DNA from: a virus | Reading direction: 5' to 3' (one strand) | IMG/VR virus record: IMGVR_UViG_3300019849_000002 | Location: 1 to 42,745 of that record | DNA: 42,745 nucleotides | Shown: in pieces, positions 1 to 42,745 of the stretch | Layout: each line of letters begins with the position of its first letter | How positions within the stretch are numbered: position 1 is the stretch's first letter | Position numbers and translations under genes: made by a program | Notes under the pieces: generated by a model | Seen by the model: the letters and a program-made list of their open reading frames with translations, nothing else | Databases searched by the model: none | Told to the model about the DNA's origin: nothing

Positions 1-119
1 GAACATATCGCCATTGCTACAAAGCCAAGGAATAAGATCATCTCCGGGTGTTACACAATAAATGTAACGGCCTGTCATTTTACTTTTAGGACTAGGCTCC
101 TGCATTTTGATATAGACGA
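1..119. repeat. Terminal overlap, copy 1 (identical to 42627..42745)
   Basis: 119 nt gaacatatcgccattgc...ttgatatagacga occur verbatim at both ends of the window. Confidence 0.97.
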
Positions 120-189
120 CATTTTTCCAGTGTCGTCTACGCACCATTTCTCCATGTTTAAGGTGGATTAGCGCTTGGCTGAAATTCAT
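1..189 (-). CDS. DUF2829-like (Tad2-like) small protein, N-terminal 63 codons; gene crosses the circular junction and ends at 42597
   Basis: ATG at 189..187. Reads MNFSQALIHLKHGEMVRRRHWKNVVYIKMQEPSPKSKMTGRYIYCVTPGDDLIPWLCSNGDMF, then AEDWEVYNP-stop at 42626..42597 (72 aa in total). Absent from the ORF track because it is split. The MxFxxALxxLKxGxxVRRxxW ... EDWEV pattern is recalled from DUF2829. Confidence 0.6.
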   Translation of the reverse strand, partial: MNFSQALIHLKHGEMVRRRHWKNVVYIKMQEPSPKSKMTGRYIYCVTPGDDLIPWLCSNGDMF

Positions 190-200
190 ATTTGAGTACA

Positions 201-440
201 TCATACTTCCTCGTAAGTTTTTTCAAAAATATCTGGCTTACAAGGATAAAACTCTCCGTTCACTCCTTTAATAATCCAGTCATTGGGCCTAACCATCATA
301 GCTCCTTCTGGTGTAGCTATGATTAGTTCTCCGTTACGAAACTCTGCATCACCTCCTACAAAATCTTCTATCTCTTCAAAGTTTGTGTGTGCAAAACGTA
401 TGGCCTCAATTACTACTGGCTTTTTTCTGAACTTAGGCAT
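201..440 (-). CDS. Small conserved phage protein (PGDYG-like pattern), function unknown
   Basis: 79-aa track ORF. SD AGGAG lies 6 nt before ATG 440. [11 protein letters not shown]...[28 protein letters not shown] resembles PGDYG-type small phage proteins, from memory. Confidence 0.7.
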
Positions 441-457
441 ATTTTTCTCCTATTAGC

Positions 458-522
458 GTACCAGATAGGCATATAAAGCTTGAAAGCCTCAACACTTAGC
501 TATTATAAAACCTATCTGGTAC
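458..522. repeat. 12-bp perfect inverted repeat gtaccagatagg / cctatctggtac with 41-nt spacer
   Basis: Arms 458..469 and 511..522 are exact reverse complements. The element is intergenic and directly abuts PAL16 copy 523..538. Confidence 0.9.
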
Positions 523-538
523 TCCCCTCTGCCGGGGA
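523..538. repeat. PAL16 copy (sTCCCY-N6-RGGGAs)
   Basis: tcccc-tctgcc-gggga; intergenic, abuts stop of 539..1282(-). Confidence 0.9.
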
Positions 539-1282
539 TTACTTACGGGCGCGACCGCGACCTTTTTTCGGCTCTGGTGTAGGCTCGTCTACTGGTGCTG
601 GTTCACTTTCAGCATCTTCAATCTCCTCGATAATATCATCAATATGATGACCATCAGCAAGAGCTTCAATATGCTTGTTGTCCAGCCAAGCTACAACCTC
701 AAACACAGGTTTAAAGTTTTTATAGCCTTGGCTTTCAAATTGTTCTGTTTTCAGCACAAGCGCAGGCCAGCAAGCAACACCCTGTTGAGCGCGCTCAGAG
801 AATTCTCCCATCAGTTCAGCCATAGCAGAGACACCGCTAATAGAATTGATTTTGAGATATCCTTGTTGCCCGTCATCTTCTGTAGAGCGCATAACCCAAG
901 CTTTAGCCTGAAACCATCCATCTCCTTTAGCAGCATCAAAAGGCCCTAGCTCATCAGGCTCAGGCTGTGAAATAGGGGCGTTTTTGTAAATGTTAGCCAT
1001 ACGAGACGATGGAGACTTACCCCCTTTCCAGCATACCCAACCTTCTTCAAAAGATGTTACATCAACAACCCAAATCTCGTCAGTCCCAATCTCTCGGCGA
1101 TTATCCCCTTGACCAATGAAATAACGGCCCTGTTTACCTGAAAAATTCATGTAATCAGAACCGTTAGGGGCTGAGCCTCGTGGATTGTTGTCTCCTGCGC
1201 TCTTAGCTTTTGCTGCAAGTGCCGCCATATCCTTGACGTCAATAGCACCACCAAATACGCTAGTACTTACTTCATTTGACAT
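539..1282 (-). CDS. Hypothetical early protein (247 aa)
   Basis: Long track ORF in the replication/recombination block with an acidic-then-basic C-terminal tail (..EPKKGRGRARK). No family recognised; an ssDNA-binding role is only a positional guess. Confidence 0.8.
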   Translation of the reverse strand: MSNEVSTSVFGGAIDVKDMAALAAKAKSAGDNNPRGSAPNGSDYMNFSGKQGRYFIGQGDNRREIGTDEIWVVDVTSFEEGWVCWKGGKSPSSRMANIYKNAPISQPEPDELGPFDAAKGDGWFQAKAWVMRSTEDDGQQGYLKINSISGVSAMAELMGEFSERAQQGVACWPALVLKTEQFESQGYKNFKPVFEVVAWLDNKHIEALADGHHIDDIIEEIEDAESEPAPVDEPTPEPKKGRGRARK

Positions 1283-1378
1283 TTCTCGTTCCTCGTTTCT
1301 CTTTAAGGTGGAGGCTTTAAAGGCGGTGCCTCCTGCCGCCAGTCGTTCCCGTGGTGATCGTTGGTTGACCAGACCAAC

Positions 1379-1394
1379 TCCCTGATGTTGGGGA
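1379..1394. repeat. PAL16 copy
   Basis: tccct-gatgtt-gggga; intergenic, 96 nt upstream of ATG 1282. Confidence 0.9.
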
Positions 1395-1556
1395 TTACTT
1401 CATAGCTACCTCCGTTTGAAAAAGTTCTTTGTTGGAATGGCAGCATATCTAGCCGCCATTACCTTTTTTGGTATTGGGCGTTTATCGAATATTCTGTAAG
1501 CGTAAGCATCATCAGTCATACGCTGACAGTAAGAAACAATTATTGCCCAATTTATG

Positions 1557-1784
1557 TCACGCACCGCTGATTTCTTTCTCGAAAGTAACCAGCAACTCTT
1601 TTGCTTTATACGCGATTTCATAATCTTCAAGCAGCAAGGGAATACCTTGATCATGCTTTTTCAAGATTTCGTCGATCACCAACTTGAGACCTTTAGCGCA
1701 TAGTGCTCTGTCTCTTTTGGTCAGGTTTTTCATGCCGCTCATCTTTTTCTCCGCAACATCTGGATACCAGCTTGTATCAGGCAT
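1557..1784 (-). CDS. Hypothetical protein (75 aa)
   Basis: ATG 1784 is preceded on the sense strand by PAL16 arm CAGGGAGT acting as SD (7-nt gap). Confidence 0.7.
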   Translation of the reverse strand: MPDTSWYPDVAEKKMSGMKNLTKRDRALCAKGLKLVIDEILKKHDQGIPLLLEDYEIAYKAKELLVTFEKEISGA

Positions 1785-1791
1785 AATCTAC

Positions 1792-1807
1792 TCCCTGTTA
1801 TCGGGGA
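1792..1807. repeat. PAL16 copy
   Basis: tccct-gttatc-gggga; spans the stop of 1798..1995(-), 7 nt upstream of ATG 1784. Confidence 0.9.
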
Positions 1808-1995
1808 CTAAGCTCGAAAGCTGTTTTCTCTCTGACGTTCATAATGCTTACAGGTCTAAGATTAGGGTAGCGTTTAGCCATACGTTCAGGCATACTACCG
1901 TGACCTAGTTTAAGCAACTCGTCTTGGCTCACTCCATACAAGGTGAGGACAACCCCACCTTGCATGAGTACTTCCGTAATAGGAAACGTCTTCAT
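1798..1995 (-). CDS. Hypothetical protein (65 aa)
   Basis: Track ORF; its ATG overlaps the upstream stop (TAATG coupling). Confidence 0.65.
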   Translation of the reverse strand: MKTFPITEVLMQGGVVLTLYGVSQDELLKLGHGSMPERMAKRYPNLRPVSIMNVREKTAFELSPR

Positions 1996-2312
1996 TAGAG
2001 AGTGTTCACAGCTTTGACTGCAAAGCGAGTTGAAGGAGCACCAACTTTCTTGTATTGGTCCATAACTTCTTCTCCCATGTCTGCAATCATGCGCTTAGTG
2101 TCATAAGTGACACGTCCAGCAACTGCAGTTACAGAGAATGAGTAGCCATTGTGGATAATGTCGCCTTTGCCTTCAAGCATTGGACGTAGTACTGTATCAA
2201 GCTCTTTGATACGACCTTCAATACGCTTCTTTGATTGTGTCAACTCTGCGCGCTCATCCATGAGCGTTTTCAAGTTATCCAAAGAGGCGTTTGCTTGCGA
2301 GTTCTGTGTCAT
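1995..2312 (-). CDS. Hypothetical coiled-coil protein (105 aa)
   Basis: Track ORF with SD AAGGA ~10 nt before ATG 2312. It follows the Cas4-like nuclease gene. Confidence 0.7.
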   Translation of the reverse strand: MTQNSQANASLDNLKTLMDERAELTQSKKRIEGRIKELDTVLRPMLEGKGDIIHNGYSFSVTAVAGRVTYDTKRMIADMGEEVMDQYKKVGAPSTRFAVKAVNTL

Positions 2313-3054
2313 CGTTTCTCAGTCCTTTACTTTCTCTTACTATCATACTACATGCCGCTGTATGCGCGCAGTAGTCACACCCTTTATCCATAAACATGCC
2401 TTCGGCTTTTAGGTCGGCAGGGCTAGCCGCTTCCATGATCCGATTTGCTTTTTCTTCTAGCCTTGTGGCATGATCAGCATCGAACGGAACACGAAACTCT
2501 TGTATTTTCTTATAGTTGCTTGCGTCAACATAGATTAAAAAGCTATCACCAGCTTCTAGTTCATAGTGATGAGCCATTAAATCTGTGTTCTGTATAGTCT
2601 GGTCTATGTGGTTAAGCCTAGGCAAACGGGTAACGTTTGTTCTAGGATCAATGCTCTTAATCTCTAACGCTCCAATAGTTGCTTTTCTAAAGATAGCTCC
2701 ATCAGGAGTGCCGCTTTGATTGTCAGCAGTAAAAGAAACCTGATTAATTCCTGTGTGTCTTAACTCTCCAGCCTTCTTATTCCATCCTTTATTCAGAAGA
2801 TCAATAACCCAAGACTCTACATTGTGCCCTCTTTCAAAGTAGCCCCAATCATCATTTGGATTAACTGTTGTCCCTACTTCTGGGGAGTACCCACTTGCTA
2901 CCAATGCTAATTTATCAAACTTAATCTTGCGAGAACATTGGCCTATCTCAGAGGCGGTAACATATTTAGAACGATCTAATGCCTGACCTGTAATTATAGG
3001 CCATTGCTGAGGCTCTTTGAGCCCATAACCCTTATAGATCATTTCTCTAATCAT
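2275..3054 (-). CDS. Cas4/RecB-like PD-(D/E)XK exonuclease with 4-Cys (Fe-S) cluster
   Basis: Start moved to ATG 3054 (MIREMIYKG). The extra N-terminal codons of track ORF 2275..3141 read through the palindrome whose arm AAGGGAG lies 6 nt before this ATG. Motifs are TPDGAI...ALEIKS (D..ExK) and Cys at GQCSRK plus CDYCAHTAAC (C-x2-C-x5-C). Confidence 0.8.
   Translation of the reverse strand: MIREMIYKGYGLKEPQQWPIITGQALDRSKYVTASEIGQCSRKIKFDKLALVASGYSPEVGTTVNPNDDWGYFERGHNVESWVIDLLNKGWNKKAGELRHTGINQVSFTADNQSGTPDGAIFRKATIGALEIKSIDPRTNVTRLPRLNHIDQTIQNTDLMAHHYELEAGDSFLIYVDASNYKKIQEFRVPFDADHATRLEEKANRIMEAASPADLKAEGMFMDKGCDYCAHTAACSMIVRESKGLRNDDTELASKRLFG
2871..2886. repeat. PAL16 copy
   Basis: tccct-acttct-gggga; inside the nuclease CDS (codes SPEVGT). 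Confidence 0.9.
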
Positions 3055-3060
3055 GGCCAC

Positions 3061-3077
3061 TCCCTTAAAAAAGGGGA
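3061..3077. repeat. PAL16 spacing variant (7-nt spacer)
   Basis: tccct-taaaaaa-gggga; 6 nt upstream of ATG 3054. Confidence 0.75.
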
Positions 3078-3131
3078 CGAAACCGGAGCCTCGCCCCCAA
3101 GTGCTGTGAACTTCCCGCTTGGGATAACTAT

Positions 3132-3177
3132 ATGTTATCATATAGTTAATACGGTGTCAAGTCTTAATTTGCTCTAG
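3132..3177 (-). promoter_or_regulatory. Sigma70-like promoter with conserved upstream box (leftward)
   Basis: Sense strand reads CTAGAGCAAATT-aagac-TTGACA-17 nt-TAACAT. Plus-strand coordinates: box 3166..3177, -35 at 3155..3160, -10 at 3132..3137. A 10-bp hairpin 3125..3148 overlaps the -10. The box and its spacing match the promoter at 9943..9988. Confidence 0.5.
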
Positions 3178-3455
3178 TGCAAAGTTTTTGACTTAACTGT
3201 TCTTTCTTCTGTCTTGTAGTTGTTAGGATTAGCTATAATAGTAGTTGCTTTGTCTATAACTCTCGCCATAACATCAGCTAGAGTTACAGTGCTTCTTATG
3301 TTTGTATTAGCTATTAAGTTCATAGTCAGCAACACAAGCATGTTTTCTATAGTACAAGCAGCACATATTCTGTGTTTTTCTGCACCATCAATTAAGGCCG
3401 TCATGGCTTCATTGACAACTTTGTCGATTTTTTCTTGGTCGTGTTCATCAGTCAT
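3174..3455 (-). CDS. Hypothetical protein (93 aa)
   Basis: Track ORF with an ATGA overlap onto the SNF2 gene stop. Confidence 0.7.
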   Translation of the reverse strand: MTDEHDQEKIDKVVNEAMTALIDGAEKHRICAACTIENMLVLLTMNLIANTNIRSTVTLADVMARVIDKATTIIANPNNYKTEERTVKSKTLH

Positions 3456-4750
3456 TGATTTATTCTCCTGTCAGACTGTTGCTTTCTTAATCTTACGTTA
3501 TTTAAACCCATATCAAGTTTATTGTTACTTAATATAACGTCTACTTGACATGATCTAGTTTGTCCAAAGCGATAGACACGCTTGTAGAATTGCTCAATGG
3601 TAGCTGGTGAAGGGTGAGTTTCTGCTACTATAACTTGTCTAGCAGCCTCTTGAATGTTCCAGCTAACTCCCATCTTTTTCATTTGCCCTATGAGCACGTC
3701 TATTTGTCCATTGTTAAACTTACGTCTAATAGGCGTAAGCTCATTATCAGCAGTACCGCCATGCACTTGTTGTGTTGTTAAGCCCTCTCTACTAAGTGCG
3801 TCTTCATAAGCTTGCATAACATCTCTGTGCCAGCAACCTAACAACAATGGGCCATTCATAGCACACTCCCTAACGTAAGGGACTGTCTCAGATACTTTTG
3901 CCAAACCTACAATCCGCCAAACTTTGGCCCCTATGCTATCAGGATCGCCTAGTGTTCTAAGTAGCTCTGCTATGTCAAGTCTGTCAATAGTTTTTGCTAC
4001 TTCTCTTTCAAGCTTAATATCTACTACAAGGTTGCGCATCAACAGATCAGGCAAGCCCGGCGCTTCAAGTCTTCTAATAGCTCCTATGTCTTCATAGATA
4101 ATCCTGTTTAGCAACATCTCATTCATGTTGCCTTTGACCACCCATTTAGGCTGCATTCTAGGATTATACTGTACTTTGCGTTTGAAGCAAAAATTGCGCT
4201 CAAAGTCTGCATAGTCGTATACTCCATGGGCCTCAAATTCGTCAGGATGCAGAACTCCCACTTGCGTCCACATATCGTTTGCGTAGTTTTGCATCGGAGT
4301 ACCACTTAAAAGCCAAGCAGTATCGAAACATGAAACAAGACCTCCAGCACCATCAAATACGTTACCAAACATAGCAGCACTGCGCCCACTTGTAACAGAA
4401 GCGACAAGGTGACTTTCATCCAATACAGCAAATCCTTTACTGAAATACTCATAAAGCTCAGTTCTCCTGTTTCTAGCAACGTCATAAGTCATAACGTGTA
4501 TGTCAGCACCTAGCTTAGTTTTACCAGAACGTATAACTTTAACGTCTGCACCTAATTCATTCTCAGCCTGTTCTTTCCACCAATCAAGAGCAATCTTAGG
4601 AGCGAACACAACACCGCTATTAAGGCGGGATTTTTTGATAGCTAGTAGTGTAGTAAGAGTTTTTCCTGTCCCTGCCTTAGAGAAATTAGGAAGGTCAGGA
4701 GTATCAGCCATTTTCTGACTGTCCTCTTCTTGCTCTCTAGTTGGTTTCAT
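3452..4750 (-). CDS. SNF2/DEAH-type helicase
   Basis: 432 aa. Motifs are Walker A AGTGKT, VLDESH, LLSGTPMQN and helicase-C motif YRFGQTRSCQVD. Confidence 0.85.
   Translation of the reverse strand: MKPTREQEEDSQKMADTPDLPNFSKAGTGKTLTTLLAIKKSRLNSGVVFAPKIALDWWKEQAENELGADVKVIRSGKTKLGADIHVMTYDVARNRRTELYEYFSKGFAVLDESHLVASVTSGRSAAMFGNVFDGAGGLVSCFDTAWLLSGTPMQNYANDMWTQVGVLHPDEFEAHGVYDYADFERNFCFKRKVQYNPRMQPKWVVKGNMNEMLLNRIIYEDIGAIRRLEAPGLPDLLMRNLVVDIKLEREVAKTIDRLDIAELLRTLGDPDSIGAKVWRIVGLAKVSETVPYVRECAMNGPLLLGCWHRDVMQAYEDALSREGLTTQQVHGGTADNELTPIRRKFNNGQIDVLIGQMKKMGVSWNIQEAARQVIVAETHPSPATIEQFYKRVYRFGQTRSCQVDVILSNNKLDMGLNNVRLRKQQSDRRINQ
3867..3882. repeat. PAL16 copy
   Basis: tccct-aacgta-aggga; inside the SNF2 CDS (VPYVRE). 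Confidence 0.9.
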
Positions 4751-4831
4751 ATCACTTTCTTCCGCATCTAGGACAAGCCGGACCTAAAAATCTAGGCCAA
4801 GAAAATCCGCACCATGAACATATCCGCTTCA

Positions 4832-5101
4832 TTACAACAAAACTCCTTGGTCCCCATTATCAGGGAGTTGATTAGTATCAAGCAAGAAAGCTTCTTCATA
4901 GTAACTTGCCTTATCTACAACATCATGCATATTTGAACTACACAAAAACGTACCCTTTTCATCTATGCCGTAATAAACTTTTCGCATATAGCACTCTTCT
5001 AATGTCTCCATCACTAAGGCAGCAAAATCTCCGCTGTTCGGTACCCCAGCAGCATGAAGTACTGACTCTATTTTTTGTTCTGGTGTCGTATCTCTACTCA
5101 T
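4832..5101 (-). CDS. Hypothetical protein (89 aa)
   Basis: ATG 5101 is preceded by PAL16 arm CAGGGAGT (8-nt gap). Confidence 0.7.
   Translation of the reverse strand: MSRDTTPEQKIESVLHAAGVPNSGDFAALVMETLEECYMRKVYYGIDEKGTFLCSSNMHDVVDKASYYEEAFLLDTNQLPDNGDQGVLL
4851..4866. repeat. PAL16 copy
   Basis: tcccc-attatc-aggga; 3' end of CDS 4832..5101 (LPDNGD). Confidence 0.9.
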
Positions 5102-5298
5102 TTGTCTACTCCCTGACGAAAGGGACTTACTCTTTTTATGTCAGAAGTCCACAAACTGACAACTTCGGCCCCTACTTTCACGTATGCTATAGTCTTTAGT
5201 GGACTATAAGCTACTAGCTCCCCCTTCACTCTTATTGGGTTTATGTAGTTTAAAGTACCTGCTACTTTTGCACCAATCTTAATCACCATTTCCTCCAT
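5098..5298 (-). CDS. Hypothetical protein (~66 aa; start 5298 or 5289)
   Basis: Track ORF 5098..5403 is probably over-extended. Its upstream part overlaps, in another frame, a better membrane ORF (5283..5450). MEEMVIKIG has GGAGGA nearby. Confidence 0.5.
   Translation of the reverse strand: MEEMVIKIGAKVAGTLNYINPIRVKGELVAYSPLKTIAYVKVGAEVVSLWTSDIKRVSPFRQGVDK
5110..5125. repeat. PAL16 copy
   Basis: tccct-gacgaa-aggga; last codons of 5098..5298, 8 nt upstream of ATG 5101. Confidence 0.9.
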
Positions 5299-5450
5299 AC
5301 TGCATCTAGCAGCATCCATATCAGATAGCTTATGATCACGGTCATAAAACCGAACAGAAAAGATAAAAAACCACTTTGAGATGCAGTTAAGCCTGCCATG
5401 CACCCTATAACTCCAGCTACTATTATAGCTATAAAAACTGGATAGTTCAT
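5283..5450 (-). CDS. Small membrane protein (55 aa, two hydrophobic helices), below the ORF-track size cut-off
   Basis: Hand translation gives MNYPVFIAIIVAGVIGCMAGLTASQSGFLSFLFGFMTVIISYLIWMLLDAVWRKW. Its ATG overlaps the upstream TAA (TAATG). Confidence 0.55.
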   Translation of the reverse strand: MNYPVFIAIIVAGVIGCMAGLTASQSGFLSFLFGFMTVIISYLIWMLLDAVWRKW

Positions 5451-5998
5451 TATTCTACTACCTCTTTACTACATGCTACTACTTCTAGATTTTGTGCGTC
5501 TGTTTGCTTGTTTATGTAGTCAACAGCATCTTTTTGACTAAAAAAGAACAGCGCCTGTTCTCTATCTTTAGTAAGTACTAATCCTACTTCTGCATGATAC
5601 TCATTCTGTACTACGTTATAGATATAATAGATACTGACAAGTTTGCGTTTCTCTAAAACTTCTTTTCCATCCTGTTTATCTTCATAATCCTCACCAGCAA
5701 ATTCGCCAGCAGCAGCAAAGTAACAAGCGCCGTCGATATAGTTATCAAAGTGTGGTTTTTCACTCTGAAAAGTGCGTACCATCTTATGAATAACCATAAA
5801 GAAAGCTGCGTCTTGTGCAGTTAACAGTCCTTCCGCAATGTCAGATACATCTTCACCTTTATTACCATATTTAGCAACAAGGTAAGCATTAAACATGTCA
5901 GCAGTATCGCTCATGTTCTGATAAAAAGAACCGTAATCTTCTTGTCTAGTCCCTTCCGTTAGGGAGATAGCTTTCTTCATCATTTCTACACGGTTCAT
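5450..5998 (-). CDS. Hypothetical protein, N-terminal DUF6378-like pattern
   Basis: 182-aa track ORF. TRQEDYGSF ... HKMVRT recalls the DUF6378 helical domain. The function call is weak. Confidence 0.7.
   Translation of the reverse strand: MNRVEMMKKAISLTEGTRQEDYGSFYQNMSDTADMFNAYLVAKYGNKGEDVSDIAEGLLTAQDAAFFMVIHKMVRTFQSEKPHFDNYIDGACYFAAAGEFAGEDYEDKQDGKEVLEKRKLVSIYYIYNVVQNEYHAEVGLVLTKDREQALFFFSQKDAVDYINKQTDAQNLEVVACSKEVVE
5950..5965. repeat. PAL16 copy
   Basis: tccct-tccgtt-aggga; inside CDS 5450..5998 (SLTEGT). Confidence 0.9.
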
Positions 5999-5999
5999 T

Positions 6000-6368
6000 T
6001 TAAAATTCCTTCATTATAGAGTTTTCAACGCCTTTCGGCATTCCGGGACAACCATAGCCTCCACATCTACAATCCATACACATCACATTGCCCGAAATAG
6101 TAGGTGAAGGCGCAGATTTAATTACGTTAACACTTTGGACGTTATCTAAACTTTCTTTCTCAGCAGCATCAGCCATCTGGTAAAGCATAGAAGCAAGTTG
6201 CCTAGCATCTTGATACATCATGTTATAAGTCTTTGGGCTAGGCTCTCCTATGCTTTCAGTTGTACGAATAGAAACAAAGGTAAAATCTCCTTCTGGTTTT
6301 ACGTAAAGCTTTATCTCTGTTCCATCATGAGTTTCAAGATAAGTGCCTACTCTTGGGCCTTTCATCAT
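6000..6368 (-). CDS. Hypothetical protein with C-terminal Cys-rich motif
   Basis: 122 aa with CMDCRCGGYGCPG near the C-terminus; tightly packed with its neighbours. Confidence 0.7.
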   Translation of the reverse strand: MMKGPRVGTYLETHDGTEIKLYVKPEGDFTFVSIRTTESIGEPSPKTYNMMYQDARQLASMLYQMADAAEKESLDNVQSVNVIKSAPSPTISGNVMCMDCRCGGYGCPGMPKGVENSIMKEF

Positions 6369-6369
6369 T

Positions 6370-6585
6370 TCAATTTCCTTTCTCGTCTAATAAGCCTAAC
6401 TGTAACAGTGTTCTGCACTGTTCAGAAAAGCATAGATCATTCTTCTCTGCTAGATCGTTGATTTCTTCTAGTAACTCTACATCAATAGCGATACCTATGT
6501 GACGCAGTTCTTTATTTTTGTAGATGCCTCTGCCGCCTACACGTTTTACAAAGCGAACGTTTCTAGACACTTTTAGGGCGCCCAT
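6370..6585 (-). CDS. Ribbon-helix-helix (CopG/Arc-like) DNA-binding protein candidate
   Basis: 71 aa. RHIGIAIDVELLEEINDLAEKNDLCFSEQCRTLLQLGL fits a beta-strand/helix/helix RHH layout. Confidence 0.55.
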   Translation of the reverse strand: MGALKVSRNVRFVKRVGGRGIYKNKELRHIGIAIDVELLEEINDLAEKNDLCFSEQCRTLLQLGLLDEKGN

Positions 6586-6817
6586 TACGTACAGTAGCTA
6601 TAAACTCTACTTCATATTCTAAAGTACGGTAACGAGCATTGCAGTTCAAACATACACGGCTTCTCAACACCGCCTTATCTTTTGTGTCCTTGTGTTGTAC
6701 AAGCCTAGTGTCGGTTGTTTTGAAGGCAGTGCCTCCACACTTGTCACAAGTTAAAAACTGAGACGTGTTACTCCCTTTTACTGGGGAGTATCCGAAGTAC
6801 TCCCTAATGTTATCCAT
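6563..6817 (-). CDS. NrdR-like zinc-ribbon protein lacking an ATP-cone
   Basis: CDKCGG..DTRLV..RSRVCLNCNARYRTLEYE parallels NrdR CPFC..DSRLV..RRRRQCLVCNERFTTFE. Start set at ATG 6817, which overlaps the upstream TAA (ATGGATAA), rather than track start 6850. Confidence 0.6.
   Translation of the reverse strand: MDNIREYFGYSPVKGSNTSQFLTCDKCGGTAFKTTDTRLVQHKDTKDKAVLRSRVCLNCNARYRTLEYEVEFIATVRNGRPKSV
6772..6787. repeat. PAL16 copy
   Basis: tccct-tttact-gggga, with longer arms tactccct/ggggagta; inside the NrdR-like CDS. Confidence 0.9.
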
Positions 6818-7340
6818 CTCTAACACCGAACACTGTACCATCGTCAACATCAGTTTGCGTGACGTAAAACTTAATCAGACGCCAGTAAGCGCAAACGAGG
6901 TTGTTTGACGTAACCATCTTAGCGTAAAGAATGACTGCATTTGACGGCTCTTTTTTGCCTGTCAATGCTGCCTGCGCAGAACGTCGCTTGTTCATAGCAA
7001 TGTCTGCCTGTTCCTTACACCAATTAATTTGTCTCTTGATATGCGTAGGAGTGTCGTGACGCATCTCATACAATTTTCTCTGCTCAGGAGCGGTAACAAG
7101 CTTTGTCATGTTGAGTTGTGAAATTTCGTACATAACAGAAGGTGAGGTACGCTTGTCAAAAGCTTGCTTCAACAGGCGGTCAAACTTTCTTACCTCTAGC
7201 TCCGCTAGTACTAGCTCGCGATCTTCATCATGAACAAGTGATCCAATTTGCCTAAAGCCTAGATCCGTCCATTTCGCTCTGTTGGCTTTACGGTAATGGC
7301 CGTGTGGCTGTGAGCCAGTTGGGTTTAATCCTACTCTCAT
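6810..7340 (-). CDS. Hypothetical protein (176 aa), basic
   Basis: Track ORF with an ATGA overlap onto the upstream small ORF. Confidence 0.75.
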   Translation of the reverse strand: MRVGLNPTGSQPHGHYRKANRAKWTDLGFRQIGSLVHDEDRELVLAELEVRKFDRLLKQAFDKRTSPSVMYEISQLNMTKLVTAPEQRKLYEMRHDTPTHIKRQINWCKEQADIAMNKRRSAQAALTGKKEPSNAVILYAKMVTSNNLVCAYWRLIKFYVTQTDVDDGTVFGVRDG

Positions 7341-7456
7341 AGCGCACCTACTTTCTGGCGCTTGGTCTCTTCAAGAAAGATTTCTGCCTTGACTAGAGAC
7401 TTTTTTACTCTTCTGAAATGAGGATCAGTAGTCATTTCTGCGTGTGGATAAGCCAT
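7337..7456 (-). CDS. Small ORF (39 aa), below the ORF-track cut-off
   Basis: MAYPHAEMTTDPHFRRVKKSLVKAEIFLEETKRQKVGAL. ATG 7456 lies 7 nt after PAL16 arm TAGGGAGT, and its stop overlaps ATG 7340. Confidence 0.5.
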   Translation of the reverse strand: MAYPHAEMTTDPHFRRVKKSLVKAEIFLEETKRQKVGAL

Positions 7457-7459
7457 AAC

Positions 7460-7675
7460 TTACTCCCTATTCTTGGGGACTTTATAATCTACAAATTCAG
7501 GCCCTTGGTGAATGCAGGTTGCTTCAATCCAAACTTGGCTTTCCTCTGTAGAATAGTCTGCGCTTTGATCTAGAGCCTGCAGGATAGCAGTCTCTAGAAA
7601 CTCTTGGGCGGTATCGCGTGATGGATTGTCGTTATTACGCAATCTCACAACAAACATGTGTCCACCGTCACTCAT
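7460..7675 (-). CDS. Hypothetical acidic protein (71 aa)
   Basis: Track ORF with SD AGGAAA upstream. Its C-terminus VPKNRE-stop is encoded by a PAL16 copy. Confidence 0.7.
   Translation of the reverse strand: MSDGGHMFVVRLRNNDNPSRDTAQEFLETAILQALDQSADYSTEESQVWIEATCIHQGPEFVDYKVPKNRE
7464..7479. repeat. PAL16 copy
   Basis: tccct-attctt-gggga; last codons of 7460..7675, 7 nt upstream of ATG 7456. Confidence 0.9.
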
Positions 7676-7687
7676 CTTTTATTTCCT

Positions 7688-7716
7688 AGAAAAGTAGCGG
7701 TACAAAGTACCGCTAC
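7688..7716 (-). terminator. Intrinsic terminator/attenuator hairpin
   Basis: Perfect 10-bp stem GTAGCGGTAC-ttt-GTACCGCTAC followed by TTTTCT on the minus strand, between 7746..8603 and 7460..7675. Confidence 0.65.
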
Positions 7717-7745
7717 TATTAACCAAATGACAAACACTGTTGTCA

Positions 7746-8603
7746 TTAGATCAACTCATCGTTGTCGTATTCGACCCACTTACCTTCAAGTTTGAAAGAA
7801 ACAAGCCATTTGTTAGCACGACGAGATTTCGTGCCGATCTTTACAACGCGGGCAAACTCTCCATCAACAATTACAAAATCACCAATTTCGTAATCTCCCT
7901 CTTTTGCAAAGTAATGGTAGCAATTAGAGCTAGCAGCATCATCTTTACCAAACACAACTCCGACAGTGTAAGGCATGACCTCTTCAACAGTCTTTTTCTC
8001 TACTGTTGCAGTGTTTCCATTAGTACCTTTCACCTCCATGACCCAGCGGCCATCTGACATTGTTCCGATATGATGACCGAAAAGCTCTGTCTCGCCATCT
8101 TTCCAAGTGTAAAGTTTAGTAGTCATGTCTTTTTCCTTTTCTTTGACATAGTTTGCAGTTTCGTGTAACTTTTCTAACCATCTTTGCTCTATGATAGAAA
8201 AGTCAACATCTTCAACCATTACAGGTTTTCTTTTTGGACGTACATTCTCAGAATTAGGACAAAAATCAGTAGTACTTCTACCTGTAACAGTAGGTTCTCT
8301 GTGTCTAGGTGAAGTCAGCCCTTTCCTAAGCTCATAAGCATGAATTGTCATGCCATATTTAACAACCTTGTGACGATTGTTCCAAAACGATAACTTAGAA
8401 TTCACGTAGTAGCAAAGAACAGCGTCACACTTAGGACATTCCCTTATGACCTTAAAAGGTGCGCTGGATCCTTCTAACTTCCATAGCTCTCTGTCTTTCA
8501 CCTTCTTTGTTTTACATTTGCCTTTACAATCACAGCCGCATTCTTTTGCTGCACGGCGAGTCATTGTACCTCCGTCCATGTGTTTAATATCTGATACTGT
8601 CAT
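7746..8603 (-). CDS. Hypothetical protein with N-terminal Cys-rich (Zn-binding-like) region
   Basis: 285 aa with CGCDCKGKCK and CPKCDAVLC; SD GAGGTGA before ATG 8603. Confidence 0.75.
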   Translation of the reverse strand: MTVSDIKHMDGGTMTRRAAKECGCDCKGKCKTKKVKDRELWKLEGSSAPFKVIRECPKCDAVLCYYVNSKLSFWNNRHKVVKYGMTIHAYELRKGLTSPRHREPTVTGRSTTDFCPNSENVRPKRKPVMVEDVDFSIIEQRWLEKLHETANYVKEKEKDMTTKLYTWKDGETELFGHHIGTMSDGRWVMEVKGTNGNTATVEKKTVEEVMPYTVGVVFGKDDAASSNCYHYFAKEGDYEIGDFVIVDGEFARVVKIGTKSRRANKWLVSFKLEGKWVEYDNDELI

Positions 8604-8611
8604 TTTTCACC

Positions 8612-8761
8612 TCATGCGTGTGCTGATATTAATATGAAGCCGACAACAGCAGCCAGTATTAGCAATAAGGCACCGCAAGCTAGCAATCCTATTACAACGT
8701 CTGGCCCAAAAAGCATGATCAACGTCATGATTATTAGTACTATCAAGATAGCCCATAACAT
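8612..8761 (-). CDS. Small membrane protein (49 aa), below the ORF-track cut-off
   Basis: MLWAILIVLIIMTLIMLFGPDVVIGLLACGALLLILAAVVGFILISAHA. ATG 8761 lies 8 nt after PAL16 arm TAGGGAGT. Confidence 0.55.
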   Translation of the reverse strand: MLWAILIVLIIMTLIMLFGPDVVIGLLACGALLLILAAVVGFILISAHA

Positions 8762-8769
8762 ATATCTAC

Positions 8770-8785
8770 TCCCTAGCTCTGGGGA
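8770..8785. repeat. PAL16 copy
   Basis: tccct-agctct-gggga; overlaps the 3' end of 8773..9528, 8 nt upstream of ATG 8761. Confidence 0.9.
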
Positions 8786-9528
8786 CTGCCAAGCAAAACT
8801 TGACCGCCCTTGTTAACTGACCTGCCTACGTCTGCACGACCACCAGCCATAGCGCCAGCAGCAGACGCTTTGTCATTGTGGCCCATCTTACCCATAGGTC
8901 CACCGCTACCCAAATGTACACCTAGCTCGCCCAACCTACGAATAGTCAAGTCTGACTTAACCAAAGCCAAGGCGGTACCGCTACCATCCGACGCCAACTC
9001 ATCATTCTCGCAAACCCACGCTTCCATTCTGCCCCACACCGCTCTAGACCAGCTACGATAGAAAGCTACACGCTCTTGTACTAAGTCAACATTGCGGCGG
9101 CTCGCACGTTTGTTCTTGTAGATGCGCCATTCATTGTCTGCCTGTTGTTTAAAGCTTTCCAGCATCCAAACACAGTACTCAACATCCATGTCGCGTCCAA
9201 AATAACGGATATAACGCTTGTTATCTAATGTAGTTATATCCCAATACTGGATACATCCACAAAACTTAGCAACACGCAGTCCCAAAAACCGATCAATAGG
9301 ATGAAATGCAGCTTTGCCGTCACGTGTGCGTCTCCCCATCTCGTCGCGATAACGATACTCATCAGCCTCTACATGAGCTAGATCACTTTCCGATATATCA
9401 TTTTTCTTCATCAGCTTTTGAGCTTTAGCCATACACGCTGCCGCCTCGCTTGCACTAGCACCGCTATCACTAGACTTTGTCAAAAGCGATTTGATTGTCT
9501 CTTTCAGCTTTTCCTTATCCACCGCCAT
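8773..9528 (-). CDS. DUF2786-like protein
   Basis: 251 aa. The N-terminal KSLLTKSSDSGASASEAAACMAKAQKLMKK fits the DUF2786 helical pattern, from memory. Confidence 0.65.
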   Translation of the reverse strand: MAVDKEKLKETIKSLLTKSSDSGASASEAAACMAKAQKLMKKNDISESDLAHVEADEYRYRDEMGRRTRDGKAAFHPIDRFLGLRVAKFCGCIQYWDITTLDNKRYIRYFGRDMDVEYCVWMLESFKQQADNEWRIYKNKRASRRNVDLVQERVAFYRSWSRAVWGRMEAWVCENDELASDGSGTALALVKSDLTIRRLGELGVHLGSGGPMGKMGHNDKASAAGAMAGGRADVGRSVNKGGQVLLGSPQS

Positions 9529-9898
9529 GACCCTCCTGCTCCCCAGCGCTAGGGAGATACTTTTCCTCTAGCTTGTCTGCTATGCCAGCAAAAGACAAAT
9601 GTTCATCGTCGTTTAGCTCGAATATATATTCACACATATAAGCAGCTAATTCTCTGTCTTTTATATCTTTTTCTGCTACAGTGTTAATAACTAATTCACG
9701 TTCTGGTGTGTAAAATCCCCAATGCGGGTTTTCTTGATCATCATTAAGGTCGTAAACTTTATTGCCGAAAGCCTCAGTTATAACTCCAATTGCACACATA
9801 CAATTCGGGTTTTTATAAGACACATAAGAGCCTGTGATCTGTACTTTATCAGTCTCACGTAAAGCCTTAATAGCTTCTCTAAGCTTATCTTCTCTCAT
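9515..9898 (-). CDS. Hypothetical protein (127 aa)
   Basis: Start moved to ATG 9898 (MREDKL). The track extension to 9925 reads through the 5'-UTR palindrome, whose arm TAGGGAAT lies 8 nt upstream. Confidence 0.7.
   Translation of the reverse strand: MREDKLREAIKALRETDKVQITGSYVSYKNPNCMCAIGVITEAFGNKVYDLNDDQENPHWGFYTPERELVINTVAEKDIKDRELAAYMCEYIFELNDDEHLSFAGIADKLEEKYLPSAGEQEGHGGG
9540..9555. repeat. PAL16 copy
   Basis: tcccc-agcgct-aggga; 3' end of 9515..9898, 11 nt upstream of ATG 9528. Confidence 0.9.
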
Positions 9899-9906
9899 CT
9901 CAGTAT

Positions 9907-9922
9907 TCCCTAGCAGTGGGGA
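9907..9922. repeat. PAL16 copy
   Basis: tccct-agcagt-gggga; in the 5' UTR between the promoter -10 and ATG 9898. Confidence 0.9.
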
Positions 9923-9942
9923 CAACCCCTGTTCACATACTA

Positions 9943-9988
9943 AATATAGCCTAATACCTATTCAGTGTCAAGACACAATTTGCTCTAG
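9943..9988 (-). promoter_or_regulatory. Sigma70-like promoter with conserved upstream box (leftward)
   Basis: Sense strand reads CTAGAGCAAATT-gtgtc-TTGACA-17 nt-TATATT. Plus-strand coordinates: box 9977..9988, -35 at 9966..9971, -10 at 9943..9948. Confidence 0.6.
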
Positions 9989-10011
9989 GGATAAAATAAT
10001 CTGATCTAAAA

Positions 10012-10076
10012 TCAAAATAACGTGTAGTTATACAAATGGATCGAAAGTCAAAATAACGTGTAGTTATACAAATGGA
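10012..10076. repeat. Two perfect 29-bp direct repeats (period 36 bp)
   Basis: tcaaaataacgtgtagttatacaaatgga occurs at 10012..10040 and 10048..10076. The pair lies between terminator 10123..10160 and promoter 9943..9988. Confidence 0.9.
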
Positions 10077-10122
10077 CATAAAACCATTTCGTCACTACTC
10101 TATCCAGCACCCAGCCAAACAC

Positions 10123-10160
10123 GCAAAAAACCCGGCGCACTGTTTCCAGCCCGCCGGGTT
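10123..10160 (-). terminator. Rho-independent terminator
   Basis: Minus strand reads AACCCGGCG-14 nt loop-CGCCGGGTT followed by TTTTG, 3 nt after the stop of 10164..10433. Confidence 0.8.
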
Positions 10161-10163
10161 ACT

Positions 10164-10433
10164 TCATCTTACTTTAATCATAAACTCAAGGACAGCGACA
10201 ACACAAACCGATGCACTAAATTCCATAGTACTTGCAGTTTGCCCTACTAATCTGGGAACGCCTCCAAGCTTAGCCCAAATCTCGCCATCTGGAAATACCT
10301 TGAATATCTCTAAGGCGTCTAAGAAAACATGTGATCTATTGCCGTTTCTCATTGCTGTAAACTCAGCAAAAAGCACGTCACCGCTTCTAATGCTTACACG
10401 TCCTAGCTCTCTTTGTAGCTCACTCATTTCCAC
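10164..10433 (-). CDS. Hypothetical protein (89 aa)
   Basis: Track ORF with SD AAGGAAAG before ATG 10433. Confidence 0.7.
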   Translation of the reverse strand: MEMSELQRELGRVSIRSGDVLFAEFTAMRNGNRSHVFLDALEIFKVFPDGEIWAKLGGVPRLVGQTASTMEFSASVCVVAVLEFMIKVR

Positions 10434-10467
10434 TTTCCTTTGTTGTTTCAGTTGTGCGGGGTATCAG

Positions 10468-10483
10468 TCCCTAGCGATAGGGA
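10468..10483. repeat. PAL16 copy
   Basis: tccct-agcgat-aggga; intergenic, abuts the stop of 10484..11848. Confidence 0.9.
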
Positions 10484-11848
10484 TTATTCGACGCTATCGG
10501 TCTCATCCTCAGCTTCACCATCTGTCATGACTTCACCGCTCAGAATGTCCGCAATGATGGCTTCACCATTTGCAATCATTCCGACATGACGGTTCATCAA
10601 GTCGATAACAGCTTGTGCAGCCGATACGCTTTCAGCGTCGTAGCCAAGAACAACATTGTCGTCCTCGTCTACCTCCTCGACAAGAACAGCGCTCAAGATA
10701 TTGAACAGATGGCGCGCTTGCACCGCTGTTTCCATATCTTCAAAGGCTTTCGTCTTAGCAGCGGTGACAAGCTCATCAGCCGCGCCTTTAACACTTTCTG
10801 CCCGAGCATTGTCGCGAGTAACCTGAACAGCGTTTTTAGAGGCTTTCATTGCCTTAATCAACGCCGCGCCAAGCTCATCGCCACGTTCAACAGTAAGAAC
10901 ACCTTTCGGGCTTTCTTCACCGCTTGTCAGTTCAGTGTCAGACGCCAGAACATTCTTATCGCCCCAATTGTCATAATGCAGTCGCGCCAGTTCCTCGGCG
11001 GTATCTGCAAAATCCGGGTCAATATCCAGTTCAGTAACGGCATAGATACCGCCCTCAACCACTGCCGACAAGATTTGACGAAACTTGCCGGTATAGCCTT
11101 CGGACCATTCATCGCCGACACTCTGAGGAATGTCACCACTAATCAGCCCAGCCATGCCAGCAGCCAATGCACCGCGCGATTGTTCAACATGACCGCGAAT
11201 ACTGCTTGCAGTCATCAAATCGCCCGGCACGCTAGCCATCAAATCCGAAAACTCAGCAATACGCGCCAACATGCTCATGTTGCCAGCGTAGTTCTTGCCG
11301 CGTTCCTCGCGTCCTAGCCATTCACTCAGCGCTCCCTCAGTCCGTCCTTTCATCTCATCCCACCAAAGCCCGAAAGCTTTCTTGTGATCAAATTTAGTCC
11401 GAATATTGTTGAACGTCTCAGCTACAGTAACATGCATTTCGCGCGTTTTATCTTCTGCAGCAGCTTTCTGCTCCAAAGCACCTGCCAACTCAATGGCGCT
11501 AGCTTCACCAATTGCTTTATCTTGATCACTCAATTCAGCAAACGTTTTCGGCTCAGGTGCTTTGTTGTCCCCAGCGGTAGGGAATGCGTCACTCTCTTTC
11601 ACATCAGCGACATTGTAGCCCTCGGGCTTCATATCCACGGCGCGGATTGCAGCTTTAATGGCTGGAGCCAATGCAGCCGCCTCTTTACCGTGTGTCCCTT
11701 CAATGTAAGCGATGTAACGCCACTTACCTTTGTCGTTTTTGCCCTTGATAGCACTGACAGAAAGAATGTCCTCGCCCTCTTCAACAGGTTGAACGGCGAT
11801 TACACGGCTTTCTACGATACCATCAAGGTTGATTTCTGTTTTGCTCAT
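10484..11848 (-). CDS. Large acidic early protein (454 aa), first gene of the leftward arm
   Basis: Track ORF, visibly GC-richer than its neighbours, with a very acidic C-terminus (..TDGEAEDETDSVE). No family recognised. Confidence 0.8.
   Translation of the reverse strand: MSKTEINLDGIVESRVIAVQPVEEGEDILSVSAIKGKNDKGKWRYIAYIEGTHGKEAAALAPAIKAAIRAVDMKPEGYNVADVKESDAFPTAGDNKAPEPKTFAELSDQDKAIGEASAIELAGALEQKAAAEDKTREMHVTVAETFNNIRTKFDHKKAFGLWWDEMKGRTEGALSEWLGREERGKNYAGNMSMLARIAEFSDLMASVPGDLMTASSIRGHVEQSRGALAAGMAGLISGDIPQSVGDEWSEGYTGKFRQILSAVVEGGIYAVTELDIDPDFADTAEELARLHYDNWGDKNVLASDTELTSGEESPKGVLTVERGDELGAALIKAMKASKNAVQVTRDNARAESVKGAADELVTAAKTKAFEDMETAVQARHLFNILSAVLVEEVDEDDNVVLGYDAESVSAAQAVIDLMNRHVGMIANGEAIIADILSGEVMTDGEAEDETDSVE
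11568..11583. repeat. PAL16 copy
   Basis: tcccc-agcggt-aggga; inside CDS 10484..11848 (FPTAGD). Confidence 0.9.
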
Positions 11849-11893
11849 TAGTCTATTCCTCTATGTTTTTAGAGAGGTGAATAACAAAACTAG

Positions 11894-11909
11894 TCCCCAG
11901 CATTAGGGA
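11894..11909. repeat. PAL16 copy with extended arms (11890..11913)
   Basis: ctagtcccc-agcatt-agggactag. On the minus strand it is followed by TTTTGTTATT, 45 nt upstream of ATG 11848. Confidence 0.9.
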
Positions 11910-11915
11910 CTAGCT

Positions 11916-11972
11916 GCGGGATACCGCACGATACCGCCTTAAAAGCAAAAGCGGTATTGTGCGATACCCCGC
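11916..11972. repeat. 22-bp imperfect inverted repeat with 13-nt loop
   Basis: gcgggataccgcacgataccgc (11916..11937) pairs with gcggtattgtgcgataccccgc (11951..11972), with 2 mismatches and 1 G.T. Confidence 0.85.
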
Positions 11973-12092
11973 ACAACAGAAACAACAACGATTTATTATC
12001 GGGCATTAAGCCCTAAAACCAATAAGACCAACAATGTCAAAGAGCGTGGGGAGCAAGCAAGCACGCCGCGACCCCGATATATTGTAAGTTAG

Positions 12093-12108
12093 TCCCTATC
12101 AGTAGGGA
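12093..12108. repeat. PAL16 copy
   Basis: tccct-atcagt-aggga; in the divergent control region. Confidence 0.9.
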
Positions 12109-12213
12109 TTGCAAGCCCTAAAATGCACCCAGCAACCACTATTTTGTTCACTGTTTGTTCTAATTAATTTGCTTAATTTGGTTAATGTTCTTGTTTTGTT
12201 CTACATTTTAGAC

Positions 12214-12242
12214 TTGACAGTAAGAAGAAAAAATGTAATGAT
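12214..12242 (+). promoter_or_regulatory. Candidate rightward sigma70 promoter
   Basis: TTGACA (12214..12219), 17-nt spacer, then TGtAATGAT (extended -10 like, hexamer 12237..12242). An AT-rich TTTGTTC/TTAATTTG repeat tract lies upstream. Confidence 0.4.
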
Positions 12243-12329
12243 ACCAGTACGTTATGCGATTAAGGGAAACACGTGATGATGCAACTAGAACGGGAGTTTT
12301 AGAATGGTTCTAGACAATTAGCTTGACCA

Positions 12330-12347
12330 AATTTCAATTCCGCTTTC
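12330..12347 (-). repeat. 18-bp GAAAGCGG box, copy 1 (inverted)
   Basis: Minus strand reads gaaagcggaattgaaatt, matching copy 3 (13488..13505) at 16/18 (copy 2 at 14/18). Confidence 0.8.
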
Positions 12348-12386
12348 CCCTGATGGGGTAAGTCATTGAAAAGAAAGGAAAAAGAA

Positions 12387-12587
12387 ATGTCATACGTTAA
12401 GAGAGAAAATGTGCCTATTTTGTTCTCATTGGGATTTGCTAAGTTATTGATTTTATTGAATTTTTTTAAGTCACTGCTTGCCGGTTTTGCAGGTCCCCCC
12501 TATGGGGGGAGGGACCTAGCAAGACTTCAGACCGGCACAAGACGCTGTGACCTCGAAAATGATTTTGAGGCGGTGATTTATGCCTAG
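12387..12587 (+). CDS. Doubtful small ORF (66 aa)
   Basis: SD GAAAGGAAAAAG before ATG 12387, and an 8-nt overlap with the next ORF. However, base composition switches from AT-rich to GC-rich mid-ORF (~12485), so it may be spurious or chimeric. Confidence 0.3.
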   Translation: MSYVKRENVPILFSLGFAKLLILLNFFKSLLAGFAGPPYGGRDLARLQTGTRRCDLENDFEAVIYA

Positions 12588-13029
12588 ACCAAAATTCAAG
12601 GATCGCCGTCGGGGCCTCCAAAGACCGGAGCCGGATGAAGTCCCTGCTGAGAAGCCGCTGACGCCAGACCCTGAGACCGACGCAGGGACGCATACAGTCG
12701 CACCTCAAGAGATTCCGCCACATGTCTGGGCATTGCTCCAAGAGAGCGGCGAGCGGGCCGCTATGAGGCTGCTGGAGATGCTGAGCGCTGACCGCTTCCA
12801 GTCCTACTCTGCTGCGGTGCGTGCTCGCCTCATCGATCTAGCCTTGACCCGCGCTTACGGTCTGCCTGTCCGTCGCTCTGTCTCTGTGGACCTCACCAGC
12901 AACGACGCCGACGCCGTTGCAGCCGCGCTCAATGATCTGACCTCGAAACTACCCGAGCGAGCCGCGCAGGGACGCGCTCAGGGCTCTGATGGGCAGGTGA
13001 TAGATATCACCCCACCAAACGACACATGA
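12580..13029 (+). CDS. GC-rich hypothetical protein (149 aa); possible small terminase by position
   Basis: SD GAGG ~10 nt upstream. The N-terminus is Pro/Arg-rich. LALTRAYGLP loosely recalls the LDRxxGKP motif of some TerS proteins. It lies upstream of terL. Confidence 0.6.
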   Translation: MPRPKFKDRRRGLQRPEPDEVPAEKPLTPDPETDAGTHTVAPQEIPPHVWALLQESGERAAMRLLEMLSADRFQSYSAAVRARLIDLALTRAYGLPVRRSVSVDLTSNDADAVAAALNDLTSKLPERAAQGRAQGSDGQVIDITPPNDT

Positions 13030-13037
13030 CGTTCAGC

Positions 13038-13068
13038 GCGTCCCTGTGCGACTTATGACTAGGGACGC
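13038..13068. repeat. PAL16-like, long-loop variant
   Basis: gcgtccct-15 nt-agggacgc (8-bp arms), just after the stop of 12580..13029. Confidence 0.7.
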
Positions 13069-13072
13069 ACAT

Positions 13073-13087
13073 TCCCTTGACTAGGGA
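13073..13087. repeat. PAL16 spacing variant (5-nt spacer)
   Basis: tccct-tgact-aggga; intergenic. Confidence 0.7.
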
Positions 13088-13094
13088 CTATCAT

Positions 13095-13111
13095 TCCCTA
13101 CTGATTAGGGA
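13095..13111. repeat. PAL16 spacing variant (7-nt spacer)
   Basis: tccct-actgatt-aggga; intergenic. Confidence 0.7.
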
Positions 13112-13138
13112 GTAGTTTAGTCACTCAACTATCATCAG

Positions 13139-13154
13139 TCCCTATCGTTAGGGA
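13139..13154. repeat. PAL16 copy
   Basis: tccct-atcgtt-aggga; intergenic. Confidence 0.9.
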
Positions 13155-13185
13155 ATTGAACTATCTCAACCGAGATAGTTCAATT
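13154..13185. repeat. Perfect 14-bp-stem hairpin/palindrome
   Basis: aattgaactatctc-aacc-gagatagttcaatt. Confidence 0.95.
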
Positions 13186-13237
13186 ATTCAACTAAATTAG
13201 TTCAATGATTAAACTATTCGGACGCACATAGTTGAAT
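13155..13237. repeat. Cluster of five TAGTT(C/G)AAT 9-mers in both orientations
   Basis: 13155..13163(-), 13176..13184(+), 13186..13194(-), 13198..13206(+), 13229..13237(+). Confidence 0.85.
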
Positions 13238-13356
13238 CGTTAAACGTGTTGTTGACCCCCCGCCCCCGGGCCTTGGGTCCCTCCGATAATTTTAGAGTAC
13301 CCCCTGTGCGAGAAAACGTTCTGTTTCAAAAATTTTTTGCCGATCGACTTTTTGAC

Positions 13357-13372
13357 TCCCTACTATCAGGGA
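13357..13372. repeat. PAL16 copy
   Basis: tccct-actatc-aggga; intergenic, flanked by A/T tracts. Confidence 0.9.
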
Positions 13373-13412
13373 AAATAAAAAATTTTTTAAAATTTACTAT
13401 TTTTGGTCTGGG

Positions 13413-13430
13413 GAAAGCGGCATGAAGATT
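13413..13430 (+). repeat. 18-bp GAAAGCGG box, copy 2
   Basis: gaaagcggcatgaagatt; 5 nt upstream of TTGACT (13436). Confidence 0.8.
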
Positions 13431-13435
13431 TGCCC

Positions 13436-13464
13436 TTGACTTAAGACTTAAATTATGCAATAAA
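13436..13464 (+). promoter_or_regulatory. Weak candidate promoter for the packaging operon
   Basis: TTGACT, 17-nt spacer, then TGcAATAAA. The -10 is poor. Confidence 0.3.
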
Positions 13465-13487
13465 AACAACAACTTACGGCGCCTAGA

Positions 13488-13505
13488 GAAAGCGGAATTA
13501 AGATT
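13488..13505 (+). repeat. 18-bp GAAAGCGG box, copy 3
   Basis: gaaagcggaattaagatt (16/18 identical to copy 2). Confidence 0.8.
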
Positions 13506-13522
13506 ATCTCTTAACCACACAA

Positions 13523-13538
13523 TCCCCACCACTAGGGA
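13523..13538. repeat. PAL16 copy
   Basis: tcccc-accact-aggga; arm TAGGGAGT lies 10 nt upstream of ATG 13549. Confidence 0.9.
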
Positions 13539-13548
13539 GTACTTTCTA

Positions 13549-13767
13549 ATGTTCCTGAAACGCTGCATTCCGACCATAATCAGTGCTAATTTTGTTATTG
13601 ACAAAGCCTTGCTAGATAACGATATTATAGTGCCGATTACCGTCTATTTTGGGCTGGATGGAGAAGAGTGTGAAAAAGAGGAGGCGGTGACGTTTGTTGC
13701 TGGCAGCGATGACGAGGGATGGTTTGTTGACTATTTGGAAAACTTTTCAGAGCAACGGGTGAATTAG
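13549..13767 (+). CDS. Hypothetical acidic protein (72 aa)
   Basis: Track ORF; its stop overlaps the terL GTG (TAGTG). Confidence 0.65.
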   Translation: MFLKRCIPTIISANFVIDKALLDNDIIVPITVYFGLDGEECEKEEAVTFVAGSDDEGWFVDYLENFSEQRVN

Positions 13768-15212
13768 TGGACCTATCATTTCTAAGTCCCCAACAGCGGG
13801 GAATGGCTGAACCGATAATTCAGCAGTGCGCCATAAGCAGAGTATGGTTCATTGAAAACGTCCTCAAAGTCGAGAAAATTGAAGATTGGCAGCTTAAAGT
13901 ACTGAACGACTTAGATAATGGTATCTCTAAGATTTCAATACGTTCTGGTCACGGAGTAGGAAAAACCACTCTTTGCTCATGGTGCGCTCTACACTTTTTG
14001 TTATTCAGAAACGACGTTAAAGTTATCGTAACATCTCCATCGCAAAAGCAGTTGTCAGATGGTTTGATACCGGAGATTCAGAAATGGATTTCTAGACTGC
14101 CGCCTTGGATGAGTAGACAATTAACGACAACATCTGAGCGCGTTACGCGAGCGCCAGATACAATGAACCATTTTATATCGTTTCGTACCGCCAGAAAAGA
14201 GAACCCAGAAGCTTTGGCCGGTGTACATGCTGAGAGCGTTCTGATTTTGGTAGATGAGGCTTCTGGTGTAGAAGAGGTGATCTATGAAACAGGACAAGGT
14301 GCTCTATCAACGGAAGGCGCTATTGCTATTCTCATCGGGAACCCTACTAGACCATCTGGCTTCTTTTTCAAAACCCACACTGAGCTATCGGATTTGTGGA
14401 AAACATATAAGGTGGCGTGCCACGACAGTTCACGTGTATCAGAAGACTACATCGAAACGCAGAGACGGACTTATGGAGTTGACAGTCGTGAGTACAAGGT
14501 GCGCGTTCTCGGGGAATTTCCAGACAGTGGTGCCGACGCAGTTATACCTAGGGAATATGTTGAAAGTGCGCATGGTCGTGATATTACTCCCCACCGTGGG
14601 GGACTTGTTTGGGGCGTTGACCCGGGCAGGGGCGGTGACCCTAGCGGGTTTGTCGCGCGCCGTCCGAACGTTATTGAGAGTATAGTAGAGCTACGTTATG
14701 ATGACACTATGCGCGTTGTTGGATGGGTTAAAAAACGCTGGGATGAGTTACCTCCGGCAAAACGGCCCGAAACTATATTCGTTGACGCGATCGGTCTTGG
14801 TGCTGGTGTTGCTGACCGTCTTGCTGAGCTTGGGCTCCCTGTTATTGCTGTTAATGTATCTGAGCTTGCAAGTGGGAGTGAGCGTTATGTGCGCCTTCGA
14901 GACGAATTGTGGTATATGATAAGAGATTGGCTTGAGCCTCATGACGTTAGTATGCCGTCAATTGAAGCTGAGCCGTTGGTTGCTAAGATGACACACGAAT
15001 TATGTAGTGTTGAGAGTGAGATTATGAGTAACGGCAAAGTGCAAGTAGAGAGTAAGGAGCGTATGAAAAAGCGTGGTCTGAAATCTCCTAACTTGGCCGA
15101 TGCTTTGGCATTGACTTTTGCGCACGGTGGCGCTGTCATGAACGGAAGTTGGCCCACAGATTGGGGAAAACTGCCAGATTTGGATAATTACAAAGCGCCA
15201 CACATAATTTAA
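13767..15212 (+). CDS. terL: Terminase large subunit
   Basis: 481 aa. Motifs are Walker A SGHGVGKT, Walker B LILVDEAS, and nuclease-domain acidic motifs GVDPGRGGD and FVDAIGLGAGV. The GTG start at 13767 is assumed; ATG 13803 is an alternative. Confidence 0.88.
   Translation: MDLSFLSPQQRGMAEPIIQQCAISRVWFIENVLKVEKIEDWQLKVLNDLDNGISKISIRSGHGVGKTTLCSWCALHFLLFRNDVKVIVTSPSQKQLSDGLIPEIQKWISRLPPWMSRQLTTTSERVTRAPDTMNHFISFRTARKENPEALAGVHAESVLILVDEASGVEEVIYETGQGALSTEGAIAILIGNPTRPSGFFFKTHTELSDLWKTYKVACHDSSRVSEDYIETQRRTYGVDSREYKVRVLGEFPDSGADAVIPREYVESAHGRDITPHRGGLVWGVDPGRGGDPSGFVARRPNVIESIVELRYDDTMRVVGWVKKRWDELPPAKRPETIFVDAIGLGAGVADRLAELGLPVIAVNVSELASGSERYVRLRDELWYMIRDWLEPHDVSMPSIEAEPLVAKMTHELCSVESEIMSNGKVQVESKERMKKRGLKSPNLADALALTFAHGGAVMNGSWPTDWGKLPDLDNYKAPHII
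13787..13802. repeat. PAL16 copy
   Basis: tcccc-aacagc-gggga; 5' end of terL (SPQQRG). Confidence 0.9.
14588..14603. repeat. PAL16 copy
   Basis: tcccc-accgtg-gggga; inside terL (TPHRGG). Confidence 0.9.
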
Positions 15213-15216
15213 GTAA

Positions 15217-15245
15217 TTGACAGACTTACAAAATCGTGTTATGTA
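15217..15245 (+). promoter_or_regulatory. Candidate sigma70 promoter downstream of terL
   Basis: TTGACA (15217..15222), 17-nt spacer, TATGTA (15240..15245). Confidence 0.45.
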
Positions 15246-15298
15246 TAAAGTCCTGAAATACCCGAACAATCGGGTGTATTCCTCCCTGTTGGTCGCAG

Positions 15299-15314
15299 TC
15301 CCTAATAATGGGGA
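15299..15314. repeat. PAL16 copy with 9-bp arms (15295..15318)
   Basis: gcagtccct-aataat-ggggactgc; 19 nt upstream of ATG 15334. Confidence 0.9.
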
Positions 15315-15333
15315 CTGCGATTAAGGAAAAAAG

Positions 15334-15534
15334 ATGAGCAAACCTTCGCACATTCTCAAATTCTTCGCTTACAAACATCTCCCTGTTGCTCTACGGCCTA
15401 TTTCTGAGGCTATTTATAGTGTCGCAGATGAGATGGATAGTAACTTGCCGGATTGTGCTGAGAAAAGCGCAGGATTGAGGAAACTTCTTGAAGCTAAAGA
15501 TTGCTTTGTCCGTGCAAAATTGGAGGAAAAGTAG
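15334..15534 (+). CDS. Hypothetical protein (66 aa)
   Basis: Track ORF with SD AAGGAAAAAAG. Confidence 0.7.
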   Translation: MSKPSHILKFFAYKHLPVALRPISEAIYSVADEMDSNLPDCAEKSAGLRKLLEAKDCFVRAKLEEK

Positions 15535-15716
15535 TGTCTGGTATTAGAGGAAAACGTAATCCTATGCCGAAAAAGGGGATGGCTCCTACAGGAATCTTTT
15601 CTACTCGTGGCAGTCAGAAAAAAGATCCTACAGGCCCTATGGCCAACTTGACAGGAAACAACGCAGATAAGGCGCGTAAAGACCCTGTTAAGCGTGACAA
15701 TCGGATTAAGAAGTAA
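15534..15716 (+). CDS. Small highly basic, low-complexity protein (60 aa)
   Basis: GTG start overlaps the upstream stop (TAGTG), with SD GGAGGA 8 nt upstream. The sequence VSGIRGKRNPMPKKG...KRDNRIKK is rich in K/R/G/P. Track start 15501 is rejected. Confidence 0.55.
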   Translation: MSGIRGKRNPMPKKGMAPTGIFSTRGSQKKDPTGPMANLTGNNADKARKDPVKRDNRIKK

Positions 15717-15732
15717 TCACCGACATTAGGGA
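15717..15732. repeat. PAL16 degenerate copy (left arm tcacc)
   Basis: tcacc-gacatt-aggga; arm TAGGGAGT lies 7 nt upstream of ATG 15740. Confidence 0.6.
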
Positions 15733-15739
15733 GTAAAAT

Positions 15740-15922
15740 ATGCGAGGCAAGTACACTAAGAAGGATGTTTCTCCGCCTATGAAGTCCAGTGCTGCTGGAA
15801 AGGGCGGTAATGGTGGGTACGAACATCGCTCAAAAATGACTGATACCCCAAGAGGTGGTAAAGTTACTATGTCCGATACTGCACGTACAGCTACAGGGAA
15901 ACCGTTGCCGGTTAAAAGTTAA
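15740..15922 (+). CDS. Small basic Gly/Lys-rich protein (60 aa)
   Basis: Track ORF reading MRGKYTKKDVSPPMKSSAAGKGGNGG..; TAATG overlap with the next gene. Confidence 0.6.
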   Translation: MRGKYTKKDVSPPMKSSAAGKGGNGGYEHRSKMTDTPRGGKVTMSDTARTATGKPLPVKS

Positions 15923-18708
15923 TGTCTCAGAGAATACTGCGTAATGACTATTACGCCAGACGCAACCACATCAGGCTTGCTAAAGGCGAAGTTACGAAAC
16001 GCACATTGAGCAATGAAGCAGTGGCCCGAGCACAAAGCTTGGGCGCCTCTATTTCTGATAGCCTGATTCCATTTGACGTAAACTTTGAAGTATTGCGCGC
16101 TACTAGACAAATCAGACTGTTTTTAAGTACTGTTGACGCCAGCGAAACTGTTCCTAATATTGAAATTAAGACACTTTTGAGAAGTGGCGCGAGCGACATT
16201 GTTCAGCTTGCAGATGCTGCTTTGTCGCCTCAACTAGCTGTTGATACATCAAATATTGTGATTTCTGGTAGCAACAGAGTAGTGTCCCTAGCGTCAGGGA
16301 GTTTTACCAATGGCAGATTGTATCGCATGGGATACAGACTTGCTGATAATAATTTAACGCAGTTTTTTCCGGGTAATCCTTCTCCATTCCCGCCTCCTAA
16401 CCCTGCTTATGTGCGCACACAAGGTCCTCATGTTAGGTTTATTACTGCTGATAGCAATTTGGCTCCCGGACAAGGAATTGTTAGAGCTAGCGCACCCGTA
16501 GAAAGCCCATCAACATTTACAGAATTCTCAGTTCATTTGGCAGAATGGCTTTATGATATACCAGCCAATAGCAATAATGAGTTAATTGAGATGCTTCTTG
16601 AGTATGGTAGCGCTCAAGAGGCATTGAAAAGCTTTACTCCTGACAAAACTCAGATTTTTGTCTCTAAAAGCGGTGGTAGATACGGTACAGGATCAATTAG
16701 TGCTCCTATTAGAGACGAACAAGCAGCTGCTGATAGTGCCCAGCCGGGAGACAAGGTTATATTCCGTAAAGGTGAGTATAACCCTATAACTATTAACGTA
16801 TCAGGCACTCCGGGCAATAGAATTGAGTTCATCACTCTTGATAAAGAAAGACGACAAGCTGTTATTGCTGGGGATTTAGAAGGTAATGTGCTATATGGCG
16901 GACAGGGAGTCCCTGCCACTGGGGACAACATTGCTAACAGAGATGCAATTTACGTTCCTGCTCAGCAGCATTTGCGTTTTAAAGGTCTGGTACTGAGAAG
17001 CGTATGGCGTACAGGGCTATTCATAGTGGGCGGTGCTCAAGGAGTTACTTACAGAGACTTCTTAATTCAAGATTTGGAGATTAAGCGCCTTGGTACTTCT
17101 GCGATTAACTTTACAGGGCAAAATAGCGACACTGTAACAACCCTTGGCGATATCATAAACAGAGTTACAGAAGGACGGATCGAAGATACTGTAATTACTG
17201 AAACAAATTTGCCTACTGACGAGAGGCCAGAAGGTGCTAATGTTGAATCTATTAGCGCTGGTGCTCTTGCTTCTGACCTAGTTGTTACAAGATGTACAAT
17301 ATTTAACACAGATCAGTACGGTGTAGACTTCAAAGCAGGGTTTGAGAACGGCGAAATCAGCTTCTGTGAAATCTATGACGTTGAGATTCACGCTATTTAT
17401 CTAGATGCTGGTCGCAGATGGGTAAGAAACGTAGATGTGTTCAATAATGTAATTTATCGTTGCAGAACAGGAGTAGCATTAGCTAGAGAAGCTGGTGAAG
17501 TAGGTAAGACCTATGAGCAGAGTAAACTAGATCTTGGTGCTGCTGAGTTTATTCAAGAACTTAGCAATATCAGAGTTTACAATAATTACGCATATGATCT
17601 AGAAGAGGGAGGATTTTTTCCTCAAGATCATCCAAGAGACTCCCCACTAGACGGGACTATTGACGGAATCACTCAAGTCAACAATACTTGGCATAACGGA
17701 AACAGAATAGGCACCGCCAGAGACGCTAATTGGTTTAAGTGGGGAGTTGATTCTGCTGCTGTAACTATGAATGTGCTATTTGCTCGTAACTTAATCTCAA
17801 ACGAAGAAAACAATGTACAGTTTAGGGATGACCCATCAGCCGGACCCTATACAGGTATAACCTACAGAGATAACTATGATCAGAATGTTGATCCGGGATA
17901 TGTAAACGCTGATGGTAGTACTCCTGACTTCCGTCCTGATACTACAAAGAACTCCCCATTAGTAGGGAATGTTAGCGAAGTACTGACAGCACCTTTTGAT
18001 GAAGATTTCCTAGGAGTAACTAGAGAAGCTACAAGTAGTAGCGGTGCTTTTGAACCTTTGGGAGGCGGAGAAGTAGTAGCTCCTCCTCCGTCTGGTCCTA
18101 CTTTTGGTGATTCAGTTTCAGGAGATATTGCGTCAGGAACCACAGTAGGAACTGCGGCAGTTATAGGAGTAGTACCTAGCCCTAATTGGATTCAATATGA
18201 TGGAGGTGTGGCAGGAGACTTTACTGCGTTTAACCTAGAAAATCAGGATGGGACTCCTACAACTTTAGATTTGTCTTTAATAGGAGCTAATACAAATTCT
18301 AATTCTAGGTCTACAGGAACAGGTGACCTACAAAATATGTTTTTGAGAGGCGTTCAAGTTATTAATGGTACTATTTTATCCATAACTGAGTGTCCTTATG
18401 CTAGATATGATGTAATTATATATTACGACGAAAAAACTAACTCCTCTTCTAGAGGTACCGGAGAGCCACAAAATAGCATAACAGATGGTGTAACTACCTA
18501 CTATTACACTACTAACGCTTCTCCTAATTTTACAGGAACTTTGATAAGATCAGAAGTAACTGTCGATCAGACTGCCGATGGAAATGACGGTAACTATTGG
18601 CTATTTGAGGGTCTATCTGGAGACACAACTTTTACATTTCCTACTCCAATTGGAAGCGCTAGAATTAATCTTACGGGCATTCAGATCGTAGAAAGAACTG
18701 ATCTATGA
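15922..18708 (+). CDS. Right-handed parallel beta-helix (pectate-lyase-fold) protein, putative tailspike/depolymerase
   Basis: 928 aa. GDKVIFRKGEYNPITINVSGTPGNRIEFI plus repeated NN/xIxxC rungs (VDVFNNVIYRCRTGVAL, IRVYNNYAYD) are typical of beta-helix glycanases. It sits, unusually, between terL and portal. Confidence 0.6.
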   Translation: MSQRILRNDYYARRNHIRLAKGEVTKRTLSNEAVARAQSLGASISDSLIPFDVNFEVLRATRQIRLFLSTVDASETVPNIEIKTLLRSGASDIVQLADAALSPQLAVDTSNIVISGSNRVVSLASGSFTNGRLYRMGYRLADNNLTQFFPGNPSPFPPPNPAYVRTQGPHVRFITADSNLAPGQGIVRASAPVESPSTFTEFSVHLAEWLYDIPANSNNELIEMLLEYGSAQEALKSFTPDKTQIFVSKSGGRYGTGSISAPIRDEQAAADSAQPGDKVIFRKGEYNPITINVSGTPGNRIEFITLDKERRQAVIAGDLEGNVLYGGQGVPATGDNIANRDAIYVPAQQHLRFKGLVLRSVWRTGLFIVGGAQGVTYRDFLIQDLEIKRLGTSAINFTGQNSDTVTTLGDIINRVTEGRIEDTVITETNLPTDERPEGANVESISAGALASDLVVTRCTIFNTDQYGVDFKAGFENGEISFCEIYDVEIHAIYLDAGRRWVRNVDVFNNVIYRCRTGVALAREAGEVGKTYEQSKLDLGAAEFIQELSNIRVYNNYAYDLEEGGFFPQDHPRDSPLDGTIDGITQVNNTWHNGNRIGTARDANWFKWGVDSAAVTMNVLFARNLISNEENNVQFRDDPSAGPYTGITYRDNYDQNVDPGYVNADGSTPDFRPDTTKNSPLVGNVSEVLTAPFDEDFLGVTREATSSSGAFEPLGGGEVVAPPPSGPTFGDSVSGDIASGTTVGTAAVIGVVPSPNWIQYDGGVAGDFTAFNLENQDGTPTTLDLSLIGANTNSNSRSTGTGDLQNMFLRGVQVINGTILSITECPYARYDVIIYYDEKTNSSSRGTGEPQNSITDGVTTYYYTTNASPNFTGTLIRSEVTVDQTADGNDGNYWLFEGLSGDTTFTFPTPIGSARINLTGIQIVERTDL
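16285..16300. repeat. PAL16 copy
   Basis: tccct-agcgtc-aggga; inside the 928-aa CDS (SLASGS). The 16-mer is identical to the copy at 32703. Confidence 0.9.
16910..16925. repeat. PAL16 copy
   Basis: tccct-gccact-gggga; inside the 928-aa CDS (VPATGD). Confidence 0.9.
17641..17656. repeat. PAL16 degenerate copy
   Basis: tcccc-actaga-cggga (inner R replaced by C); coding. Confidence 0.5.
17953..17968. repeat. PAL16 copy
   Basis: tcccc-attagt-aggga; inside the 928-aa CDS (SPLVGN). Confidence 0.9.
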
Positions 18709-20831
18709 GTAGAAAAGACGAATTTGGTATAACAAAAGATGAAGCCGTAAATGAGCTTTCTTACGTTGTTGAGGAAGCTCATCAATTCATGGTTTCAGAG
18801 TTTAACCAAGAATGGGAGATAGCAGAAGCTTACTATGCTGGTAAGTGTGATTTGCCTTATGAAAAAGGCAGATCAAATATGGTCAAAACAGAATGCAGAG
18901 ACGTAATTAGAGCTTTGATGCCTAACATTATGAGAATAATGTTTCAGTCAAAGAAGATGGTATCTTATATTCCTTCTACAATTCGTCAAGCTAGCATTTG
19001 TGAGCAGCAAGCTCACTGGATAAACCAGCATTTTATTACTAACGGCGGTTATATGACTGTGTATAGCGCCGCTCTTGAAAGCCTTAAAATGAAGGCTGGT
19101 CCTGTAAAGACTACATGGATTGAGAATGCTGAACCTGAGTTTTTTAAAGTTACCGGAGCAACTAGGGCAGAGGTAGTTTCTTATCAAGAGATGCCTGACG
19201 TTATAATTGAAGAAGTTGAAGAGAGGTCCCCGACAGTAGGGACTGAGATGCTCTATGACATTACAGGCACTCGATATTTTGAAAATGGCAAAATTGAGTG
19301 TTGTCCCTTTCCAATGTATGAATTTTTCATGGAAAGAGATGCCAGTAATCTAGAAGACTATGTGCATGGACATAGACGTAGCGTCACTGTTGGCGAAGCT
19401 ATTGAGATGGGGCTAGAGTATGATAATTGGCGGCAGCTTGATAACGATAACCCAGAAGAAAACGACGCTGCTAATTCGTCTAATATCAGACGTGGTTACC
19501 CTGTAAATCAAGACGATGAGCGTGACGTTGATATTATCAATCATGAATTTTTACTGACAGAGGCTTATTGTAAATATGATATGGATGGTGATGGCGTTCC
19601 AGAGCGCTATGTATTCTTTTTGGGCGGTACTACTTACACATACCTGCACCATGAAAGAGTGGAGGATTTTTGCATTGACATTGTATCAGTCGATCCCGTC
19701 CCATTTACAGTCATCGGTCGCTCAGTCATCGACATTACAAAGCAAAGCCAAGATAATGAAACATCAATACTCCGGGCGATTGTTGACAACGCGCACATTG
19801 CGAACAATCCGAGACCCACGGGTGATCCAACGCAAGTAAATTTCAATGATTTGATGAATAATGCTATTGGTGCTCCAATTCGCGTTAAGGGCAATTATCA
19901 AGTAGGATTTACTGAAACCCCTTTTACTGCTGCTGGTCTATTGCCATTTTTAGAATGGATGGAAAGAGACGCAGAGATGCGTGTTGGTGTCACTAAGGCT
20001 GCTAGAGGCTTAGACCCTGACGCAATGCAGTCCACAGACAAACAAGCTGTACTGAATACAATTGAGCTATCTCAAGGTCAAGTAGAGCTTATTGTTAGAA
20101 ATATAATTGAGACTGGCATTATTCCTATATTTAGACGTATGATGCGTCTATCTTTGCGTCATATGCCCAGACAACAATTGCTGTTGTTTAGAGGCGCTGT
20201 TGTGCCTGTTGATATTAGCATGTTTGACGCAGATATGGGGTGCCAACCAAACGTAGGGTTAGGTACTGGTGCTCCTGAACAAAAATTGCAGACTTTGCAG
20301 TTTGTTTATGGAGAACAAAAAGAGATGATAGCCCAATTCGGGCTAGACAATCCTTTTACATCTTTGTCTCAGATGTATAATTGTCTAGAAGATATGTTAG
20401 AGCTAGGAGGCATTGATAACGTAGGTCGTTATTTCAATGTTGTTACTCGTGACATGGAACAATTTATCGCTCAACAGCAAGCTAGAGCTGCTGCGCAGCG
20501 TGAACAACAGCAGCAGCAGCAGCAGCCTATGGACCCAAGTAGAGCGCTTGTCCTCACAGAACAGACAAAAAGCCGCGTAAAACAATTAGAAATTATGGCT
20601 AACCAGCGAGCAAAAGATCAAGAGCTTACTCAGCGTTCTATTGAGAAAGCAGAAGAATTTGACATTAAACGTGATGAGTTAGCTCAAAGACGTGTTATTG
20701 AGCTAGCAAAAATAGGAGCCAGCGAGCTAAATGCATCCGTCAGACGAGAACAGTCCGCAACTACCCCCGAAAGACAAAATGCGGCATCCGAATCCTCAAG
20801 TACAGAGAGCAATCAAAGCTCTACGGGATAG
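18705..20831 (+). CDS. Portal protein
   Basis: 708 aa, immediately upstream of scaffold and capsid genes, with a long helical Gln/Glu-rich C-terminus. The call rests on size, position and general look, not a named motif. Confidence 0.7.
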   Translation: MSRKDEFGITKDEAVNELSYVVEEAHQFMVSEFNQEWEIAEAYYAGKCDLPYEKGRSNMVKTECRDVIRALMPNIMRIMFQSKKMVSYIPSTIRQASICEQQAHWINQHFITNGGYMTVYSAALESLKMKAGPVKTTWIENAEPEFFKVTGATRAEVVSYQEMPDVIIEEVEERSPTVGTEMLYDITGTRYFENGKIECCPFPMYEFFMERDASNLEDYVHGHRRSVTVGEAIEMGLEYDNWRQLDNDNPEENDAANSSNIRRGYPVNQDDERDVDIINHEFLLTEAYCKYDMDGDGVPERYVFFLGGTTYTYLHHERVEDFCIDIVSVDPVPFTVIGRSVIDITKQSQDNETSILRAIVDNAHIANNPRPTGDPTQVNFNDLMNNAIGAPIRVKGNYQVGFTETPFTAAGLLPFLEWMERDAEMRVGVTKAARGLDPDAMQSTDKQAVLNTIELSQGQVELIVRNIIETGIIPIFRRMMRLSLRHMPRQQLLLFRGAVVPVDISMFDADMGCQPNVGLGTGAPEQKLQTLQFVYGEQKEMIAQFGLDNPFTSLSQMYNCLEDMLELGGIDNVGRYFNVVTRDMEQFIAQQQARAAAQREQQQQQQQPMDPSRALVLTEQTKSRVKQLEIMANQRAKDQELTQRSIEKAEEFDIKRDELAQRRVIELAKIGASELNASVRREQSATTPERQNAASESSSTESNQSSTG
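19227..19242. repeat. PAL16 copy
   Basis: tcccc-gacagt-aggga; inside portal (SPTVGT). Confidence 0.9.
20508..20525 (+). repeat. (CAG)6 microsatellite, poly-Q in portal
   Basis: cagcagcagcagcagcag encodes QQQQQQ. Confidence 0.9.
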
Positions 20832-20985
20832 TGGAGACCTTAAATTACTCTTGACAGAACTTGAAAAAGAGTATATAGAAATGATAGCTGGGTCCGCCCA
20901 TTCTGACGTAGAAATCAGAGAAGCAGCCTACAGTAAGATTGCACTAGGCAGAGACCTTTTAACATTGGTGGAAAACTATGAATAA
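20779..20985 (+). CDS. Doubtful small ORF between portal and scaffold
   Basis: Track ORF 20731..20985 overlaps the portal 3' end, and no convincing SD precedes any in-frame ATG (20779, 20881). The gap also holds TTGACA-15/17-TATATA/TATAGA (from 20853). Confidence 0.3.
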   Translation: MRHPNPQVQRAIKALRDSGDLKLLLTELEKEYIEMIAGSAHSDVEIREAAYSKIALGRDLLTLVENYE

Positions 20986-22051
20986 ACCAGTAGAGACAGA
21001 AGACGGCGCAAGTCTCCATAACATTGCGGCTTCCCTTATTTCTCCGGTAGTCCCTGACGATGGGGACAAGAAGTCTAAGGACAAAGAGCCTGAGCCATCC
21101 GACCTTGAAGATAATCTTGATGATAATGAAGATTATCTTGACGATCAAGACGATCTTGACGATCAAGACGATCAAGACGATCAAGACGATCAAGACGATC
21201 AAGAGGATGAACCCGAATCACATGATGATGACGAATACTTCGACATTCAAGATACTGACCTAATCAGCGTTAAAGTTGACGGTCAGGAAAAAGAAGTCAG
21301 TATCAAAGACCTCAAAGCGGCTTATTCGCTTAACGACGCCACAGAAGGGCGTCTACAAGAGGTCACAGAGGCAAGAAAAGAAGCGCTGTCTCTGAACACA
21401 CAGCTTATGGAAAAGCTGTATGCGGAAGAACTTGTTGTTACTCAAGCTTTACAGGATCTGGAGGAAGGCAACCTCTACAGAGAGATGATTCCCAAACCGC
21501 CTGAAAGCTTGAAGAACTCCGACCCCAAGAGGTATTTACGACATAGCGAAGCATACCAGCAAGATCAGGATCGTATTGCTGCTGCTAAGAAAGCAATTGA
21601 AGATAAAATAGGAGAGCTACAAAAAGCTCGGACTGACCGTCTTCAAGAATATGCCGAAAAAGCAGGGCCTATCATAGCTCAAGCAATACCACAACTTGCT
21701 GATAGGGATGAGAAAGTAAGAAACGCTTATTTTGGCGAAATGTCAAAAGTGGCGCAAGCTTACGGATACAGTGAACAAGAGATTAACAATGCTCTTGATC
21801 CTCGTATGTTCATTTTAGTGAGAGACGCTATGGAGTACCAAAAACTTCTTGGGAGGACTAACGAAGTCCCTGATGTTAGGGACTTGTCCGGTCAGCAACA
21901 GAAAAAGGTCCGCAGGTTGCGTTCTGGCAACACTAAGGGAAAGACCTTGGCACGTAAGAACGCGAAAGCTCAACAAGCCAAGACTGCGCGTGCTAAAAAG
22001 ACAGGAAGTGTAAAAGACGTAGCAGCTACCTTGGTGACATCCAAAGGATAA
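20978..22051 (+). CDS. Scaffolding protein
   Basis: 357 aa between portal and capsid, with an acidic repeat N-terminus, a coiled-coil middle and a basic C-terminus. Confidence 0.7.
   Translation: MNKPVETEDGASLHNIAASLISPVVPDDGDKKSKDKEPEPSDLEDNLDDNEDYLDDQDDLDDQDDQDDQDDQDDQEDEPESHDDDEYFDIQDTDLISVKVDGQEKEVSIKDLKAAYSLNDATEGRLQEVTEARKEALSLNTQLMEKLYAEELVVTQALQDLEEGNLYREMIPKPPESLKNSDPKRYLRHSEAYQQDQDRIAAAKKAIEDKIGELQKARTDRLQEYAEKAGPIIAQAIPQLADRDEKVRNAYFGEMSKVAQAYGYSEQEINNALDPRMFILVRDAMEYQKLLGRTNEVPDVRDLSGQQQKKVRRLRSGNTKGKTLARKNAKAQQAKTARAKKTGSVKDVAATLVTSKG
21051..21066. repeat. PAL16 copy
   Basis: tccct-gacgat-gggga; inside scaffold (VPDDGD). Confidence 0.9.
21140..21202 (+). repeat. 9-bp tandem repeat GACGATCWW x7 (five perfect GACGATCAA at 21158..21202)
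   Basis: Encodes DDQ/DDL repeats; degenerate flanking units at 21131..21139 and 21203..21211. Confidence 0.95.
21867..21882. repeat. PAL16 copy
   Basis: tccct-gatgtt-aggga; inside scaffold (VPDVRD). Confidence 0.9.
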
Positions 22052-22055
22052 CGAA

Positions 22056-23075
22056 ATGGCTGTCAACGCTAACACCGTTGAAACTTATGACAACAGCGTT
22101 ATTCGAGAGGACCTGCAAGAAGCTTACACAATGATTTCGCCCGAGGAAACTCCTTTCCAAGAGGCGGTACGCACTGAAACAGCTTCGAACACCCTTTTCG
22201 AATGGCCTGTAGTCGAATTGGCTGCTGTAGACCCTAACAACCGCGTTGCGGAAGGTGAGGCAGATCCCGGAAATGACGCGGCAACGCTTGCTTTGCGTTT
22301 GTCTAACTACACACAAATCTCTGATAAAGTTGTAGAAGTGTCTCACACTTCTCAGGCTGTAGACGCTGCTGCTGAAAACGTTCAGCGTATTTCTACTCAG
22401 ATCGTGCTTAAACTCAAAGAGATGAAGCGCGACAAAGAGACAATGTTTCTGGATAACGTTGCTGCGTCTGCGGCATCTTCTGGCAACGCTCGTGTGTCTG
22501 CTGGACTTCCTGCGTTTATCAAGACAAACTCTGTGTTTGAGACCGGTGGTGTAGACCCTACGCTTTCCGGTGGTAACGAGGGTTTTCCAAACGCTGCCGC
22601 TCAAGCTGCCGCTCAAAATGCAGGCTCATCTGCTCTATTTGCAGAAGATAACCTTAATCAAGTAATTGAGGACTGCTGGAATGAAGGTGCAGAGCCTTCG
22701 ATTATTATGTGTAATTCTGGTAACAAGCGCCGCATTTCGTCAGCGTTTACCGGAAACAGCACACGATACAAAGACGCTATTGATAAGAGATTGGTTAACT
22801 CCATCGACTTCTACGATAGCGACTTTGGCGAGTTGACAGTTGTTCCAAACCGCTTTATGCGTACAATTAACCCCGGAACAACAAATGACTCTTTCAATGT
22901 CTTTGTGCTTGATCCTCAATACGCTGCTATTGCGTATCTGGATGAAGTACAGCAAAAGCCATTGGCTGAGACTGGTCACTCCATCCGCCGCCTAGTATGG
23001 TGCGAGGCAGGCCTGCAAGTTGATAACGAAAAGGCTCACGGCATCATTCGTGACACCAACAACGCTATCAGCTAA
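22056..23075 (+). CDS. Major capsid protein (SU10/DUF5309-type, HK97 fold)
   Basis: 339 aa. The N-terminal YDNSVIREDLQEAYTMISPEETPFQEAV...LFEWPVVELA matches the remembered SU10-type MCP signature, and it follows the scaffold gene. Confidence 0.8.
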   Translation: MAVNANTVETYDNSVIREDLQEAYTMISPEETPFQEAVRTETASNTLFEWPVVELAAVDPNNRVAEGEADPGNDAATLALRLSNYTQISDKVVEVSHTSQAVDAAAENVQRISTQIVLKLKEMKRDKETMFLDNVAASAASSGNARVSAGLPAFIKTNSVFETGGVDPTLSGGNEGFPNAAAQAAAQNAGSSALFAEDNLNQVIEDCWNEGAEPSIIMCNSGNKRRISSAFTGNSTRYKDAIDKRLVNSIDFYDSDFGELTVVPNRFMRTINPGTTNDSFNVFVLDPQYAAIAYLDEVQQKPLAETGHSIRRLVWCEAGLQVDNEKAHGIIRDTNNAIS

Positions 23076-23089
23076 TAGTTAAACTGTAG

Positions 23090-23105
23090 TCCCTGTTATC
23101 AGGGA
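23090..23105. repeat. PAL16 copy with perfect 10-bp arms (23085..23110)
   Basis: tgtagtccct-gttatc-agggactaca; intergenic, 10 nt after the capsid stop. Confidence 0.95.
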
Positions 23106-23126
23106 CTACAATCAACGGAGAAAAAG

Positions 23127-23492
23127 ATGGCTAGAAGTTCTAAGCAACCGGGTGAAAAACCAAATGCAGAAGACATTCCTAAAGGAATGATGGCGTTTGA
23201 AGTGACAGGCGCAACTATTCGTGATAATCTGGGAGATTATTGCGAAAAAGGGGATTGGGCGGTACTGAATAAAGGTACAGCAACAGCCTACCTTAAGAAA
23301 AACTTGATTAAGGTTGAAATGCCTGATTTTGGAGATGAAGATGATACTGAATCCGCAGATGAAGGCGGCACAGAAACTTCGGATGCTGCTGTCACGGATA
23401 GTAGTACAGAAGGCGATGAAAGTGCCTCTAAGCCCAAGTCAAGAAAATCTGCTGGCAGAGTGTCACAGACAACAGCATCTAAAGCCGACTGA
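23127..23492 (+). CDS. Hypothetical protein (121 aa), acidic Ser/Thr-rich C-terminal half
   Basis: Track ORF with SD GGAG upstream. Confidence 0.7.
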   Translation: MARSSKQPGEKPNAEDIPKGMMAFEVTGATIRDNLGDYCEKGDWAVLNKGTATAYLKKNLIKVEMPDFGDEDDTESADEGGTETSDAAVTDSSTEGDESASKPKSRKSAGRVSQTTASKAD

Positions 23493-23556
23493 GACAGTTA
23501 GCGTAGATTCAGATGGTACGGTGATTATTCGCCGTACCAATGATGCTGAGCCTATT

Positions 23557-23769
23557 ATGAACGCCATGAAAGACTATGGCGACGTAATAGACAGGCACCA
23601 TAGATCAGGGGCTGTAGGTGCTAAAATGATCGGTAGTCTTGATCCTATTACTGCATCTGTTTGGGCTAAAGAAAGTGGTCTAAAAATTGGCACTAAAGAG
23701 TTTGCTCAATTTGCGTCGAAGCGTATTAAAGAAGACATAGACTTTCGCAAATTTAGGATGGGTCACTAA
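23557..23769 (+). CDS. Hypothetical protein (70 aa; start uncertain)
   Basis: This is the 3' part of track ORF 23314..23769. The upstream 179 nt overlap the previous ORF in another frame. ATG 23557 is the first in-frame ATG after that stop (weak SD). Confidence 0.4.
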   Translation: MNAMKDYGDVIDRHHRSGAVGAKMIGSLDPITASVWAKESGLKIGTKEFAQFASKRIKEDIDFRKFRMGH

Positions 23770-24449
23770 TGGCTTTCGACTACGCTACTTTCAAGTCTTA
23801 TTTAGCCACATTTCTGTGGAAACAAGACGATGCTGATTTAGTAACTAATCTAGACAGCCTTATTCGTATGGCTAATGCTGAATTGAATACTAGGCTTGAC
23901 GTACAGCGTAGACAAGTCACTGTGACTATTTTGCCAGAAACTCAGGACTACTTATTGCCTGCTGATTATAGAACAATGGGCCTATTGTCTAATAATTCTA
24001 TAGGTAACTATCTGACTACCTCTGATCCTAAAATGCGCTCAACTACTCTTAATGACATTTATGCTTTGCGTGCTAGAGGAACTGAAATAACTCAGCCTTT
24101 TTACGCTGTAGACAAAAATAATGGGGTAGACGTTTTAAGATTAGTAGGACCATTTTCAACACAAAATCCGGGAGACTTTACTTTAGTATATAGAACTTCT
24201 GTTCCTGACTATCAAACTACTGATGCTTCATGGGTAGAAGATCTATACTTAGATTTATACGTTTATACAGTACTTTCTCACACAGCACCTTTTCTAAGAG
24301 AAGATGAAAGAATACCAGTATGGGCTGGTATGAAGGCAGAGGCCTTAAACTACGCATTAGAAGAGGATGCACATCACATGGATCATGGAGGTACACCGCT
24401 GCAAATGCAGCCACACCGCCAAGTCCCTAACACTAGGGACAGATGGTAA
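23769..24449 (+). CDS. Virion protein (226 aa), head-tail joining candidate by position
   Basis: Track ORF with a TAATG overlap upstream; no family recognised. Confidence 0.7.
   Translation: MAFDYATFKSYLATFLWKQDDADLVTNLDSLIRMANAELNTRLDVQRRQVTVTILPETQDYLLPADYRTMGLLSNNSIGNYLTTSDPKMRSTTLNDIYALRARGTEITQPFYAVDKNNGVDVLRLVGPFSTQNPGDFTLVYRTSVPDYQTTDASWVEDLYLDLYVYTVLSHTAPFLREDERIPVWAGMKAEALNYALEEDAHHMDHGGTPLQMQPHRQVPNTRDRW
24424..24439. repeat. PAL16 copy
   Basis: tccct-aacact-aggga; encodes the VPNTRD tail of 23769..24449, 9 nt upstream of ATG 24449. Confidence 0.9.
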
Positions 24450-24805
24450 TGCAGTTCAAAGATTATATGACAGTCTTTGTTCCAGTCACATTAGCAATTC
24501 TTGTCAATGTCGGTGCTGGAATGCAGATGTTTTTTGCTATGCAGTCTGATATAGCGGACAATGCTCAAGACATTGCTGAAATGGTGGACGACTTTAAGAC
24601 CACTAGAGCAGCTTATGACAATAGAGAAATTCGTCAATGGACTCGTATCAATGATGTAGAAGAAGACGTTATGTTAGCTCTGGCTAATGAGCGTGCTATA
24701 CAAGCGGTGCTTAACTCCGTGCAACAAGACGTTGAACTTCTCAGAGATGATATCAAGGAAAACAATTCTCTATTACGGCAACTCTTGACAAAAGGTGTAG
24801 AATGA
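24449..24805 (+). CDS. Holin-like membrane protein (one N-terminal TM plus coiled coil)
   Basis: MQFKDYMTVFVPVTLAILVNVGAGMQMFFAM.. It lies directly upstream of the endolysin. ATG 24443 is an alternative start. Confidence 0.5.
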   Translation: MQFKDYMTVFVPVTLAILVNVGAGMQMFFAMQSDIADNAQDIAEMVDDFKTTRAAYDNREIRQWTRINDVEEDVMLALANERAIQAVLNSVQQDVELLRDDIKENNSLLRQLLTKGVE

Positions 24806-25467
24806 TACCTAATCACAAAAAGAACATTATGATCCACTGCTTAGCTACTAAAAAGTCGTGGGGTGAAGATAAAACTGCTAGAGAAGCGGTTCAAGAAGTG
24901 AGAGATTGGCACGTTCATCATAATGGATGGAGTGACATTGCTTACGCTGGCATCATTGATTATGATGGTAACTGGTGTAATGGTCGTGATTTAGACGGCG
25001 ATGGGGATGTTTGGGAAGAAACTGGTGCAGGGGCCAAAGGATGGAATAAAGACACTATACATTTAGCTCTTGTAGGTGGGTTTGGGAGCGACGCTAATGA
25101 CAGTCCATATGACCACTTTACTTCTCAGCAGTTAGCTATGCTGCGTGTAAAGATTGAAGAGGTTCAAGATAAGGCAGGTAGGAAACTAAGAGTTATGGGG
25201 CATAATGAAGTATCTGCAAAAGCTTGTCCGGGTTTTAATGTCCCGCAATGGTACAAAGACACAAAACCTAAAACCTTGGCTGGCTCTAGAACAATGCAAG
25301 GTGGCGCGGTTGCCAGTATCGGCACAGTTGCCTCTGCTATTACTGCTATCTCTCAGCTTGAGGGCTATGCTCAAGTAGCAGTAATCGTAACTACTGGTAT
25401 TGTTCTCGTTGCTTTAGCTTGGGTATTCCGTGCCAGAATCTCTGATTGGGTGAGAGGAAGAAGATGA
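24802..25467 (+). CDS. N-acetylmuramoyl-L-alanine amidase (Amidase_2/T7-lysozyme type) with C-terminal TM segment
   Basis: HCLAT..RDWHVHHNGWSDIAYAGII..GAKGWNKDTIHLALVGG..MGHNEVSAKACPGFNV. The C-terminus VAVIVTTGIVLVALAWVF is hydrophobic. Confidence 0.85.
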   Translation: MIPNHKKNIMIHCLATKKSWGEDKTAREAVQEVRDWHVHHNGWSDIAYAGIIDYDGNWCNGRDLDGDGDVWEETGAGAKGWNKDTIHLALVGGFGSDANDSPYDHFTSQQLAMLRVKIEEVQDKAGRKLRVMGHNEVSAKACPGFNVPQWYKDTKPKTLAGSRTMQGGAVASIGTVASAITAISQLEGYAQVAVIVTTGIVLVALAWVFRARISDWVRGRR

Positions 25468-25718
25468 GAGTAGGGTCTATTATAGCAGTAGTTTACATAG
25501 CTTCTCTTATTGCTGTAGGCTACCTAGTCAGACAAAACACAAAAGCAGAAATGCAGTTAGAAATCGAAAGAGTAAATCAAGCTGCATACACTGATATTTT
25601 GGAGGCTATCCAAGATGAGAACATTGATCCTTCTGACGATGATGCTGTCATTAACCGGCTGTGTCAATTGGCTGGTATCACAACAGACGCTGAATGCAGC
25701 ACTATGCTCGGGAACTGA
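25464..25718 (+). CDS. i-spanin candidate (N-terminal TM)
   Basis: ATGA overlap with the amidase stop, and SD GAGAGGAAG. MRVGSIIAVVYIASLIAVGYLV forms the TM. The lipoprotein ORF starts inside it. Confidence 0.55.
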   Translation: MRVGSIIAVVYIASLIAVGYLVRQNTKAEMQLEIERVNQAAYTDILEAIQDENIDPSDDDAVINRLCQLAGITTDAECSTMLGN

Positions 25719-25845
25719 GGCAACCAGAATAGAGCACGCTAAAGCTCTTCTTCAAGATGGAGGAAGAGTTTCTAGAGCAACAGGAGCTATTCTGCTAGGT
25801 CAAATAGATAGGGGCTGCGAGGCAGTCCCTACTGCTGGGGAATAA
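25615..25845 (+). CDS. o-spanin candidate (lipoprotein)
   Basis: MRTLILLTMMLSLTGC carries lipobox LTGC. It overlaps the i-spanin ORF out of frame and extends beyond it. Confidence 0.65.
   Translation: MRTLILLTMMLSLTGCVNWLVSQQTLNAALCSGTEATRIEHAKALLQDGGRVSRATGAILLGQIDRGCEAVPTAGE
25826..25841. repeat. PAL16 copy
   Basis: tccct-actgct-gggga; encodes the VPTAGE tail of the o-spanin, 5 nt upstream of ATG 25847. Confidence 0.9.
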
Positions 25846-25846
25846 C

Positions 25847-26566
25847 ATGGCTACACCAACACCATCTTACGGGTTTAACCTGCCGACTGTTGGAGGAGAT
25901 ACCAATATTTGGGGAGGTCTGTTAAACTCTAACTGGAGCTTAATGGACGATTTGCTTGACGGTACAACTCCTGTGGATGGTATTGCCATTACAGGAGGCA
26001 CTGTAGATAACGCAGTCATTGGTAGCGTTACTCCTTCTACTGCTTTATTTACAACAGCTAGCGCTACATCTTTTGTAGCAAGTGGATTCATAAATACTCC
26101 CCAATTTAATAGGGCTGCTGGGCAACGTATTACCATGCGTTTTAACGCTGTTGACTTGTTCAGGTTTGATGAAATCGGATTAAGATTTGGTGCAGCAGCG
26201 GCAGAAGTGTCCCTAGATCTACAAGATCGTACTGATGCTCTGTCCCTACCATTAGGGACTACTGCACAACGTCCTGCTGCTAGTGCTGGCAGACTACGCT
26301 ACAACTCTGACACTAATACATTTGAAGGGTCGGATGGCACTCAGTGGGGCACTGTAGGAGGCGGTACTGGACGTTTTAAAGGAGAAAACGGTACACAAGA
26401 CCCGACAGGAGTTGGTGCTGGTGATATATTCAGAGTTAATGAGAAAGAACTAAATACTGATGTTACTATAGAAGCTACAGAAAACGCTTCTTGTGCTGGA
26501 CCTTTAACTGTGGCTACAGGAGTGACTTTGACTGTATCTAGCGGAGGGGAGCTTGTAATACTATGA
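25847..26566 (+). CDS. Tail fibre-like protein
   Basis: 239 aa. The N-terminal YGFNLPTVGGDTNIWGGLLNSNWSLMDDLLDG is a motif I associate with phage fibre N-termini. Confidence 0.6.
   Translation: MATPTPSYGFNLPTVGGDTNIWGGLLNSNWSLMDDLLDGTTPVDGIAITGGTVDNAVIGSVTPSTALFTTASATSFVASGFINTPQFNRAAGQRITMRFNAVDLFRFDEIGLRFGAAAAEVSLDLQDRTDALSLPLGTTAQRPAASAGRLRYNSDTNTFEGSDGTQWGTVGGGTGRFKGENGTQDPTGVGAGDIFRVNEKELNTDVTIEATENASCAGPLTVATGVTLTVSSGGELVIL
26243..26258. repeat. PAL16 copy
   Basis: tccct-accatt-aggga; inside the fibre-like CDS (SLPLGT). Confidence 0.9.
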
Positions 26567-26925
26567 GTACTATTAGAGTAGCTTCTATAGCTAATATAGC
26601 TGGTACTGGTCCTTCTACTTTGACAGGTCAAGAAGCGTCTAAATCTAACATTAACTTTGACGGTACTGGGGTTATTAACTTACTTAGAGGATTTAACGTG
26701 TCTACTTTGTTAGACAACGGTACAGGAAACTACGCTTGGACTTACACTAACATTTTTATTGACACAAACTACGCATGTGTTTTTGGTGGTTCTGCTCCTC
26801 AAGTAAATTTTCGTATACCTTTTGTAAATACATCTTCTCAAACATCTATTTTCGTAACTAACAGCGGGGGATCGCTCACTGATTTTGATTTTGTGTGCTC
26901 TAATACTATAGGAGATTTAGCATGA
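26563..26925 (+). CDS. Small virion-associated protein, paralogue 1 of 3
   Basis: 120 aa running MSTIRVASI...GDLA; ATGA overlaps on both sides. Confidence 0.75.
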   Translation: MSTIRVASIANIAGTGPSTLTGQEASKSNINFDGTGVINLLRGFNVSTLLDNGTGNYAWTYTNIFIDTNYACVFGGSAPQVNFRIPFVNTSSQTSIFVTNSGGSLTDFDFVCSNTIGDLA

Positions 26926-27287
26926 GCACTATTCGTGTAGACAACTTTGCTCCTTCTACTGGCGGTACGTCTTATAGCTCTAGAGGTATTGCGAAAGTAT
27001 GGGCGCAAGTTGATAATACAGTAGTTATTTCTCTATCTGACGGAGAAAATATAGCATCATTGACTGACGAAGCCATCGGTGTTTTTTCGGCAAACATTAC
27101 GAACAATTGGGATGATATAAATTTTTGCGCTGCTGGATGTGCCAATGGAGGCTTTACTGTTAATGCAGTAGAAAGTGGTTCTCTGACAACAATAACTTCT
27201 GCTGTGCGAATGCTATATACAAACAATGCAGGAGCGTTTACCGATGCGGAACGTAATCATGTTCTTGCAATGGGAGATTTGGCATGA
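26922..27287 (+). CDS. Small virion-associated protein, paralogue 2 of 3
   Basis: 121 aa running MSTIRVDNF..AKVWAQVD..IASLTDEAIG..GDLA. Confidence 0.75.
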   Translation: MSTIRVDNFAPSTGGTSYSSRGIAKVWAQVDNTVVISLSDGENIASLTDEAIGVFSANITNNWDDINFCAAGCANGGFTVNAVESGSLTTITSAVRMLYTNNAGAFTDAERNHVLAMGDLA

Positions 27288-27655
27288 GCACTATTATAGC
27301 GCAAAATTTCAGTGATTCTACGTTGACAGTTGTTGCTACTACTATAACTCAGGGCGCACCAAAAGCTTGGGTAAAAGCAGAAAATGGTGGAATAGTTGCA
27401 GATAGCTATAATATAGCGTCAGTAACAGATGAAGCAGCAGGAGCTTATCGTCCTAATTTTTCTACACTATTTTTAGACACTTCTTACGTCACTACTTCTC
27501 AATCTTCATTTGTTAACGGTGTAATAAACGGTATGACTTGCACAAATGTAGATCAGCTAAGTAGTAGTATGTCTATTCGCATGGTTGGAATAGACGGTAC
27601 TCAACGAGACCCAACTCTAGGGATGTATGCAGCTTTTCATGGAGCACTTTCATGA
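27284..27655 (+). CDS. Small virion-associated protein, paralogue 3 of 3
   Basis: 123 aa running MSTIIAQNF..PKAWVKAE..IASVTDEAAG..GALS. Confidence 0.75.
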   Translation: MSTIIAQNFSDSTLTVVATTITQGAPKAWVKAENGGIVADSYNIASVTDEAAGAYRPNFSTLFLDTSYVTTSQSSFVNGVINGMTCTNVDQLSSSMSIRMVGIDGTQRDPTLGMYAAFHGALS

Positions 27656-28170
27656 GCTATTACAAGCACAGTATTGTAGACGAAAATGACAGTCCATTAG
27701 ACTGGGGAGTTGTTCCTTTATGGTATAGAGAGCAACAGTTCACTGACATAGTTACCAACTTTGATCCAGAGGCGTTATCTTATCACGGAAAGTACGCCAT
27801 CGTTTGGGAAGATCCTGATGAGGATGCTCCGTGTAAAATAACTCGTCCGTCTCCTGTATGGCTTGCAATGGCTATGCACGGAGGTATCATTCCTCCTGTT
27901 CAAGTTTATTGGGCGCTAGCAGAGGATGAAGCTAACCCAGAGTTTAAAAAGCATACTAGAGGTCATCTTTTGCACGACACTCCTACAATGCGTCCTCTTA
28001 CAGAAGAAGAGGCTATGCAATATCTAGTGATGAAAGACGTTCCTCCTAGAGTTTGGAGAGACTATAGAGGAAACAAAACTATCTTAAAGATAGTGCCAAT
28101 AGAATTAATCCCTACCAATAGGGAGAACAGAAACGCTTGGGCTATCCAAGATTTAGGAGAAGCAGCATGA
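27652..28170 (+). CDS. Hypothetical protein (172 aa)
   Basis: Track ORF with ATGA overlaps at both ends. Confidence 0.75.
   Translation: MSYYKHSIVDENDSPLDWGVVPLWYREQQFTDIVTNFDPEALSYHGKYAIVWEDPDEDAPCKITRPSPVWLAMAMHGGIIPPVQVYWALAEDEANPEFKKHTRGHLLHDTPTMRPLTEEEAMQYLVMKDVPPRVWRDYRGNKTILKIVPIELIPTNRENRNAWAIQDLGEAA
27693..27708. repeat. PAL16 degenerate copy
   Basis: tccat-tagact-gggga (one mismatch in the left arm); coding. Confidence 0.45.
28109..28124. repeat. PAL16 copy
   Basis: tccct-accaat-aggga; 3' part of 27652..28170 (IPTNRE), 42 nt upstream of ATG 28167. Confidence 0.9.
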
Positions 28171-28541
28171 CACAAACTCTAATTAGAATTGGCGGTGTGG
28201 ATTATCAAGCAGACGCTCTTAATCTTCCTGCTACTAGAGTAGATAGAGATTCTTGGGTAGTAGGAAATGACGGAGTTACCGTCGGAGTTGATATTACTAA
28301 AGCAGAGCAGCTAAAGCAAGAAGAAGCTGACGCAAAAGAGGCTGAAATTTTCGAAGGTACAGGAATTATTAAAGCTCTTGCAGACGCCACAGTAGACCTT
28401 GTGTTAGCTGCTAAAAACGGTCAACTCAACGATCTAAACAGAAATCAAATTAGACAACAGCTACGGCAAAGAGTTAGAGTGTATGCACGTCAAAACGTTG
28501 GCTTAAATAGTGATCCGTCTAACAACGGAAACAATCTCTAA
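28167..28541 (+). CDS. Hypothetical protein (124 aa)
   Basis: Start set at ATG 28167 (MTQTLIRIGG), with SD AGGAGAA and an ATGA overlap. Track start 28137 is rejected. Confidence 0.7.
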   Translation: MTQTLIRIGGVDYQADALNLPATRVDRDSWVVGNDGVTVGVDITKAEQLKQEEADAKEAEIFEGTGIIKALADATVDLVLAAKNGQLNDLNRNQIRQQLRQRVRVYARQNVGLNSDPSNNGNNL

Positions 28542-30064
28542 TGCCAATTTTACCGCTCAACCTTCCTCCGGGCATGTTTCGGAACGGTACTCCCTACACT
28601 AGAAAAGGTAGGTGGGAAGACGGAAGTCTTGTGCGGTGGCATGACGGTTCTTTGCGTCCTATCGGGGGGTGGCAACGTAGAACAGACAACTCCAGCTTTG
28701 TGTTGTCCCCATTGTCAGGGACTCCCTCAACAGAAGTCGTGAGGGATATTTTTGCTTGGCGTTCTCTTGCCCAATCTGCTAATTTTCTTTTTGGCAGCAA
28801 TACTAGCCTATATCATCTTGACAACGTAGGAACTGTTACAGATGTTACTCCAGCAGGAGCACAAACATCAGGTAAGGATTCTGTAGTCCAAGCTGGTTAC
28901 GGACAAAATCCTTATGGTGCTGGAGCTTATGGAGTAGCAAATAACTTAGCAGGCTCTGACCCGATACCTCCTTTGAGATGGGCTTTTGCAAACTTTGGAG
29001 AAGTAGCAATATTTCTCCAAAGAAACGCTAATCTAGGACCATTGTTTGAGCTTGACTTAGGAATCTTAACTACTAGCTCAGTGACGAATGCACCTACAGG
29101 AGGACAGGCAGTAACTGTTACAGACCAAAGACAGGTGATGCTTATTGGAGGAGGCGGTGTACCTAGACGTCTTCAAATGTCTGATGTAGAAGACAGAACA
29201 GACTGGACTCCTGTTGAAGCTAACCAAGCAGTTGACAGAGTTATTGCTGGAACTGGTAGGCTTCTAAATGTAGTTAACGTTTTACGGCAGTCCCTAATTA
29301 TTGGGGAGAATGATGCATTTGCTGTAGAATACATCGGACCTCCTTATGTAGTTAGTGTTGAGCTTGTAGGTGAAAACTGCGGACTTCTTGCTACAGAAGC
29401 AATAGCTAACACTGATCGCTTTGCTGTTTGGTGGGGAGATCGTAACTTTTGGTTGTATGACGGAACAGTGCAAGTACTAACTTGTGACGTTATTGACTTT
29501 CTATATGATGATATTGAACTAAGTCAAGTCGGTAAAATTGTTGCTATGACAAGAGCAGATTTTACCGAAATTTGGTGGTTATATCAATCTAATTCTTCTA
29601 CCACAGGAGAAGTAGATAGCTATGTTTATTGGGATTACAGAGACAACACATGGACAACAGGACGCTTAGACAGAACTGCTGGTATAGACAAAGGCACCGC
29701 TCTTGACCCTATTATGGTAGATAGCCAGAGTGCAATTTATAATCATGAGTTGCAATCAGTACTTCCCGACGGAGAAGTTTTTGCTGAGACTGGTCCTATT
29801 GATCTTCAAAATGGAGAAAAAAACGTAGCTGTAAGATATATTTATCCTGATCATGACACACCAGATGACGTTACATATACTCTGTTTGGTAGGCAATTCC
29901 CTAACGCTGGGGAGAACACTTTTGGTCCTTATGCTCAACGTAACCCAACTCCTACTAGAGCAATAGGAAGAAGCATTAGAATGAGAGTAGACCTTCTAAA
30001 CGCTATGTCAGAGGTAGGTATTGTTAGGATGGATGTCACTAATTTCGGAACAGGTAGACGCTAA
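28541..30064 (+). CDS. Virion structural protein (507 aa), tail/nozzle candidate
   Basis: Track ORF with N-terminus MPILPLNLPPGMFRNGTPYTRKGRWEDGSLVRW; the call rests on position and size only. Confidence 0.7.
   Translation: MPILPLNLPPGMFRNGTPYTRKGRWEDGSLVRWHDGSLRPIGGWQRRTDNSSFVLSPLSGTPSTEVVRDIFAWRSLAQSANFLFGSNTSLYHLDNVGTVTDVTPAGAQTSGKDSVVQAGYGQNPYGAGAYGVANNLAGSDPIPPLRWAFANFGEVAIFLQRNANLGPLFELDLGILTTSSVTNAPTGGQAVTVTDQRQVMLIGGGGVPRRLQMSDVEDRTDWTPVEANQAVDRVIAGTGRLLNVVNVLRQSLIIGENDAFAVEYIGPPYVVSVELVGENCGLLATEAIANTDRFAVWWGDRNFWLYDGTVQVLTCDVIDFLYDDIELSQVGKIVAMTRADFTEIWWLYQSNSSTTGEVDSYVYWDYRDNTWTTGRLDRTAGIDKGTALDPIMVDSQSAIYNHELQSVLPDGEVFAETGPIDLQNGEKNVAVRYIYPDHDTPDDVTYTLFGRQFPNAGENTFGPYAQRNPTPTRAIGRSIRMRVDLLNAMSEVGIVRMDVTNFGTGRR
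28706..28721. repeat. PAL16 copy
   Basis: tcccc-attgtc-aggga; inside the 507-aa CDS (SPLSGT). Confidence 0.9.
29291..29307. repeat. PAL16 spacing variant (7-nt spacer)
   Basis: tccct-aattatt-gggga; inside the 507-aa CDS. Confidence 0.7.
29898..29913. repeat. PAL16 copy
   Basis: tccct-aacgct-gggga; inside the 507-aa CDS (FPNAGE). Confidence 0.9.
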
Positions 30065-31068
30065 TGCCTCTTAACCTGCCTCCTAATCCAAATAGATTTA
30101 GGTCAATGCAACAATGGGCTCAAAACCTTTATGAGTTCTTATCTACCCAAACAGAGGCTAGCACTCAACGGCAACCACAACCTGTGTTGTTAGCTCATAA
30201 GTTACCAACAGGAGAGTTAGAACGTGCTTCTGTAGATGGGCTATTGATGTATGAGCCGGGGATTGGTGTAGTAGTATCTGAGAATGGAGCTTGGAGACCT
30301 ATGACAAGTGATTTTGGGCTTTTTATGGCGGAAAGAGAGATACAGAGATTATATGGAGATAACGTTTCTGTTGTTCGTACAGCAAAGTCTCTAGACAAGT
30401 TTGGCCGTAATGATGATATGGATACAGGAATAGTTAACACTATATGGGAAGGACCTACACAAGACGAGCCTTATATTCTAACTAATACTAACGATATTGA
30501 CAGGGTAGTTTCTACTAATGCTGCCGATACAATAGAAATAACTATTATTGGACACTCAAATAATGGAAGTGGGCTATTGACAGAAGTAATTCAAAATGTT
30601 ACATTAAATGGAACAACACCTGTAATTTTAGCAACACCTCTATTCCGCTGTCAACGTCTATATACGACAAATGGCGGGTCACCGTTGGTAGGTGAAATTA
30701 CAGTAGAGGACTCCAGTGGAAATGTATATAATATAATAGCTGCTGGAGAGCAACAGTCTTATAAATGCGCTTTTTCTACTGCTGACGGAGAATATCTTAT
30801 TATAACTCAAACTGAGTCAGGGGTTACTAGAACTCAAGATGGACAGGTAGACTTTAGTTTTGAGTCTAGGCTGGTAGGAGAAACATTTAAACCGATTAAG
30901 GGTAGAACATTTCGTAGAACAACAGGTGTGACTGACGATACAACGCCTTTGTTTCCGTGTCTAATCATTAGACCTAACTCTGATGTTCGAGCAATTGGAG
31001 TTTCTAATGCTAACAACATGGGAGCAACAGCAGAAATCTTTGGTTATTACGCGCAAGTAATAACGTAG
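30064..31068 (+). CDS. Virion structural protein (334 aa)
   Basis: Track ORF with a TAATG overlap. Its N-terminus MPLNLPPNPN echoes that of the preceding protein. Confidence 0.7.
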   Translation: MPLNLPPNPNRFRSMQQWAQNLYEFLSTQTEASTQRQPQPVLLAHKLPTGELERASVDGLLMYEPGIGVVVSENGAWRPMTSDFGLFMAEREIQRLYGDNVSVVRTAKSLDKFGRNDDMDTGIVNTIWEGPTQDEPYILTNTNDIDRVVSTNAADTIEITIIGHSNNGSGLLTEVIQNVTLNGTTPVILATPLFRCQRLYTTNGGSPLVGEITVEDSSGNVYNIIAAGEQQSYKCAFSTADGEYLIITQTESGVTRTQDGQVDFSFESRLVGETFKPIKGRTFRRTTGVTDDTTPLFPCLIIRPNSDVRAIGVSNANNMGATAEIFGYYAQVIT

Positions 31069-31084
31069 TCCCCAAGACTAGGGA
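31069..31084. repeat. PAL16 copy
   Basis: tcccc-aagact-aggga; starts right after stop TAG 31066..31068, with arm TAGGGAGA 7 nt upstream of ATG 31092. Confidence 0.9.
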
Positions 31085-31091
31085 GAGCAAA

Positions 31092-31502
31092 ATGAATCAA
31101 CATTTTAAAGGAGGAAATCTTGCAGGAGAGACTATCAATCTCATGCAAGATTTGTTGCGTTGGCAGCCTGAGATAGAAAAAGCCTTACGCAATCTTAATC
31201 ACATGTACTCCTTTAATGACGTTGTGATGATGATCGTACAAGGTCATAAACAGTTTTACTCTTATGATGATTGTTTTGTAATTATGGAGCTATCTGAATT
31301 TCCGGGCTACAAAACTTATCATTGCTTTTTAGGGGGTGGAAAGCTGTCTTCTATAACTTCTGTCGCAGAGCCGCAGATGATGGAAATTGGTGAAACATTA
31401 GGCTGCAAATATATCTCTTTTTCTGGTCGCCCAGCTTTTGAAAGAGCTTTGAAAGGTCAGGGATGGGAATCTAAGCTGCTGATAATGTATAAGGAAATAT
31501 AA
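31092..31502 (+). CDS. Hypothetical protein (136 aa)
   Basis: Track ORF. A faint acetyltransferase-like look (..GCKYISFSGRPAFERALKGQGW) is not relied on. Confidence 0.7.
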   Translation: MNQHFKGGNLAGETINLMQDLLRWQPEIEKALRNLNHMYSFNDVVMMIVQGHKQFYSYDDCFVIMELSEFPGYKTYHCFLGGGKLSSITSVAEPQMMEIGETLGCKYISFSGRPAFERALKGQGWESKLLIMYKEI

Positions 31503-31503
31503 A

Positions 31504-32049
31504 ATGGGCGGTGGCGGTAAAGGCGGAAGCCGTAATACTACTAGCGAGACTAGAGTTAGACTAGATCCTAGAATGGAAGAAGGCGCAGCACAAGGTATTG
31601 CTGCCGCTTTGCGCTCTGCTTCTTTGCCGTACACTCCAAACAGAGGGATTCAAATAGCTGGGTTTGCTCCTCAAGAGCTTGCAGCAATGGAGAGTGCAGA
31701 CGATGCCGCTAGTGCGTTCGGTTTTGGTGCTGGTGGGACTGACTACTTACCACCTACTTTAATGTCTGATAGTGGATTTACAGGATATAGTCCAGCATTA
31801 CTGTATGATGAAATGCTGGAGCAATCTGTTTTAGATGAAGATTTAGCTGCAAGAAATGATCTTCTGTTAAGTTACGCTCAAGCAGCAGACAGAGTTAGTC
31901 CTAGAAGCGGGTTTAGTAGTAGAGTAGCTAGTGCTATAGGAACTCCTACTCCTGCTTCTACAACTCCTGCAATTGTCAGAGCGGCAACCACTGCTCCTAG
32001 ACCAAGGACTGCAGAGTATGGTGGTGTTAGAAACGGAGGAGACAGATGA
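31504..32049 (+). CDS. Internal virion/ejection-type protein (181 aa, Gly/Ala/Ser-rich)
   Basis: Track ORF with SD AAGGAAA and low-complexity composition. Confidence 0.65.
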   Translation: MGGGGKGGSRNTTSETRVRLDPRMEEGAAQGIAAALRSASLPYTPNRGIQIAGFAPQELAAMESADDAASAFGFGAGGTDYLPPTLMSDSGFTGYSPALLYDEMLEQSVLDEDLAARNDLLLSYAQAADRVSPRSGFSSRVASAIGTPTPASTTPAIVRAATTAPRPRTAEYGGVRNGGDR

Positions 32050-32738
32050 ATACTGGTGGCTCCCCAATGATAGGGAATAACGTTTTCGATACATCTTCTA
32101 ACGCTTATACGTCAGGTGTTAGAGGTATGGGTTTTGCTATGAACCCAATGGCTGTTCCAGCTACCATGAATCAATTTCTGAGTCCTTATCTAACTCAGGT
32201 GGTAGACGACACTGTAGGGCGATTGAGAGATAGGCGCGATCTTGATCTTAATATGGTCAGAGGTCAAGCTGCTCAGTCAGGAGCATTTGGCGGTGCCAGA
32301 CAAGGATTAGTAGAAGCTAACCTAATAGAAGATTATGGTCGTCAAGAAGATGAGACGGTAGCTAGGTTACTACAATCAGGATTTGACAGTTCTGCTGGCT
32401 TAGCTCTAGATCGTATTGGACAAGTAGCTGGTATTGGTAGCTCTATGGTAGGTGCCGCTCCTGTAGGATTTGATCTAGGAGAAAGGGCACTAAATAGACA
32501 AGCTCAGGCTGGGGCACAACAAAGAGGCATGGCGCAACAATTGTTAGACTTAGCGTCAAGACAATTTGGTGGGTTTGCTAATTATCCGCAATCTTCACTC
32601 AATACCGCCCTATCTGGCATCATGGGTAATCCTTTGGCTGCTGCCGGAACTACTACAGGCTCTCAAGGGGTTACACGTCAGCCCGGACTGTTTGATTACT
32701 TGTCCCTAGCGTCAGGGACTTTCACTGCAGGTAAATGA
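32046..32738 (+). CDS. Internal virion/ejection-type protein (230 aa, Gly/Ala/Gln-rich)
   Basis: Track ORF with an ATGA overlap. Confidence 0.65.
   Translation: MNTGGSPMIGNNVFDTSSNAYTSGVRGMGFAMNPMAVPATMNQFLSPYLTQVVDDTVGRLRDRRDLDLNMVRGQAAQSGAFGGARQGLVEANLIEDYGRQEDETVARLLQSGFDSSAGLALDRIGQVAGIGSSMVGAAPVGFDLGERALNRQAQAGAQQRGMAQQLLDLASRQFGGFANYPQSSLNTALSGIMGNPLAAAGTTTGSQGVTRQPGLFDYLSLASGTFTAGK
32061..32076. repeat. PAL16 copy
   Basis: tcccc-aatgat-aggga; codons 6-10 of 32046..32738. Confidence 0.9.
32703..32718. repeat. PAL16 copy
   Basis: tccct-agcgtc-aggga; 3' end of 32046..32738 (SLASGT), 21 nt upstream of ATG 32740. Confidence 0.9.
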
Positions 32739-32739
32739 T

Positions 32740-35103
32740 ATGAATGACCCTAAGCTGCCTCATCTGCAAGAGCCTGCGCCTTCTGACCCTATGTCTTTCA
32801 AGCTATTTAGCAGAGACGTAGGCAAAGCTAGTAGTCTCAGAGATTTTGCTACCGGACTGCAACAAGATATCAGAGATATGGGAGATGCTCTGTCTTTTGG
32901 TGTTAGAGAAACTGGCGCTGCTGAAAGAGTGTGGATACATGGTATGACGGGCTTAATGCCTGATGCTGTAGAAAACTATGATGCCGTATTGAACGAATAT
33001 CAACGTCATTATGAGTATCGCAACTTTGAAAATCAAACTACTGCTGCTCAAGACGCATTTAATCGTTTGCAGTATATGCATGGCAGTCCTCTAACTGTAA
33101 ACTCTGCGTATCGTGATCCTGAACATAATGCCAGAGTAGGCGGTGCTCCTAACTCTATGCACACTCATGGAAAAGCGTTTGACATTGACGTTTCTGGTAT
33201 GGACCAGCAGCAAAGAGAAAATCTATTGCGTCAAGCTATGTCTGCTGGGTTTACAGGTATTGGTGTTTATGATAATGCCATGCACTTTGATGTAGGTCCA
33301 GAACGTTCGTGGGGACCATCTCATGGTAACGAAACATTGCCTGATTACGCTCGTGCTGTTATCAACGAGGGAGTCCCTACTAGTGGGGACATGGATTTTA
33401 ACAACCCAATTATGTCTTTTGCTATGGCTGAGAAGCCTGCAGAGGAGCCTGCAGAGGAGCCTAGCCAGTTTGCTCAAAACGTAGATGGTTTTCTGGATAG
33501 TATTTACGGTACTGATCCTTCTGATATGACATCAGAAGATAGAGAAGATCGTCGCAGAGCAGTGGGGGAAGCGGTAACGGAAGGCTTGCAAGCTATGACT
33601 GTAGATGGTGGTACTGCCGACTATGCGGGCATAGCTGCTGCTCGTCAATCTCGTGGTCAAGCTAGACAAGAGCAACGTGTTGCTGGACTACAAACACAAA
33701 ACTTGGCAGATATGATGACTACTGCTGGTTTAGGTCAATATGCAGGTCTAGCAGAAATCGCTCCTAGCCAAGCAGCGCAACTACTGAAAGAAACAATTGC
33801 TAGTCGCTCAGGAGAAAGTTTTGCTCCTAGTGCTGCTGATATTTCTATGGCGGCAGAGGCTGCTGTTGCTGCTGGCAACCCTATGCTTGGAGAACGTCTT
33901 ACTTCTGCATATAGATCAGGAAATATACAGCTTACAGAACAGCTTTTTGACGAAACATTAGGATTAAGTCCACAAGGGACTGAGGAACAGTTTTCTATAA
34001 GTCAAGAGGGTGTAGACTTAGCAGTACAAGCTGCTAATGACGCAGGCAACCCTATGCTAGGTCAGCGCATAAGTAGCGCTTACGAGAACAACAATACTCC
34101 TCTATTAGAACAGCTTCTAGATGAAAGTTATAGCCTAGAGCCTCAAATAGATGAGGAAGATCCTTTTAATAGAAATACGTTTGACCAACTTATGTCTGTT
34201 CTTGACACTAGAAGTGATCTATCACCTAACGTCAGACGTAGAGCAGAGGCTATTGCTAATCTAGCTGCGTCAGAAGAAGAAGCTACAGTCAGAGACGATT
34301 ACATTTCTCAGTTCAATGATATTATGGGTGCTCAGTCTCCAATGGCTACAGCTTTGGCTGCTGATCTAGATAATTTGTTGACTGGACCTAGATCAGAAGT
34401 TTTTGCCAACGCTCAGGCTCTGGGACAAACTGGTACTCAAGCTATGGGTATTGCCGCTAATACTGAGTTTAATCCTAACAGACTCAAGGGACAATTTATT
34501 GATCCTATCGCACGGATCATGAGAGGCCTACCCGGAGGACAACAGTTTGCAGAACAATTCTTAGATTTTAGCAGTACTGATGCTTTTGGTAACTCTTTGT
34601 TGACAGCTTTGCGTAACGGCAGCATTGCGCAACTTTCCGCTGGAATTGCGGGCCAACTTTCTAATCTTGAAGGTGACAGAATCTTGTCACGTATTGCGGA
34701 TGGTACTGCTGAGCGCGGTGAGATTATGGCCCTTGGACAAGCTCTTATGGTAGGTGCTCAAAGAGACATGGCTGAACGTAATGCTCTACTGAACTACCAA
34801 CAAAGGATTTATACTGGTGAAGAACAAGCATCTACAGATAGAAGAGATCAGCTTGTTACAGATGCACGCAATTCTGTAGCTGACTTTGATATTGTTAATA
34901 ACGTTAAAGAATTGTTTGCTCTTCAAGATCAGTACTTAGGAGAAGAAGATCCAGATAACTTTGCTGCAATACCTCCAGAGATTAGAGGTCGTGTTGTTAA
35001 AATGGTAACTTCATCAGGAGGCTTCCGTTATGTGCCTCTGTTTGGTGACGTATTCTTTGATGCTAACGGAGAGTATAAGGACATTTTTTCAAATGAGCTT
35101 TAG
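32740..35103 (+). CDS. Internal virion protein with peptidase M15 (Zn D-Ala-D-Ala carboxypeptidase-like) cell-wall hydrolase domain
   Basis: 787 aa. LTVNSAYRDPEHNARVGGAPNSMHTHGKAFDIDV...GIGVYDNAMHFDV matches the SxHxxGxAxD ... H Peptidase_M15_3 pattern. Confidence 0.8.
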   Translation: MNDPKLPHLQEPAPSDPMSFKLFSRDVGKASSLRDFATGLQQDIRDMGDALSFGVRETGAAERVWIHGMTGLMPDAVENYDAVLNEYQRHYEYRNFENQTTAAQDAFNRLQYMHGSPLTVNSAYRDPEHNARVGGAPNSMHTHGKAFDIDVSGMDQQQRENLLRQAMSAGFTGIGVYDNAMHFDVGPERSWGPSHGNETLPDYARAVINEGVPTSGDMDFNNPIMSFAMAEKPAEEPAEEPSQFAQNVDGFLDSIYGTDPSDMTSEDREDRRRAVGEAVTEGLQAMTVDGGTADYAGIAAARQSRGQARQEQRVAGLQTQNLADMMTTAGLGQYAGLAEIAPSQAAQLLKETIASRSGESFAPSAADISMAAEAAVAAGNPMLGERLTSAYRSGNIQLTEQLFDETLGLSPQGTEEQFSISQEGVDLAVQAANDAGNPMLGQRISSAYENNNTPLLEQLLDESYSLEPQIDEEDPFNRNTFDQLMSVLDTRSDLSPNVRRRAEAIANLAASEEEATVRDDYISQFNDIMGAQSPMATALAADLDNLLTGPRSEVFANAQALGQTGTQAMGIAANTEFNPNRLKGQFIDPIARIMRGLPGGQQFAEQFLDFSSTDAFGNSLLTALRNGSIAQLSAGIAGQLSNLEGDRILSRIADGTAERGEIMALGQALMVGAQRDMAERNALLNYQQRIYTGEEQASTDRRDQLVTDARNSVADFDIVNNVKELFALQDQYLGEEDPDNFAAIPPEIRGRVVKMVTSSGGFRYVPLFGDVFFDANGEYKDIFSNEL
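33374..33389. repeat. PAL16 copy
   Basis: tccct-actagt-gggga; inside the 787-aa CDS (VPTSGD). Confidence 0.9.
33850..34191 (+). repeat. In-frame tandem duplication, 2 x 171 bp (57 aa)
   Basis: A..AGNPMLG.R..SAY...N..L.EQL.DE...L.PQ occurs twice, and ggcaaccctatgct occurs at 33874 and 34045. Confidence 0.8.
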
Positions 35104-37156
35104 AGAAGAAGCAGCAGCAAGACGCCAACGTATCATAGAAAGCTCTATGGATGTTACTGGTCCTGTAATAGACGCAGCCACTCAAGATCAAGCTCCTGCA
35201 CAAGTCCCTGAGAGTAGGGAGATGGGGATTGCTGATTTCTTACTGCAAGGAGGTTATGAAGCACTTAAAACGTTGCCTCCCTTTGACCTGATAGATACTC
35301 TAGGTGACATGGCTCAAATGGGAGGTAGCAGCACTGAGGCAGGATTGTCTACAATGGCTGATTGGGCCAGTTACGGTACTGCTGATAGTATGGCTGCTCT
35401 AGATGCCTCAGTAGAAGCTCTTCTAACTGGTGCTGATCCTGTAGAAGCTTACACCACTACCCAAGAAGCAGTCAATCAAAATCTTCAAGAGAATAGAGAA
35501 GAGTTTAAAACAGCTACAACTATTGGGGACATTGCCGGAGCTATTGCAGGTGGCGGACCCGGAATTAAAGCTATAACAAAAGTGCCTACTATGATAGGCC
35601 GTCTATTTGTAGGCTCCCTAGGAGCAGGGAGTCAAGCTGGCCTATACGCTATCAATAGCGACGGAAGCGCTCAAGAGATTAAGGATGACGTAGGAGCAGC
35701 AATGTTTGGTTCTGCTCTTTTGGGCGGTGCCGGTATGGCCGCTGGTGGCATAGGCCGCGTAATCAACAACAAATTTGGTGTAGGCAATTACGCTTACGAG
35801 GCTGGACAAGAGCTTATTAAGGCTGTTAAGAACAAAGTAGACTTAGGAGTAACTGATGAGGCAATGCGCCTCAGAGAAGCCAAAGAAATACTTAAGAACA
35901 CAAACGACCCAAGAACAGTACTCGTTGATGCTTATCCAGAGCTAAGAGACTACATTCCTAGGGTCATGAACGCTCCAGATAATCCGGGACAGCGACAGTT
36001 TCTTGACTTACTTAAACATAGAAACATGGTAGAAGATGACTTTTCTACCGCCATTACTGATGTAGTCAATATGCCTAGGCTGCGCAGTAAAGAAGAGTTT
36101 TCAGCATTTATTGAGCAAAGACAAGCTGCTATTCGTCCTAAATACGACGATTTGTTTGACGGTCTTGAGCAAAGAAACGTTTCAGCTATGCCTAAGCGCA
36201 TATTAGGAACTGCTAAACGTATTGCTAGCTCTCGTGATGACGCTGATACTAGTTACATGAGAGACGCTATAACTCGCCTCCAAAAAGCTTTAAGTAAAGG
36301 CAGTAGAAAAGACGAGACAGGAAGAAACCTAAATAGAATCTCTGCTAGAGAGCTACACAATATTCGTAGGACGCTAAGCAAAGGTTACACCACTAAAAAA
36401 GGTGCTTACAAAGTCCCTACTCGTGGGGACAAGTTAATGGCAGATATATTATCAGAAACTATAAACAGCATGGACCCAAATTATGGTAAGTTAGCTCGTA
36501 CCTATGCTAACACTTCCAGACAGAAAACTGCTTATGATAGAGGATATAAAATGTTCTCTTCTAAGCAAAAAGCTTCTCCTTCTGAATTTCAAGATTACCT
36601 ATCCGACGCTAGCAGTTACGCAGAAGTTACTGCGTTTACTCACGGAGTACGTCGTAAATTGTTTGAGGATATGTCTGCTTTAGACACACCTAATAAAGTT
36701 AGAAATTACATGCTTAATAACGGTAATCGTATTGAGCAACTTAGAGCAGCGTTTGGTACTCAGCAAGCTGATGCTATTGTACAGAGTGTAATCGACACTG
36801 TAGCAAGAGAAGAGACTAGACAAATAGGTAATAGGGCGGTAATGGCTGCTGTAGATTACCAACCTAATAACAATACTAGGGCAACTATAACTAACGCAGC
36901 GTTAGCTACTTTGCCCGGAGGCAATAGTCCGGCAGCTATTAGAGCTAGGTCTAGACTTATCGGAGAAGATACTATGTCTCCGGCTGCACAAGCTGCTCAG
37001 TCAGATGTTATAGGTAGAGCGCTCACTTCTCCTGTTAGAGACGCACAAGCTATTTTGCAAGAACTAGCTACTATTGGACAAAGAGGACCAACACCGCTTA
37101 CAGGAGTAGGAGCAGTTACTGCCGCTCCAATTGCGTCTACTACTGAGCCTGAGTAG
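35093..37156 (+). CDS. Large internal virion/ejection-type protein (687 aa)
   Basis: Start set at ATG 35093 (MSFREEAAARR), overlapping the upstream stop by 11 nt; track start 35030 is less likely. It is the last gene of the rightward arm. Confidence 0.7.
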   Translation: MSFREEAAARRQRIIESSMDVTGPVIDAATQDQAPAQVPESREMGIADFLLQGGYEALKTLPPFDLIDTLGDMAQMGGSSTEAGLSTMADWASYGTADSMAALDASVEALLTGADPVEAYTTTQEAVNQNLQENREEFKTATTIGDIAGAIAGGGPGIKAITKVPTMIGRLFVGSLGAGSQAGLYAINSDGSAQEIKDDVGAAMFGSALLGGAGMAAGGIGRVINNKFGVGNYAYEAGQELIKAVKNKVDLGVTDEAMRLREAKEILKNTNDPRTVLVDAYPELRDYIPRVMNAPDNPGQRQFLDLLKHRNMVEDDFSTAITDVVNMPRLRSKEEFSAFIEQRQAAIRPKYDDLFDGLEQRNVSAMPKRILGTAKRIASSRDDADTSYMRDAITRLQKALSKGSRKDETGRNLNRISARELHNIRRTLSKGYTTKKGAYKVPTRGDKLMADILSETINSMDPNYGKLARTYANTSRQKTAYDRGYKMFSSKQKASPSEFQDYLSDASSYAEVTAFTHGVRRKLFEDMSALDTPNKVRNYMLNNGNRIEQLRAAFGTQQADAIVQSVIDTVAREETRQIGNRAVMAAVDYQPNNNTRATITNAALATLPGGNSPAAIRARSRLIGEDTMSPAAQAAQSDVIGRALTSPVRDAQAILQELATIGQRGPTPLTGVGAVTAAPIASTTEPE
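35205..35220. repeat. PAL16 copy
   Basis: tccct-gagagt-aggga; coding (VPESRE). Confidence 0.9.
35615..35630. repeat. PAL16 copy
   Basis: tccct-aggagc-aggga; coding (SLGAGS). Confidence 0.9.
36414..36429. repeat. PAL16 copy
   Basis: tccct-actcgt-gggga; coding (VPTRGD). Confidence 0.9.
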
Positions 37157-39158
37157 CTCTAATCTCTAGACTATTGATCTTACCTTCATCAATGTCTAGC
37201 TTAAACAATGTATCGCCATACGCCCACGTGTGGCGATTTTTAAACAACACCGCCACTTGAGCTAATGTTTTAGTTCCTGTATAGCTAAGTCTACGGGCAG
37301 GAGCAAGCTCAATAAAGCCTTTTTCATTAAGCAAAGTGCAAACCTCATTATGACTAAAGCTCCCTACTCCTAGGGACTTAAGAGCTTCACATAATTTAGC
37401 CCACTCAGTAGCTGCTCTTGCCTCATCGCCTTTAGAAGTCATGTCTGCGGAAGAGGCCATTCGCACAACAGGCGCAGATAATCCAAAACCCTGTACTGTT
37501 CTCCCCAAGTCATAGCTTTCAAAGTTAAAGAAGTAATGTATATCCTCGTCCATTGATCTTGCACGTCCAATATACATTTTGACGGGACCTTCTTTTGTCT
37601 TGACAAGCTTGAGGACAACATCAACTTCGGCTTCAATGTTAGTCGATCCTCGAACCTGTCCTTGCTTAGATAGGTGGTGAACAAATAGGATAGTGGCAGT
37701 AACTCCATTAGAACGCAGGAAGTCAACCATTCTGAAAAGCTTTGATGTATCTTCAACGCTGTTCTGGTCTCCGGCTGGCATAGCCTTTGTGATAGTGTCA
37801 ATTACAATCAATCCCAAATCGGTGCCAAATTCTTGTTGACACTTTGCTGCATGTAAAGCGATCTTTGCGCAGTTAGCTTCTTGCTGCCCATCACTAAAGA
37901 AGTCGTGTGGTCTATCGACAACAAACATATAAGAGCGTTCTGGCACGCCCATGTTGTTTTCCCGCCTCCAACGCCGCTCTGCCTGTATGCGTAGTTCAAC
38001 TGCTCTAGCACCTTCCAGAGTGAAATATAAGACTGGGCGTCTTTCGTAAACTTTGAGTGATCCAAAATCCTCTCCATTTGCTATATTCATTGCCAGCTTA
38101 AGAGCTATAGCAGTTTTACCTACTTTTGGTTCTGCTGCGAGTAATATCGTTTCACGCTCTGCGACAAGAGGGTACATGATGTAACGTTGTTGAGTAATGT
38201 CTCGTTCTTCATCATCGAAGTACCCGCTTGATTCAAACGGCCATTCAGTGATATTGCCGTCTCCGCTAATATGTAAGCTATCTTCTGTAGCTTCTCCGTT
38301 ATCCAAACTAGAAGATTCTGGGCGTTTAAACAAGCCAGAGCTAACACTAGTAAGAGCACTATGTATAGTTTCATCAACTGTTTCACGAGCCTTCTCCGTA
38401 TGCTGATAGTGGTTAAACTTAGAATTACTACTCCCTACTAGTCGGGACAACTCTCCAGACGTGTCCTCCATGAGACTTTTCCAACGGGAATGCCTCGGAT
38501 GAGTTTCTCTAGACGCCTTCGACGCTTCAAGAAGATCAAGTAATTCTCTTTGTACACGTTCGATAGGCCAACCTTGCGCCGATCTGCGGGCAGAGATTTG
38601 TGCCAAGGGGTCATGAAACGATGTAGCATCAAGGATTTCAGATTTGAGTTTATCGATAGCGGTCTGGCTTGAACTAGCTCTTGTAGTGAGTAGGGCCTGA
38701 ACCAACTCGGGATGTGCTTGTGATATTCCACTTGTTGCGACACTGTACCCTTTTGAAGGCGGTAATATAATGTATCCACCTTCGCCCTTGACCTCAACTG
38801 AGGGGTGAGGTTTACAATTGGGTTGTGCAGTATCCGACCTATATATGAAGTGTAGGCCACCTGATTGTGTGGTATGAGTTTGTGTTTCATATAGCCATCC
38901 TTTGTCTGATAAGCTTTGCATATAAGCTTCTGCACCGGGCTTATATAAGTCGAAGTCTATCGCAAAAAGTCTACTATCTGCTCCCATGCGAGCACCTATC
39001 ATGCAGTCACCGGCTAGAGCAAACATCTGTTTAACTTGCTCTGGATCAGTAGTCGCGTCTAGATGCCCATTAGTAGTCATGGGTCTTTTGTTGAGGCTAC
39101 AAGGAAATACAGGTATTCCCTTCCTAGCCCACTTTAGAGCTTCCTCTACGATGTTCAT
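37140..39158 (-). CDS. Bifunctional primase-polymerase (prim-pol) / RecA-type helicase
   Basis: 672 aa. The N-terminus has GIPVFPCSLNKRPMTTNGHLDAT..GGYIILPPS (prim-pol). The C-terminus has Walker A AEPKVGKT and Walker B LIVIDT. Its 3' end converges on and overlaps the last rightward gene by 17 nt. Confidence 0.8.
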   Translation of the reverse strand: MNIVEEALKWARKGIPVFPCSLNKRPMTTNGHLDATTDPEQVKQMFALAGDCMIGARMGADSRLFAIDFDLYKPGAEAYMQSLSDKGWLYETQTHTTQSGGLHFIYRSDTAQPNCKPHPSVEVKGEGGYIILPPSKGYSVATSGISQAHPELVQALLTTRASSSQTAIDKLKSEILDATSFHDPLAQISARRSAQGWPIERVQRELLDLLEASKASRETHPRHSRWKSLMEDTSGELSRLVGSSNSKFNHYQHTEKARETVDETIHSALTSVSSGLFKRPESSSLDNGEATEDSLHISGDGNITEWPFESSGYFDDEERDITQQRYIMYPLVAERETILLAAEPKVGKTAIALKLAMNIANGEDFGSLKVYERRPVLYFTLEGARAVELRIQAERRWRRENNMGVPERSYMFVVDRPHDFFSDGQQEANCAKIALHAAKCQQEFGTDLGLIVIDTITKAMPAGDQNSVEDTSKLFRMVDFLRSNGVTATILFVHHLSKQGQVRGSTNIEAEVDVVLKLVKTKEGPVKMYIGRARSMDEDIHYFFNFESYDLGRTVQGFGLSAPVVRMASSADMTSKGDEARAATEWAKLCEALKSLGVGSFSHNEVCTLLNEKGFIELAPARRLSYTGTKTLAQVAVLFKNRHTWAYGDTLFKLDIDEGKINSLEIRATQAQ
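37361..37376. repeat. PAL16 copy
   Basis: tccct-actcct-aggga; inside the primase-helicase CDS. Confidence 0.9.
38432..38447. repeat. PAL16 degenerate copy
   Basis: tccct-actagt-cggga; coding. Confidence 0.5.
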
Positions 39159-39672
39159 TTTTTAATTCCCTGCATATACTCTCAGATTCTCCGAGAGATA
39201 CACCTATTGCTGCGACCTTTATTATGACCTTATTAGCTGGTCCGTATCGCACTTTAGCGTGTAGTTCACCGATTTGCTTGTCGTCGTGATAGACAACACC
39301 GTTAAGAGCATCCGTCACCGCCTTAACATAGTTGTCTAAGTCCCCACCACTAGGGATTATCCATCCGAGACTAGCCAGCACTCTTTTTTCTTTGCTGTAA
39401 GATTTAGGTACTGTCTTATAGACAAAAATAGTTACTCTAACAGTCGCAAGAAATTGCTTTTTTCCTTGCATTTTCTTCTGGGCTGCATAACGTACAGCAG
39501 CTTCATAGTCACGTGTGCGTTCTGGTGTATAAGCATGGCCAGAAGACGTATGCCTTGGCCGACCTTTGGGAATGGCGGTGATATTTAAGGAAGTCTCAAA
39601 AGGTATCTTCTCTCTTATTTTTGCTTCCCATTTTTCTAAAACTTTTTGGATAGATGTATCCGCAGTTTTCAC
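39124..39672 (-). CDS. rusA: RusA-family Holliday junction resolvase
   Basis: ITAIPKGRPRHT..YTPERTRDYE..GGDLDNYVKAVTDALNGVVYHDDKQI matches the RusA signature. The start is uncertain because of a 77-nt overlap with the upstream ORF. Confidence 0.8.
   Translation of the reverse strand: MKTADTSIQKVLEKWEAKIREKIPFETSLNITAIPKGRPRHTSSGHAYTPERTRDYEAAVRYAAQKKMQGKKQFLATVRVTIFVYKTVPKSYSKEKRVLASLGWIIPSGGDLDNYVKAVTDALNGVVYHDDKQIGELHAKVRYGPANKVIIKVAAIGVSLGESESICRELKNEHRRGSSKVG
39341..39356. repeat. PAL16 copy
   Basis: tcccc-accact-aggga; inside rusA. The 16-mer is identical to the copy at 13523. Confidence 0.9.
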
Positions 39673-39799
39673 AGCACCAACCCTCTTCTATAGCTATGTA
39701 GTAAGTTTTACCACTAAGCATTTTCCTTTTCTTTCCGCAACCATAACACCATACAGGTAACGTGTCGTAACGATAAGTGTGCGCACTGATACCACTCAT
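39596..39799 (-). CDS. Small zinc-ribbon protein (67 aa)
   Basis: WCYGCGKK...WCCENCGYIY gives two CxxC pairs; ATGA overlap upstream. Confidence 0.6.
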   Translation of the reverse strand: MSGISAHTYRYDTLPVWCYGCGKKRKMLSGKTYYIAIEEGWCCENCGYIYPKSFRKMGSKNKREDTF

Positions 39800-40050
39800 T
39801 TAATAAAGCCTAGCACCTCTTTTATTTCACGTTCTTTTTCTTTCATTCCAGCTTGATAAGCTACGTTCATCATTTTAGCTACAGACTCAGCTTGCTCTAA
39901 TGTATGAAAATTTCTGTTAGGATACTCTGCCCAAGAATAGTAACCGAGTCCTTGGCCCGGACCAGTAACACAGAAACTGCCGCAACCGTATGCTTCTCTG
40001 TCTTTTAAACTAGCTCCATTTATAGTAGCTGTATAAACATCTTTAGTCAT
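39796..40050 (-). CDS. Hypothetical protein (84 aa)
   Basis: Start moved to ATG 40050 (MTKDVYTAT) with SD AAGGAAA. The track extension to 40092 would overlap the DNA polymerase 3' end and reads through a degenerate palindrome. Confidence 0.65.
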   Translation of the reverse strand: MTKDVYTATINGASLKDREAYGCGSFCVTGPGQGLGYYSWAEYPNRNFHTLEQAESVAKMMNVAYQAGMKEKEREIKEVLGFIK

Positions 40051-40057
40051 TTTTATT

Positions 40058-40073
40058 TCCTTGTCGTTAGGGA
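40058..40073. repeat. PAL16 degenerate copy
   Basis: The sense strand reads TAG-TCCCT-aacgac-AAGGA. It abuts the polymerase stop, 7 nt upstream of ATG 40050. Confidence 0.5.
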
Positions 40074-41927
40074 CTACGGTTTTGCAGCCCAAGTTGTTCC
40101 TATTGCATGATCAGTGAGGTTGTCTGTACTAGTGCCGGGGAAAATATCTAGCCAGCCATCTCTCATACCTAATAGCTGTTGTGTCATAGCCGCCTCAGCG
40201 TCATCTTTATGAGCATGAGAAATCAGTTCGTCGTGTACTGTAATAGCCATAAACGCATCAAGATCATATTTGATAAATCTTTCTCTAGTGCGAATCATAG
40301 CTCTATACATTACAGAGCCAGCAGCAGCTTGAATAGGATAGTTAGCAGCAATGGGCATTGATCTATCAGCTTTATTTACATAGATAGTTCTACCGTCGCA
40401 GACAGGCAAAAAGCCATCTATCATCATCAGATCAAACATTTGCTCCCTGTAGTTATAAGCTTTAGGATAACGTTGAGCCCATAGCATAATAGCTTCTTCT
40501 GCTTCTTCAAAAGTACATTTAAGAACGTCAGACAATGCAGCAGCACCAGCACCATATAGCAACTGGAAAGTAAACCCTTTAGCTTTAGAGCGTTGTTCTT
40601 TAATAACTGGATATATATTCGCATATCCACCAGCACCTTCACTCTTAAGCACTTCTAAAACATATTCATAATCATGACCATACAATTGCGCAGCAGACGC
40701 AGAGTGTACATCGCCATAAACAGCATCTTCTAATAGTACTTCATCACCGCTTAATTCTGCTAGTACACGGATTTCGATACCTGAATAGTCTGCGAGACAG
40801 AGTAGTCTTTCTCCTGAAGGTGTAACAAACGCTCTACGTACAACAGGCTTGCGAGGTATGTTTTGGAGGTTCGACGAGGAGGAAGAAAAACGACAAGTTT
40901 TTGCGGCTGCGATATTAAAAGACGAATAAATTCGTCCTGCCAAGTTTTGCTTTGTAATGAGTGTTTCGCCGTAAGTTGACAAGTATTTTTTGTGGTACTT
41001 GTATCGAGCCAGTGCAACGAGCCAACGCGAGAAAGGATAGTTGACCCTGCGAGCGACGGAGAGTAGATATTTACTTTCAAGCTTTAACCTCTTCTTTTTA
41101 GTTGTGCGCGGCCATTTAGCAAGCAGATGCTCTGGTAGCTCATTCTCAAGAAACTTGCCTATCTGAACGTCACTTCCTAGGTTAGTAATAATCTCTTTAG
41201 GAGTAAAACGTCTAAGCACAGCTTCTGCTATCTTAAACTTTTTATCCCATACAGATACTAGTCCCCGGTGATAGGGAATATTAAGTTTAATACCTTCTGC
41301 TTCACATTCTAAAGTGGGACGAACTGCCTCATCAAATATGAAGTATGCAGCTTCCTGTTGTTCTGTTGTAGTTTCTTCTAGCCAATGGCAAACTAGCTTC
41401 CAAGTAACGTATCCATCAAAACCAGCATAGTTTATCTGGCTTTCTGTAAGCCTTGGCTGAGACCAATCGCTAGCTTGTTCTCCTTTATCTAGCTTAATAT
41501 TCAATTCTCTAGCCATCATAGCTAGACTAGCTGGACCACCGCCCATCTTTGCTTTCTTAAGAAATTGAACGTCTCTTACGTCTGTACGATCATGCCCAAA
41601 TGCATGATCTATCCATGTAATTTCAAATTTAGAATAAAAAGCGTACCATTCTATACCTTGAAAATCTTCTGCGTAATCTTCCAAAGGTCCTAAAAAATCG
41701 TGATCTATGAGAAATTGACAATCATCGTTACAGACAGAAGTAAGCCTAATTCTGCCTCCATTAGATGTTGGATAAAGGGCGGTAGTTTCAAAGTCAATAG
41801 CAGCAATACCGCTTTCTTTGACTTTAGCAAACAGCGCATGGGCTTCTTCAACTGTTTCGACAATACGACAGTTCTTAATACTCTTACGTAGTTCTTGCTC
41901 TGTTGTCTTTTCTACCACCCCCTGCAT
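40074..41927 (-). CDS. Family-A DNA polymerase with 3'-5' exonuclease domain
   Basis: 617 aa. Motifs are ExoI AIDFETT, motif A DYSGIEIRVLA, motif B RSKAKGFTFQLLYG and motif C VHDELI. Confidence 0.9.
   Translation of the reverse strand: MQGVVEKTTEQELRKSIKNCRIVETVEEAHALFAKVKESGIAAIDFETTALYPTSNGGRIRLTSVCNDDCQFLIDHDFLGPLEDYAEDFQGIEWYAFYSKFEITWIDHAFGHDRTDVRDVQFLKKAKMGGGPASLAMMARELNIKLDKGEQASDWSQPRLTESQINYAGFDGYVTWKLVCHWLEETTTEQQEAAYFIFDEAVRPTLECEAEGIKLNIPYHRGLVSVWDKKFKIAEAVLRRFTPKEIITNLGSDVQIGKFLENELPEHLLAKWPRTTKKKRLKLESKYLLSVARRVNYPFSRWLVALARYKYHKKYLSTYGETLITKQNLAGRIYSSFNIAAAKTCRFSSSSSNLQNIPRKPVVRRAFVTPSGERLLCLADYSGIEIRVLAELSGDEVLLEDAVYGDVHSASAAQLYGHDYEYVLEVLKSEGAGGYANIYPVIKEQRSKAKGFTFQLLYGAGAAALSDVLKCTFEEAEEAIMLWAQRYPKAYNYREQMFDLMMIDGFLPVCDGRTIYVNKADRSMPIAANYPIQAAAGSVMYRAMIRTRERFIKYDLDAFMAITVHDELISHAHKDDAEAAMTQQLLGMRDGWLDIFPGTSTDNLTDHAIGTTWAAKP
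41262..41277. repeat. PAL16 copy
   Basis: tcccc-ggtgat-aggga; inside the polymerase CDS. Confidence 0.9.
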
Positions 41928-42349
41928 TATGTTAACACCGCCTTCAACTGGTCAGAATAAGTCACAATGTGATCAGCCATAAGAGCCATTAGTTCTGGTT
42001 CTTCTCCATCACAAGTGTAAATAATGAGTCTCTTGCCTCTGCCTTTTGCGTAACCGCCCTCAAGGTGAGCAGACCTTCCACAAGGCAAAAGCAACACGCA
42101 AGTATCACACCACTCTAGAGCACGCATGTCAGATAAAAATCCATGAGATGCTATAGGAGTATTAAGAGCATCTACATATTCATCAGCATCCCAATTTTTC
42201 CAATTAGGATCAATGTCTGACCAAGAAAAGCCTGTCTTTCCCAGAGGGTTTCTAAAGTCATATACCAAATGACCCCAAGACTTTAAAATCTCTACCATTT
42301 CAGGCTGTTGCTCGTTTCTCCAAGAAGAAGCTAGATAAATGCGTCTCAT
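41927..42349 (-). CDS. Nucleoside 2-deoxyribosyltransferase-like protein
   Basis: 140 aa. RIYLASSWRN ... CGRSAHLEGGYAKGRGKRLIIY resembles the NDT/Rcl fold signature (IYLAGP ... DxGTxxExGyAxaxGKP). Confidence 0.6.
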   Translation of the reverse strand: MRRIYLASSWRNEQQPEMVEILKSWGHLVYDFRNPLGKTGFSWSDIDPNWKNWDADEYVDALNTPIASHGFLSDMRALEWCDTCVLLLPCGRSAHLEGGYAKGRGKRLIIYTCDGEEPELMALMADHIVTYSDQLKAVLT

Positions 42350-42600
42350 TCTTTCTTCTCCCCAGCGTCAGGGACATTCGCATTCTGTAAGGAACGATCC
42401 ACAAGGTTAAACATGTGCTGAATCCACAAGAGGGCGGTATCGAGTTGTCGCAAAGATGCGTCGCGCTCGTAACATTCTGGCATTTGGCGCAATACATCAT
42501 AGATTGTATCACTAGCCTGCCCAAGCTCTTTTCTCAGTTCCTCTAGAGAAATGTCCTGTACAGTCTCAGCTTTCTTGACTTTCTCAGTCTGTTCTTTCAT
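42346..42600 (-). CDS. Hypothetical protein (84 aa)
   Basis: Track ORF with ATGA overlaps at both ends. Its C-terminal NVPDAGEKKE is encoded by a PAL16 copy. Confidence 0.7.
   Translation of the reverse strand: MKEQTEKVKKAETVQDISLEELRKELGQASDTIYDVLRQMPECYERDASLRQLDTALLWIQHMFNLVDRSLQNANVPDAGEKKE
42359..42374. repeat. PAL16 copy
   Basis: tcccc-agcgtc-aggga; sense arm TGGGGAGA lies 9 nt upstream of ATG 42349. Confidence 0.9.
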
Positions 42601-42745
42601 GGATTATATACCTCCCAATCTTCTGCGAACATATCGCCATTGCTACAAAGCCAAGGAATAAGATCATCTCCGGGTGTTACACAATAAATGTAACGGCCTG
42701 TCATTTTACTTTTAGGACTAGGCTCCTGCATTTTGATATAGACGA
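42597..42745 (-). CDS. DUF2829-like (Tad2-like) protein, C-terminal part (runs off the window; same gene as 1..189)
   Basis: Stop TGA at 42599..42597 overlaps ATG 42600 of the next gene. 42627..42745 duplicates 1..119. Confidence 0.6.
   Translation of the reverse strand, partial: VYIKMQEPSPKSKMTGRYIYCVTPGDDLIPWLCSNGDMFAEDWEVYNP
42627..42745. repeat. Terminal overlap, copy 2 (identical to 1..119)
   Basis: Verbatim repeat of the first 119 nt. Confidence 0.97.

Follow-up and report, generated by a model that had tools for sequence, protein, structure and literature searches.

The 42,745-nucleotide window, which corresponds to the complete, roughly 42.6-kb genome of an uncultured marine podophage, contains a dispersed set of palindromic sites that are real, conserved and selected at the DNA level. 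A regular-expression search for TCCC[CT]N6[AG]GGGA returned exactly 47 matches, at the same coordinates as in the original prediction, versus a mean of 0.04 (maximum 1) in dinucleotide shuffles (n = 100). Thirty-three of the sites lie wholly within ORFs and, as had been claimed, occupy all three reading frames (13, 16 and 4 in frames 0, 1 and 2); synonymous-codon shuffling, a control that had been proposed earlier and that keeps every protein intact, produced only 0.69 in-ORF sites (maximum 4), and codon permutation 0.05. Because these counts are near zero, composition and coding cannot account for the enrichment, and the earlier view that codons do not explain the number of sites is borne out.

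The extended consensus of the window sites reads A-S-TCCC-Y-A-n-Y-R-n-T-R-GGGA-S-T. The reported A following one arm (34 of 47) and T preceding the other (33 of 47) were both reproduced, as were two pairs of identical 16-mers (16285 = 32703 and 13523 = 39341) and the independent variation of the inner Y/R and outer S pairs. About nine variants accompany the exact copies: the spacing variants comprise one of total length 15 nt and four of 17 nt, and four one-mismatch copies had PWM scores above every shuffle.

The placement of the sites is over-regular. The coefficient of variation (CV) of the gaps in the window is 0.51, versus 0.97 for random placement (0 of 5000 simulations were as low), with a largest gap of 1980 bp that agrees with the predicted limit of ~2 kb; the same behavior is displayed by five of five genomes (CV 0.41-0.75 versus 0.91-0.97, p < 0.04 each). 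A gene boundary lies within 40 nt of 22 of the 47 sites, versus 7 at random (random maximum 15), and this preference for ORF boundaries again holds in five of five genomes. At 10 sites, RGGGA(G) is positioned 3-13 nt ahead of an ORF start, an arrangement that, like the boundary preference, was absent from the original prediction. The sites to the left of the divergent intergenic region and those of the structural-gene half are as follows (motif copies unless stated, without strand; G and L numbers denote relatives).

523..538, intergenic, abuts stop of ORF 539-1282
1379..1394, intergenic, 11 nt past stop of ORF 1406-1654
1792..1807, overlaps stop of ORF 1798-1995; AGGGAG 7 nt before ATG of ORF 1557-1784
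2871..2886, within PD-(D/E)XK exonuclease gene 2275-3141
3061..3077, 17-nt spacing variant (TCCCTTAAAAAAGGGGA), within exonuclease gene
3867..3882, within SNF2 helicase gene 3452-4750; position kept in G131, G133 and G132
4851..4866, close to 3' end of ORF 4832-5101
5110..5125, 3' end of ORF 5098-5403; AGGGAG 8 nt before ATG of ORF 4832-5101
5950..5965, close to 5' end of ORF 5450-5998
6772..6787, within ORF 6563-6850
7464..7479, 3' end of ORF 7460-7675
8770..8785, overlaps stop of ORF 8773-9528
9540..9555, 3' end of ORF 9515-9925; 11 nt before start of DUF2786 gene 8773-9528
9907..9922, 5' end of ORF 9515-9925
10468..10483, intergenic, abuts stop of ORF 10484-11848
11568..11583, within ORF 10484-11848 (454 aa)
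13787..13802, 5' end of terL (13767-15212)
14588..14603, within terL; position kept in G131, G133 and G132
15299..15314, intergenic, stem extended to 9 bp
15717..15732, one-mismatch copy (TCACCGACATTAGGGA), above every shuffle by PWM
16285..16300, in 928-aa beta-helix protein gene 15922-18708
16910..16925, in beta-helix protein gene
17641..17656, one-mismatch copy, in beta-helix protein gene
17953..17968, in beta-helix protein gene
19227..19242, in portal gene 18705-20831; same place, different reading frame in at least 6 relatives
21051..21066, in ORF 20978-22051 (scaffold-like position)
21867..21882, in ORF 20978-22051
23090..23105, 14 nt past major capsid stop, 9-bp stem; position kept in L001, L131 and L132
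24424..24439, 3' end of ORF 23769-24449
25826..25841, intergenic, 5 nt before ATG of ORF 25847-26566
26243..26258, within ORF 25847-26566
28109..28124, 3' end of ORF 27652-28170
28706..28721, within ORF 28541-30064
29291..29307, 17-nt spacing variant (TCCCTAATTATTGGGGA), in ORF 28541-30064
29898..29913, within ORF 28541-30064
31069..31084, intergenic, abuts stop of ORF 30064-31068; 7 nt before ATG of ORF 31092-31502
32061..32076, 5' end of ORF 32046-32738
32703..32718, 3' end of ORF 32046-32738; same 16-mer as 16285
33374..33389, within ORF 32740-35103
35205..35220, within ORF 35030-37156
35615..35630, within ORF 35030-37156
36414..36429, within ORF 35030-37156

A search of related phages, as had been suggested, located the same C-run/G-run palindrome, at about one per kb, in a large clade of uncultured marine phages whose portal identity is 45-65%; site positions are partly conserved. 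Nine of 10 portal-centred relatives carry it; arms and spacer are specific to each genome and co-evolve between genomes, and total lengths are 15, 16 or 17 nt. Lengths are also mixed within some of the genomes: G133 combines 23 sites of 15 nt with 14 of 16 nt, and in G132 the corresponding numbers are 14 and 37. In G131, 5 of 14 positions are shared versus 0.5 expected, an approximately tenfold excess of conserved positions, and the site in the portal gene occupies the same place in another reading frame (SPTVGT versus VPVSGD), with no indel. An origin as a host-genome repeat was ruled out, since hits to the perfect consensus in the genomes of 185,579 bacterial species do not exceed chance (87, all of them single, versus about 139 expected).

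Such palindromes might act either as RNA hairpins or as sites read in duplex DNA. Across five genomes, none of the mirror positions that vary shows covariation, the two arms varying independently, which upholds the earlier assertion that half-site sequence is conserved rather than complementarity; predicted DNA hairpins are weak (median -3.4 kcal/mol), many comprising a 4-bp stem and an 8-nt loop; and the sites match nothing in Rfam. For these reasons, and because the portal site is independent of frame, an RNA hairpin appears the less likely function, and a symmetric reader of duplex DNA the more likely one. Lone half-sites occur at Markov expectation and are not enriched, so that selection acts on the pair only; the variation of spacer length between and within genomes, in turn, counts against a rigid dimer. 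The original interpretation is supported in part, with respect to a symmetric duplex-DNA reader, but not with respect to its proposed proteins or its claim of novelty, as described below.

The closest relative of the window in portal, capsid and TerL (L130; 65, 78 and 77% identity, respectively) is nested among motif-bearing genomes, yet its early module is of another kind (pol III beta, ArdC), and the motif is missing from the 22 of its 40 kb that were read; this single natural experiment argues that the motif depends on the early/replication module. Two proteins of that module, and the sites around them, are of particular concern (sites without strand, motif copies unless stated).

37140..39158, minus strand, PrimPol-helicase (Prim-Pol + AAA_25), candidate motif reader
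37361..37376, within PrimPol-helicase gene; encodes SLGVGS of C-terminal domain
38432..38447, one-mismatch copy, in PrimPol-helicase gene
39124..39672, minus strand, RusA-family resolvase, alternative candidate reader or partner
39341..39356, within RusA gene; encodes IPSGGD, catalytic GDLDN region; kept in four relatives
40058..40073, one-mismatch copy (TCCTTGTCGTTAGGGA), above every shuffle by PWM
41262..41277, within DNA polymerase A gene 40074-41927
42359..42374, 3' end of ORF 42346-42600; 9 nt before ATG of ORF 41927-42349

We infer that the PrimPol-helicase may be the reader. Its last ~100 aa form a variable domain with no recognisable DNA-binding fold, for which a single-sequence model was unusable (pLDDT 39.5). 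RusA is an alternative candidate or partner: among PolA-centred loci no other family distinguishes the relatives with the motif (present in 11 of 11) from those without it (0 of 8), but its homologues also occur in about 70 other viral contigs that lack the motif. Clade B phages share the replication synteny except for RusA and have no dispersed motif, which indicates that the replisome proteins do not require such sites. The readers put forward originally fared less well, as the RHH (6370-6585) and Zn ribbon (6563-6850) proteins have no detectable homologue in motif-bearing relatives, and the 176-aa protein is present in only 8 of 11. No homologue of lambda O is detectable.

The divergent intergenic region contains about eight copies, some of them in an array with a 22-bp period; roughly 170 bp beyond this array lies an AT-rich stretch (again without strand, motif copies unless stated).

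11894..11909, divergent intergenic region
12093..12108, divergent intergenic region
12494..12510, 17-nt spacing variant (TCCCCCCTATGGGGGGA), inside longer hairpin 12488-12517
13040..13111, half-sites and spacing variants arrayed with a 22-bp period (GTCCCTG, TAGGGAC, 15-nt copy 13073-13087, 17-nt copy 13095-13111)
13139..13154, intergenic, final array member
13357..13372, within AT-rich intergenic stretch 13320-13400
13523..13538, intergenic; AGGGAG 10 nt before ATG of ORF 13549-13767

Most likely, a two-fold symmetric protein of the phage replication module binds these sites. The copies would serve as duplex-DNA binding sites for a dimeric, sequence-specific protein, encoded by or cooperating with the early/replication module (SNF2 helicase, PD-(D/E)XK exonuclease, 247-aa protein, PolA, RusA and PrimPol-helicase), each subunit of which would read one arm (A-S-T-C-C-C-Y-R, chiefly its G/C tract), with a flexible, Y-R-rich centre between the two arms. 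Selection maintains one site per roughly 0.8-1.1 kb over the whole genome, at gene boundaries where this is cheap and in gene interiors where the ORFs leave little other room. Replication would be their most likely use, the sites serving the PrimPol-helicase replisome as dispersed points of loading, priming or restart, or else organising the replicating DNA. The tight iteron-like array is found in the window only and not in relatives, which counts against this proposal. The protein dimer, its identity and the replication purpose are all three deduced, and the full proposal, that a dimer encoded by or working with this module reads the duplex sites in the service of replication, is tentatively given slightly less than an even chance.

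The assertion that no described system shares this motif was too strong. The closest known sites are the four iterons of the lambda origin (TCCCY-N7-RGGGA), whose arms are identical to those of the window sites (TCCCY-N6-RGGGA) and which themselves differ in length (17 and 18 nt). Lambda O dimers bind those iterons through contacts to the distal G residues in each of the two G-tracts (PMC7466680), and the mode of reading proposed above corresponds to that interaction. Whereas the lambda iterons are confined to the origin, the window sites are dispersed over the whole genome, and probably represent iteron-like elements distributed genome-wide.

The interrupted palindrome TCCCY-N6-RGGGA proved to be present in the window in the 47 exact copies that the original prediction had listed, against 0.04 in dinucleotide shuffles. 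Within ORFs, which hold 33 of the 47, the expectation was 0.05 copies under codon permutation and 0.69 under a synonymous-codon shuffle that keeps every protein; the prediction had named comparable counts in codon-preserving shuffles as the result that would speak against it, and these figures do not refute it. The conserved block exceeds the expression used for counting and can be written A-S-TCCC-Y-A-n-Y-R-n-T-R-GGGA-S-T, and a 22-mer duplex bearing the motif with both arms reads CAGTCCCTATCGTTAGGGAATT. A position weight matrix separated the 47 sites (19-28 bits) cleanly from shuffled sequence (15 bits at most) and added four copies with one mismatch, while five more copies have a total length of 15 or 17 nt instead of 16, so that the window holds about 56 copies in all (47 exact and some nine variants), roughly one per kilobase, two thirds of them inside ORFs. 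Scans of IMG/VR for the exact motif found multiple copies in the contig of only one relative; two other loci with multiple matches (L036 and L115) were rejected as local tandem arrays. The perfect consensus gave 87 single matches in 185,579 bacterial species genomes, where about 139 are expected, and the hypothesis of a host-genome repeat was rejected on this chance-level result. The literature searched yielded no account of this motif, nor of any evenly spaced palindrome that is embedded in coding DNA across a phage genome.

Along the window the sites are spaced more evenly than random placement would produce: the coefficient of variation of the gaps is 0.51 (0.97 for random sites, with none of 5000 simulations as low), and the largest gap is 1980 bp where 4033 bp is expected. 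They also gather at gene boundaries, 22 of the 47 lying within 40 nt of one (7 expected; random maximum, 15). At 10 of the 47 sites RGGGA(G) stands 3-13 nt upstream of a start codon, eight sites start no more than 25 nt downstream of a stop codon, and this overlap with Shine-Dalgarno sequences and stop codons accounts for a mild asymmetry of the flanks on the sense strand. Copies internal to long ORFs occupy all three reading frames, as had been claimed. The copy at 39341-39356 encodes IPSGGD, which leads into the catalytic GDLDN of RusA, and is kept in position in all four near-complete genomes of relatives; that at 37361-37376 encodes SLGVGS, the LGxG motif in the C-terminal domain of the PrimPol-helicase. 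The picture is one of selection for one site per kilobase or so, placed where the cost is least.

Nucleotides 1-119 of the window recur exactly at 42627-42745, which makes the assembly circular or terminally redundant and hence the genome complete; its unique part measures 42,626 bp. It encodes TerL, a portal and a major capsid protein of the SU10 type, and a beta-helix tail protein; a minus-strand early/replication block encodes an SNF2 helicase, a PD-(D/E)XK exonuclease, a conserved 247-aa protein, a family A DNA polymerase (PolA), RusA and a PrimPol-AAA_25 helicase fusion (PrimPol-helicase). No near-identical DNA was found in 50,697 phage records. The nearest isolates, at about 29% portal identity, are phages of Octadecabacter, Sulfitobacter, Ochrobactrum, Methylophilales and Sinorhizobium; LUZ24-like phages are among the distant capsid relatives, and the closest sequences are from marine and other metagenomes. 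No related prophage was present in the 185,579 species genomes of GTDB, and the window proteins scanned included no integrase, repressor or other lysogeny gene, and no methyltransferase or recognisable nickase. No relatives of the 454-aa, 285-aa, DUF2786 or 247-aa proteins were found in the PDB. Three early genes are referred to repeatedly:

539-1282, minus strand: conserved 247-aa protein
37140-39158, minus strand: PrimPol-helicase
39124-39672, minus strand: RusA

The original prediction had further held that the inner Y/R positions vary independently and that recognition of duplex DNA is to be preferred over an RNA hairpin, and the evidence from base pairing sustains both points. Watson-Crick complementarity at the variable mirror pairs of five genomes is not above the level of shuffled arms, and is if anything slightly rarer; in the window, the Y5/R12 combinations T/A, C/G, T/G and C/A are found at roughly the frequencies expected of independent choice, and on either strand C.A and T.G are equally common. 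The predicted DNA hairpins of the window sites are weak (median -3.4 kcal/mol), around 40% of them consisting of a 4-bp stem with an 8-nt loop, and extended 9-bp stems are found at a few copies (15299, 21867 and 23090). An Rfam search of the motif copies returned zero matches, and terminator-like patterns coincide with only 3 of the 26 copies in the 15 kb scanned. Lone TCCC, TCCCY, GTCCC and similar words outside the motif stand at Markov expectation in the five genomes, so that only the pair is under selection, and in none of these genomes is a half-site enriched or skewed by itself in the manner of an oriented single-strand motif. Together, the lack of covariation, the weak hairpins, the empty Rfam search, the few terminator-like copies and the unenriched half-sites favour a two-fold symmetric reader of duplex DNA.

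The same observations bear upon a role in RNA, in which the motif would sequester Shine-Dalgarno sequences, stabilise the 3' ends of messages or mark processing sites. The copies placed just before start codons or just after stop codons would suit such a role, as would the few intergenic copies with 9-bp stems. Most copies, however, lie in ORFs and far from start codons; the sense strand shows C.A no less often than U.G, T-runs occur at few sites, none of the marks of a structured RNA or intrinsic terminator (covariation, a known family, a T-run after the stem) characterises the set, and an RNA element would have no need of mirror-symmetric preferences. A function in RNA is accordingly given very little credence.

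To follow the motif beyond the window, ten loci centred on the portal gene (portal identity 45-65%) were read, and four near-complete genomes (G131, G132, G133 and G137) were assembled from pieces centred on the portal and on PolA; a metagenome scan with the portal added two short relatives and no more. Nine of the ten portal loci carry an interrupted palindrome of a C-run and a G-run, at about 0.4-1.4 per kb, with arms and total length that are specific to each genome.

Forms of the interrupted palindrome in the window and in related genomes (G) and loci (L)
Window: TCCCYA-N4-TRGGGA; 16 nt
L001, L128, L134: (T/A)CCCCAC-YA-GTGGGGA; 16 nt
G131: TCCCC-N5-GGGGA; 15 nt, at 35 of 39 sites
G133: 15 nt at 23 sites, 16 nt at 14
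G132: TCCCCC-N4-GGGGGA; 16 nt at 37 sites, 15 nt at 14
G137, L135, L143-145: TCCCC-YA-N3-TR-GGGGA; 17 nt
L148, L158: CCTAA-N-TTAGG

Over-regular spacing and a preference for gene boundaries are found in all five full genomes. Those sites of the window that can be mapped by protein alignment coincide with a site in a relative at about ten times the frequency that density would predict (5 of 14 for G131, against 0.5), and conservation in relatives, which had been proposed as a check on the motif, was thus borne out in occurrence and in position alike. The position-conserved sites are those within SNF2, TerL, portal and RusA and one immediately 3' of the capsid gene, and individual sites have been held in place over some 40% amino-acid divergence. 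In the portal gene, the site of the window and that of the L001 relative occupy the same place in different reading frames with no indel, encoding SPTVGT and VPVSGD respectively. The element is accordingly of ancient origin, subject both to purifying selection and to turnover, and it is recognised as nucleic acid. The clade that carries it is large, comprising at least 168 portal clusters, many of them on complete contigs of about 40 kb; scans with PolA gave 230 clusters, and Logan, JGI and ENA contain more than 100 members of the clade.

Several features in related or unrelated contigs were recorded in passing. Two IMG/VR contigs from other phage groups that encode RusA possess dispersed GC-rich palindromes of their own, CCGTCGCG-N4-CGCGACGG in nine copies over 20 kb (L226) and GGGCGCGCASTGCGCGCCC in seven copies over 12.5 kb (L227), and palindromes that are dispersed and specific to a phage may not be confined to this clade. 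In two relatives the early region beside PolA encodes Acb2/Tad1-like and Sequestin-like proteins, sponges that act against CBASS and Thoeris (L139, 8425-8778 and 9772-9999; L140, 7074-7544).

The absence of any function, with the motif arising from mutational or repair bias or from a miniature mobile palindromic element, can be judged from these comparisons. Nothing specific argues for it, beyond the occurrence of dispersed GC-rich palindromes in other phage groups. REP and miniature mobile elements are recognised by extragenic location, insertion polymorphism and a stable imperfect hairpin; here the hairpins are weak, 33 of 47 copies are in ORFs, and the portal alignment runs free of gaps across the site, so that the genic sites are not insertions. 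Even spacing in five genomes, conserved positions, unenriched half-sites and a closest structural relative that is completely devoid of the motif also stand against it, and this explanation, which the data already speak against, is hardly credible. The motif is not accounted for by composition, coding, RNA structure, mobile elements or host repeats.

That closest structural relative, L130 (ena:ERZ25067590 ctg25150; 40,464 bp), is a mosaic that is nested among motif-bearing genomes, with 65% identity to the window in portal, 78% in capsid and 77% in TerL; genes for a pol III beta-like clamp, an ArdC/MPTase protein and a GTA-type holin are found in its early region. In the 22 of its 40 kb that were read there are zero copies of the motif, and the conserved positions in the portal and after the capsid gene are no exception. 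Since L130 shares the virion genes and lacks the motif, the sites do not serve packaging or virion functions, and on this genomic contrast they appear not to be maintained in the absence of a cognate early module. Phages with TerL 44-48% identical also lack a dispersed motif. A TerL-based scan aimed at origin regions of clade B (defined by PolA, as described next) returned another phage group, likewise without one. A distinct, abundant phage group of low GC content (L285; TerL 44% identical) carries a local array of GGGTTTACCC-type repeats at 5259-5370, about 600 bp upstream of TerL.

All full genomes with the motif share the early genes for the 247-aa protein, the exonuclease, SNF2, PolA, RusA and the PrimPol-helicase. 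The ribbon-helix-helix and zinc-ribbon proteins that had been put forward as DNA-binding candidates have no detectable homologue in motif-bearing relatives, and that part of the original prediction is not upheld. A scan of IMG/VR with PolA resolved two clades: clade A, with PolA 52-58% identical and the motif present, and clade B, with PolA 42-48% identical and no dispersed motif. Clade B keeps the synteny SNF2 - exonuclease - 247-aa - PolA - X - PrimPol-helicase, in which X is RusA in 11 of 11 clade A phages, whereas in clade B it is an unrelated protein of about 180 aa (RusA in 0 of 8). Apparent palindromes in clade B were dismissed as tandem coding repeats; these are long and GC-rich, have periods of 11-43 bp, lie at contig ends or in ORFs (L157, 1-210; L162, 1940-2270; L163, 1-140; L176, 1-120 and 1960-2100) and imitate palindrome enrichment in simple scans.

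RusA is thus the sole family that separates motif-bearing from motif-free relatives of otherwise identical synteny, and the RusA of the window is catalytically intact as judged by its GDLDN ... DD motifs. The sites might then be nuclease targets, at which a RusA-family dimer nicks or cuts symmetrically 5' of the C-run, or a T5-like nickase acts, to give interruptions, starts of recombination or hot spots of resolution. LUZ24-like phages carry localised nicks, and are among the distant capsid relatives of this phage. The Escherichia coli enzyme binds duplex DNA and favours cleavage 5' of CC, a preference with which the T-CCC that begins every motif arm is compatible, but it does not cut duplex DNA, acting instead on four-way junctions (PMC1636454). 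A mobile Holliday junction, moreover, needs no palindrome, CC dinucleotides are abundant anyway, and extrusion of a cruciform would require longer arms. Possession of RusA does not suffice to predict the motif, because about 70 viral contigs outside the clade with RusA homologues of similar divergence have no such motif; given these contigs and the lack of duplex cutting, the RusA link is a single phylogenetic contrast and is retained as a lead. A nuclease target is considered quite improbable.

The PrimPol-helicase ends in a domain of about 100 aa that diverges between clades A and B. Other primase-helicases carry an origin-binding domain, and this terminal domain could be one. A homologue search with it was empty, no meaningful Pfam or PDB profile match was obtained, and a single-sequence structural model was unusable (pLDDT 39.5).

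The main rival to a duplex reader is an asymmetric single-strand element that acts on both strands, which is consistent with mirror-symmetric preferences in the absence of covariation. An element that must serve both strands would show such preferences even at unpaired positions. In this reading, considered unlikely, the arms would fold into a short hairpin when either strand is exposed as lagging-strand template, at which the fused AEP primase-helicase starts an Okazaki fragment. The spacing of about 1 kb, over-regular and with no gap above 2 kb, is of Okazaki size; the phage encodes a Prim-Pol fused to AAA_25; and the AEP-like primase RepB' and helicase RepA of plasmid RSF1010 offer a precedent, as they prime at hairpin ssi sites on opposite strands. 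Within G133 and G132 the arms are constant but the spacer differs in length, which a stem-loop can accommodate and which fits a hairpin better, and the hairpins of the relatives are stronger, with mean free energies of -5.5 to -6.2 kcal/mol. Against these points stand the lack of covariation, the lack of any G-T/C-A strand bias at the variable positions next to the stem, the restriction of about 40% of window sites to 4-bp stems, and the presence in clade B of an orthologous primase-helicase without such sites.

A reader supplied by the host, or a device against a host defence, has also to be weighed; the sites would serve, for example, as decoys or shields for a host nuclease or nucleoid protein, with variants that track hosts. 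The searches yielded no phage-encoded reader, the arms and spacer differ among relatives in a way that could follow differences of host, and anti-defence genes reside in the same early region of relatives. L130 lacks the motif despite a common virion module, though; in bacterial genomes the perfect consensus is no commoner than chance predicts, and no related prophage was found there, so that no host can be named. Such a host-factor or anti-defence device is decidedly improbable.

A cluster of sites falls in a divergent intergenic region, whose features are as follows.

11849-13548: divergent intergenic region with about eight motif copies
12580-13029: TerS-like gene
13040-13154: array with a 22-bp period, made up of half-sites and spacing variants
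13113-13216: 'TAGTTCAAT' repeats at 22-bp spacing, following the half-site array
13154-13185: perfect palindrome with 14-nt arms
13320-13400: AT-rich stretch, about 170 bp beyond the array

The segment 13040-13400, just downstream of the TerS-like gene, is origin- or pac-like; the relatives have no comparable tight array. The same region contains an inverted repeat (11915-11973; 26-nt arms, 85% complementary, 7-nt loop) in which GATACC(G/C)C words recur. At 12359-12517, upstream of the TerS-like gene, there is a conserved box, TAAGTCATTGAAA, and after it a long C/G hairpin (GGTCCCCCCTATGGGGGGAGGGACC in the window); box and hairpin are common to at least three relatives (including L001 at about 2340-2400 and L136 at about 3735-3800) and may constitute a late promoter or leader element.

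The best reading is that these are iteron-like sites, dispersed over the genome, to which a symmetric protein of the early/replication module binds, probably in the service of replication; this reading is tentative, with slightly less than even confidence. A bolder and more doubtful extension is that a marine podophage lineage spread an initiator iteron over its genome at intervals of about 1 kb, coding sequence included, so that the PrimPol-helicase replisome could be loaded, primed or restarted anywhere and on either strand, and acquired RusA to debranch the resulting intermediates. If true, this would amount to a distributed-origin or hard-wired priming strategy that has not been described for any dsDNA phage. 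If the sites are what they seem, an abundant uncultured marine clade keeps a protein-recognition sequence of 16-20 bp at fixed density through its genes, under selection strong enough to constrain protein sequence, as a genome-scale DNA code overlying the coding sequence. The co-evolution of arms and spacer between relatives, and the loss of the motif upon a swap of the early module, provide an evolutionary handle on the system. The identity of the reader would tell whether phages use dispersed initiator, primase or organiser sites in place of a single origin and would give a sequence signature for the clade in metagenomes as well as a natural system in which to study how the demands of binding sites and of coding are met together.

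Several known systems share features with these sites. The stoperators of cluster A mycobacteriophages consist of tens of genome-wide copies of one site for a repressor, spread over both genome arms, enriched at gene boundaries and co-evolving with their protein between relatives (PMC9283540; PMC6550527). The window likewise has dispersed copies (47 and about nine more, with 1980 bp as the largest gap), so that a phage regulator bound across the genome might block or time transcription, the cluster in the promoter-bearing divergent region being the true operators. Stoperators, however, are asymmetric 13-mers that bind a monomeric immunity repressor and are oriented with transcription, whereas the window site is a mirror-symmetric interrupted palindrome that does not follow the direction of transcription and has weak flank asymmetry, traceable to Shine-Dalgarno or stop-codon overlap, and many of its copies are deep within ORFs. 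An immunity repressor and a temperate style are also missing from the evidence, in that the scanned proteins include no repressor, integrase or lysogeny gene and the 185,579 species genomes no related prophage; no small candidate regulator is conserved among the relatives, and a roadblock does not predict even spacing within long late genes. A stoperator-like role is rather improbable.

The primase signals, comprising ssiA and ssiB of RSF1010, the GTC-type sites of T7 and G4-type hairpins, resemble the present case in that the window encodes an AEP-type primase and an AAA_25 helicase and has sites with Okazaki-fragment spacing on both strands. Known ssi sites, in contrast, number one or two per replicon and act as hairpins, T7-type sites are 3-5 nt long and unpaired, and the sites of the window are paired without covariation and are not accompanied by enriched half-sites. 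Chi, DUS and HIP1 are short motifs that are over-represented throughout genomes, coding DNA included, and SlmA, Noc and MatP are dimeric chromosome-organising proteins with palindromic sites. Compared with all of these and with REP, the density in the window is 10-100 times higher, and the element is borne by a phage and not above chance in bacterial genomes; the motif is furthermore not strand-oriented, unlike Chi and DUS, nor extragenic, unlike REP.

The iterons of the lambda origin come closest in the form of the site. The four annotated in NC_001416 (TCCCTCAAAACGAGGGA, TCCCCTAAAACGAGGGA, TCCCTCAAATTGGGGGA and TCCCTCAAAACAGGGGGA) conform to TCCCY-N7-RGGGA, three being 17 nt and one 18 nt long. 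The arms are TCCCT or TCCCC and AGGGA or GGGGA in both phages, total lengths are similar (17-18 nt in lambda, 15-17 nt in the window), Y and R are chosen independently in each arm, and copies differ by 1 nt in length; the window sites, like lambda-type iterons (about 17-19 bp), are imperfect inverted repeats with G/C-tract arms. The O protein binds each lambda iteron as a dimer, making contact with the distal G residues in the two G-tracts and bending the site at its centre (PMC7466680). The inner sequence differs, being CAAAACG in lambda and YA-N-TR in the window, and lambda has four copies at one origin within gene O as opposed to about 56 genome-wide. Origins of this type have 3-6 tandem copies at spacings of about 20-24 bp next to an AT-rich unwinding region, and none elsewhere; the window has the 22-bp periodic array at 13040-13154 and an AT-rich stretch some 170 bp on, yet about 50 more copies are dispersed, and no comparable array occurs in relatives. 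No early protein matched Phage_rep_O or another O-family initiator in Pfam or PHROG, lambda O gave no phmmer or blastp match in the complete ORF sets of 19 related genomes or loci, and hhalign of the PrimPol C-terminal profile with the O N-terminal domain gave a probability of 0.2%. Because no O-family protein was found, the sites are dispersed and the relatives have no tight array, membership in the lambda system is not claimed. The closest precedents therefore differ, stoperators in symmetry and lambda iterons in distribution, and by analogy the lambda O dimer offers the best mechanistic model of how these sites would be read.

Follow-up and report, generated by a model that had tools for sequence, protein, structure and literature searches.

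The non-coding region at positions 13030-13548 of the window (the whole 42,745-nt stretch of viral DNA analyzed here, IMG/VR record IMGVR_UViG_3300019849_000002) is a real, evolutionarily conserved control region, and it is read here, tentatively and at somewhat less than even confidence, as a composite region that controls the start of packaging or the genome ends and is merged with the promoter region of the terminase operon. This is the best of the readings considered, with a replication origin as its main rival. The region, termed the hub, is the largest and most repeat-dense non-coding stretch of a circularly assembled phage genome of ~42.6 kb and its most repeat-dense 0.5 kb overall, and it lies between a conserved small ORF and the gene for the terminase large subunit (TerL). 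That position, the fixed orientation of an asymmetric core element, and the precedent of Sinorhizobium phage phiM5 suit, judged from sequence and by analogy, a signal for packaging or genome ends; dyad-symmetric iterons in phase, together with the adjoining A/T tract, would also suit an origin. A first-pass annotation had described 13030-13548 as non-coding and packed with structure, and this description is confirmed, all of its listed elements being present, with corrections to details given below.

Anatomy of the hub

Combined direct and inverted 8-mer recurrence is 94 in the hub, compared with a genome mean of ~19 in windows of equal size and a maximum of 42 among 500 shuffles, and nowhere in the genome does this measure exceed its value in the windows at 12.85-13.05 kb. 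Mechanical ORF calling gives two frames that overlap the hub (13246-13425, plus strand, 59 aa; 13326-13604, minus strand, 92 aa), and neither has a homologue in any relative. No tRNA or tmRNA was found in the region, Rfam returned no family at gathering score (a single chance miRNA match, E = 0.2, appeared at an E-value threshold), blastn of the region against 50,697 phage records gave no match, and no paper in the collection searched mentions the hub motifs. The hub is close to where the two transcription arms diverge and coincides with the minimum of the cumulative GC skew. The window's ends overlap by 119 bp (1-119 = 42627-42745), 13 kb from the hub; from its length and position this overlap looks like a leftover of circular assembly. 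From the end of the hub to the TerL start is 219 bp, with ORF72 alone in between. Read 5' to 3', the modules are PAL-type palindromes, 19-bp iterons, an asymmetric core of ~70 bp, A/T tracts with promoter-proximal repeats, and then ORF72-TerL:

12580-13029, plus strand: conserved small ORF, 149 aa, always flanking the hub; a TerS candidate by position only
13038-13111, no strand: cluster of PAL-type variants (inverted repeat, 22-bp tandem, PALs with 5-nt and 7-nt spacers)
13113-13247, no strand: iteron array (four 19-bp palindromes, one PAL16 and a hairpin with a 14-bp stem)
13253-13322, plus strand: asymmetric core (C-run GACCCCCCGCCCCC, TTGGG, A/T-rich TTTATTT-like tract, which is ATAATTTTA in the window, and TACCCCCTGTGCGAGAAAACG)
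13327-13396, no strand: A/T tracts (CAAAAATTTTTTG at 13327-13339, PAL16 at 13357-13372, A/T-only run)
13408-13440 and 13483-13515, plus strand: two imperfect direct repeats of 33 nt, 76% identical, in the promoter-proximal part of the hub
13523-13538, no strand: canonical PAL16 whose 3' arm, TAGGGAG, is the Shine-Dalgarno sequence of ORF72
13549-13767, plus strand: ORF72, a small acidic protein found in this genome only
13767-15212, plus strand: TerL (Pfam Terminase_6N, E = 2e-7; phrog_2, E = 1e-48)

The canonical PAL16 is TCCCY-N6-RGGGA. Six PAL16-type palindromes had been annotated, and three of them are canonical, namely those at 13139, 13357 and 13523 (spanning 13139-13154, 13357-13372 and 13523-13538); the other three are not, as the sites at 13073 and 13095 have spacers of 5 and 7 nt, respectively, and that at 13038 is an 8-bp inverted repeat, GCGTCCCT-N15-AGGGACGC (13038-13068; folding z = -4.2). 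Two 22-bp tandem units, TGACTAGGGAC...CATTCCCT, occupy 13056-13099. Genome-wide, PAL16 occurs in 47 copies where 0.8 would be expected, with enrichment in intergenic DNA and at gene boundaries and with a higher density in the hub; a PAL also stands directly before the first gene downstream of the hub in the relatives L004, L005 and L086. The direct 10-mer GGACGCACAT is present at 13063 and 13220 as had been claimed, and a second exact pair, CCCTGTGCGA, occurs at 13042 and 13302. One exact 10-mer pair could be due to chance, but two are unlikely to be (~0.13 pairs expected per 519 bp by our own estimate).

The iterons are 19-bp palindromes of the form TAGTT-N9-AACTA starting at 13113, 13176, 13198 and 13229, with spacings of 63, 22 and 31 bp, and they amount to the three or more phased repeats of 17-22 bp looked for in an iteron-type origin. 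The five TAGTT(C/G)AAT 9-mers reported between 13155 and 13237 are borne out (TAGTTSAAT occurs 6 times genome-wide against 1.29 expected) and are half-sites of these four palindromes. The perfect hairpin with a 14-bp stem at 13154-13185 is likewise as described, with a DNA folding energy of -12.2 kcal/mol (z = -10.2), and is built of two outward-facing half-sites.

Downstream of the array, the ~70-bp core consists of a C-run, the TTTATTT-like tract and ACCCCCTGTG, in that order. The C/G block GACCCCCCGCCCCCGGG that had drawn attention here does exist but lies at 13254-13270, 1 nt from where it had been placed, and the same shift applies to the long A/T tract, whose A/T-only run measures 25 bp and occupies 13372-13396. 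This run is the longest in the genome, the next longest being 14 bp. The two GAAAGCGG boxes (13413 and 13488) are present, but they are the exact cores of longer elements, the 33-nt imperfect repeats, each of which carries GAAAGCGG and ends in a -35-like TTGAC or TTAAC. A scan for consensus promoters found none inside the window's hub, the nearest match being TTGACA-17-GATATT at 13598-13626, inside ORF72; in the relatives L004 and L005 a good sigma-70-type promoter, TTGACA-17-TATCAAGACAAC, is found at the 3' end of the hub. A terminator scan of the window's plus strand found nothing.

Upstream, the 149-aa ORF has homologues of 43-60% identity that adjoin the hub in 12 relatives, and its order with TerL is conserved. 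The protein database contains 86 homologues, and no homologue carries a Pfam domain or a name. Its labelling as TerS in the first-pass annotation draws on gene order, with no match in Pfam, PHROGs, PDB sequences or Foldseek (profile against PDB; AlphaFold2 model with a helical core, mean pLDDT 69); hhalign against phiM5 ORF1.2 and the TerS of roseophage CRP-13 gave nothing, and tblastn against cultured phages no match. It exceeds every other gene of the genome in GC content (GC 0.62 and GC3 0.63, compared with medians of 0.42 and 0.35). On the other side of the hub, the ORF72 stop overlaps the GTG start of TerL (TAGTG), and the two are translationally coupled; ORF72 has no homologue in any relative. 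A family of acidic proteins of 454 aa (10484-11848 in the window) is conserved beside the hub in the window-type group only.

Conservation of the core and spread of the iterons

The order of the hub modules recurs in ~20 uncultured relatives whose TerL proteins are 62-77% identical to that of the window, and the placement of the hub beside TerL is the same in 20 relatives. A core profile searched with nhmmer against 3.06 Mb of fetched loci gives 21 matches (the window and 20 others), one per locus. Every match is in a genome whose TerL is 62% or more identical, and every one lies on the TerL strand, at a distance of 222-853 bp upstream of this gene. In the alignment of the cores (A4), C4 and TTT are invariant and ACC..C is near-invariant. 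RNAalifold on 19 cores finds 0 conserved pairs, and the window core folds weakly (z = -2.1); the core, having no conserved secondary structure, thus probably acts as a double-stranded sequence signal. The segment 13253-13322 is an asymmetric signal of fixed orientation conserved with the terminase. It is kept even where other sequences stand in place of the iterons: TGTGATCACA in L086, repeats of the GTGCGTCAGCGCAC type in L005, microsatellites together with other palindromes in L002. In L002 it is kept even though the small ORF has been relocated to the opposite flank of the core. Repeats of TGTGATCACA are present in the window-type relatives L086, L004 and L166. At the position of the A/T tract, relatives have 1-4 tandem units of ~30-40 bp of the type GAGAAAYGTTCTG...AAAAATTTTTT. 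In the wider TerL clade (40-48% identity), a run of C6 or longer is found on the TerL strand within 800 bp upstream in 61 of the 145 loci, compared with a background rate of 0.044 per 800 bp; a profile built from this clade matches neither phiM5 nor the window.

Many contigs end in the hub. These ends were rejected as physical genome ends: those from IMG/VR, JGI and Logan lie inside iterons, TGTGATCACA units or A/T tandem units, and one contig of 41.4 kb beginning in the hub shows no overlap between its termini. The contig ends are more simply read as assembly breaks, and the repeats appear to break assemblies at the hub, which would explain the ends.

The distances between neighboring iterons, 111 of them from 56 loci, cluster at 22 and 31-32 bp, with a phase coherence of R = 0.70 at a period of 10.5 bp. 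The conserved part of the iteron is the outer TAGTT/AACTA, and an 18-bp form, TAGTTTAACGTTAAACTA, occurs in 3-6 copies in each of 11 relatives, confined to the hub. Arrays of the 18-bp palindrome are also present in HMO-2011-type roseophages and in a third phage type, whose TerL and TerS have no detectable similarity to those of the window. The earlier proposal that the 9-mers are TerS recognition sites is not supported by this result, since an iteron shared with phages of unrelated terminases makes TerS-specific recognition unlikely. The iterons form a module that can be swapped and is not tied to any one terminase, and their binder is probably not TerS; it may be a host protein or an unrecognized small phage protein. 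No initiator gene was found to travel with the iterons, and when all ORFs within 5 kb of 62 arrays were clustered by BLAST and searched with HMMs, no family proved common to different phage groups. Candidate binders were also compared by site. Relatives' iterons match parS (TGTTNCACGTGAAACA type, a 16-bp palindrome) at 12 of 16 positions in our own comparison, but a ParB-parS centromere was rejected, as searches revealed no ParB domain and the sites in the window have a length of 19 bp and variable centers; in a by-eye comparison, none of the ParB/parS, CtrA, LexA, IHF, DnaA and Fis sites fits.

TAGTTTAACGTTAAACTA, which is usually accompanied by a poly-C block, occurs in the SU10/phiM5-like group, in HMO-2011-type roseophages (CRP-13) and in a 61-kb type with a portal_3 portal, and in all three lineages it lies at the main non-coding junction. 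It is conceivable, if rather doubtful, that it is a portable cis-element which at least three unrelated lineages of aquatic phages recruited independently to start replication or packaging, and that it acts as a landing pad, either for a host protein conserved in marine and freshwater Alphaproteobacteria or for a very small phage factor missed by annotation. The landing-pad idea derives from the fact that no phage protein travels with TAGTTTAACGTTAAACTA.

Comparison with cultured phages

The only cultured member of the TerL clade, and the closest cultured TerL relative (42% identity), is phiM5 (MF074189), a LUZ24-like podovirus that supplies the single data point for membership of a terminal-repeat clade. 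Its GenBank annotation records a direct terminal repeat of 357 bp that starts inside a small upstream ORF; its end lies 32 bp beyond a poly-C tract, with a further 36 bp to the TerL ATG (...ACCCCCCCCCGCCC...GGGGGCAGCGCATATATC/TGCACCCTGTC, the slash marking the end). Like the window, phiM5 has a small upstream ORF, a poly-C tract, a short A/T stretch and ACCCTGT, followed by TerL, and the repeat ends between the A/T stretch and ACCCTGT. Unlike the window, it has neither TAGTT iterons nor PAL sites, the distance to TerL is 36 bp rather than ~470 bp, and its small ORF is not detectably homologous to that of the window. Between the core and the phiM5 end motif, sequence similarity does not reach significance (nhmmer E ~1-6; 52 of 1000 shuffles score as well, and the C-run alone aligns), and the resemblance is positional, without statistical support. 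Homology of the core to the phiM5 end, to position 1 of phiM6 or to the roseophage C-rich block could likewise not be shown; only composition and position agree. In phiM6, an HMO-2011-type phage, PhageTerm places the pac cut in a large non-coding region upstream of terS-terL, ~10 bp from TACACCCCC.

CRP-13 (MW514247), an HMO-2011-type roseophage of the RCA strain FZCC0023, has the identical 18-bp palindrome TAGTTTAACGTTAAACTA, at 54700, in its non-coding junction at 54058-55022. In HMO-2011-type roseophages the palindrome forms arrays of 2-4 with a spacing of ~31 bp, adjoined by a C-rich block, at the early/late junction beside early genes. However, the TerL, TerS and neighboring genes of CRP-13 are unrelated to those of the window, the order of block and iterons is reversed, the iterons are 4.7 kb from terS, and the C-rich block cannot be aligned with the window core. 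No paper in the collection searched deals with the non-coding junction of HMO-2011-type phages.

Alternative readings and proposed mechanism

That the hub is a replication origin is possible, although less probable than the packaging or genome-end reading. An initiator would bind the phased iterons, and the A/T tract at 13327-13396 would unwind and load a replisome of PrimPol-helicase and Pol A, encoded in the minus arm of this genome. Iterons followed by an A/T run are the layout of lambda ori and of iteron plasmids, and the hub resembles lambda ori and theta-plasmid origins in its dyad-symmetric repeats (3-6 repeats of 18-19 bp at ~2-3 helical turns) next to an A/T-rich tract; in the window, four such 19-bp repeats at helical spacings are followed by the genome's longest A/T run. 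Genomes that are otherwise alike have exchanged iteron types, in the manner of origin cassettes, and in HMO-2011-type phages the same iterons are found at the early/late junction, 4.7 kb from terS. The PrimPol-helicase has a C-terminal region of ~150 aa without an assigned domain, and the corresponding region of the P4 alpha protein binds the origin. However, the hub differs from lambda ori and the theta plasmids in that no cognate initiator gene contains or adjoins the iterons and in that the GC-rich core of ~70 bp parts them from the A/T run, 80-125 bp from the last iteron. Pfam and PHROGs detect no initiator-type gene (lambda O, RepA or DnaA-like) in the minus-arm or flanking genes, hardly any early genes are shared among genomes with the same iteron, no protein family is common to the hub surroundings of window-type phages and HMO-2011-type roseophages even at the HMM level, and CRP-13 has no homologue of the window's PrimPol-helicase. 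The hub's location near the divergence of the transcription arms, at the GC-skew minimum, would also suit an origin, but the skew switch coincides with the switch in gene orientation and is therefore not independent evidence.

That the hub is a transcriptional control region is unlikely. The palindromes would then be operators at which one or more dimeric regulators, encoded by phage or host, set the timing of the ORF72-TerL late operon and of the divergent early promoters. This would agree with the sigma-70-type promoter of relatives at the 3' end of the hub, with the PAL that overlaps the ribosome-binding site, with the genome-wide dispersal of PAL16 in intergenic DNA and at gene boundaries, and with the situation in roseophages, where TGTGATCACA repeats and -35-like TTGTGA hexamers overlap immediately before the first early gene. 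But the iterons are 200-400 bp upstream of the candidate promoter and beyond the core, a long distance for a classical operator, the search for HTH or repressor-type genes found none, the window's hub has no consensus promoter, and the asymmetric 70-bp core, conserved more strongly than any promoter element, would be left unexplained. The first-pass view that the region fits a pac site or origin better than a simple promoter is supported insofar as the hub goes beyond a promoter, with modules that are conserved, in the same order, in ~20 genomes; the use of the 9-mers as TerS sites is not supported. It is very improbable that the core is simply an intrinsic terminator of the small-ORF transcript and the remainder non-functional repeat debris at a module recombination junction. 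In some relatives (L009 and L011, for example) the C-run can pair with a downstream G-run followed by TTTATTT, and the region is a mosaic junction with inserted morons in others (L002, L019, L021); against this, conserved pairing is absent from the 19 cores, the window core folds weakly, the plus-strand terminator scan is empty, and an exact 18-bp palindrome is conserved with helical phasing across unrelated phages.

For the preferred packaging-start or genome-end reading, a mechanism can be proposed. Packaging nucleoprotein complexes, among them those of lambda cosB, SPP1 pac and P1 pac, typically feature binding sites and A/T tracts that are phased, and the hub resembles the R sites of lambda cosB with IHF, the hexamer arrays of P1 pac and SPP1 pacL/pacR in having, next to the terminase genes, phased repeats that flank an asymmetric (cut) region together with bendable A/T DNA. 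Unlike the repeats of those systems, which are bound by the phage's own TerS, the hub repeats occur with unrelated terminases, and the neighboring ORF has no recognized TerS fold. A protein array would assemble on the helically phased palindromes (iterons and PAL-type sites) and bend the DNA, with the help of the A/T tracts, and the terminase would be positioned on the adjacent asymmetric core. It would cut in or beside the A/T stretch of the core; by analogy with phiM5, a short direct terminal repeat may have its right boundary at this cut, near 13285-13297, and packaging would run rightwards, toward TerL and the structural genes. The iteron array may serve replication too.

Phages of ~40 kb of this group and HMO-2011-type phages are abundant in marine and freshwater viromes. 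The conserved core offers a concrete candidate packaging signal and a landmark with which metagenomic genomes of the group can be oriented and completed. Because the iteron is common to the cultured phage CRP-13, its binding partner and function are directly testable; if that partner is a host protein, it would represent a shared dependency of several dominant phage lineages.

Genome layout and anatomy of the hub

The repeat-dense gap upstream of the large terminase gene (TerL), here called the hub, lies in a circularly assembled genome of ~42.6 kb (bases 1-119 equal 42627-42745) that is organized in two arms. No DNA-level match to the window was found in cultured phages, among which the nearest TerL is that of Sinorhizobium phage phiM5 (42% identity).

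Arms, genes and 19-bp palindromes (iterons) of the window
12109-37156, +, plus arm: small ORF, hub, ORF72, TerL, SU10-type portal, SU10-type capsid gene
12580-13029, +, small ORF
13030-13548, hub, between small ORF and ORF72
13113, 13176, 13198 and 13229, iterons TAGTT-N9-AACTA, spacings 63, 22 and 31 bp
13549-13767, +, ORF72
13767-15212, +, TerL (Pfam Terminase_6N, phrog_2)
11848 down through the record origin to 37140, -, minus arm: genes named below

The minus-arm genes include an SNF2 helicase, a RecE/Cas4-like exonuclease, a family A DNA polymerase, RusA and a PrimPol-helicase. The arm opens with an acidic 454-aa protein (10484-11848, -) that matches no Pfam or PHROG family and is recovered at E = 7e-20 by an HMM from nine relatives with the same hub-adjoining position. 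Two adjacent overlapping ORFs (1995-2312 and 2275-3141, -) both match the RecE-like/Cas4-type exonuclease family phrog_434, covering its C-terminal and N-terminal parts, and may represent a split or frameshifted gene. ORF 201-440 matches MazG-like pyrophosphohydrolase PHROGs, and in two relatives (L003, 1-351; L004, 17-367) a protein carries PF18909, the dGTP diphosphohydrolase N-terminal domain, which is tied to 2-aminoadenine genome pathways.

Every hub feature listed in the first-pass annotation was found in the sequence, although of the six palindromes reported as PAL16 only those at 13139, 13357 and 13523 are canonical TCCCY-N6-RGGGA, those at 13038, 13073 and 13095 being spacing variants. 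The hairpin at 13154-13185 has a perfect 14-bp stem (DNA fold z = -10.2), and the TAGTTSAAT 9-mers, with five of six genomic copies in the hub (1.29 expected genome-wide), are half-sites of the four iterons. An imperfect 33-nt direct repeat has the GAAAGCGG boxes as its cores, every other A/T-only run in the genome is shorter than the one at 13372-13396 (25 bp), and 8-mer recurrence in the hub with its left edge ranks first in the genome (94; mean ~19, shuffle maximum 42). No homologues were found for two mechanical ORFs inside the hub. Repeat density is second highest at 20800-21100 (mostly direct 8-mer repeats), which stretches from the end of the portal gene across an intergenic gap into the beginning of ORF 20978-22051.

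The small ORF has 86 homologues, none with a name or Pfam domain; its protein combines a variable, basic N-terminus, predicted to be disordered, with a conserved 85-residue helical core. It also has no sequence or fold match in the PDB, and its earlier label as terminase small subunit (TerS) amounts to a guess from position. The gene is a compositional outlier (GC 0.62, GC3 0.63; gene medians 0.42 and 0.35), and the relatives' homologues are likewise GC-rich compared with their own genomes. In its leader (12478-12545) a C6/G6 stem forms part of a strong nested hairpin, GGTCCCCCCTATGGGGGGAGGGACC (DNA fold z = -5.4), and L004 has a comparable element at 8871-8903; the interval 12495-13300 accounts for four of the nine C5+ runs in the genome.

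PAL16 extends across the whole genome (e.g. 523, 1379, ... 42359), with 47 copies versus 0.8 expected, a spacer of almost always 6 nt and unusually even spacing (mean ~900 bp, every gap ≤2 kb). By the gene model used here, 33 copies are wholly in coding sequence (all frames), 2 cross a gene boundary and 12 lie between genes. Because in both arms the base at position 5 (T/C) does not covary with that at position 12 (A/G), PAL16 reads as a double-stranded DNA site and not as an RNA hairpin. Eight relatives (L004, L007, L009-L012, L019, L166) have PAL variants of their own, e.g. TCCCC-N6-GGGGA, at 1.4-3.1 per kb; none were found in L002, the closest TerL relative, or in the roseophages (CRP-13, locus L303).

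The hub and its core in relatives

Many ~40-kb contigs from uncultured phages carry a related TerL, and ~20 of these loci (TerL 62-77% identical) were fetched for comparison. In all but one, 350-1360 bp of largely non-coding DNA separates a small-ORF homologue (43-60% identity) from TerL downstream. The elements recur in one order: a lineage-specific PAL-type palindrome, iterons, a ~70-bp core, A/T-rich tandem units, a sigma-70-type promoter, and a PAL over the ribosome-binding site of the first gene. The relatives' iteron is an 18-bp palindrome, TAGTTTAACGTTAAACTA, present in 3-6 copies per hub and absent elsewhere in those loci. Neighboring iterons in 56 loci are chiefly 22 or 31-32 bp apart, with a phase coherence of 0.70 at a 10.5-bp period, which places them on one helix face.

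Matched against 3.06 Mb of fetched DNA, the core profile gave 21 matches, one per genome and in this phage group only, always on the TerL strand and 222-853 bp upstream of TerL. The core consists of a C-run, TTTATTT and GACCACCCCCTGTG; no conserved pairing was found in it, and at the level of sequence it is a linear signal. It is retained where other palindromes replace the iterons (L086, L005, L002), and in L002 it persists even though the small ORF there lies between it and TerL, immediately before the latter. Of all the elements, the core is therefore the one with the closest link to the terminase gene. Iterons, in the 5' half of the hub, and the core with the A/T tracts, in the 3' half, behave as separable evolutionary modules.

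Contig ends located in hubs fall within repeat units and are for that reason interpreted as assembly breaks. Contigs bearing small-ORF homologues (P0122-P0206) are mostly very short (0.5-3 kb), and one variant occurs on 37 contigs, none >3.3 kb, which fits systematic breakage at hub repeats. The L002 hub (8490-8870, 9130-9220) contains ~60 GAGAGC and ~24 GTAG copies, putative microsatellites that are either real or an assembly artefact, as well as four tandem AAAAAATTTTGAGAATTTTC units.

Iterons in unrelated phages

Scanning IMG/VR for exact copies of the 18-mer returned 51 contigs, mostly with 2-4 phased copies. The flanking gene set of 36 is that of a single contig group (several members ~55 kb), one locus of which ties it by blastn to CRP-13, CRP-2 and CRP-603, all cultured roseophages; CRP-13 has an exact site at 54700. 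In this group the array lies at the junction of divergent early and late arms, 4.7 kb from terS, flanked by TGTGATCACA repeats and a C-rich block. The CRP-13 TerL is 55% identical to that of phage phiM6 and shows no similarity to the window TerL, and the small subunits are likewise unrelated. In a third type (61-kb contig, portal_3 portal) an iteron and then a poly-C block lie ~2.3 kb upstream of TerL; its portal, a single ORF (L196, 180-2087, -), carries a C-terminal Acb1 anti-CBASS domain (E = 4e-36).

ORFs up to 5 kb from the arrays were all compared by BLAST clustering and HMM searches, which revealed no protein family common to the iteron groups. Because the iterons also accompany unrelated terminases, their binding factor is unlikely to be the terminase small subunit, contrary to the proposed TerS recognition of the 9-mers; candidate binders are host proteins, phage proteins that are very small or evolve fast, and proteins encoded far from the hub.

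Genome ends and the role of the hub

In its GenBank record, phiM5 has an annotated direct terminal repeat of 357 bp. The repeat runs from within the small ORF that precedes TerL to a point 32 bp past a poly-C tract and 36 bp short of the TerL ATG (...GGGGGCAGCGCATATATC|TGCACCCTGTC). Its block order is like that of the window core (C-run, short A/T stretch, ACCC(CC)TGT), but the similarity is not significant, as the C-run alone aligns and 52 of 1000 shuffles equal the score. A C6+ run on the TerL strand lies ≤800 bp upstream in 61 of 145 loci with TerL 40-48% identical (background 0.044 per 800 bp), many with their own conserved C-run/G-run element; this clade-level count hints at independent support for a link of C-rich elements to genome ends. 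In phiM6, an unrelated HMO-2011-type phage, PhageTerm placed the pac cut in a large non-coding region upstream of terS-terL, ~10 bp from TACACCCCC. These cases are a hint, not proof, that packaging cuts in such hubs lie at C-rich elements.

A packaging or genome-end region is tentatively favored for the hub, as it best explains the precedents of phiM5 and phiM6 and a core that is fixed in orientation and linked to the terminase gene. A replication origin is a somewhat doubtful identity, no initiator gene having been found, but it best accounts for the phased, dyad-symmetric iterons, the A/T run, the exchange of iteron types between genomes and the iteron position in roseophages. An operator cluster would account for the PAL sites and promoter-proximal repeats but leaves the core unexplained, and is improbable; that the hub is a terminator or debris is contradicted by its conservation and scarcely credible.

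The general type of region is well established (lambda cosB, P1 pac, T7 ends, lambda ori), and no description of this element family was found in the searched literature. Its unusual feature, as judged from sequence comparison, is an exact 18-bp palindrome array common to phages with unrelated packaging and replication genes. Packaging, origin and operator functions may coexist in the hub.

Follow-up and report, generated by a model that had tools for sequence, protein, structure and literature searches.

Most known cases of short sequences repeated throughout a phage genome, among them stoperators, start-associated sequences (SAS) and the Cluster O palindromes, come from actinobacteriophages. 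Cluster O mycobacteriophages carry a 17-bp dyad repeat, 5'-TGTTCGGNNNCCGAACA (TGTTCGG-N3-CCGAACA), and a dimeric DNA-binding protein has been proposed as its reader (PMC4351075). The Cluster K SAS/ESAS have a 13-bp asymmetric consensus, 5'-GGGATAGGAGCCC, in a single orientation, with little evidence, in the authors' view, that the ESAS inverted repeats form RNA hairpins (PMC3203893). Cluster A stoperators are present as more than 20 copies of a 13-mer site for an L5 gp71-type repressor (PMC9283540). These three families appear to be the closest analogues of the element described here. A sequence-only reading of the same DNA had named the Cluster K SAS as the closest analogy; that comparison is kept, with the Cluster O palindromes and the stoperators beside it. 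A precedent of a different kind is the hairpin that masks a Shine-Dalgarno (SD) sequence, as in the coat/replicase region of RNA coliphages (Q-beta work, PMC2978339); there, as here, the SD can pair with an upstream stretch in or near the preceding cistron.

The window, a stretch of 42,745 nt from an IMG/VR virus record, is a complete podophage genome (circular assembly, ~42.6 kb) that encodes an SU10-type portal and capsid, PolA, a PrimPol-helicase, RusA and a RecE/Cas4-like exonuclease. The sequence TCCC-N8-GGGA occurs in it 49 times, against 0.23 expected from dinucleotide shuffles, the largest of which contained 2. With spacers of N7-N9 there are 54 copies genome-wide, on both transcription arms. 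The palindrome is 16-20 bp long, with the consensus tA(G/C)TCCC-Y-A-n-Y-R-n-T-R-GGGA(G/C)Ta, in which the central nYRn is palindromic too. Of the 54 copies, 37 lie wholly inside ORFs and 17 are not wholly in coding sequence; ~40, about three quarters, are away from starts. If such a family is taken to need at least 30 dyad-symmetric copies with invariant arms, spread over intergenic, start-proximal and in-ORF positions, all 54 belong to one.

How does this family compare with the described systems? The Cluster O palindromes resemble it in number and layout: dozens of short palindromes genome-wide, with invariant arms around a variable centre; copies between genes, near gene starts and clearly within ORFs; locations that relatives mostly share; and a host genome that lacks the repeat. 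They differ in their sequence, which is unrelated, and in belonging to Mycobacterium siphoviruses, which are not related phages. Their centre is fixed at 3 bp, whereas the spacer here varies between and within related genomes, and no SD role, even spacing or orthologous in-ORF copies in several reading frames has been reported for them, all of which are seen here. The Cluster K SAS share a repeated motif placed 3-7 bp before starts (mostly ATG) with the SD core inside it; the upstream stop codon may fall within the motif, which is conserved across subclusters. However, SAS are asymmetric and lie in one orientation, whereas the element here is palindromic, and SAS are found nearly always at starts and in the non-structural half only, whereas about three quarters of the copies here are elsewhere, many of them in ORFs and on both arms. 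Stoperators are similar in having copies genome-wide, many in short intergenic spaces beside stop or start codons, but they are asymmetric, monomer-bound and strictly oriented with transcription, unlike the symmetric sites here. They also belong to temperate phages with a known repressor, whereas neither an HTH repressor nor an integrase was found here with Pfam, PHROGs and NCBIfam in ~47 of the ~60 ORFs, the large and early ones. Finally, in established SD-masking hairpins the stability of the stem matters and is maintained, whereas the stems here are marginal, show no covariation, and recur as the same sequence where there is no start.

Thirteen exact and two degenerate copies end 4-12 nt 5' of a start codon. 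Random placement gives 0.71 exact copies at this distance, with a largest value of 5 in 2000 trials, and the excess is also seen when only genes of at least 100 aa are considered (8 start-associated copies vs 0.46 expected). The sequence-only reading had listed 14 such junctions, and all 14 are present, including the one that it used as its example (31066..31094). It had described a downstream GGGAG arm at a distance of 5-11 nt from the start. GGGAG is found at 10 of the 14, the exceptions being GGGAA at 9898 and 25847, GGGAC at 24449 and AAGGAA at 40050, and the distance must be corrected to 4-10 nt, counted between the fifth base of the arm and the ATG. At 15740 the downstream GGGAG is as described and the upstream arm is degenerate (TCAC). 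The GGAG of the arm lies 5-9 nt before the ATG, a spacing identical to that of SDs in palindrome-free genes. The further claim that the arm is the SD stands at 13 of the 14 junctions, where it is the sole SD-like sequence; at 9528, a separate GGAGG between the arm and the ATG is the likelier, and better, SD. A G directly after GGGA is found in 10 of 13 start copies compared to 13 of 41 others (p=0.008). Thus counted, 13-15 copies place an SD core a few nucleotides before a start, as SAS do, 10 of them with GGAG. The position and composition of the arm show that, in its GGGAG variant, the 3' half of the junction copies is the predicted SD of the downstream gene.

Codon-usage scores back 12 of the 14 downstream ORFs, with the 49-aa ORF at 8761 doubtful and the 39-aa ORF at 7456 weak, and the starts at 3054, 25847 and 31092 correspond to residue 1 of orthologues in related phages. 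On the other side of the junction, the 5' half falls in the last codons or the stop codon of the upstream gene. Specifically, the upstream ORF reads through the entire palindrome at 5101, 7456, 9528, 24449, 25847 and 42349, ends inside it at 1784 and 8761, and has a stop abutting the 5' arm at 15740, 31092 and 40050. The upstream cistron therefore terminates in or next to the palindrome at 11 of the 14 junctions, as had been noted from the sequence, and the four C-terminal tails quoted at that time are correct. The starts at 3054, 9898 and 13549 have no nearby upstream ORF. The TA flank is conserved and often provides the upstream gene's stop codon. The start-associated copies are members of the larger family that sit in junctions too short for the element plus a separate SD. 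The junctions are listed in Table 1 with the other copies discussed below.

Table 1. Start-associated palindromes, with selected copies elsewhere in the window
Positions	Strand	Feature	Context
1782..1807	-	Copy 1792-1807; GGGAG 6 nt before ATG 1784	Upstream ORF 1798..1995 terminates in the loop (..SPR-stop); hairpin z -0.7
3052..3077	-	Copy 3061-3077 (N9); GGGAG 5 nt before ATG 3054	ATG opens Cas4/RecE-like exonuclease; start confirmed by L159 orthologue; no upstream ORF within 97 nt
5099..5125	-	Copy 5110-5125; GGGAG 7 nt before ATG 5101	Upstream ORF runs through the copy and ends in an ATGA overlap
7454..7479	-	Copy 7464-7479	Upstream tail ..VPKNRE-TAA, then ATG 7456 of a 39-aa ORF (weak coding support)
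8759..8785	-	Copy 8770-8785	DUF2786/DUF7168 ORF ends inside (..SPQS-TAG); ATG 8761 of a doubtful 49-aa ORF; minimum-energy fold is not the arm hairpin
9526..9555	-	Copy 9540-9555	Lies within the final part of ORF 9515..9898; before ATG 9528
9896..9922	-	Copy 9907-9922, arm GGGAA; 7 nt before ATG 9898	Predicted to lie in the 5' UTR that follows a sigma-70-like promoter, 9971-9943
13040..13372	.	Cluster of four exact copies (13073, 13095, 13139, 13357)	Non-coding 520 bp preceding the TerL operon; also one long-spacer GTCCC..GGGAC pair at 13040-13066
13523..13551	+	Copy 13523-13538; GGGAG 9 nt before ATG 13549	No upstream ORF; ATG opens a 72-aa ORF upstream of TerL
14588..14603	+	In-ORF copy	5-residue linker between TerL ATPase and nuclease domains
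15717..15742	+	Degenerate copy (TCAC..GGGAG); 6 nt before ATG 15740	Abuts TAA of 15501..15716; weak homologues of the 60-aa product in L159 and L164
19227..19242	+	In-ORF copy	Variable loop of portal protein, about residue 175
23085..23110	+	Extended member, 11-bp stem	Just after major capsid gene; terminator-like, without U-tract
24424..24451	+	Copy 24424-24439, arm GGGAC	Adaptor ORF tail ..RQVPNTRDRW-stop; TAATG overlap with ATG 24449; copy also in L161 and L162; hairpin -14.7 kcal/mol, z -3.8
25826..25849	+	Copy 25826-25841, arm GGGGAA	Tail ..AVPTAGE-TAA, 1 nt before ATG 25847; start and copy both conserved in L161 and L162; L162 upstream ORF stops before the copy
28109..28139	+	Possible 15th case; copy 28109-28124, GGGAG 11 nt before TTG 28137	Start codon uncertain
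31066..31094	+	Example junction, TAG-TCCCCAAGACTAGGGAG-AGCAAA-ATG; palindrome 31069-31084, GGGAG arm, ATG 31092	TAG at 31066 is the stop of a 334-aa ORF; ATG matches residue 1 of L001 orthologue; hairpin -7.8 kcal/mol, z -2.8, one of only two significant among 14
40048..40076	-	Degenerate copy 40058-40073 (TCCC..AGGA); 6 nt before ATG 40050	Abuts PolA TAG
42347..42374	-	Copy 42359-42374; GGGAG 8 nt before ATG 42349	Tail ..NVPDAGEKKE-stop; ATGA overlap

Related uncultured podophages place these junctions in a wider setting. Most sampled relatives (TerL 53-77% identical, G+C 43-57%) carry the element: its TCCC(C)/(G)GGGA arms are invariant, its spacer (7-10 nt) is genome-specific, and spacer lengths are also mixed within single genomes (L161, N7 x19 and N8 x6; L166, N8 x20 and N7 x10; L162, N7 x15 and N8 x7). 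The nearest relative, with a 77% identical TerL, is without the motif. No close relative was found in a scan of JGI metagenomes and no nucleotide match to the genome among GenBank phages, the nearest of which have <45% TerL and <30% portal identity and include no mycobacteriophage. Copies in the relatives lie mainly between genes, 64 of 104 not being wholly inside coding sequence in DNA that is 84-90% coding. A separate SD usually follows the copy, with only 0-4 copies per locus in SD position. In spacers of at least 60 nt there is a modest bias toward the next start (15 of 37 vs 9.7 expected, P=0.025). What the sequence-only reading took for a subclass of a local oddity is better described as the compact-junction form of a clade-conserved element.

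Copies inside essential genes are also shared. The copy in the TerL linker is found in L161, L162, L164 and L166, in two reading frames, and the linker has the same length in genomes without the copy, which indicates that the copy arose by substitution rather than insertion. The copy in the portal loop is also present in L001, L160, L161, L162, L165 and L166, where it encodes S-P or V-P depending on the frame; the motif-free L159 has a 3-codon gap at this site. Orthologous in-ORF copies in different frames indicate that the element is selected at the nucleic-acid level. After the capsid gene, seven genomes have 11-13-bp stems with compensatory flanks, suggesting that at least some copies act as real hairpins, and L159 has an ordinary intrinsic terminator at this position. 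In G+C-rich relatives, the stems consist of 5-8 perfect pairs with 3-6-nt loops.

The copies are evenly spaced at ~0.8 kb, with a coefficient of variation (CV) of 0.58 for the gaps compared to 0.97-0.98 for random placement; the gaps between gene starts are unlike this, with a CV of 1.04. The largest gaps are ~1.9 kb in three genomes, and even spacing is not significant in 4 of the 7 genomes tested. An equivalent of the cluster upstream of the TerL operon is found in relatives. Centre-to-centre spacings of 23 and 43.5 bp are near whole helical turns, and near-integral helical phasing is seen in 5 of 6 close pairs. The even spacing and the phased pre-TerL clusters are signs of a role at the DNA level.

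What might read such an element? The palindrome is most likely a sequence-specific recognition site for a putative factor. More fully, the sites of the whole family, across the clade, would be recognized by one sequence-specific trans-acting factor, and where the spacers between genes collapsed, the element's 3' half would have been recruited as the SD; we give this combined account an even chance of being right. Without the factor, the junctions would behave as ordinary, tightly coupled stop-SD-start junctions in which the short hairpin of the arms masks the SD weakly. We lean toward a dimeric protein that would bind duplex DNA through both half-sites; lytic phages would then have their own counterpart of the Cluster O palindromes or stoperators, and the junction copies would place the factor directly on the DNA encoding the ribosome-binding site. 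An RNA or single-stranded-DNA stem-loop is almost as probable a target. Indeed, the mixing of spacers within single genomes argues against a rigid duplex-DNA dimer site and would easily be tolerated by a loop, and both the 11-13-bp post-capsid stems and the perfect, short-loop stems of the G+C-rich relatives point the same way.

The sequence-only reading had favored another account, that a dedicated cis hairpin hides the SD until it is melted by a ribosome reaching the end of the upstream ORF, which would give translational coupling or timing without any trans-acting factor. We regard this as unlikely, despite several features that fit it. Pairing of the two arms gives the minimum-energy fold at 10 of the 14 junctions (in at least two it does not), with an SD pairing probability of 0.3-1.0 where this hairpin is predicted, so some masking of the SD is possible. 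The stop codons are also well placed, lying within the palindrome or immediately to either side of it at the 11 junctions noted above and, at 8 junctions, within ~13 nt of the ATG or overlapping it, the classical coupling geometry. Hairpins of -5 to -10 kcal/mol at ribosome-binding sites reportedly depress initiation (de Smit and van Duin), and hairpins with such energies here would fall in that range. However, the junction hairpins are mostly of 4-6 bp and -2 to -15 kcal/mol, many having a 4-bp stem (UCCC/GGGA) and an 8-nt loop, and only 2 of the 14 junction RNAs are more stable than their dinucleotide shuffles (z -2.8 and -3.8). Start copies are, if anything, weaker than the others (-7.3 vs -9.4 kcal/mol), and 7 of the 13 exact ones have a C-A mismatch adjoining the 4-bp core. 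In the palindrome family as a whole, the pairs at positions 5/12 are T-A (17), T-G (14), C-A (13) and C-G (3). The variable mirror positions do not covary, either within the genome or summed over 11 genome/spacer sets (436 Watson-Crick pairs vs 424 +/- 12 expected), nor do the S/S flanks. G-U is not preferred over A-C on the sense strand, and there is no orientation bias outside the start copies (sense G..G 30 vs C..C 20, p=0.2). Neither covariation nor a sense-only tolerance of G-U, the marks of a stem maintained by selection, is therefore seen. The proposed melting by an upstream ribosome fails at the three junctions that have no upstream ORF. The cis hairpin also leaves unexplained the ~40 identical copies elsewhere, including the orthologous in-ORF ones, and the element in relatives usually lies upstream of a separate, unmasked SD. 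The predicted SD-masking hairpin is thus weak, and the pattern appears to favor sequence-specific half-sites over a selected stem.

A stem-loop could instead be read in RNA by a sequence-specific binding protein or nuclease, as a translational operator of the T4 RegA or MS2 coat type or as a processing or stability signal at cistron boundaries, in which case the operators at junctions would overlap the ribosome-binding site. For a factor that grips a 4-5-bp stem, further pairing would be unnecessary, and this reading accommodates invariant arms with a loop that varies in length and sequence within and between genomes, copies near starts and stops, and the true, lengthened hairpins that follow the capsid and TerL genes. 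We consider it somewhat unlikely, given that there is no sense asymmetry (in G-U vs A-C, in loop sequence, or in GGGAG vs CTCCC outside start copies), that the consensus is palindromic within the supposed loop, that copies cluster in long untranslated DNA and are evenly spaced over both transcription arms, that the in-ORF copies have no evident RNA role, and that there is no Rfam match. The even ~0.8 kb spacing, with its limited largest gaps, and its independence of transcription direction would suit single-stranded-DNA or cruciform signals for replication or recombination, for example priming sites for the PrimPol-helicase on both strands or boundary sequences that promote modular recombination. 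The genome encodes a suitable set of enzymes (PrimPol-helicase, PolA, RusA and the RecE/Cas4-like exonuclease), in-ORF copies are found at domain linkers, and copies of the Cluster O palindrome are reported to recombine with each other (PMC4351075). Such signals predict neither the link to starts nor the adaptation of the arm to GGGAG, and the even spacing is not significant in more than half of the genomes tested (4/7), making this improbable. The least probable account, which we would put close to dismissal, would make the copies selfish elements of the kind known as REP/RAYT elements, Rickettsia palindromic elements or cyanobacterial small dispersed repeats: miniature palindromes that were inserted and are tolerated at junctions. 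The number of copies, their permissive locations and the 3-codon gap at the portal site of L159 are what such insertions would leave, but the TerL copy arose by substitution with no change in linker length, positions are orthologous across phages at only ~60% protein identity, no transposase was found, and no multi-copy genome was among the matches listed in a scan of 185,579 species.

No DNA-binding protein conserved across the relatives and matching the sites was found with Pfam, PHROGs, NCBIfam or PDB sequences. A DUF2786/DUF7168 early protein occurs in all motif-bearing relatives for which the early region was covered, making it a weak candidate by co-occurrence; it is present also in the motif-free L177, and the co-occurrence rests on very few motif-free genomes. 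A search for DUF2786 homologues gave one usable match, and the two-sequence AlphaFold model had a pLDDT of 49. More speculatively, and with considerable doubt, the element may be part of an undescribed clade-wide system of uncultured aquatic podophages in which one factor, bound at ~50 even sites per genome, switches ~14 genes where its sites overlap ribosome-binding sites. If so, lytic phages would have an equivalent of stoperators or SAS that works on DNA or on mRNA.

Several other explanations for the palindromes were rejected. A repeat borne by the host is not indicated, as AGTCCCYANNNNTRGGGACT gave scattered single matches among those listed (one genome per species, 185,579 species), and a scan of IMG/VR for the palindrome likewise gave single matches only. 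No known RNA family or tRNA was found. The copies do not appear to be promoters for the downstream gene because only 4-30 nt separate the palindrome from the start, too little for a -10 box, a transcription start and an SD together. Nor do they appear to mark internal translation starts within ORFs, since no conserved start codon follows the TerL copy. Intrinsic terminators are rejected because the copies lack U-tracts; in a scan for a G+C-rich stem plus U-tract, no start-associated copy qualified, and the only matches were 11888-11915 (minus) and the in-ORF copy at 14588, a total no greater than in shuffles. LUZ24/tf-type nick sites have a different consensus, and a palindrome would be nicked on both strands.

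What are the implications of this family? It adds an example of phage-wide short repeats in an unrelated, uncultured podophage clade, with informative comparative evidence: invariant arms against a drifting spacer, copies in essential genes in different frames, and even spacing. In one compact genome, the 3' half appears to have been adapted into the SD. If a trans-acting factor exists, the sites would amount to a level of regulation or architecture that spans the genomes of lytic phages, and the junction copies would provide a natural way to distinguish action on DNA from action on mRNA. The element may also be useful for annotation because it flags true start codons and can correct ORF extensions in the clade. 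For example, the N-terminal extension in ORF 2275..3141 had been called an artefact from the sequence, and the orthologue does begin at the residue matching ATG 3054; the extensions in 9515..9925 and 39796..40092 are plausibly artefacts of the same kind.

The 14 start-associated junctions, named by the position of their ATG, match their description in the sequence-only reading, and they are part of a much larger family of palindromes. TCCC-N8-GGGA occurs 49 times in the window, compared with 0.23 copies expected from dinucleotide-preserving shuffles, and allowing spacers of N7–N9 raises the count to 54. The consensus of the window copies is tA(G/C)TCCC-Y-A-n-Y-R-n-T-R-GGGA(G/C)Ta. The start-associated copies are a special case of a clade-wide, evenly spaced palindrome with conserved positions, which is the more interesting result.

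What is the evidence that the downstream arm is a Shine-Dalgarno sequence (SD)? Exact copies end 4–12 nt before a start codon 13 times, versus 0.71 for random placement, and 8 times versus 0.46 if only genes of at least 100 aa are considered; two listed junctions, 15740 and 40050, have one degenerate arm each. The distance from GGAG to ATG at the junctions (5–9 nt) equals the SD spacing of other genes, taken from the 28 of 47 with a canonical AGGA, GGAG or GAGG, and the arm is the sole SD-like sequence at every junction save 9528. GGGA is followed by G in 10 of the 13 start copies, versus 13 of the 41 others (Fisher p=0.008), which is direct evidence that the junction copies are tuned as SDs. 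With this spacing, G enrichment and lack of another SD-like sequence, the proposal that the arm is the SD is well supported. The form (A/G)GGGAG(T/A), attributed to all 14 arms, was too uniform: GGGAG is present in 10, but the others read GGGAA (twice), GGGAC and AAGGAA.

The upstream arm was said to overlap the stop codon or C-terminal codons of the preceding ORF. This applies to 11 of the 14 junctions, where the upstream ORF continues through the whole palindrome in six cases, terminates within it in two and stops immediately before it in three, but not to the remaining three, which have no upstream ORF. The four C-terminal tails quoted (VPKNRE, AVPTAGE, VPNTRDRW and NVPDAGEKKE) and the two abutments of TAG with TCCC (31066 and 40074) are correct. 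Codon-usage scoring backs 12 of the 14 downstream ORFs, and the 60-aa product from 15740 has weak homologues in two relatives. The starts at 3054, 25847 and 31092 coincide in alignments with the first residue of orthologues; for 3054, this confirms that the N-terminal extension in 2275..3141 is an artefact. Elsewhere, the minus-strand ORFs 1406–1654 and 1557–1784 overlap by 98 nt; the former scores poorly for coding and lacks an SD, so one of these two gene calls is probably wrong.

The sequence-only reading also placed the SD in a hairpin that a ribosome terminating on the upstream ORF would melt. Such masking is possible from predicted energies, but the coupling mechanism, while possible, is unsupported. 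The junction RNAs have local fold energies between -2 and -15 kcal/mol, with many stems consisting of UCCC/GGGA alone around an 8-nt loop. With the folding tool used, only 2 of the 14 are more stable than their shuffles, namely 31092 (z -2.8) and 24449 (z -3.8); the median z is ~-0.5, and at 8761 and 9898 the minimum-energy fold differs from the arm–arm hairpin. Start-associated copies fold more weakly than the rest (mean -7.3 versus -9.4 kcal/mol), and sense and antisense strands fold equally. No covariation was seen at variable mirror positions of the palindrome. Indeed, the pairs at positions 5/12 (T-A 17, T-G 14, C-A 13, C-G 3) are as expected for two half-sites drifting independently, C-A mismatches are as frequent as U-G wobbles on the sense strand, and Watson-Crick pairs at polymorphic mirror positions number 436 versus 424 +/- 12 expected, summed over eleven genome/spacer sets. 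With few folds above shuffles, weaker start copies and no covariation, SD masking shows no sign of selection.

The wider family was followed in a large group of 38–44-kb contigs from aquatic and other metagenomes, defined by homologues of the large terminase (TerL). The comparison covered ~20 kb around TerL from eight relatives and sixteen more IMG/VR loci (L-numbers denote these uncultured phage loci). Of the eight relatives, seven contain TCCC(C)...(G)GGGA, as do most of the longer IMG/VR loci, at ~1 copy per kb and across genomes of 43–57% G+C. With spacers measured as the number of bases separating TCCC from GGGA, the preferred length is N7 in L161, L162 and L164, N8 in the window, L001/L180, L166 and L182, and N9 in L165, L168 and L171; several genomes mix two lengths. 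Longer-arm variants are CCCTAC-NN-GTAGGG in L179 and CCCTAA-N-TTAGGG in L173. No palindrome was found in L159, the closest relative by TerL (77% identity). Its early region differs and encodes a DNA pol III beta-clamp and an ArdC-like protein; it also has short repeats of its own, TTTTGA-N6-TCAAAA (four copies) and CCCGGG-N12-CCCGGG (five).

Where do the copies lie? In the window, 17 of 54 are not wholly within an ORF, although the coding fraction is 93%; the figure is 64 of 104 in five relatives with called genes (84–90% coding). In those relatives, only 0–4 copies per locus are placed as SDs, and the others are usually followed by a distinct SD. The start-associated class is thus the same element in a genome whose junctions are too short for element plus SD. 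In spacers of at least 60 nt, 15 of 37 copies are no more than 32 nt from the next start, compared with 9.7 for random placement in the same spacer (P=0.025), with a weaker trend for copies just past the upstream stop (10 versus 6.2, P=0.06). All genomes examined have copies clustered in the long non-coding region that precedes TerL. Gaps between window copies are unusually even (CV 0.58 versus 0.98 by chance, P <0.001; largest gap 1.9 kb versus 3.6 kb expected), and this is not a by-product of gene layout, since gene-start spacing has a CV of 1.04. Spacing is similarly even in L161 and L162, and evenness is not significant in four other loci tested. Near-integral helical turns separate 5 of 6 close pairs, a small sample (p ~0.04 by our own binomial estimate).

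Many positions are orthologous. A copy just downstream of the capsid gene is present in seven genomes, with stems of 11–13 bp and flanks that differ and compensate; L159 has a plain intrinsic terminator there, with no motif. The window and six relatives carry a portal copy at ~residue 175, in an indel-rich loop, read as TCC-CCn (S-P) in some genomes and GTC-CCC (V-P) in others; the L159 portal lacks three codons at this site. In five genomes, a TerL copy occupies the five-residue linker between ATPase and nuclease domains, in two frames, and the linker has the same length in genomes without the copy (one residue longer in L159). Junction copies 24449 and 25847 are present in L161 and L162, and at the 25847 junction in L162 the upstream ORF stops before the copy rather than reading through. 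Orthologous positions in differing frames show selection on the nucleotide sequence itself and, with the unchanged TerL linker length, argue against simple mobile-element insertion.

On sequence evidence, the palindrome is most likely recognised as a specific sequence by a candidate trans-acting factor, rather than selected for its fold. Such a factor is favoured by arms that stay invariant across hosts of differing base composition, a symmetric inner sequence particular to each genome, and half-sites that vary independently. The choice between duplex DNA and a stem-loop as the form recognised is nearly even, with a slight preference for the duplex, read by a dimer. In favour of the duplex, the symmetry of the consensus extends through its centre (nYRn), covariation and strand asymmetry are absent, and copies are evenly spaced and clustered in non-coding DNA. 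A stem-loop would better fit the mixed spacer lengths inside single genomes, the extended post-capsid hairpins with compensatory flanks, and the perfect 5–8-bp stems in G+C-rich relatives. Searches of Pfam, PHROGs, NCBIfam and PDB sequences found no protein binder. A DUF2786/DUF7168 early protein (8773–9528) is encoded in 9 of 9 motif-bearing loci whose early region is seen and is absent from the 10 kb seen of L159; a diverged version is present in motif-free L177.

Among known systems, the best match in kind is the palindrome of Cluster O mycobacteriophages, which has >30 copies, is conserved in position among relatives and is absent from the host; of the 34 copies in Corndog, 14 lie between genes, 10 lie close to 5' ends and 10 fall within ORFs, and a dimeric binder has been proposed (PMC4351075). 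The start-associated sequences (SAS) of Cluster K, previously put forward as the closest analogy, do resemble the junction copies in adjoining starts, embedding an SD core and containing stop codons, but they are asymmetric, single-orientation and essentially start-confined (PMC3203893). Stoperators are likewise many sites laid out in junctions, but they lack symmetry, depend on orientation and are linked in temperate phages to a known repressor (PMC9283540). None of the defining sequences or proteins of these three systems is present in the window, so its palindrome is not a member of any of them.

Coordinates and strand of the main annotated genes in the window
Feature	Coordinates	Strand
Large terminase (TerL)	13767-15212	
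SU10-type portal	18705-20831	
PrimPol-helicase	37140-39158	opposite to terminase/virion genes
PolA	40074-41927	opposite to terminase/virion genes

The virion genes also encode a scaffold protein, an SU10-type capsid protein, a beta-helix tail protein and an M15 peptidase-bearing virion protein; RusA, a Cas4/RecE-like exonuclease and an SNF2 helicase are on the PolA strand. Genes run leftward in 1–12300 and 37140–42745 and rightward between. Bases 1–119 are identical to 42627–42745, so the window is a circular assembly and a complete genome of ~42.6 kb unique length. It has no nucleotide match among GenBank phages, and protein matches are weak at best (TerL <45%, portal <30%). The minus-strand replication module holds a nucleoside 2-deoxyribosyltransferase-like protein and a DUF6378 protein (41927–42349 and 5450–5998), which may hint at nucleotide or DNA-base metabolism. 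A 95-aa early protein (6563–6850, minus strand) has an NrdR-type zinc ribbon (Pfam E=9e-7), a DNA-binding module in NrdR, and was not found in the relatives examined.

Several individual elements were also observed. On the minus strand, a family copy at 11888–11915 has its stem lengthened to 12 bp, with a T-rich tail after it. It lies 40 nt upstream of ATG 11848, which opens the first leftward gene, and could be a terminator, attenuator or 5'-UTR hairpin. A copy with a 12-bp stem at 15293–15320, in the gap that separates TerL from the next gene (15334), resembles the post-capsid hairpin. A near-consensus sigma-70-type promoter, TTGACA-17-TATATT (11/12 matches; 9943–9971, minus strand), sits in a 585-bp gene-poor stretch between a 454-aa early gene and ATG 9898, which would put the palindrome at 9907–9922 in a 5' UTR. 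The strong G/C hairpin GGTCCCCCCTATGGGGGGAGGGACC (12492–12516, ~-18 kcal/mol) lies within the weakly supported ORF 12366–12587, just downstream of a rightward promoter-like site (12214–12242). In L162, the asymmetric 15-mer TCCCCTACTGGGGGA has six copies across 533–12610, all on the plus strand in the same orientation over both transcription arms, a pattern that may stem from recent copying of one site to another or from a constraint linked to the strand. The C-rich element ACCCCCCGCCCCCGGGCCTTGGGTCCC, followed by an AT-rich stretch, is conserved in at least four genomes (window 13256–13285, L001 3255, L160 479, L161 9173) in the long non-coding region ahead of the TerL operon, and may serve as a pac site, origin or regulatory site.
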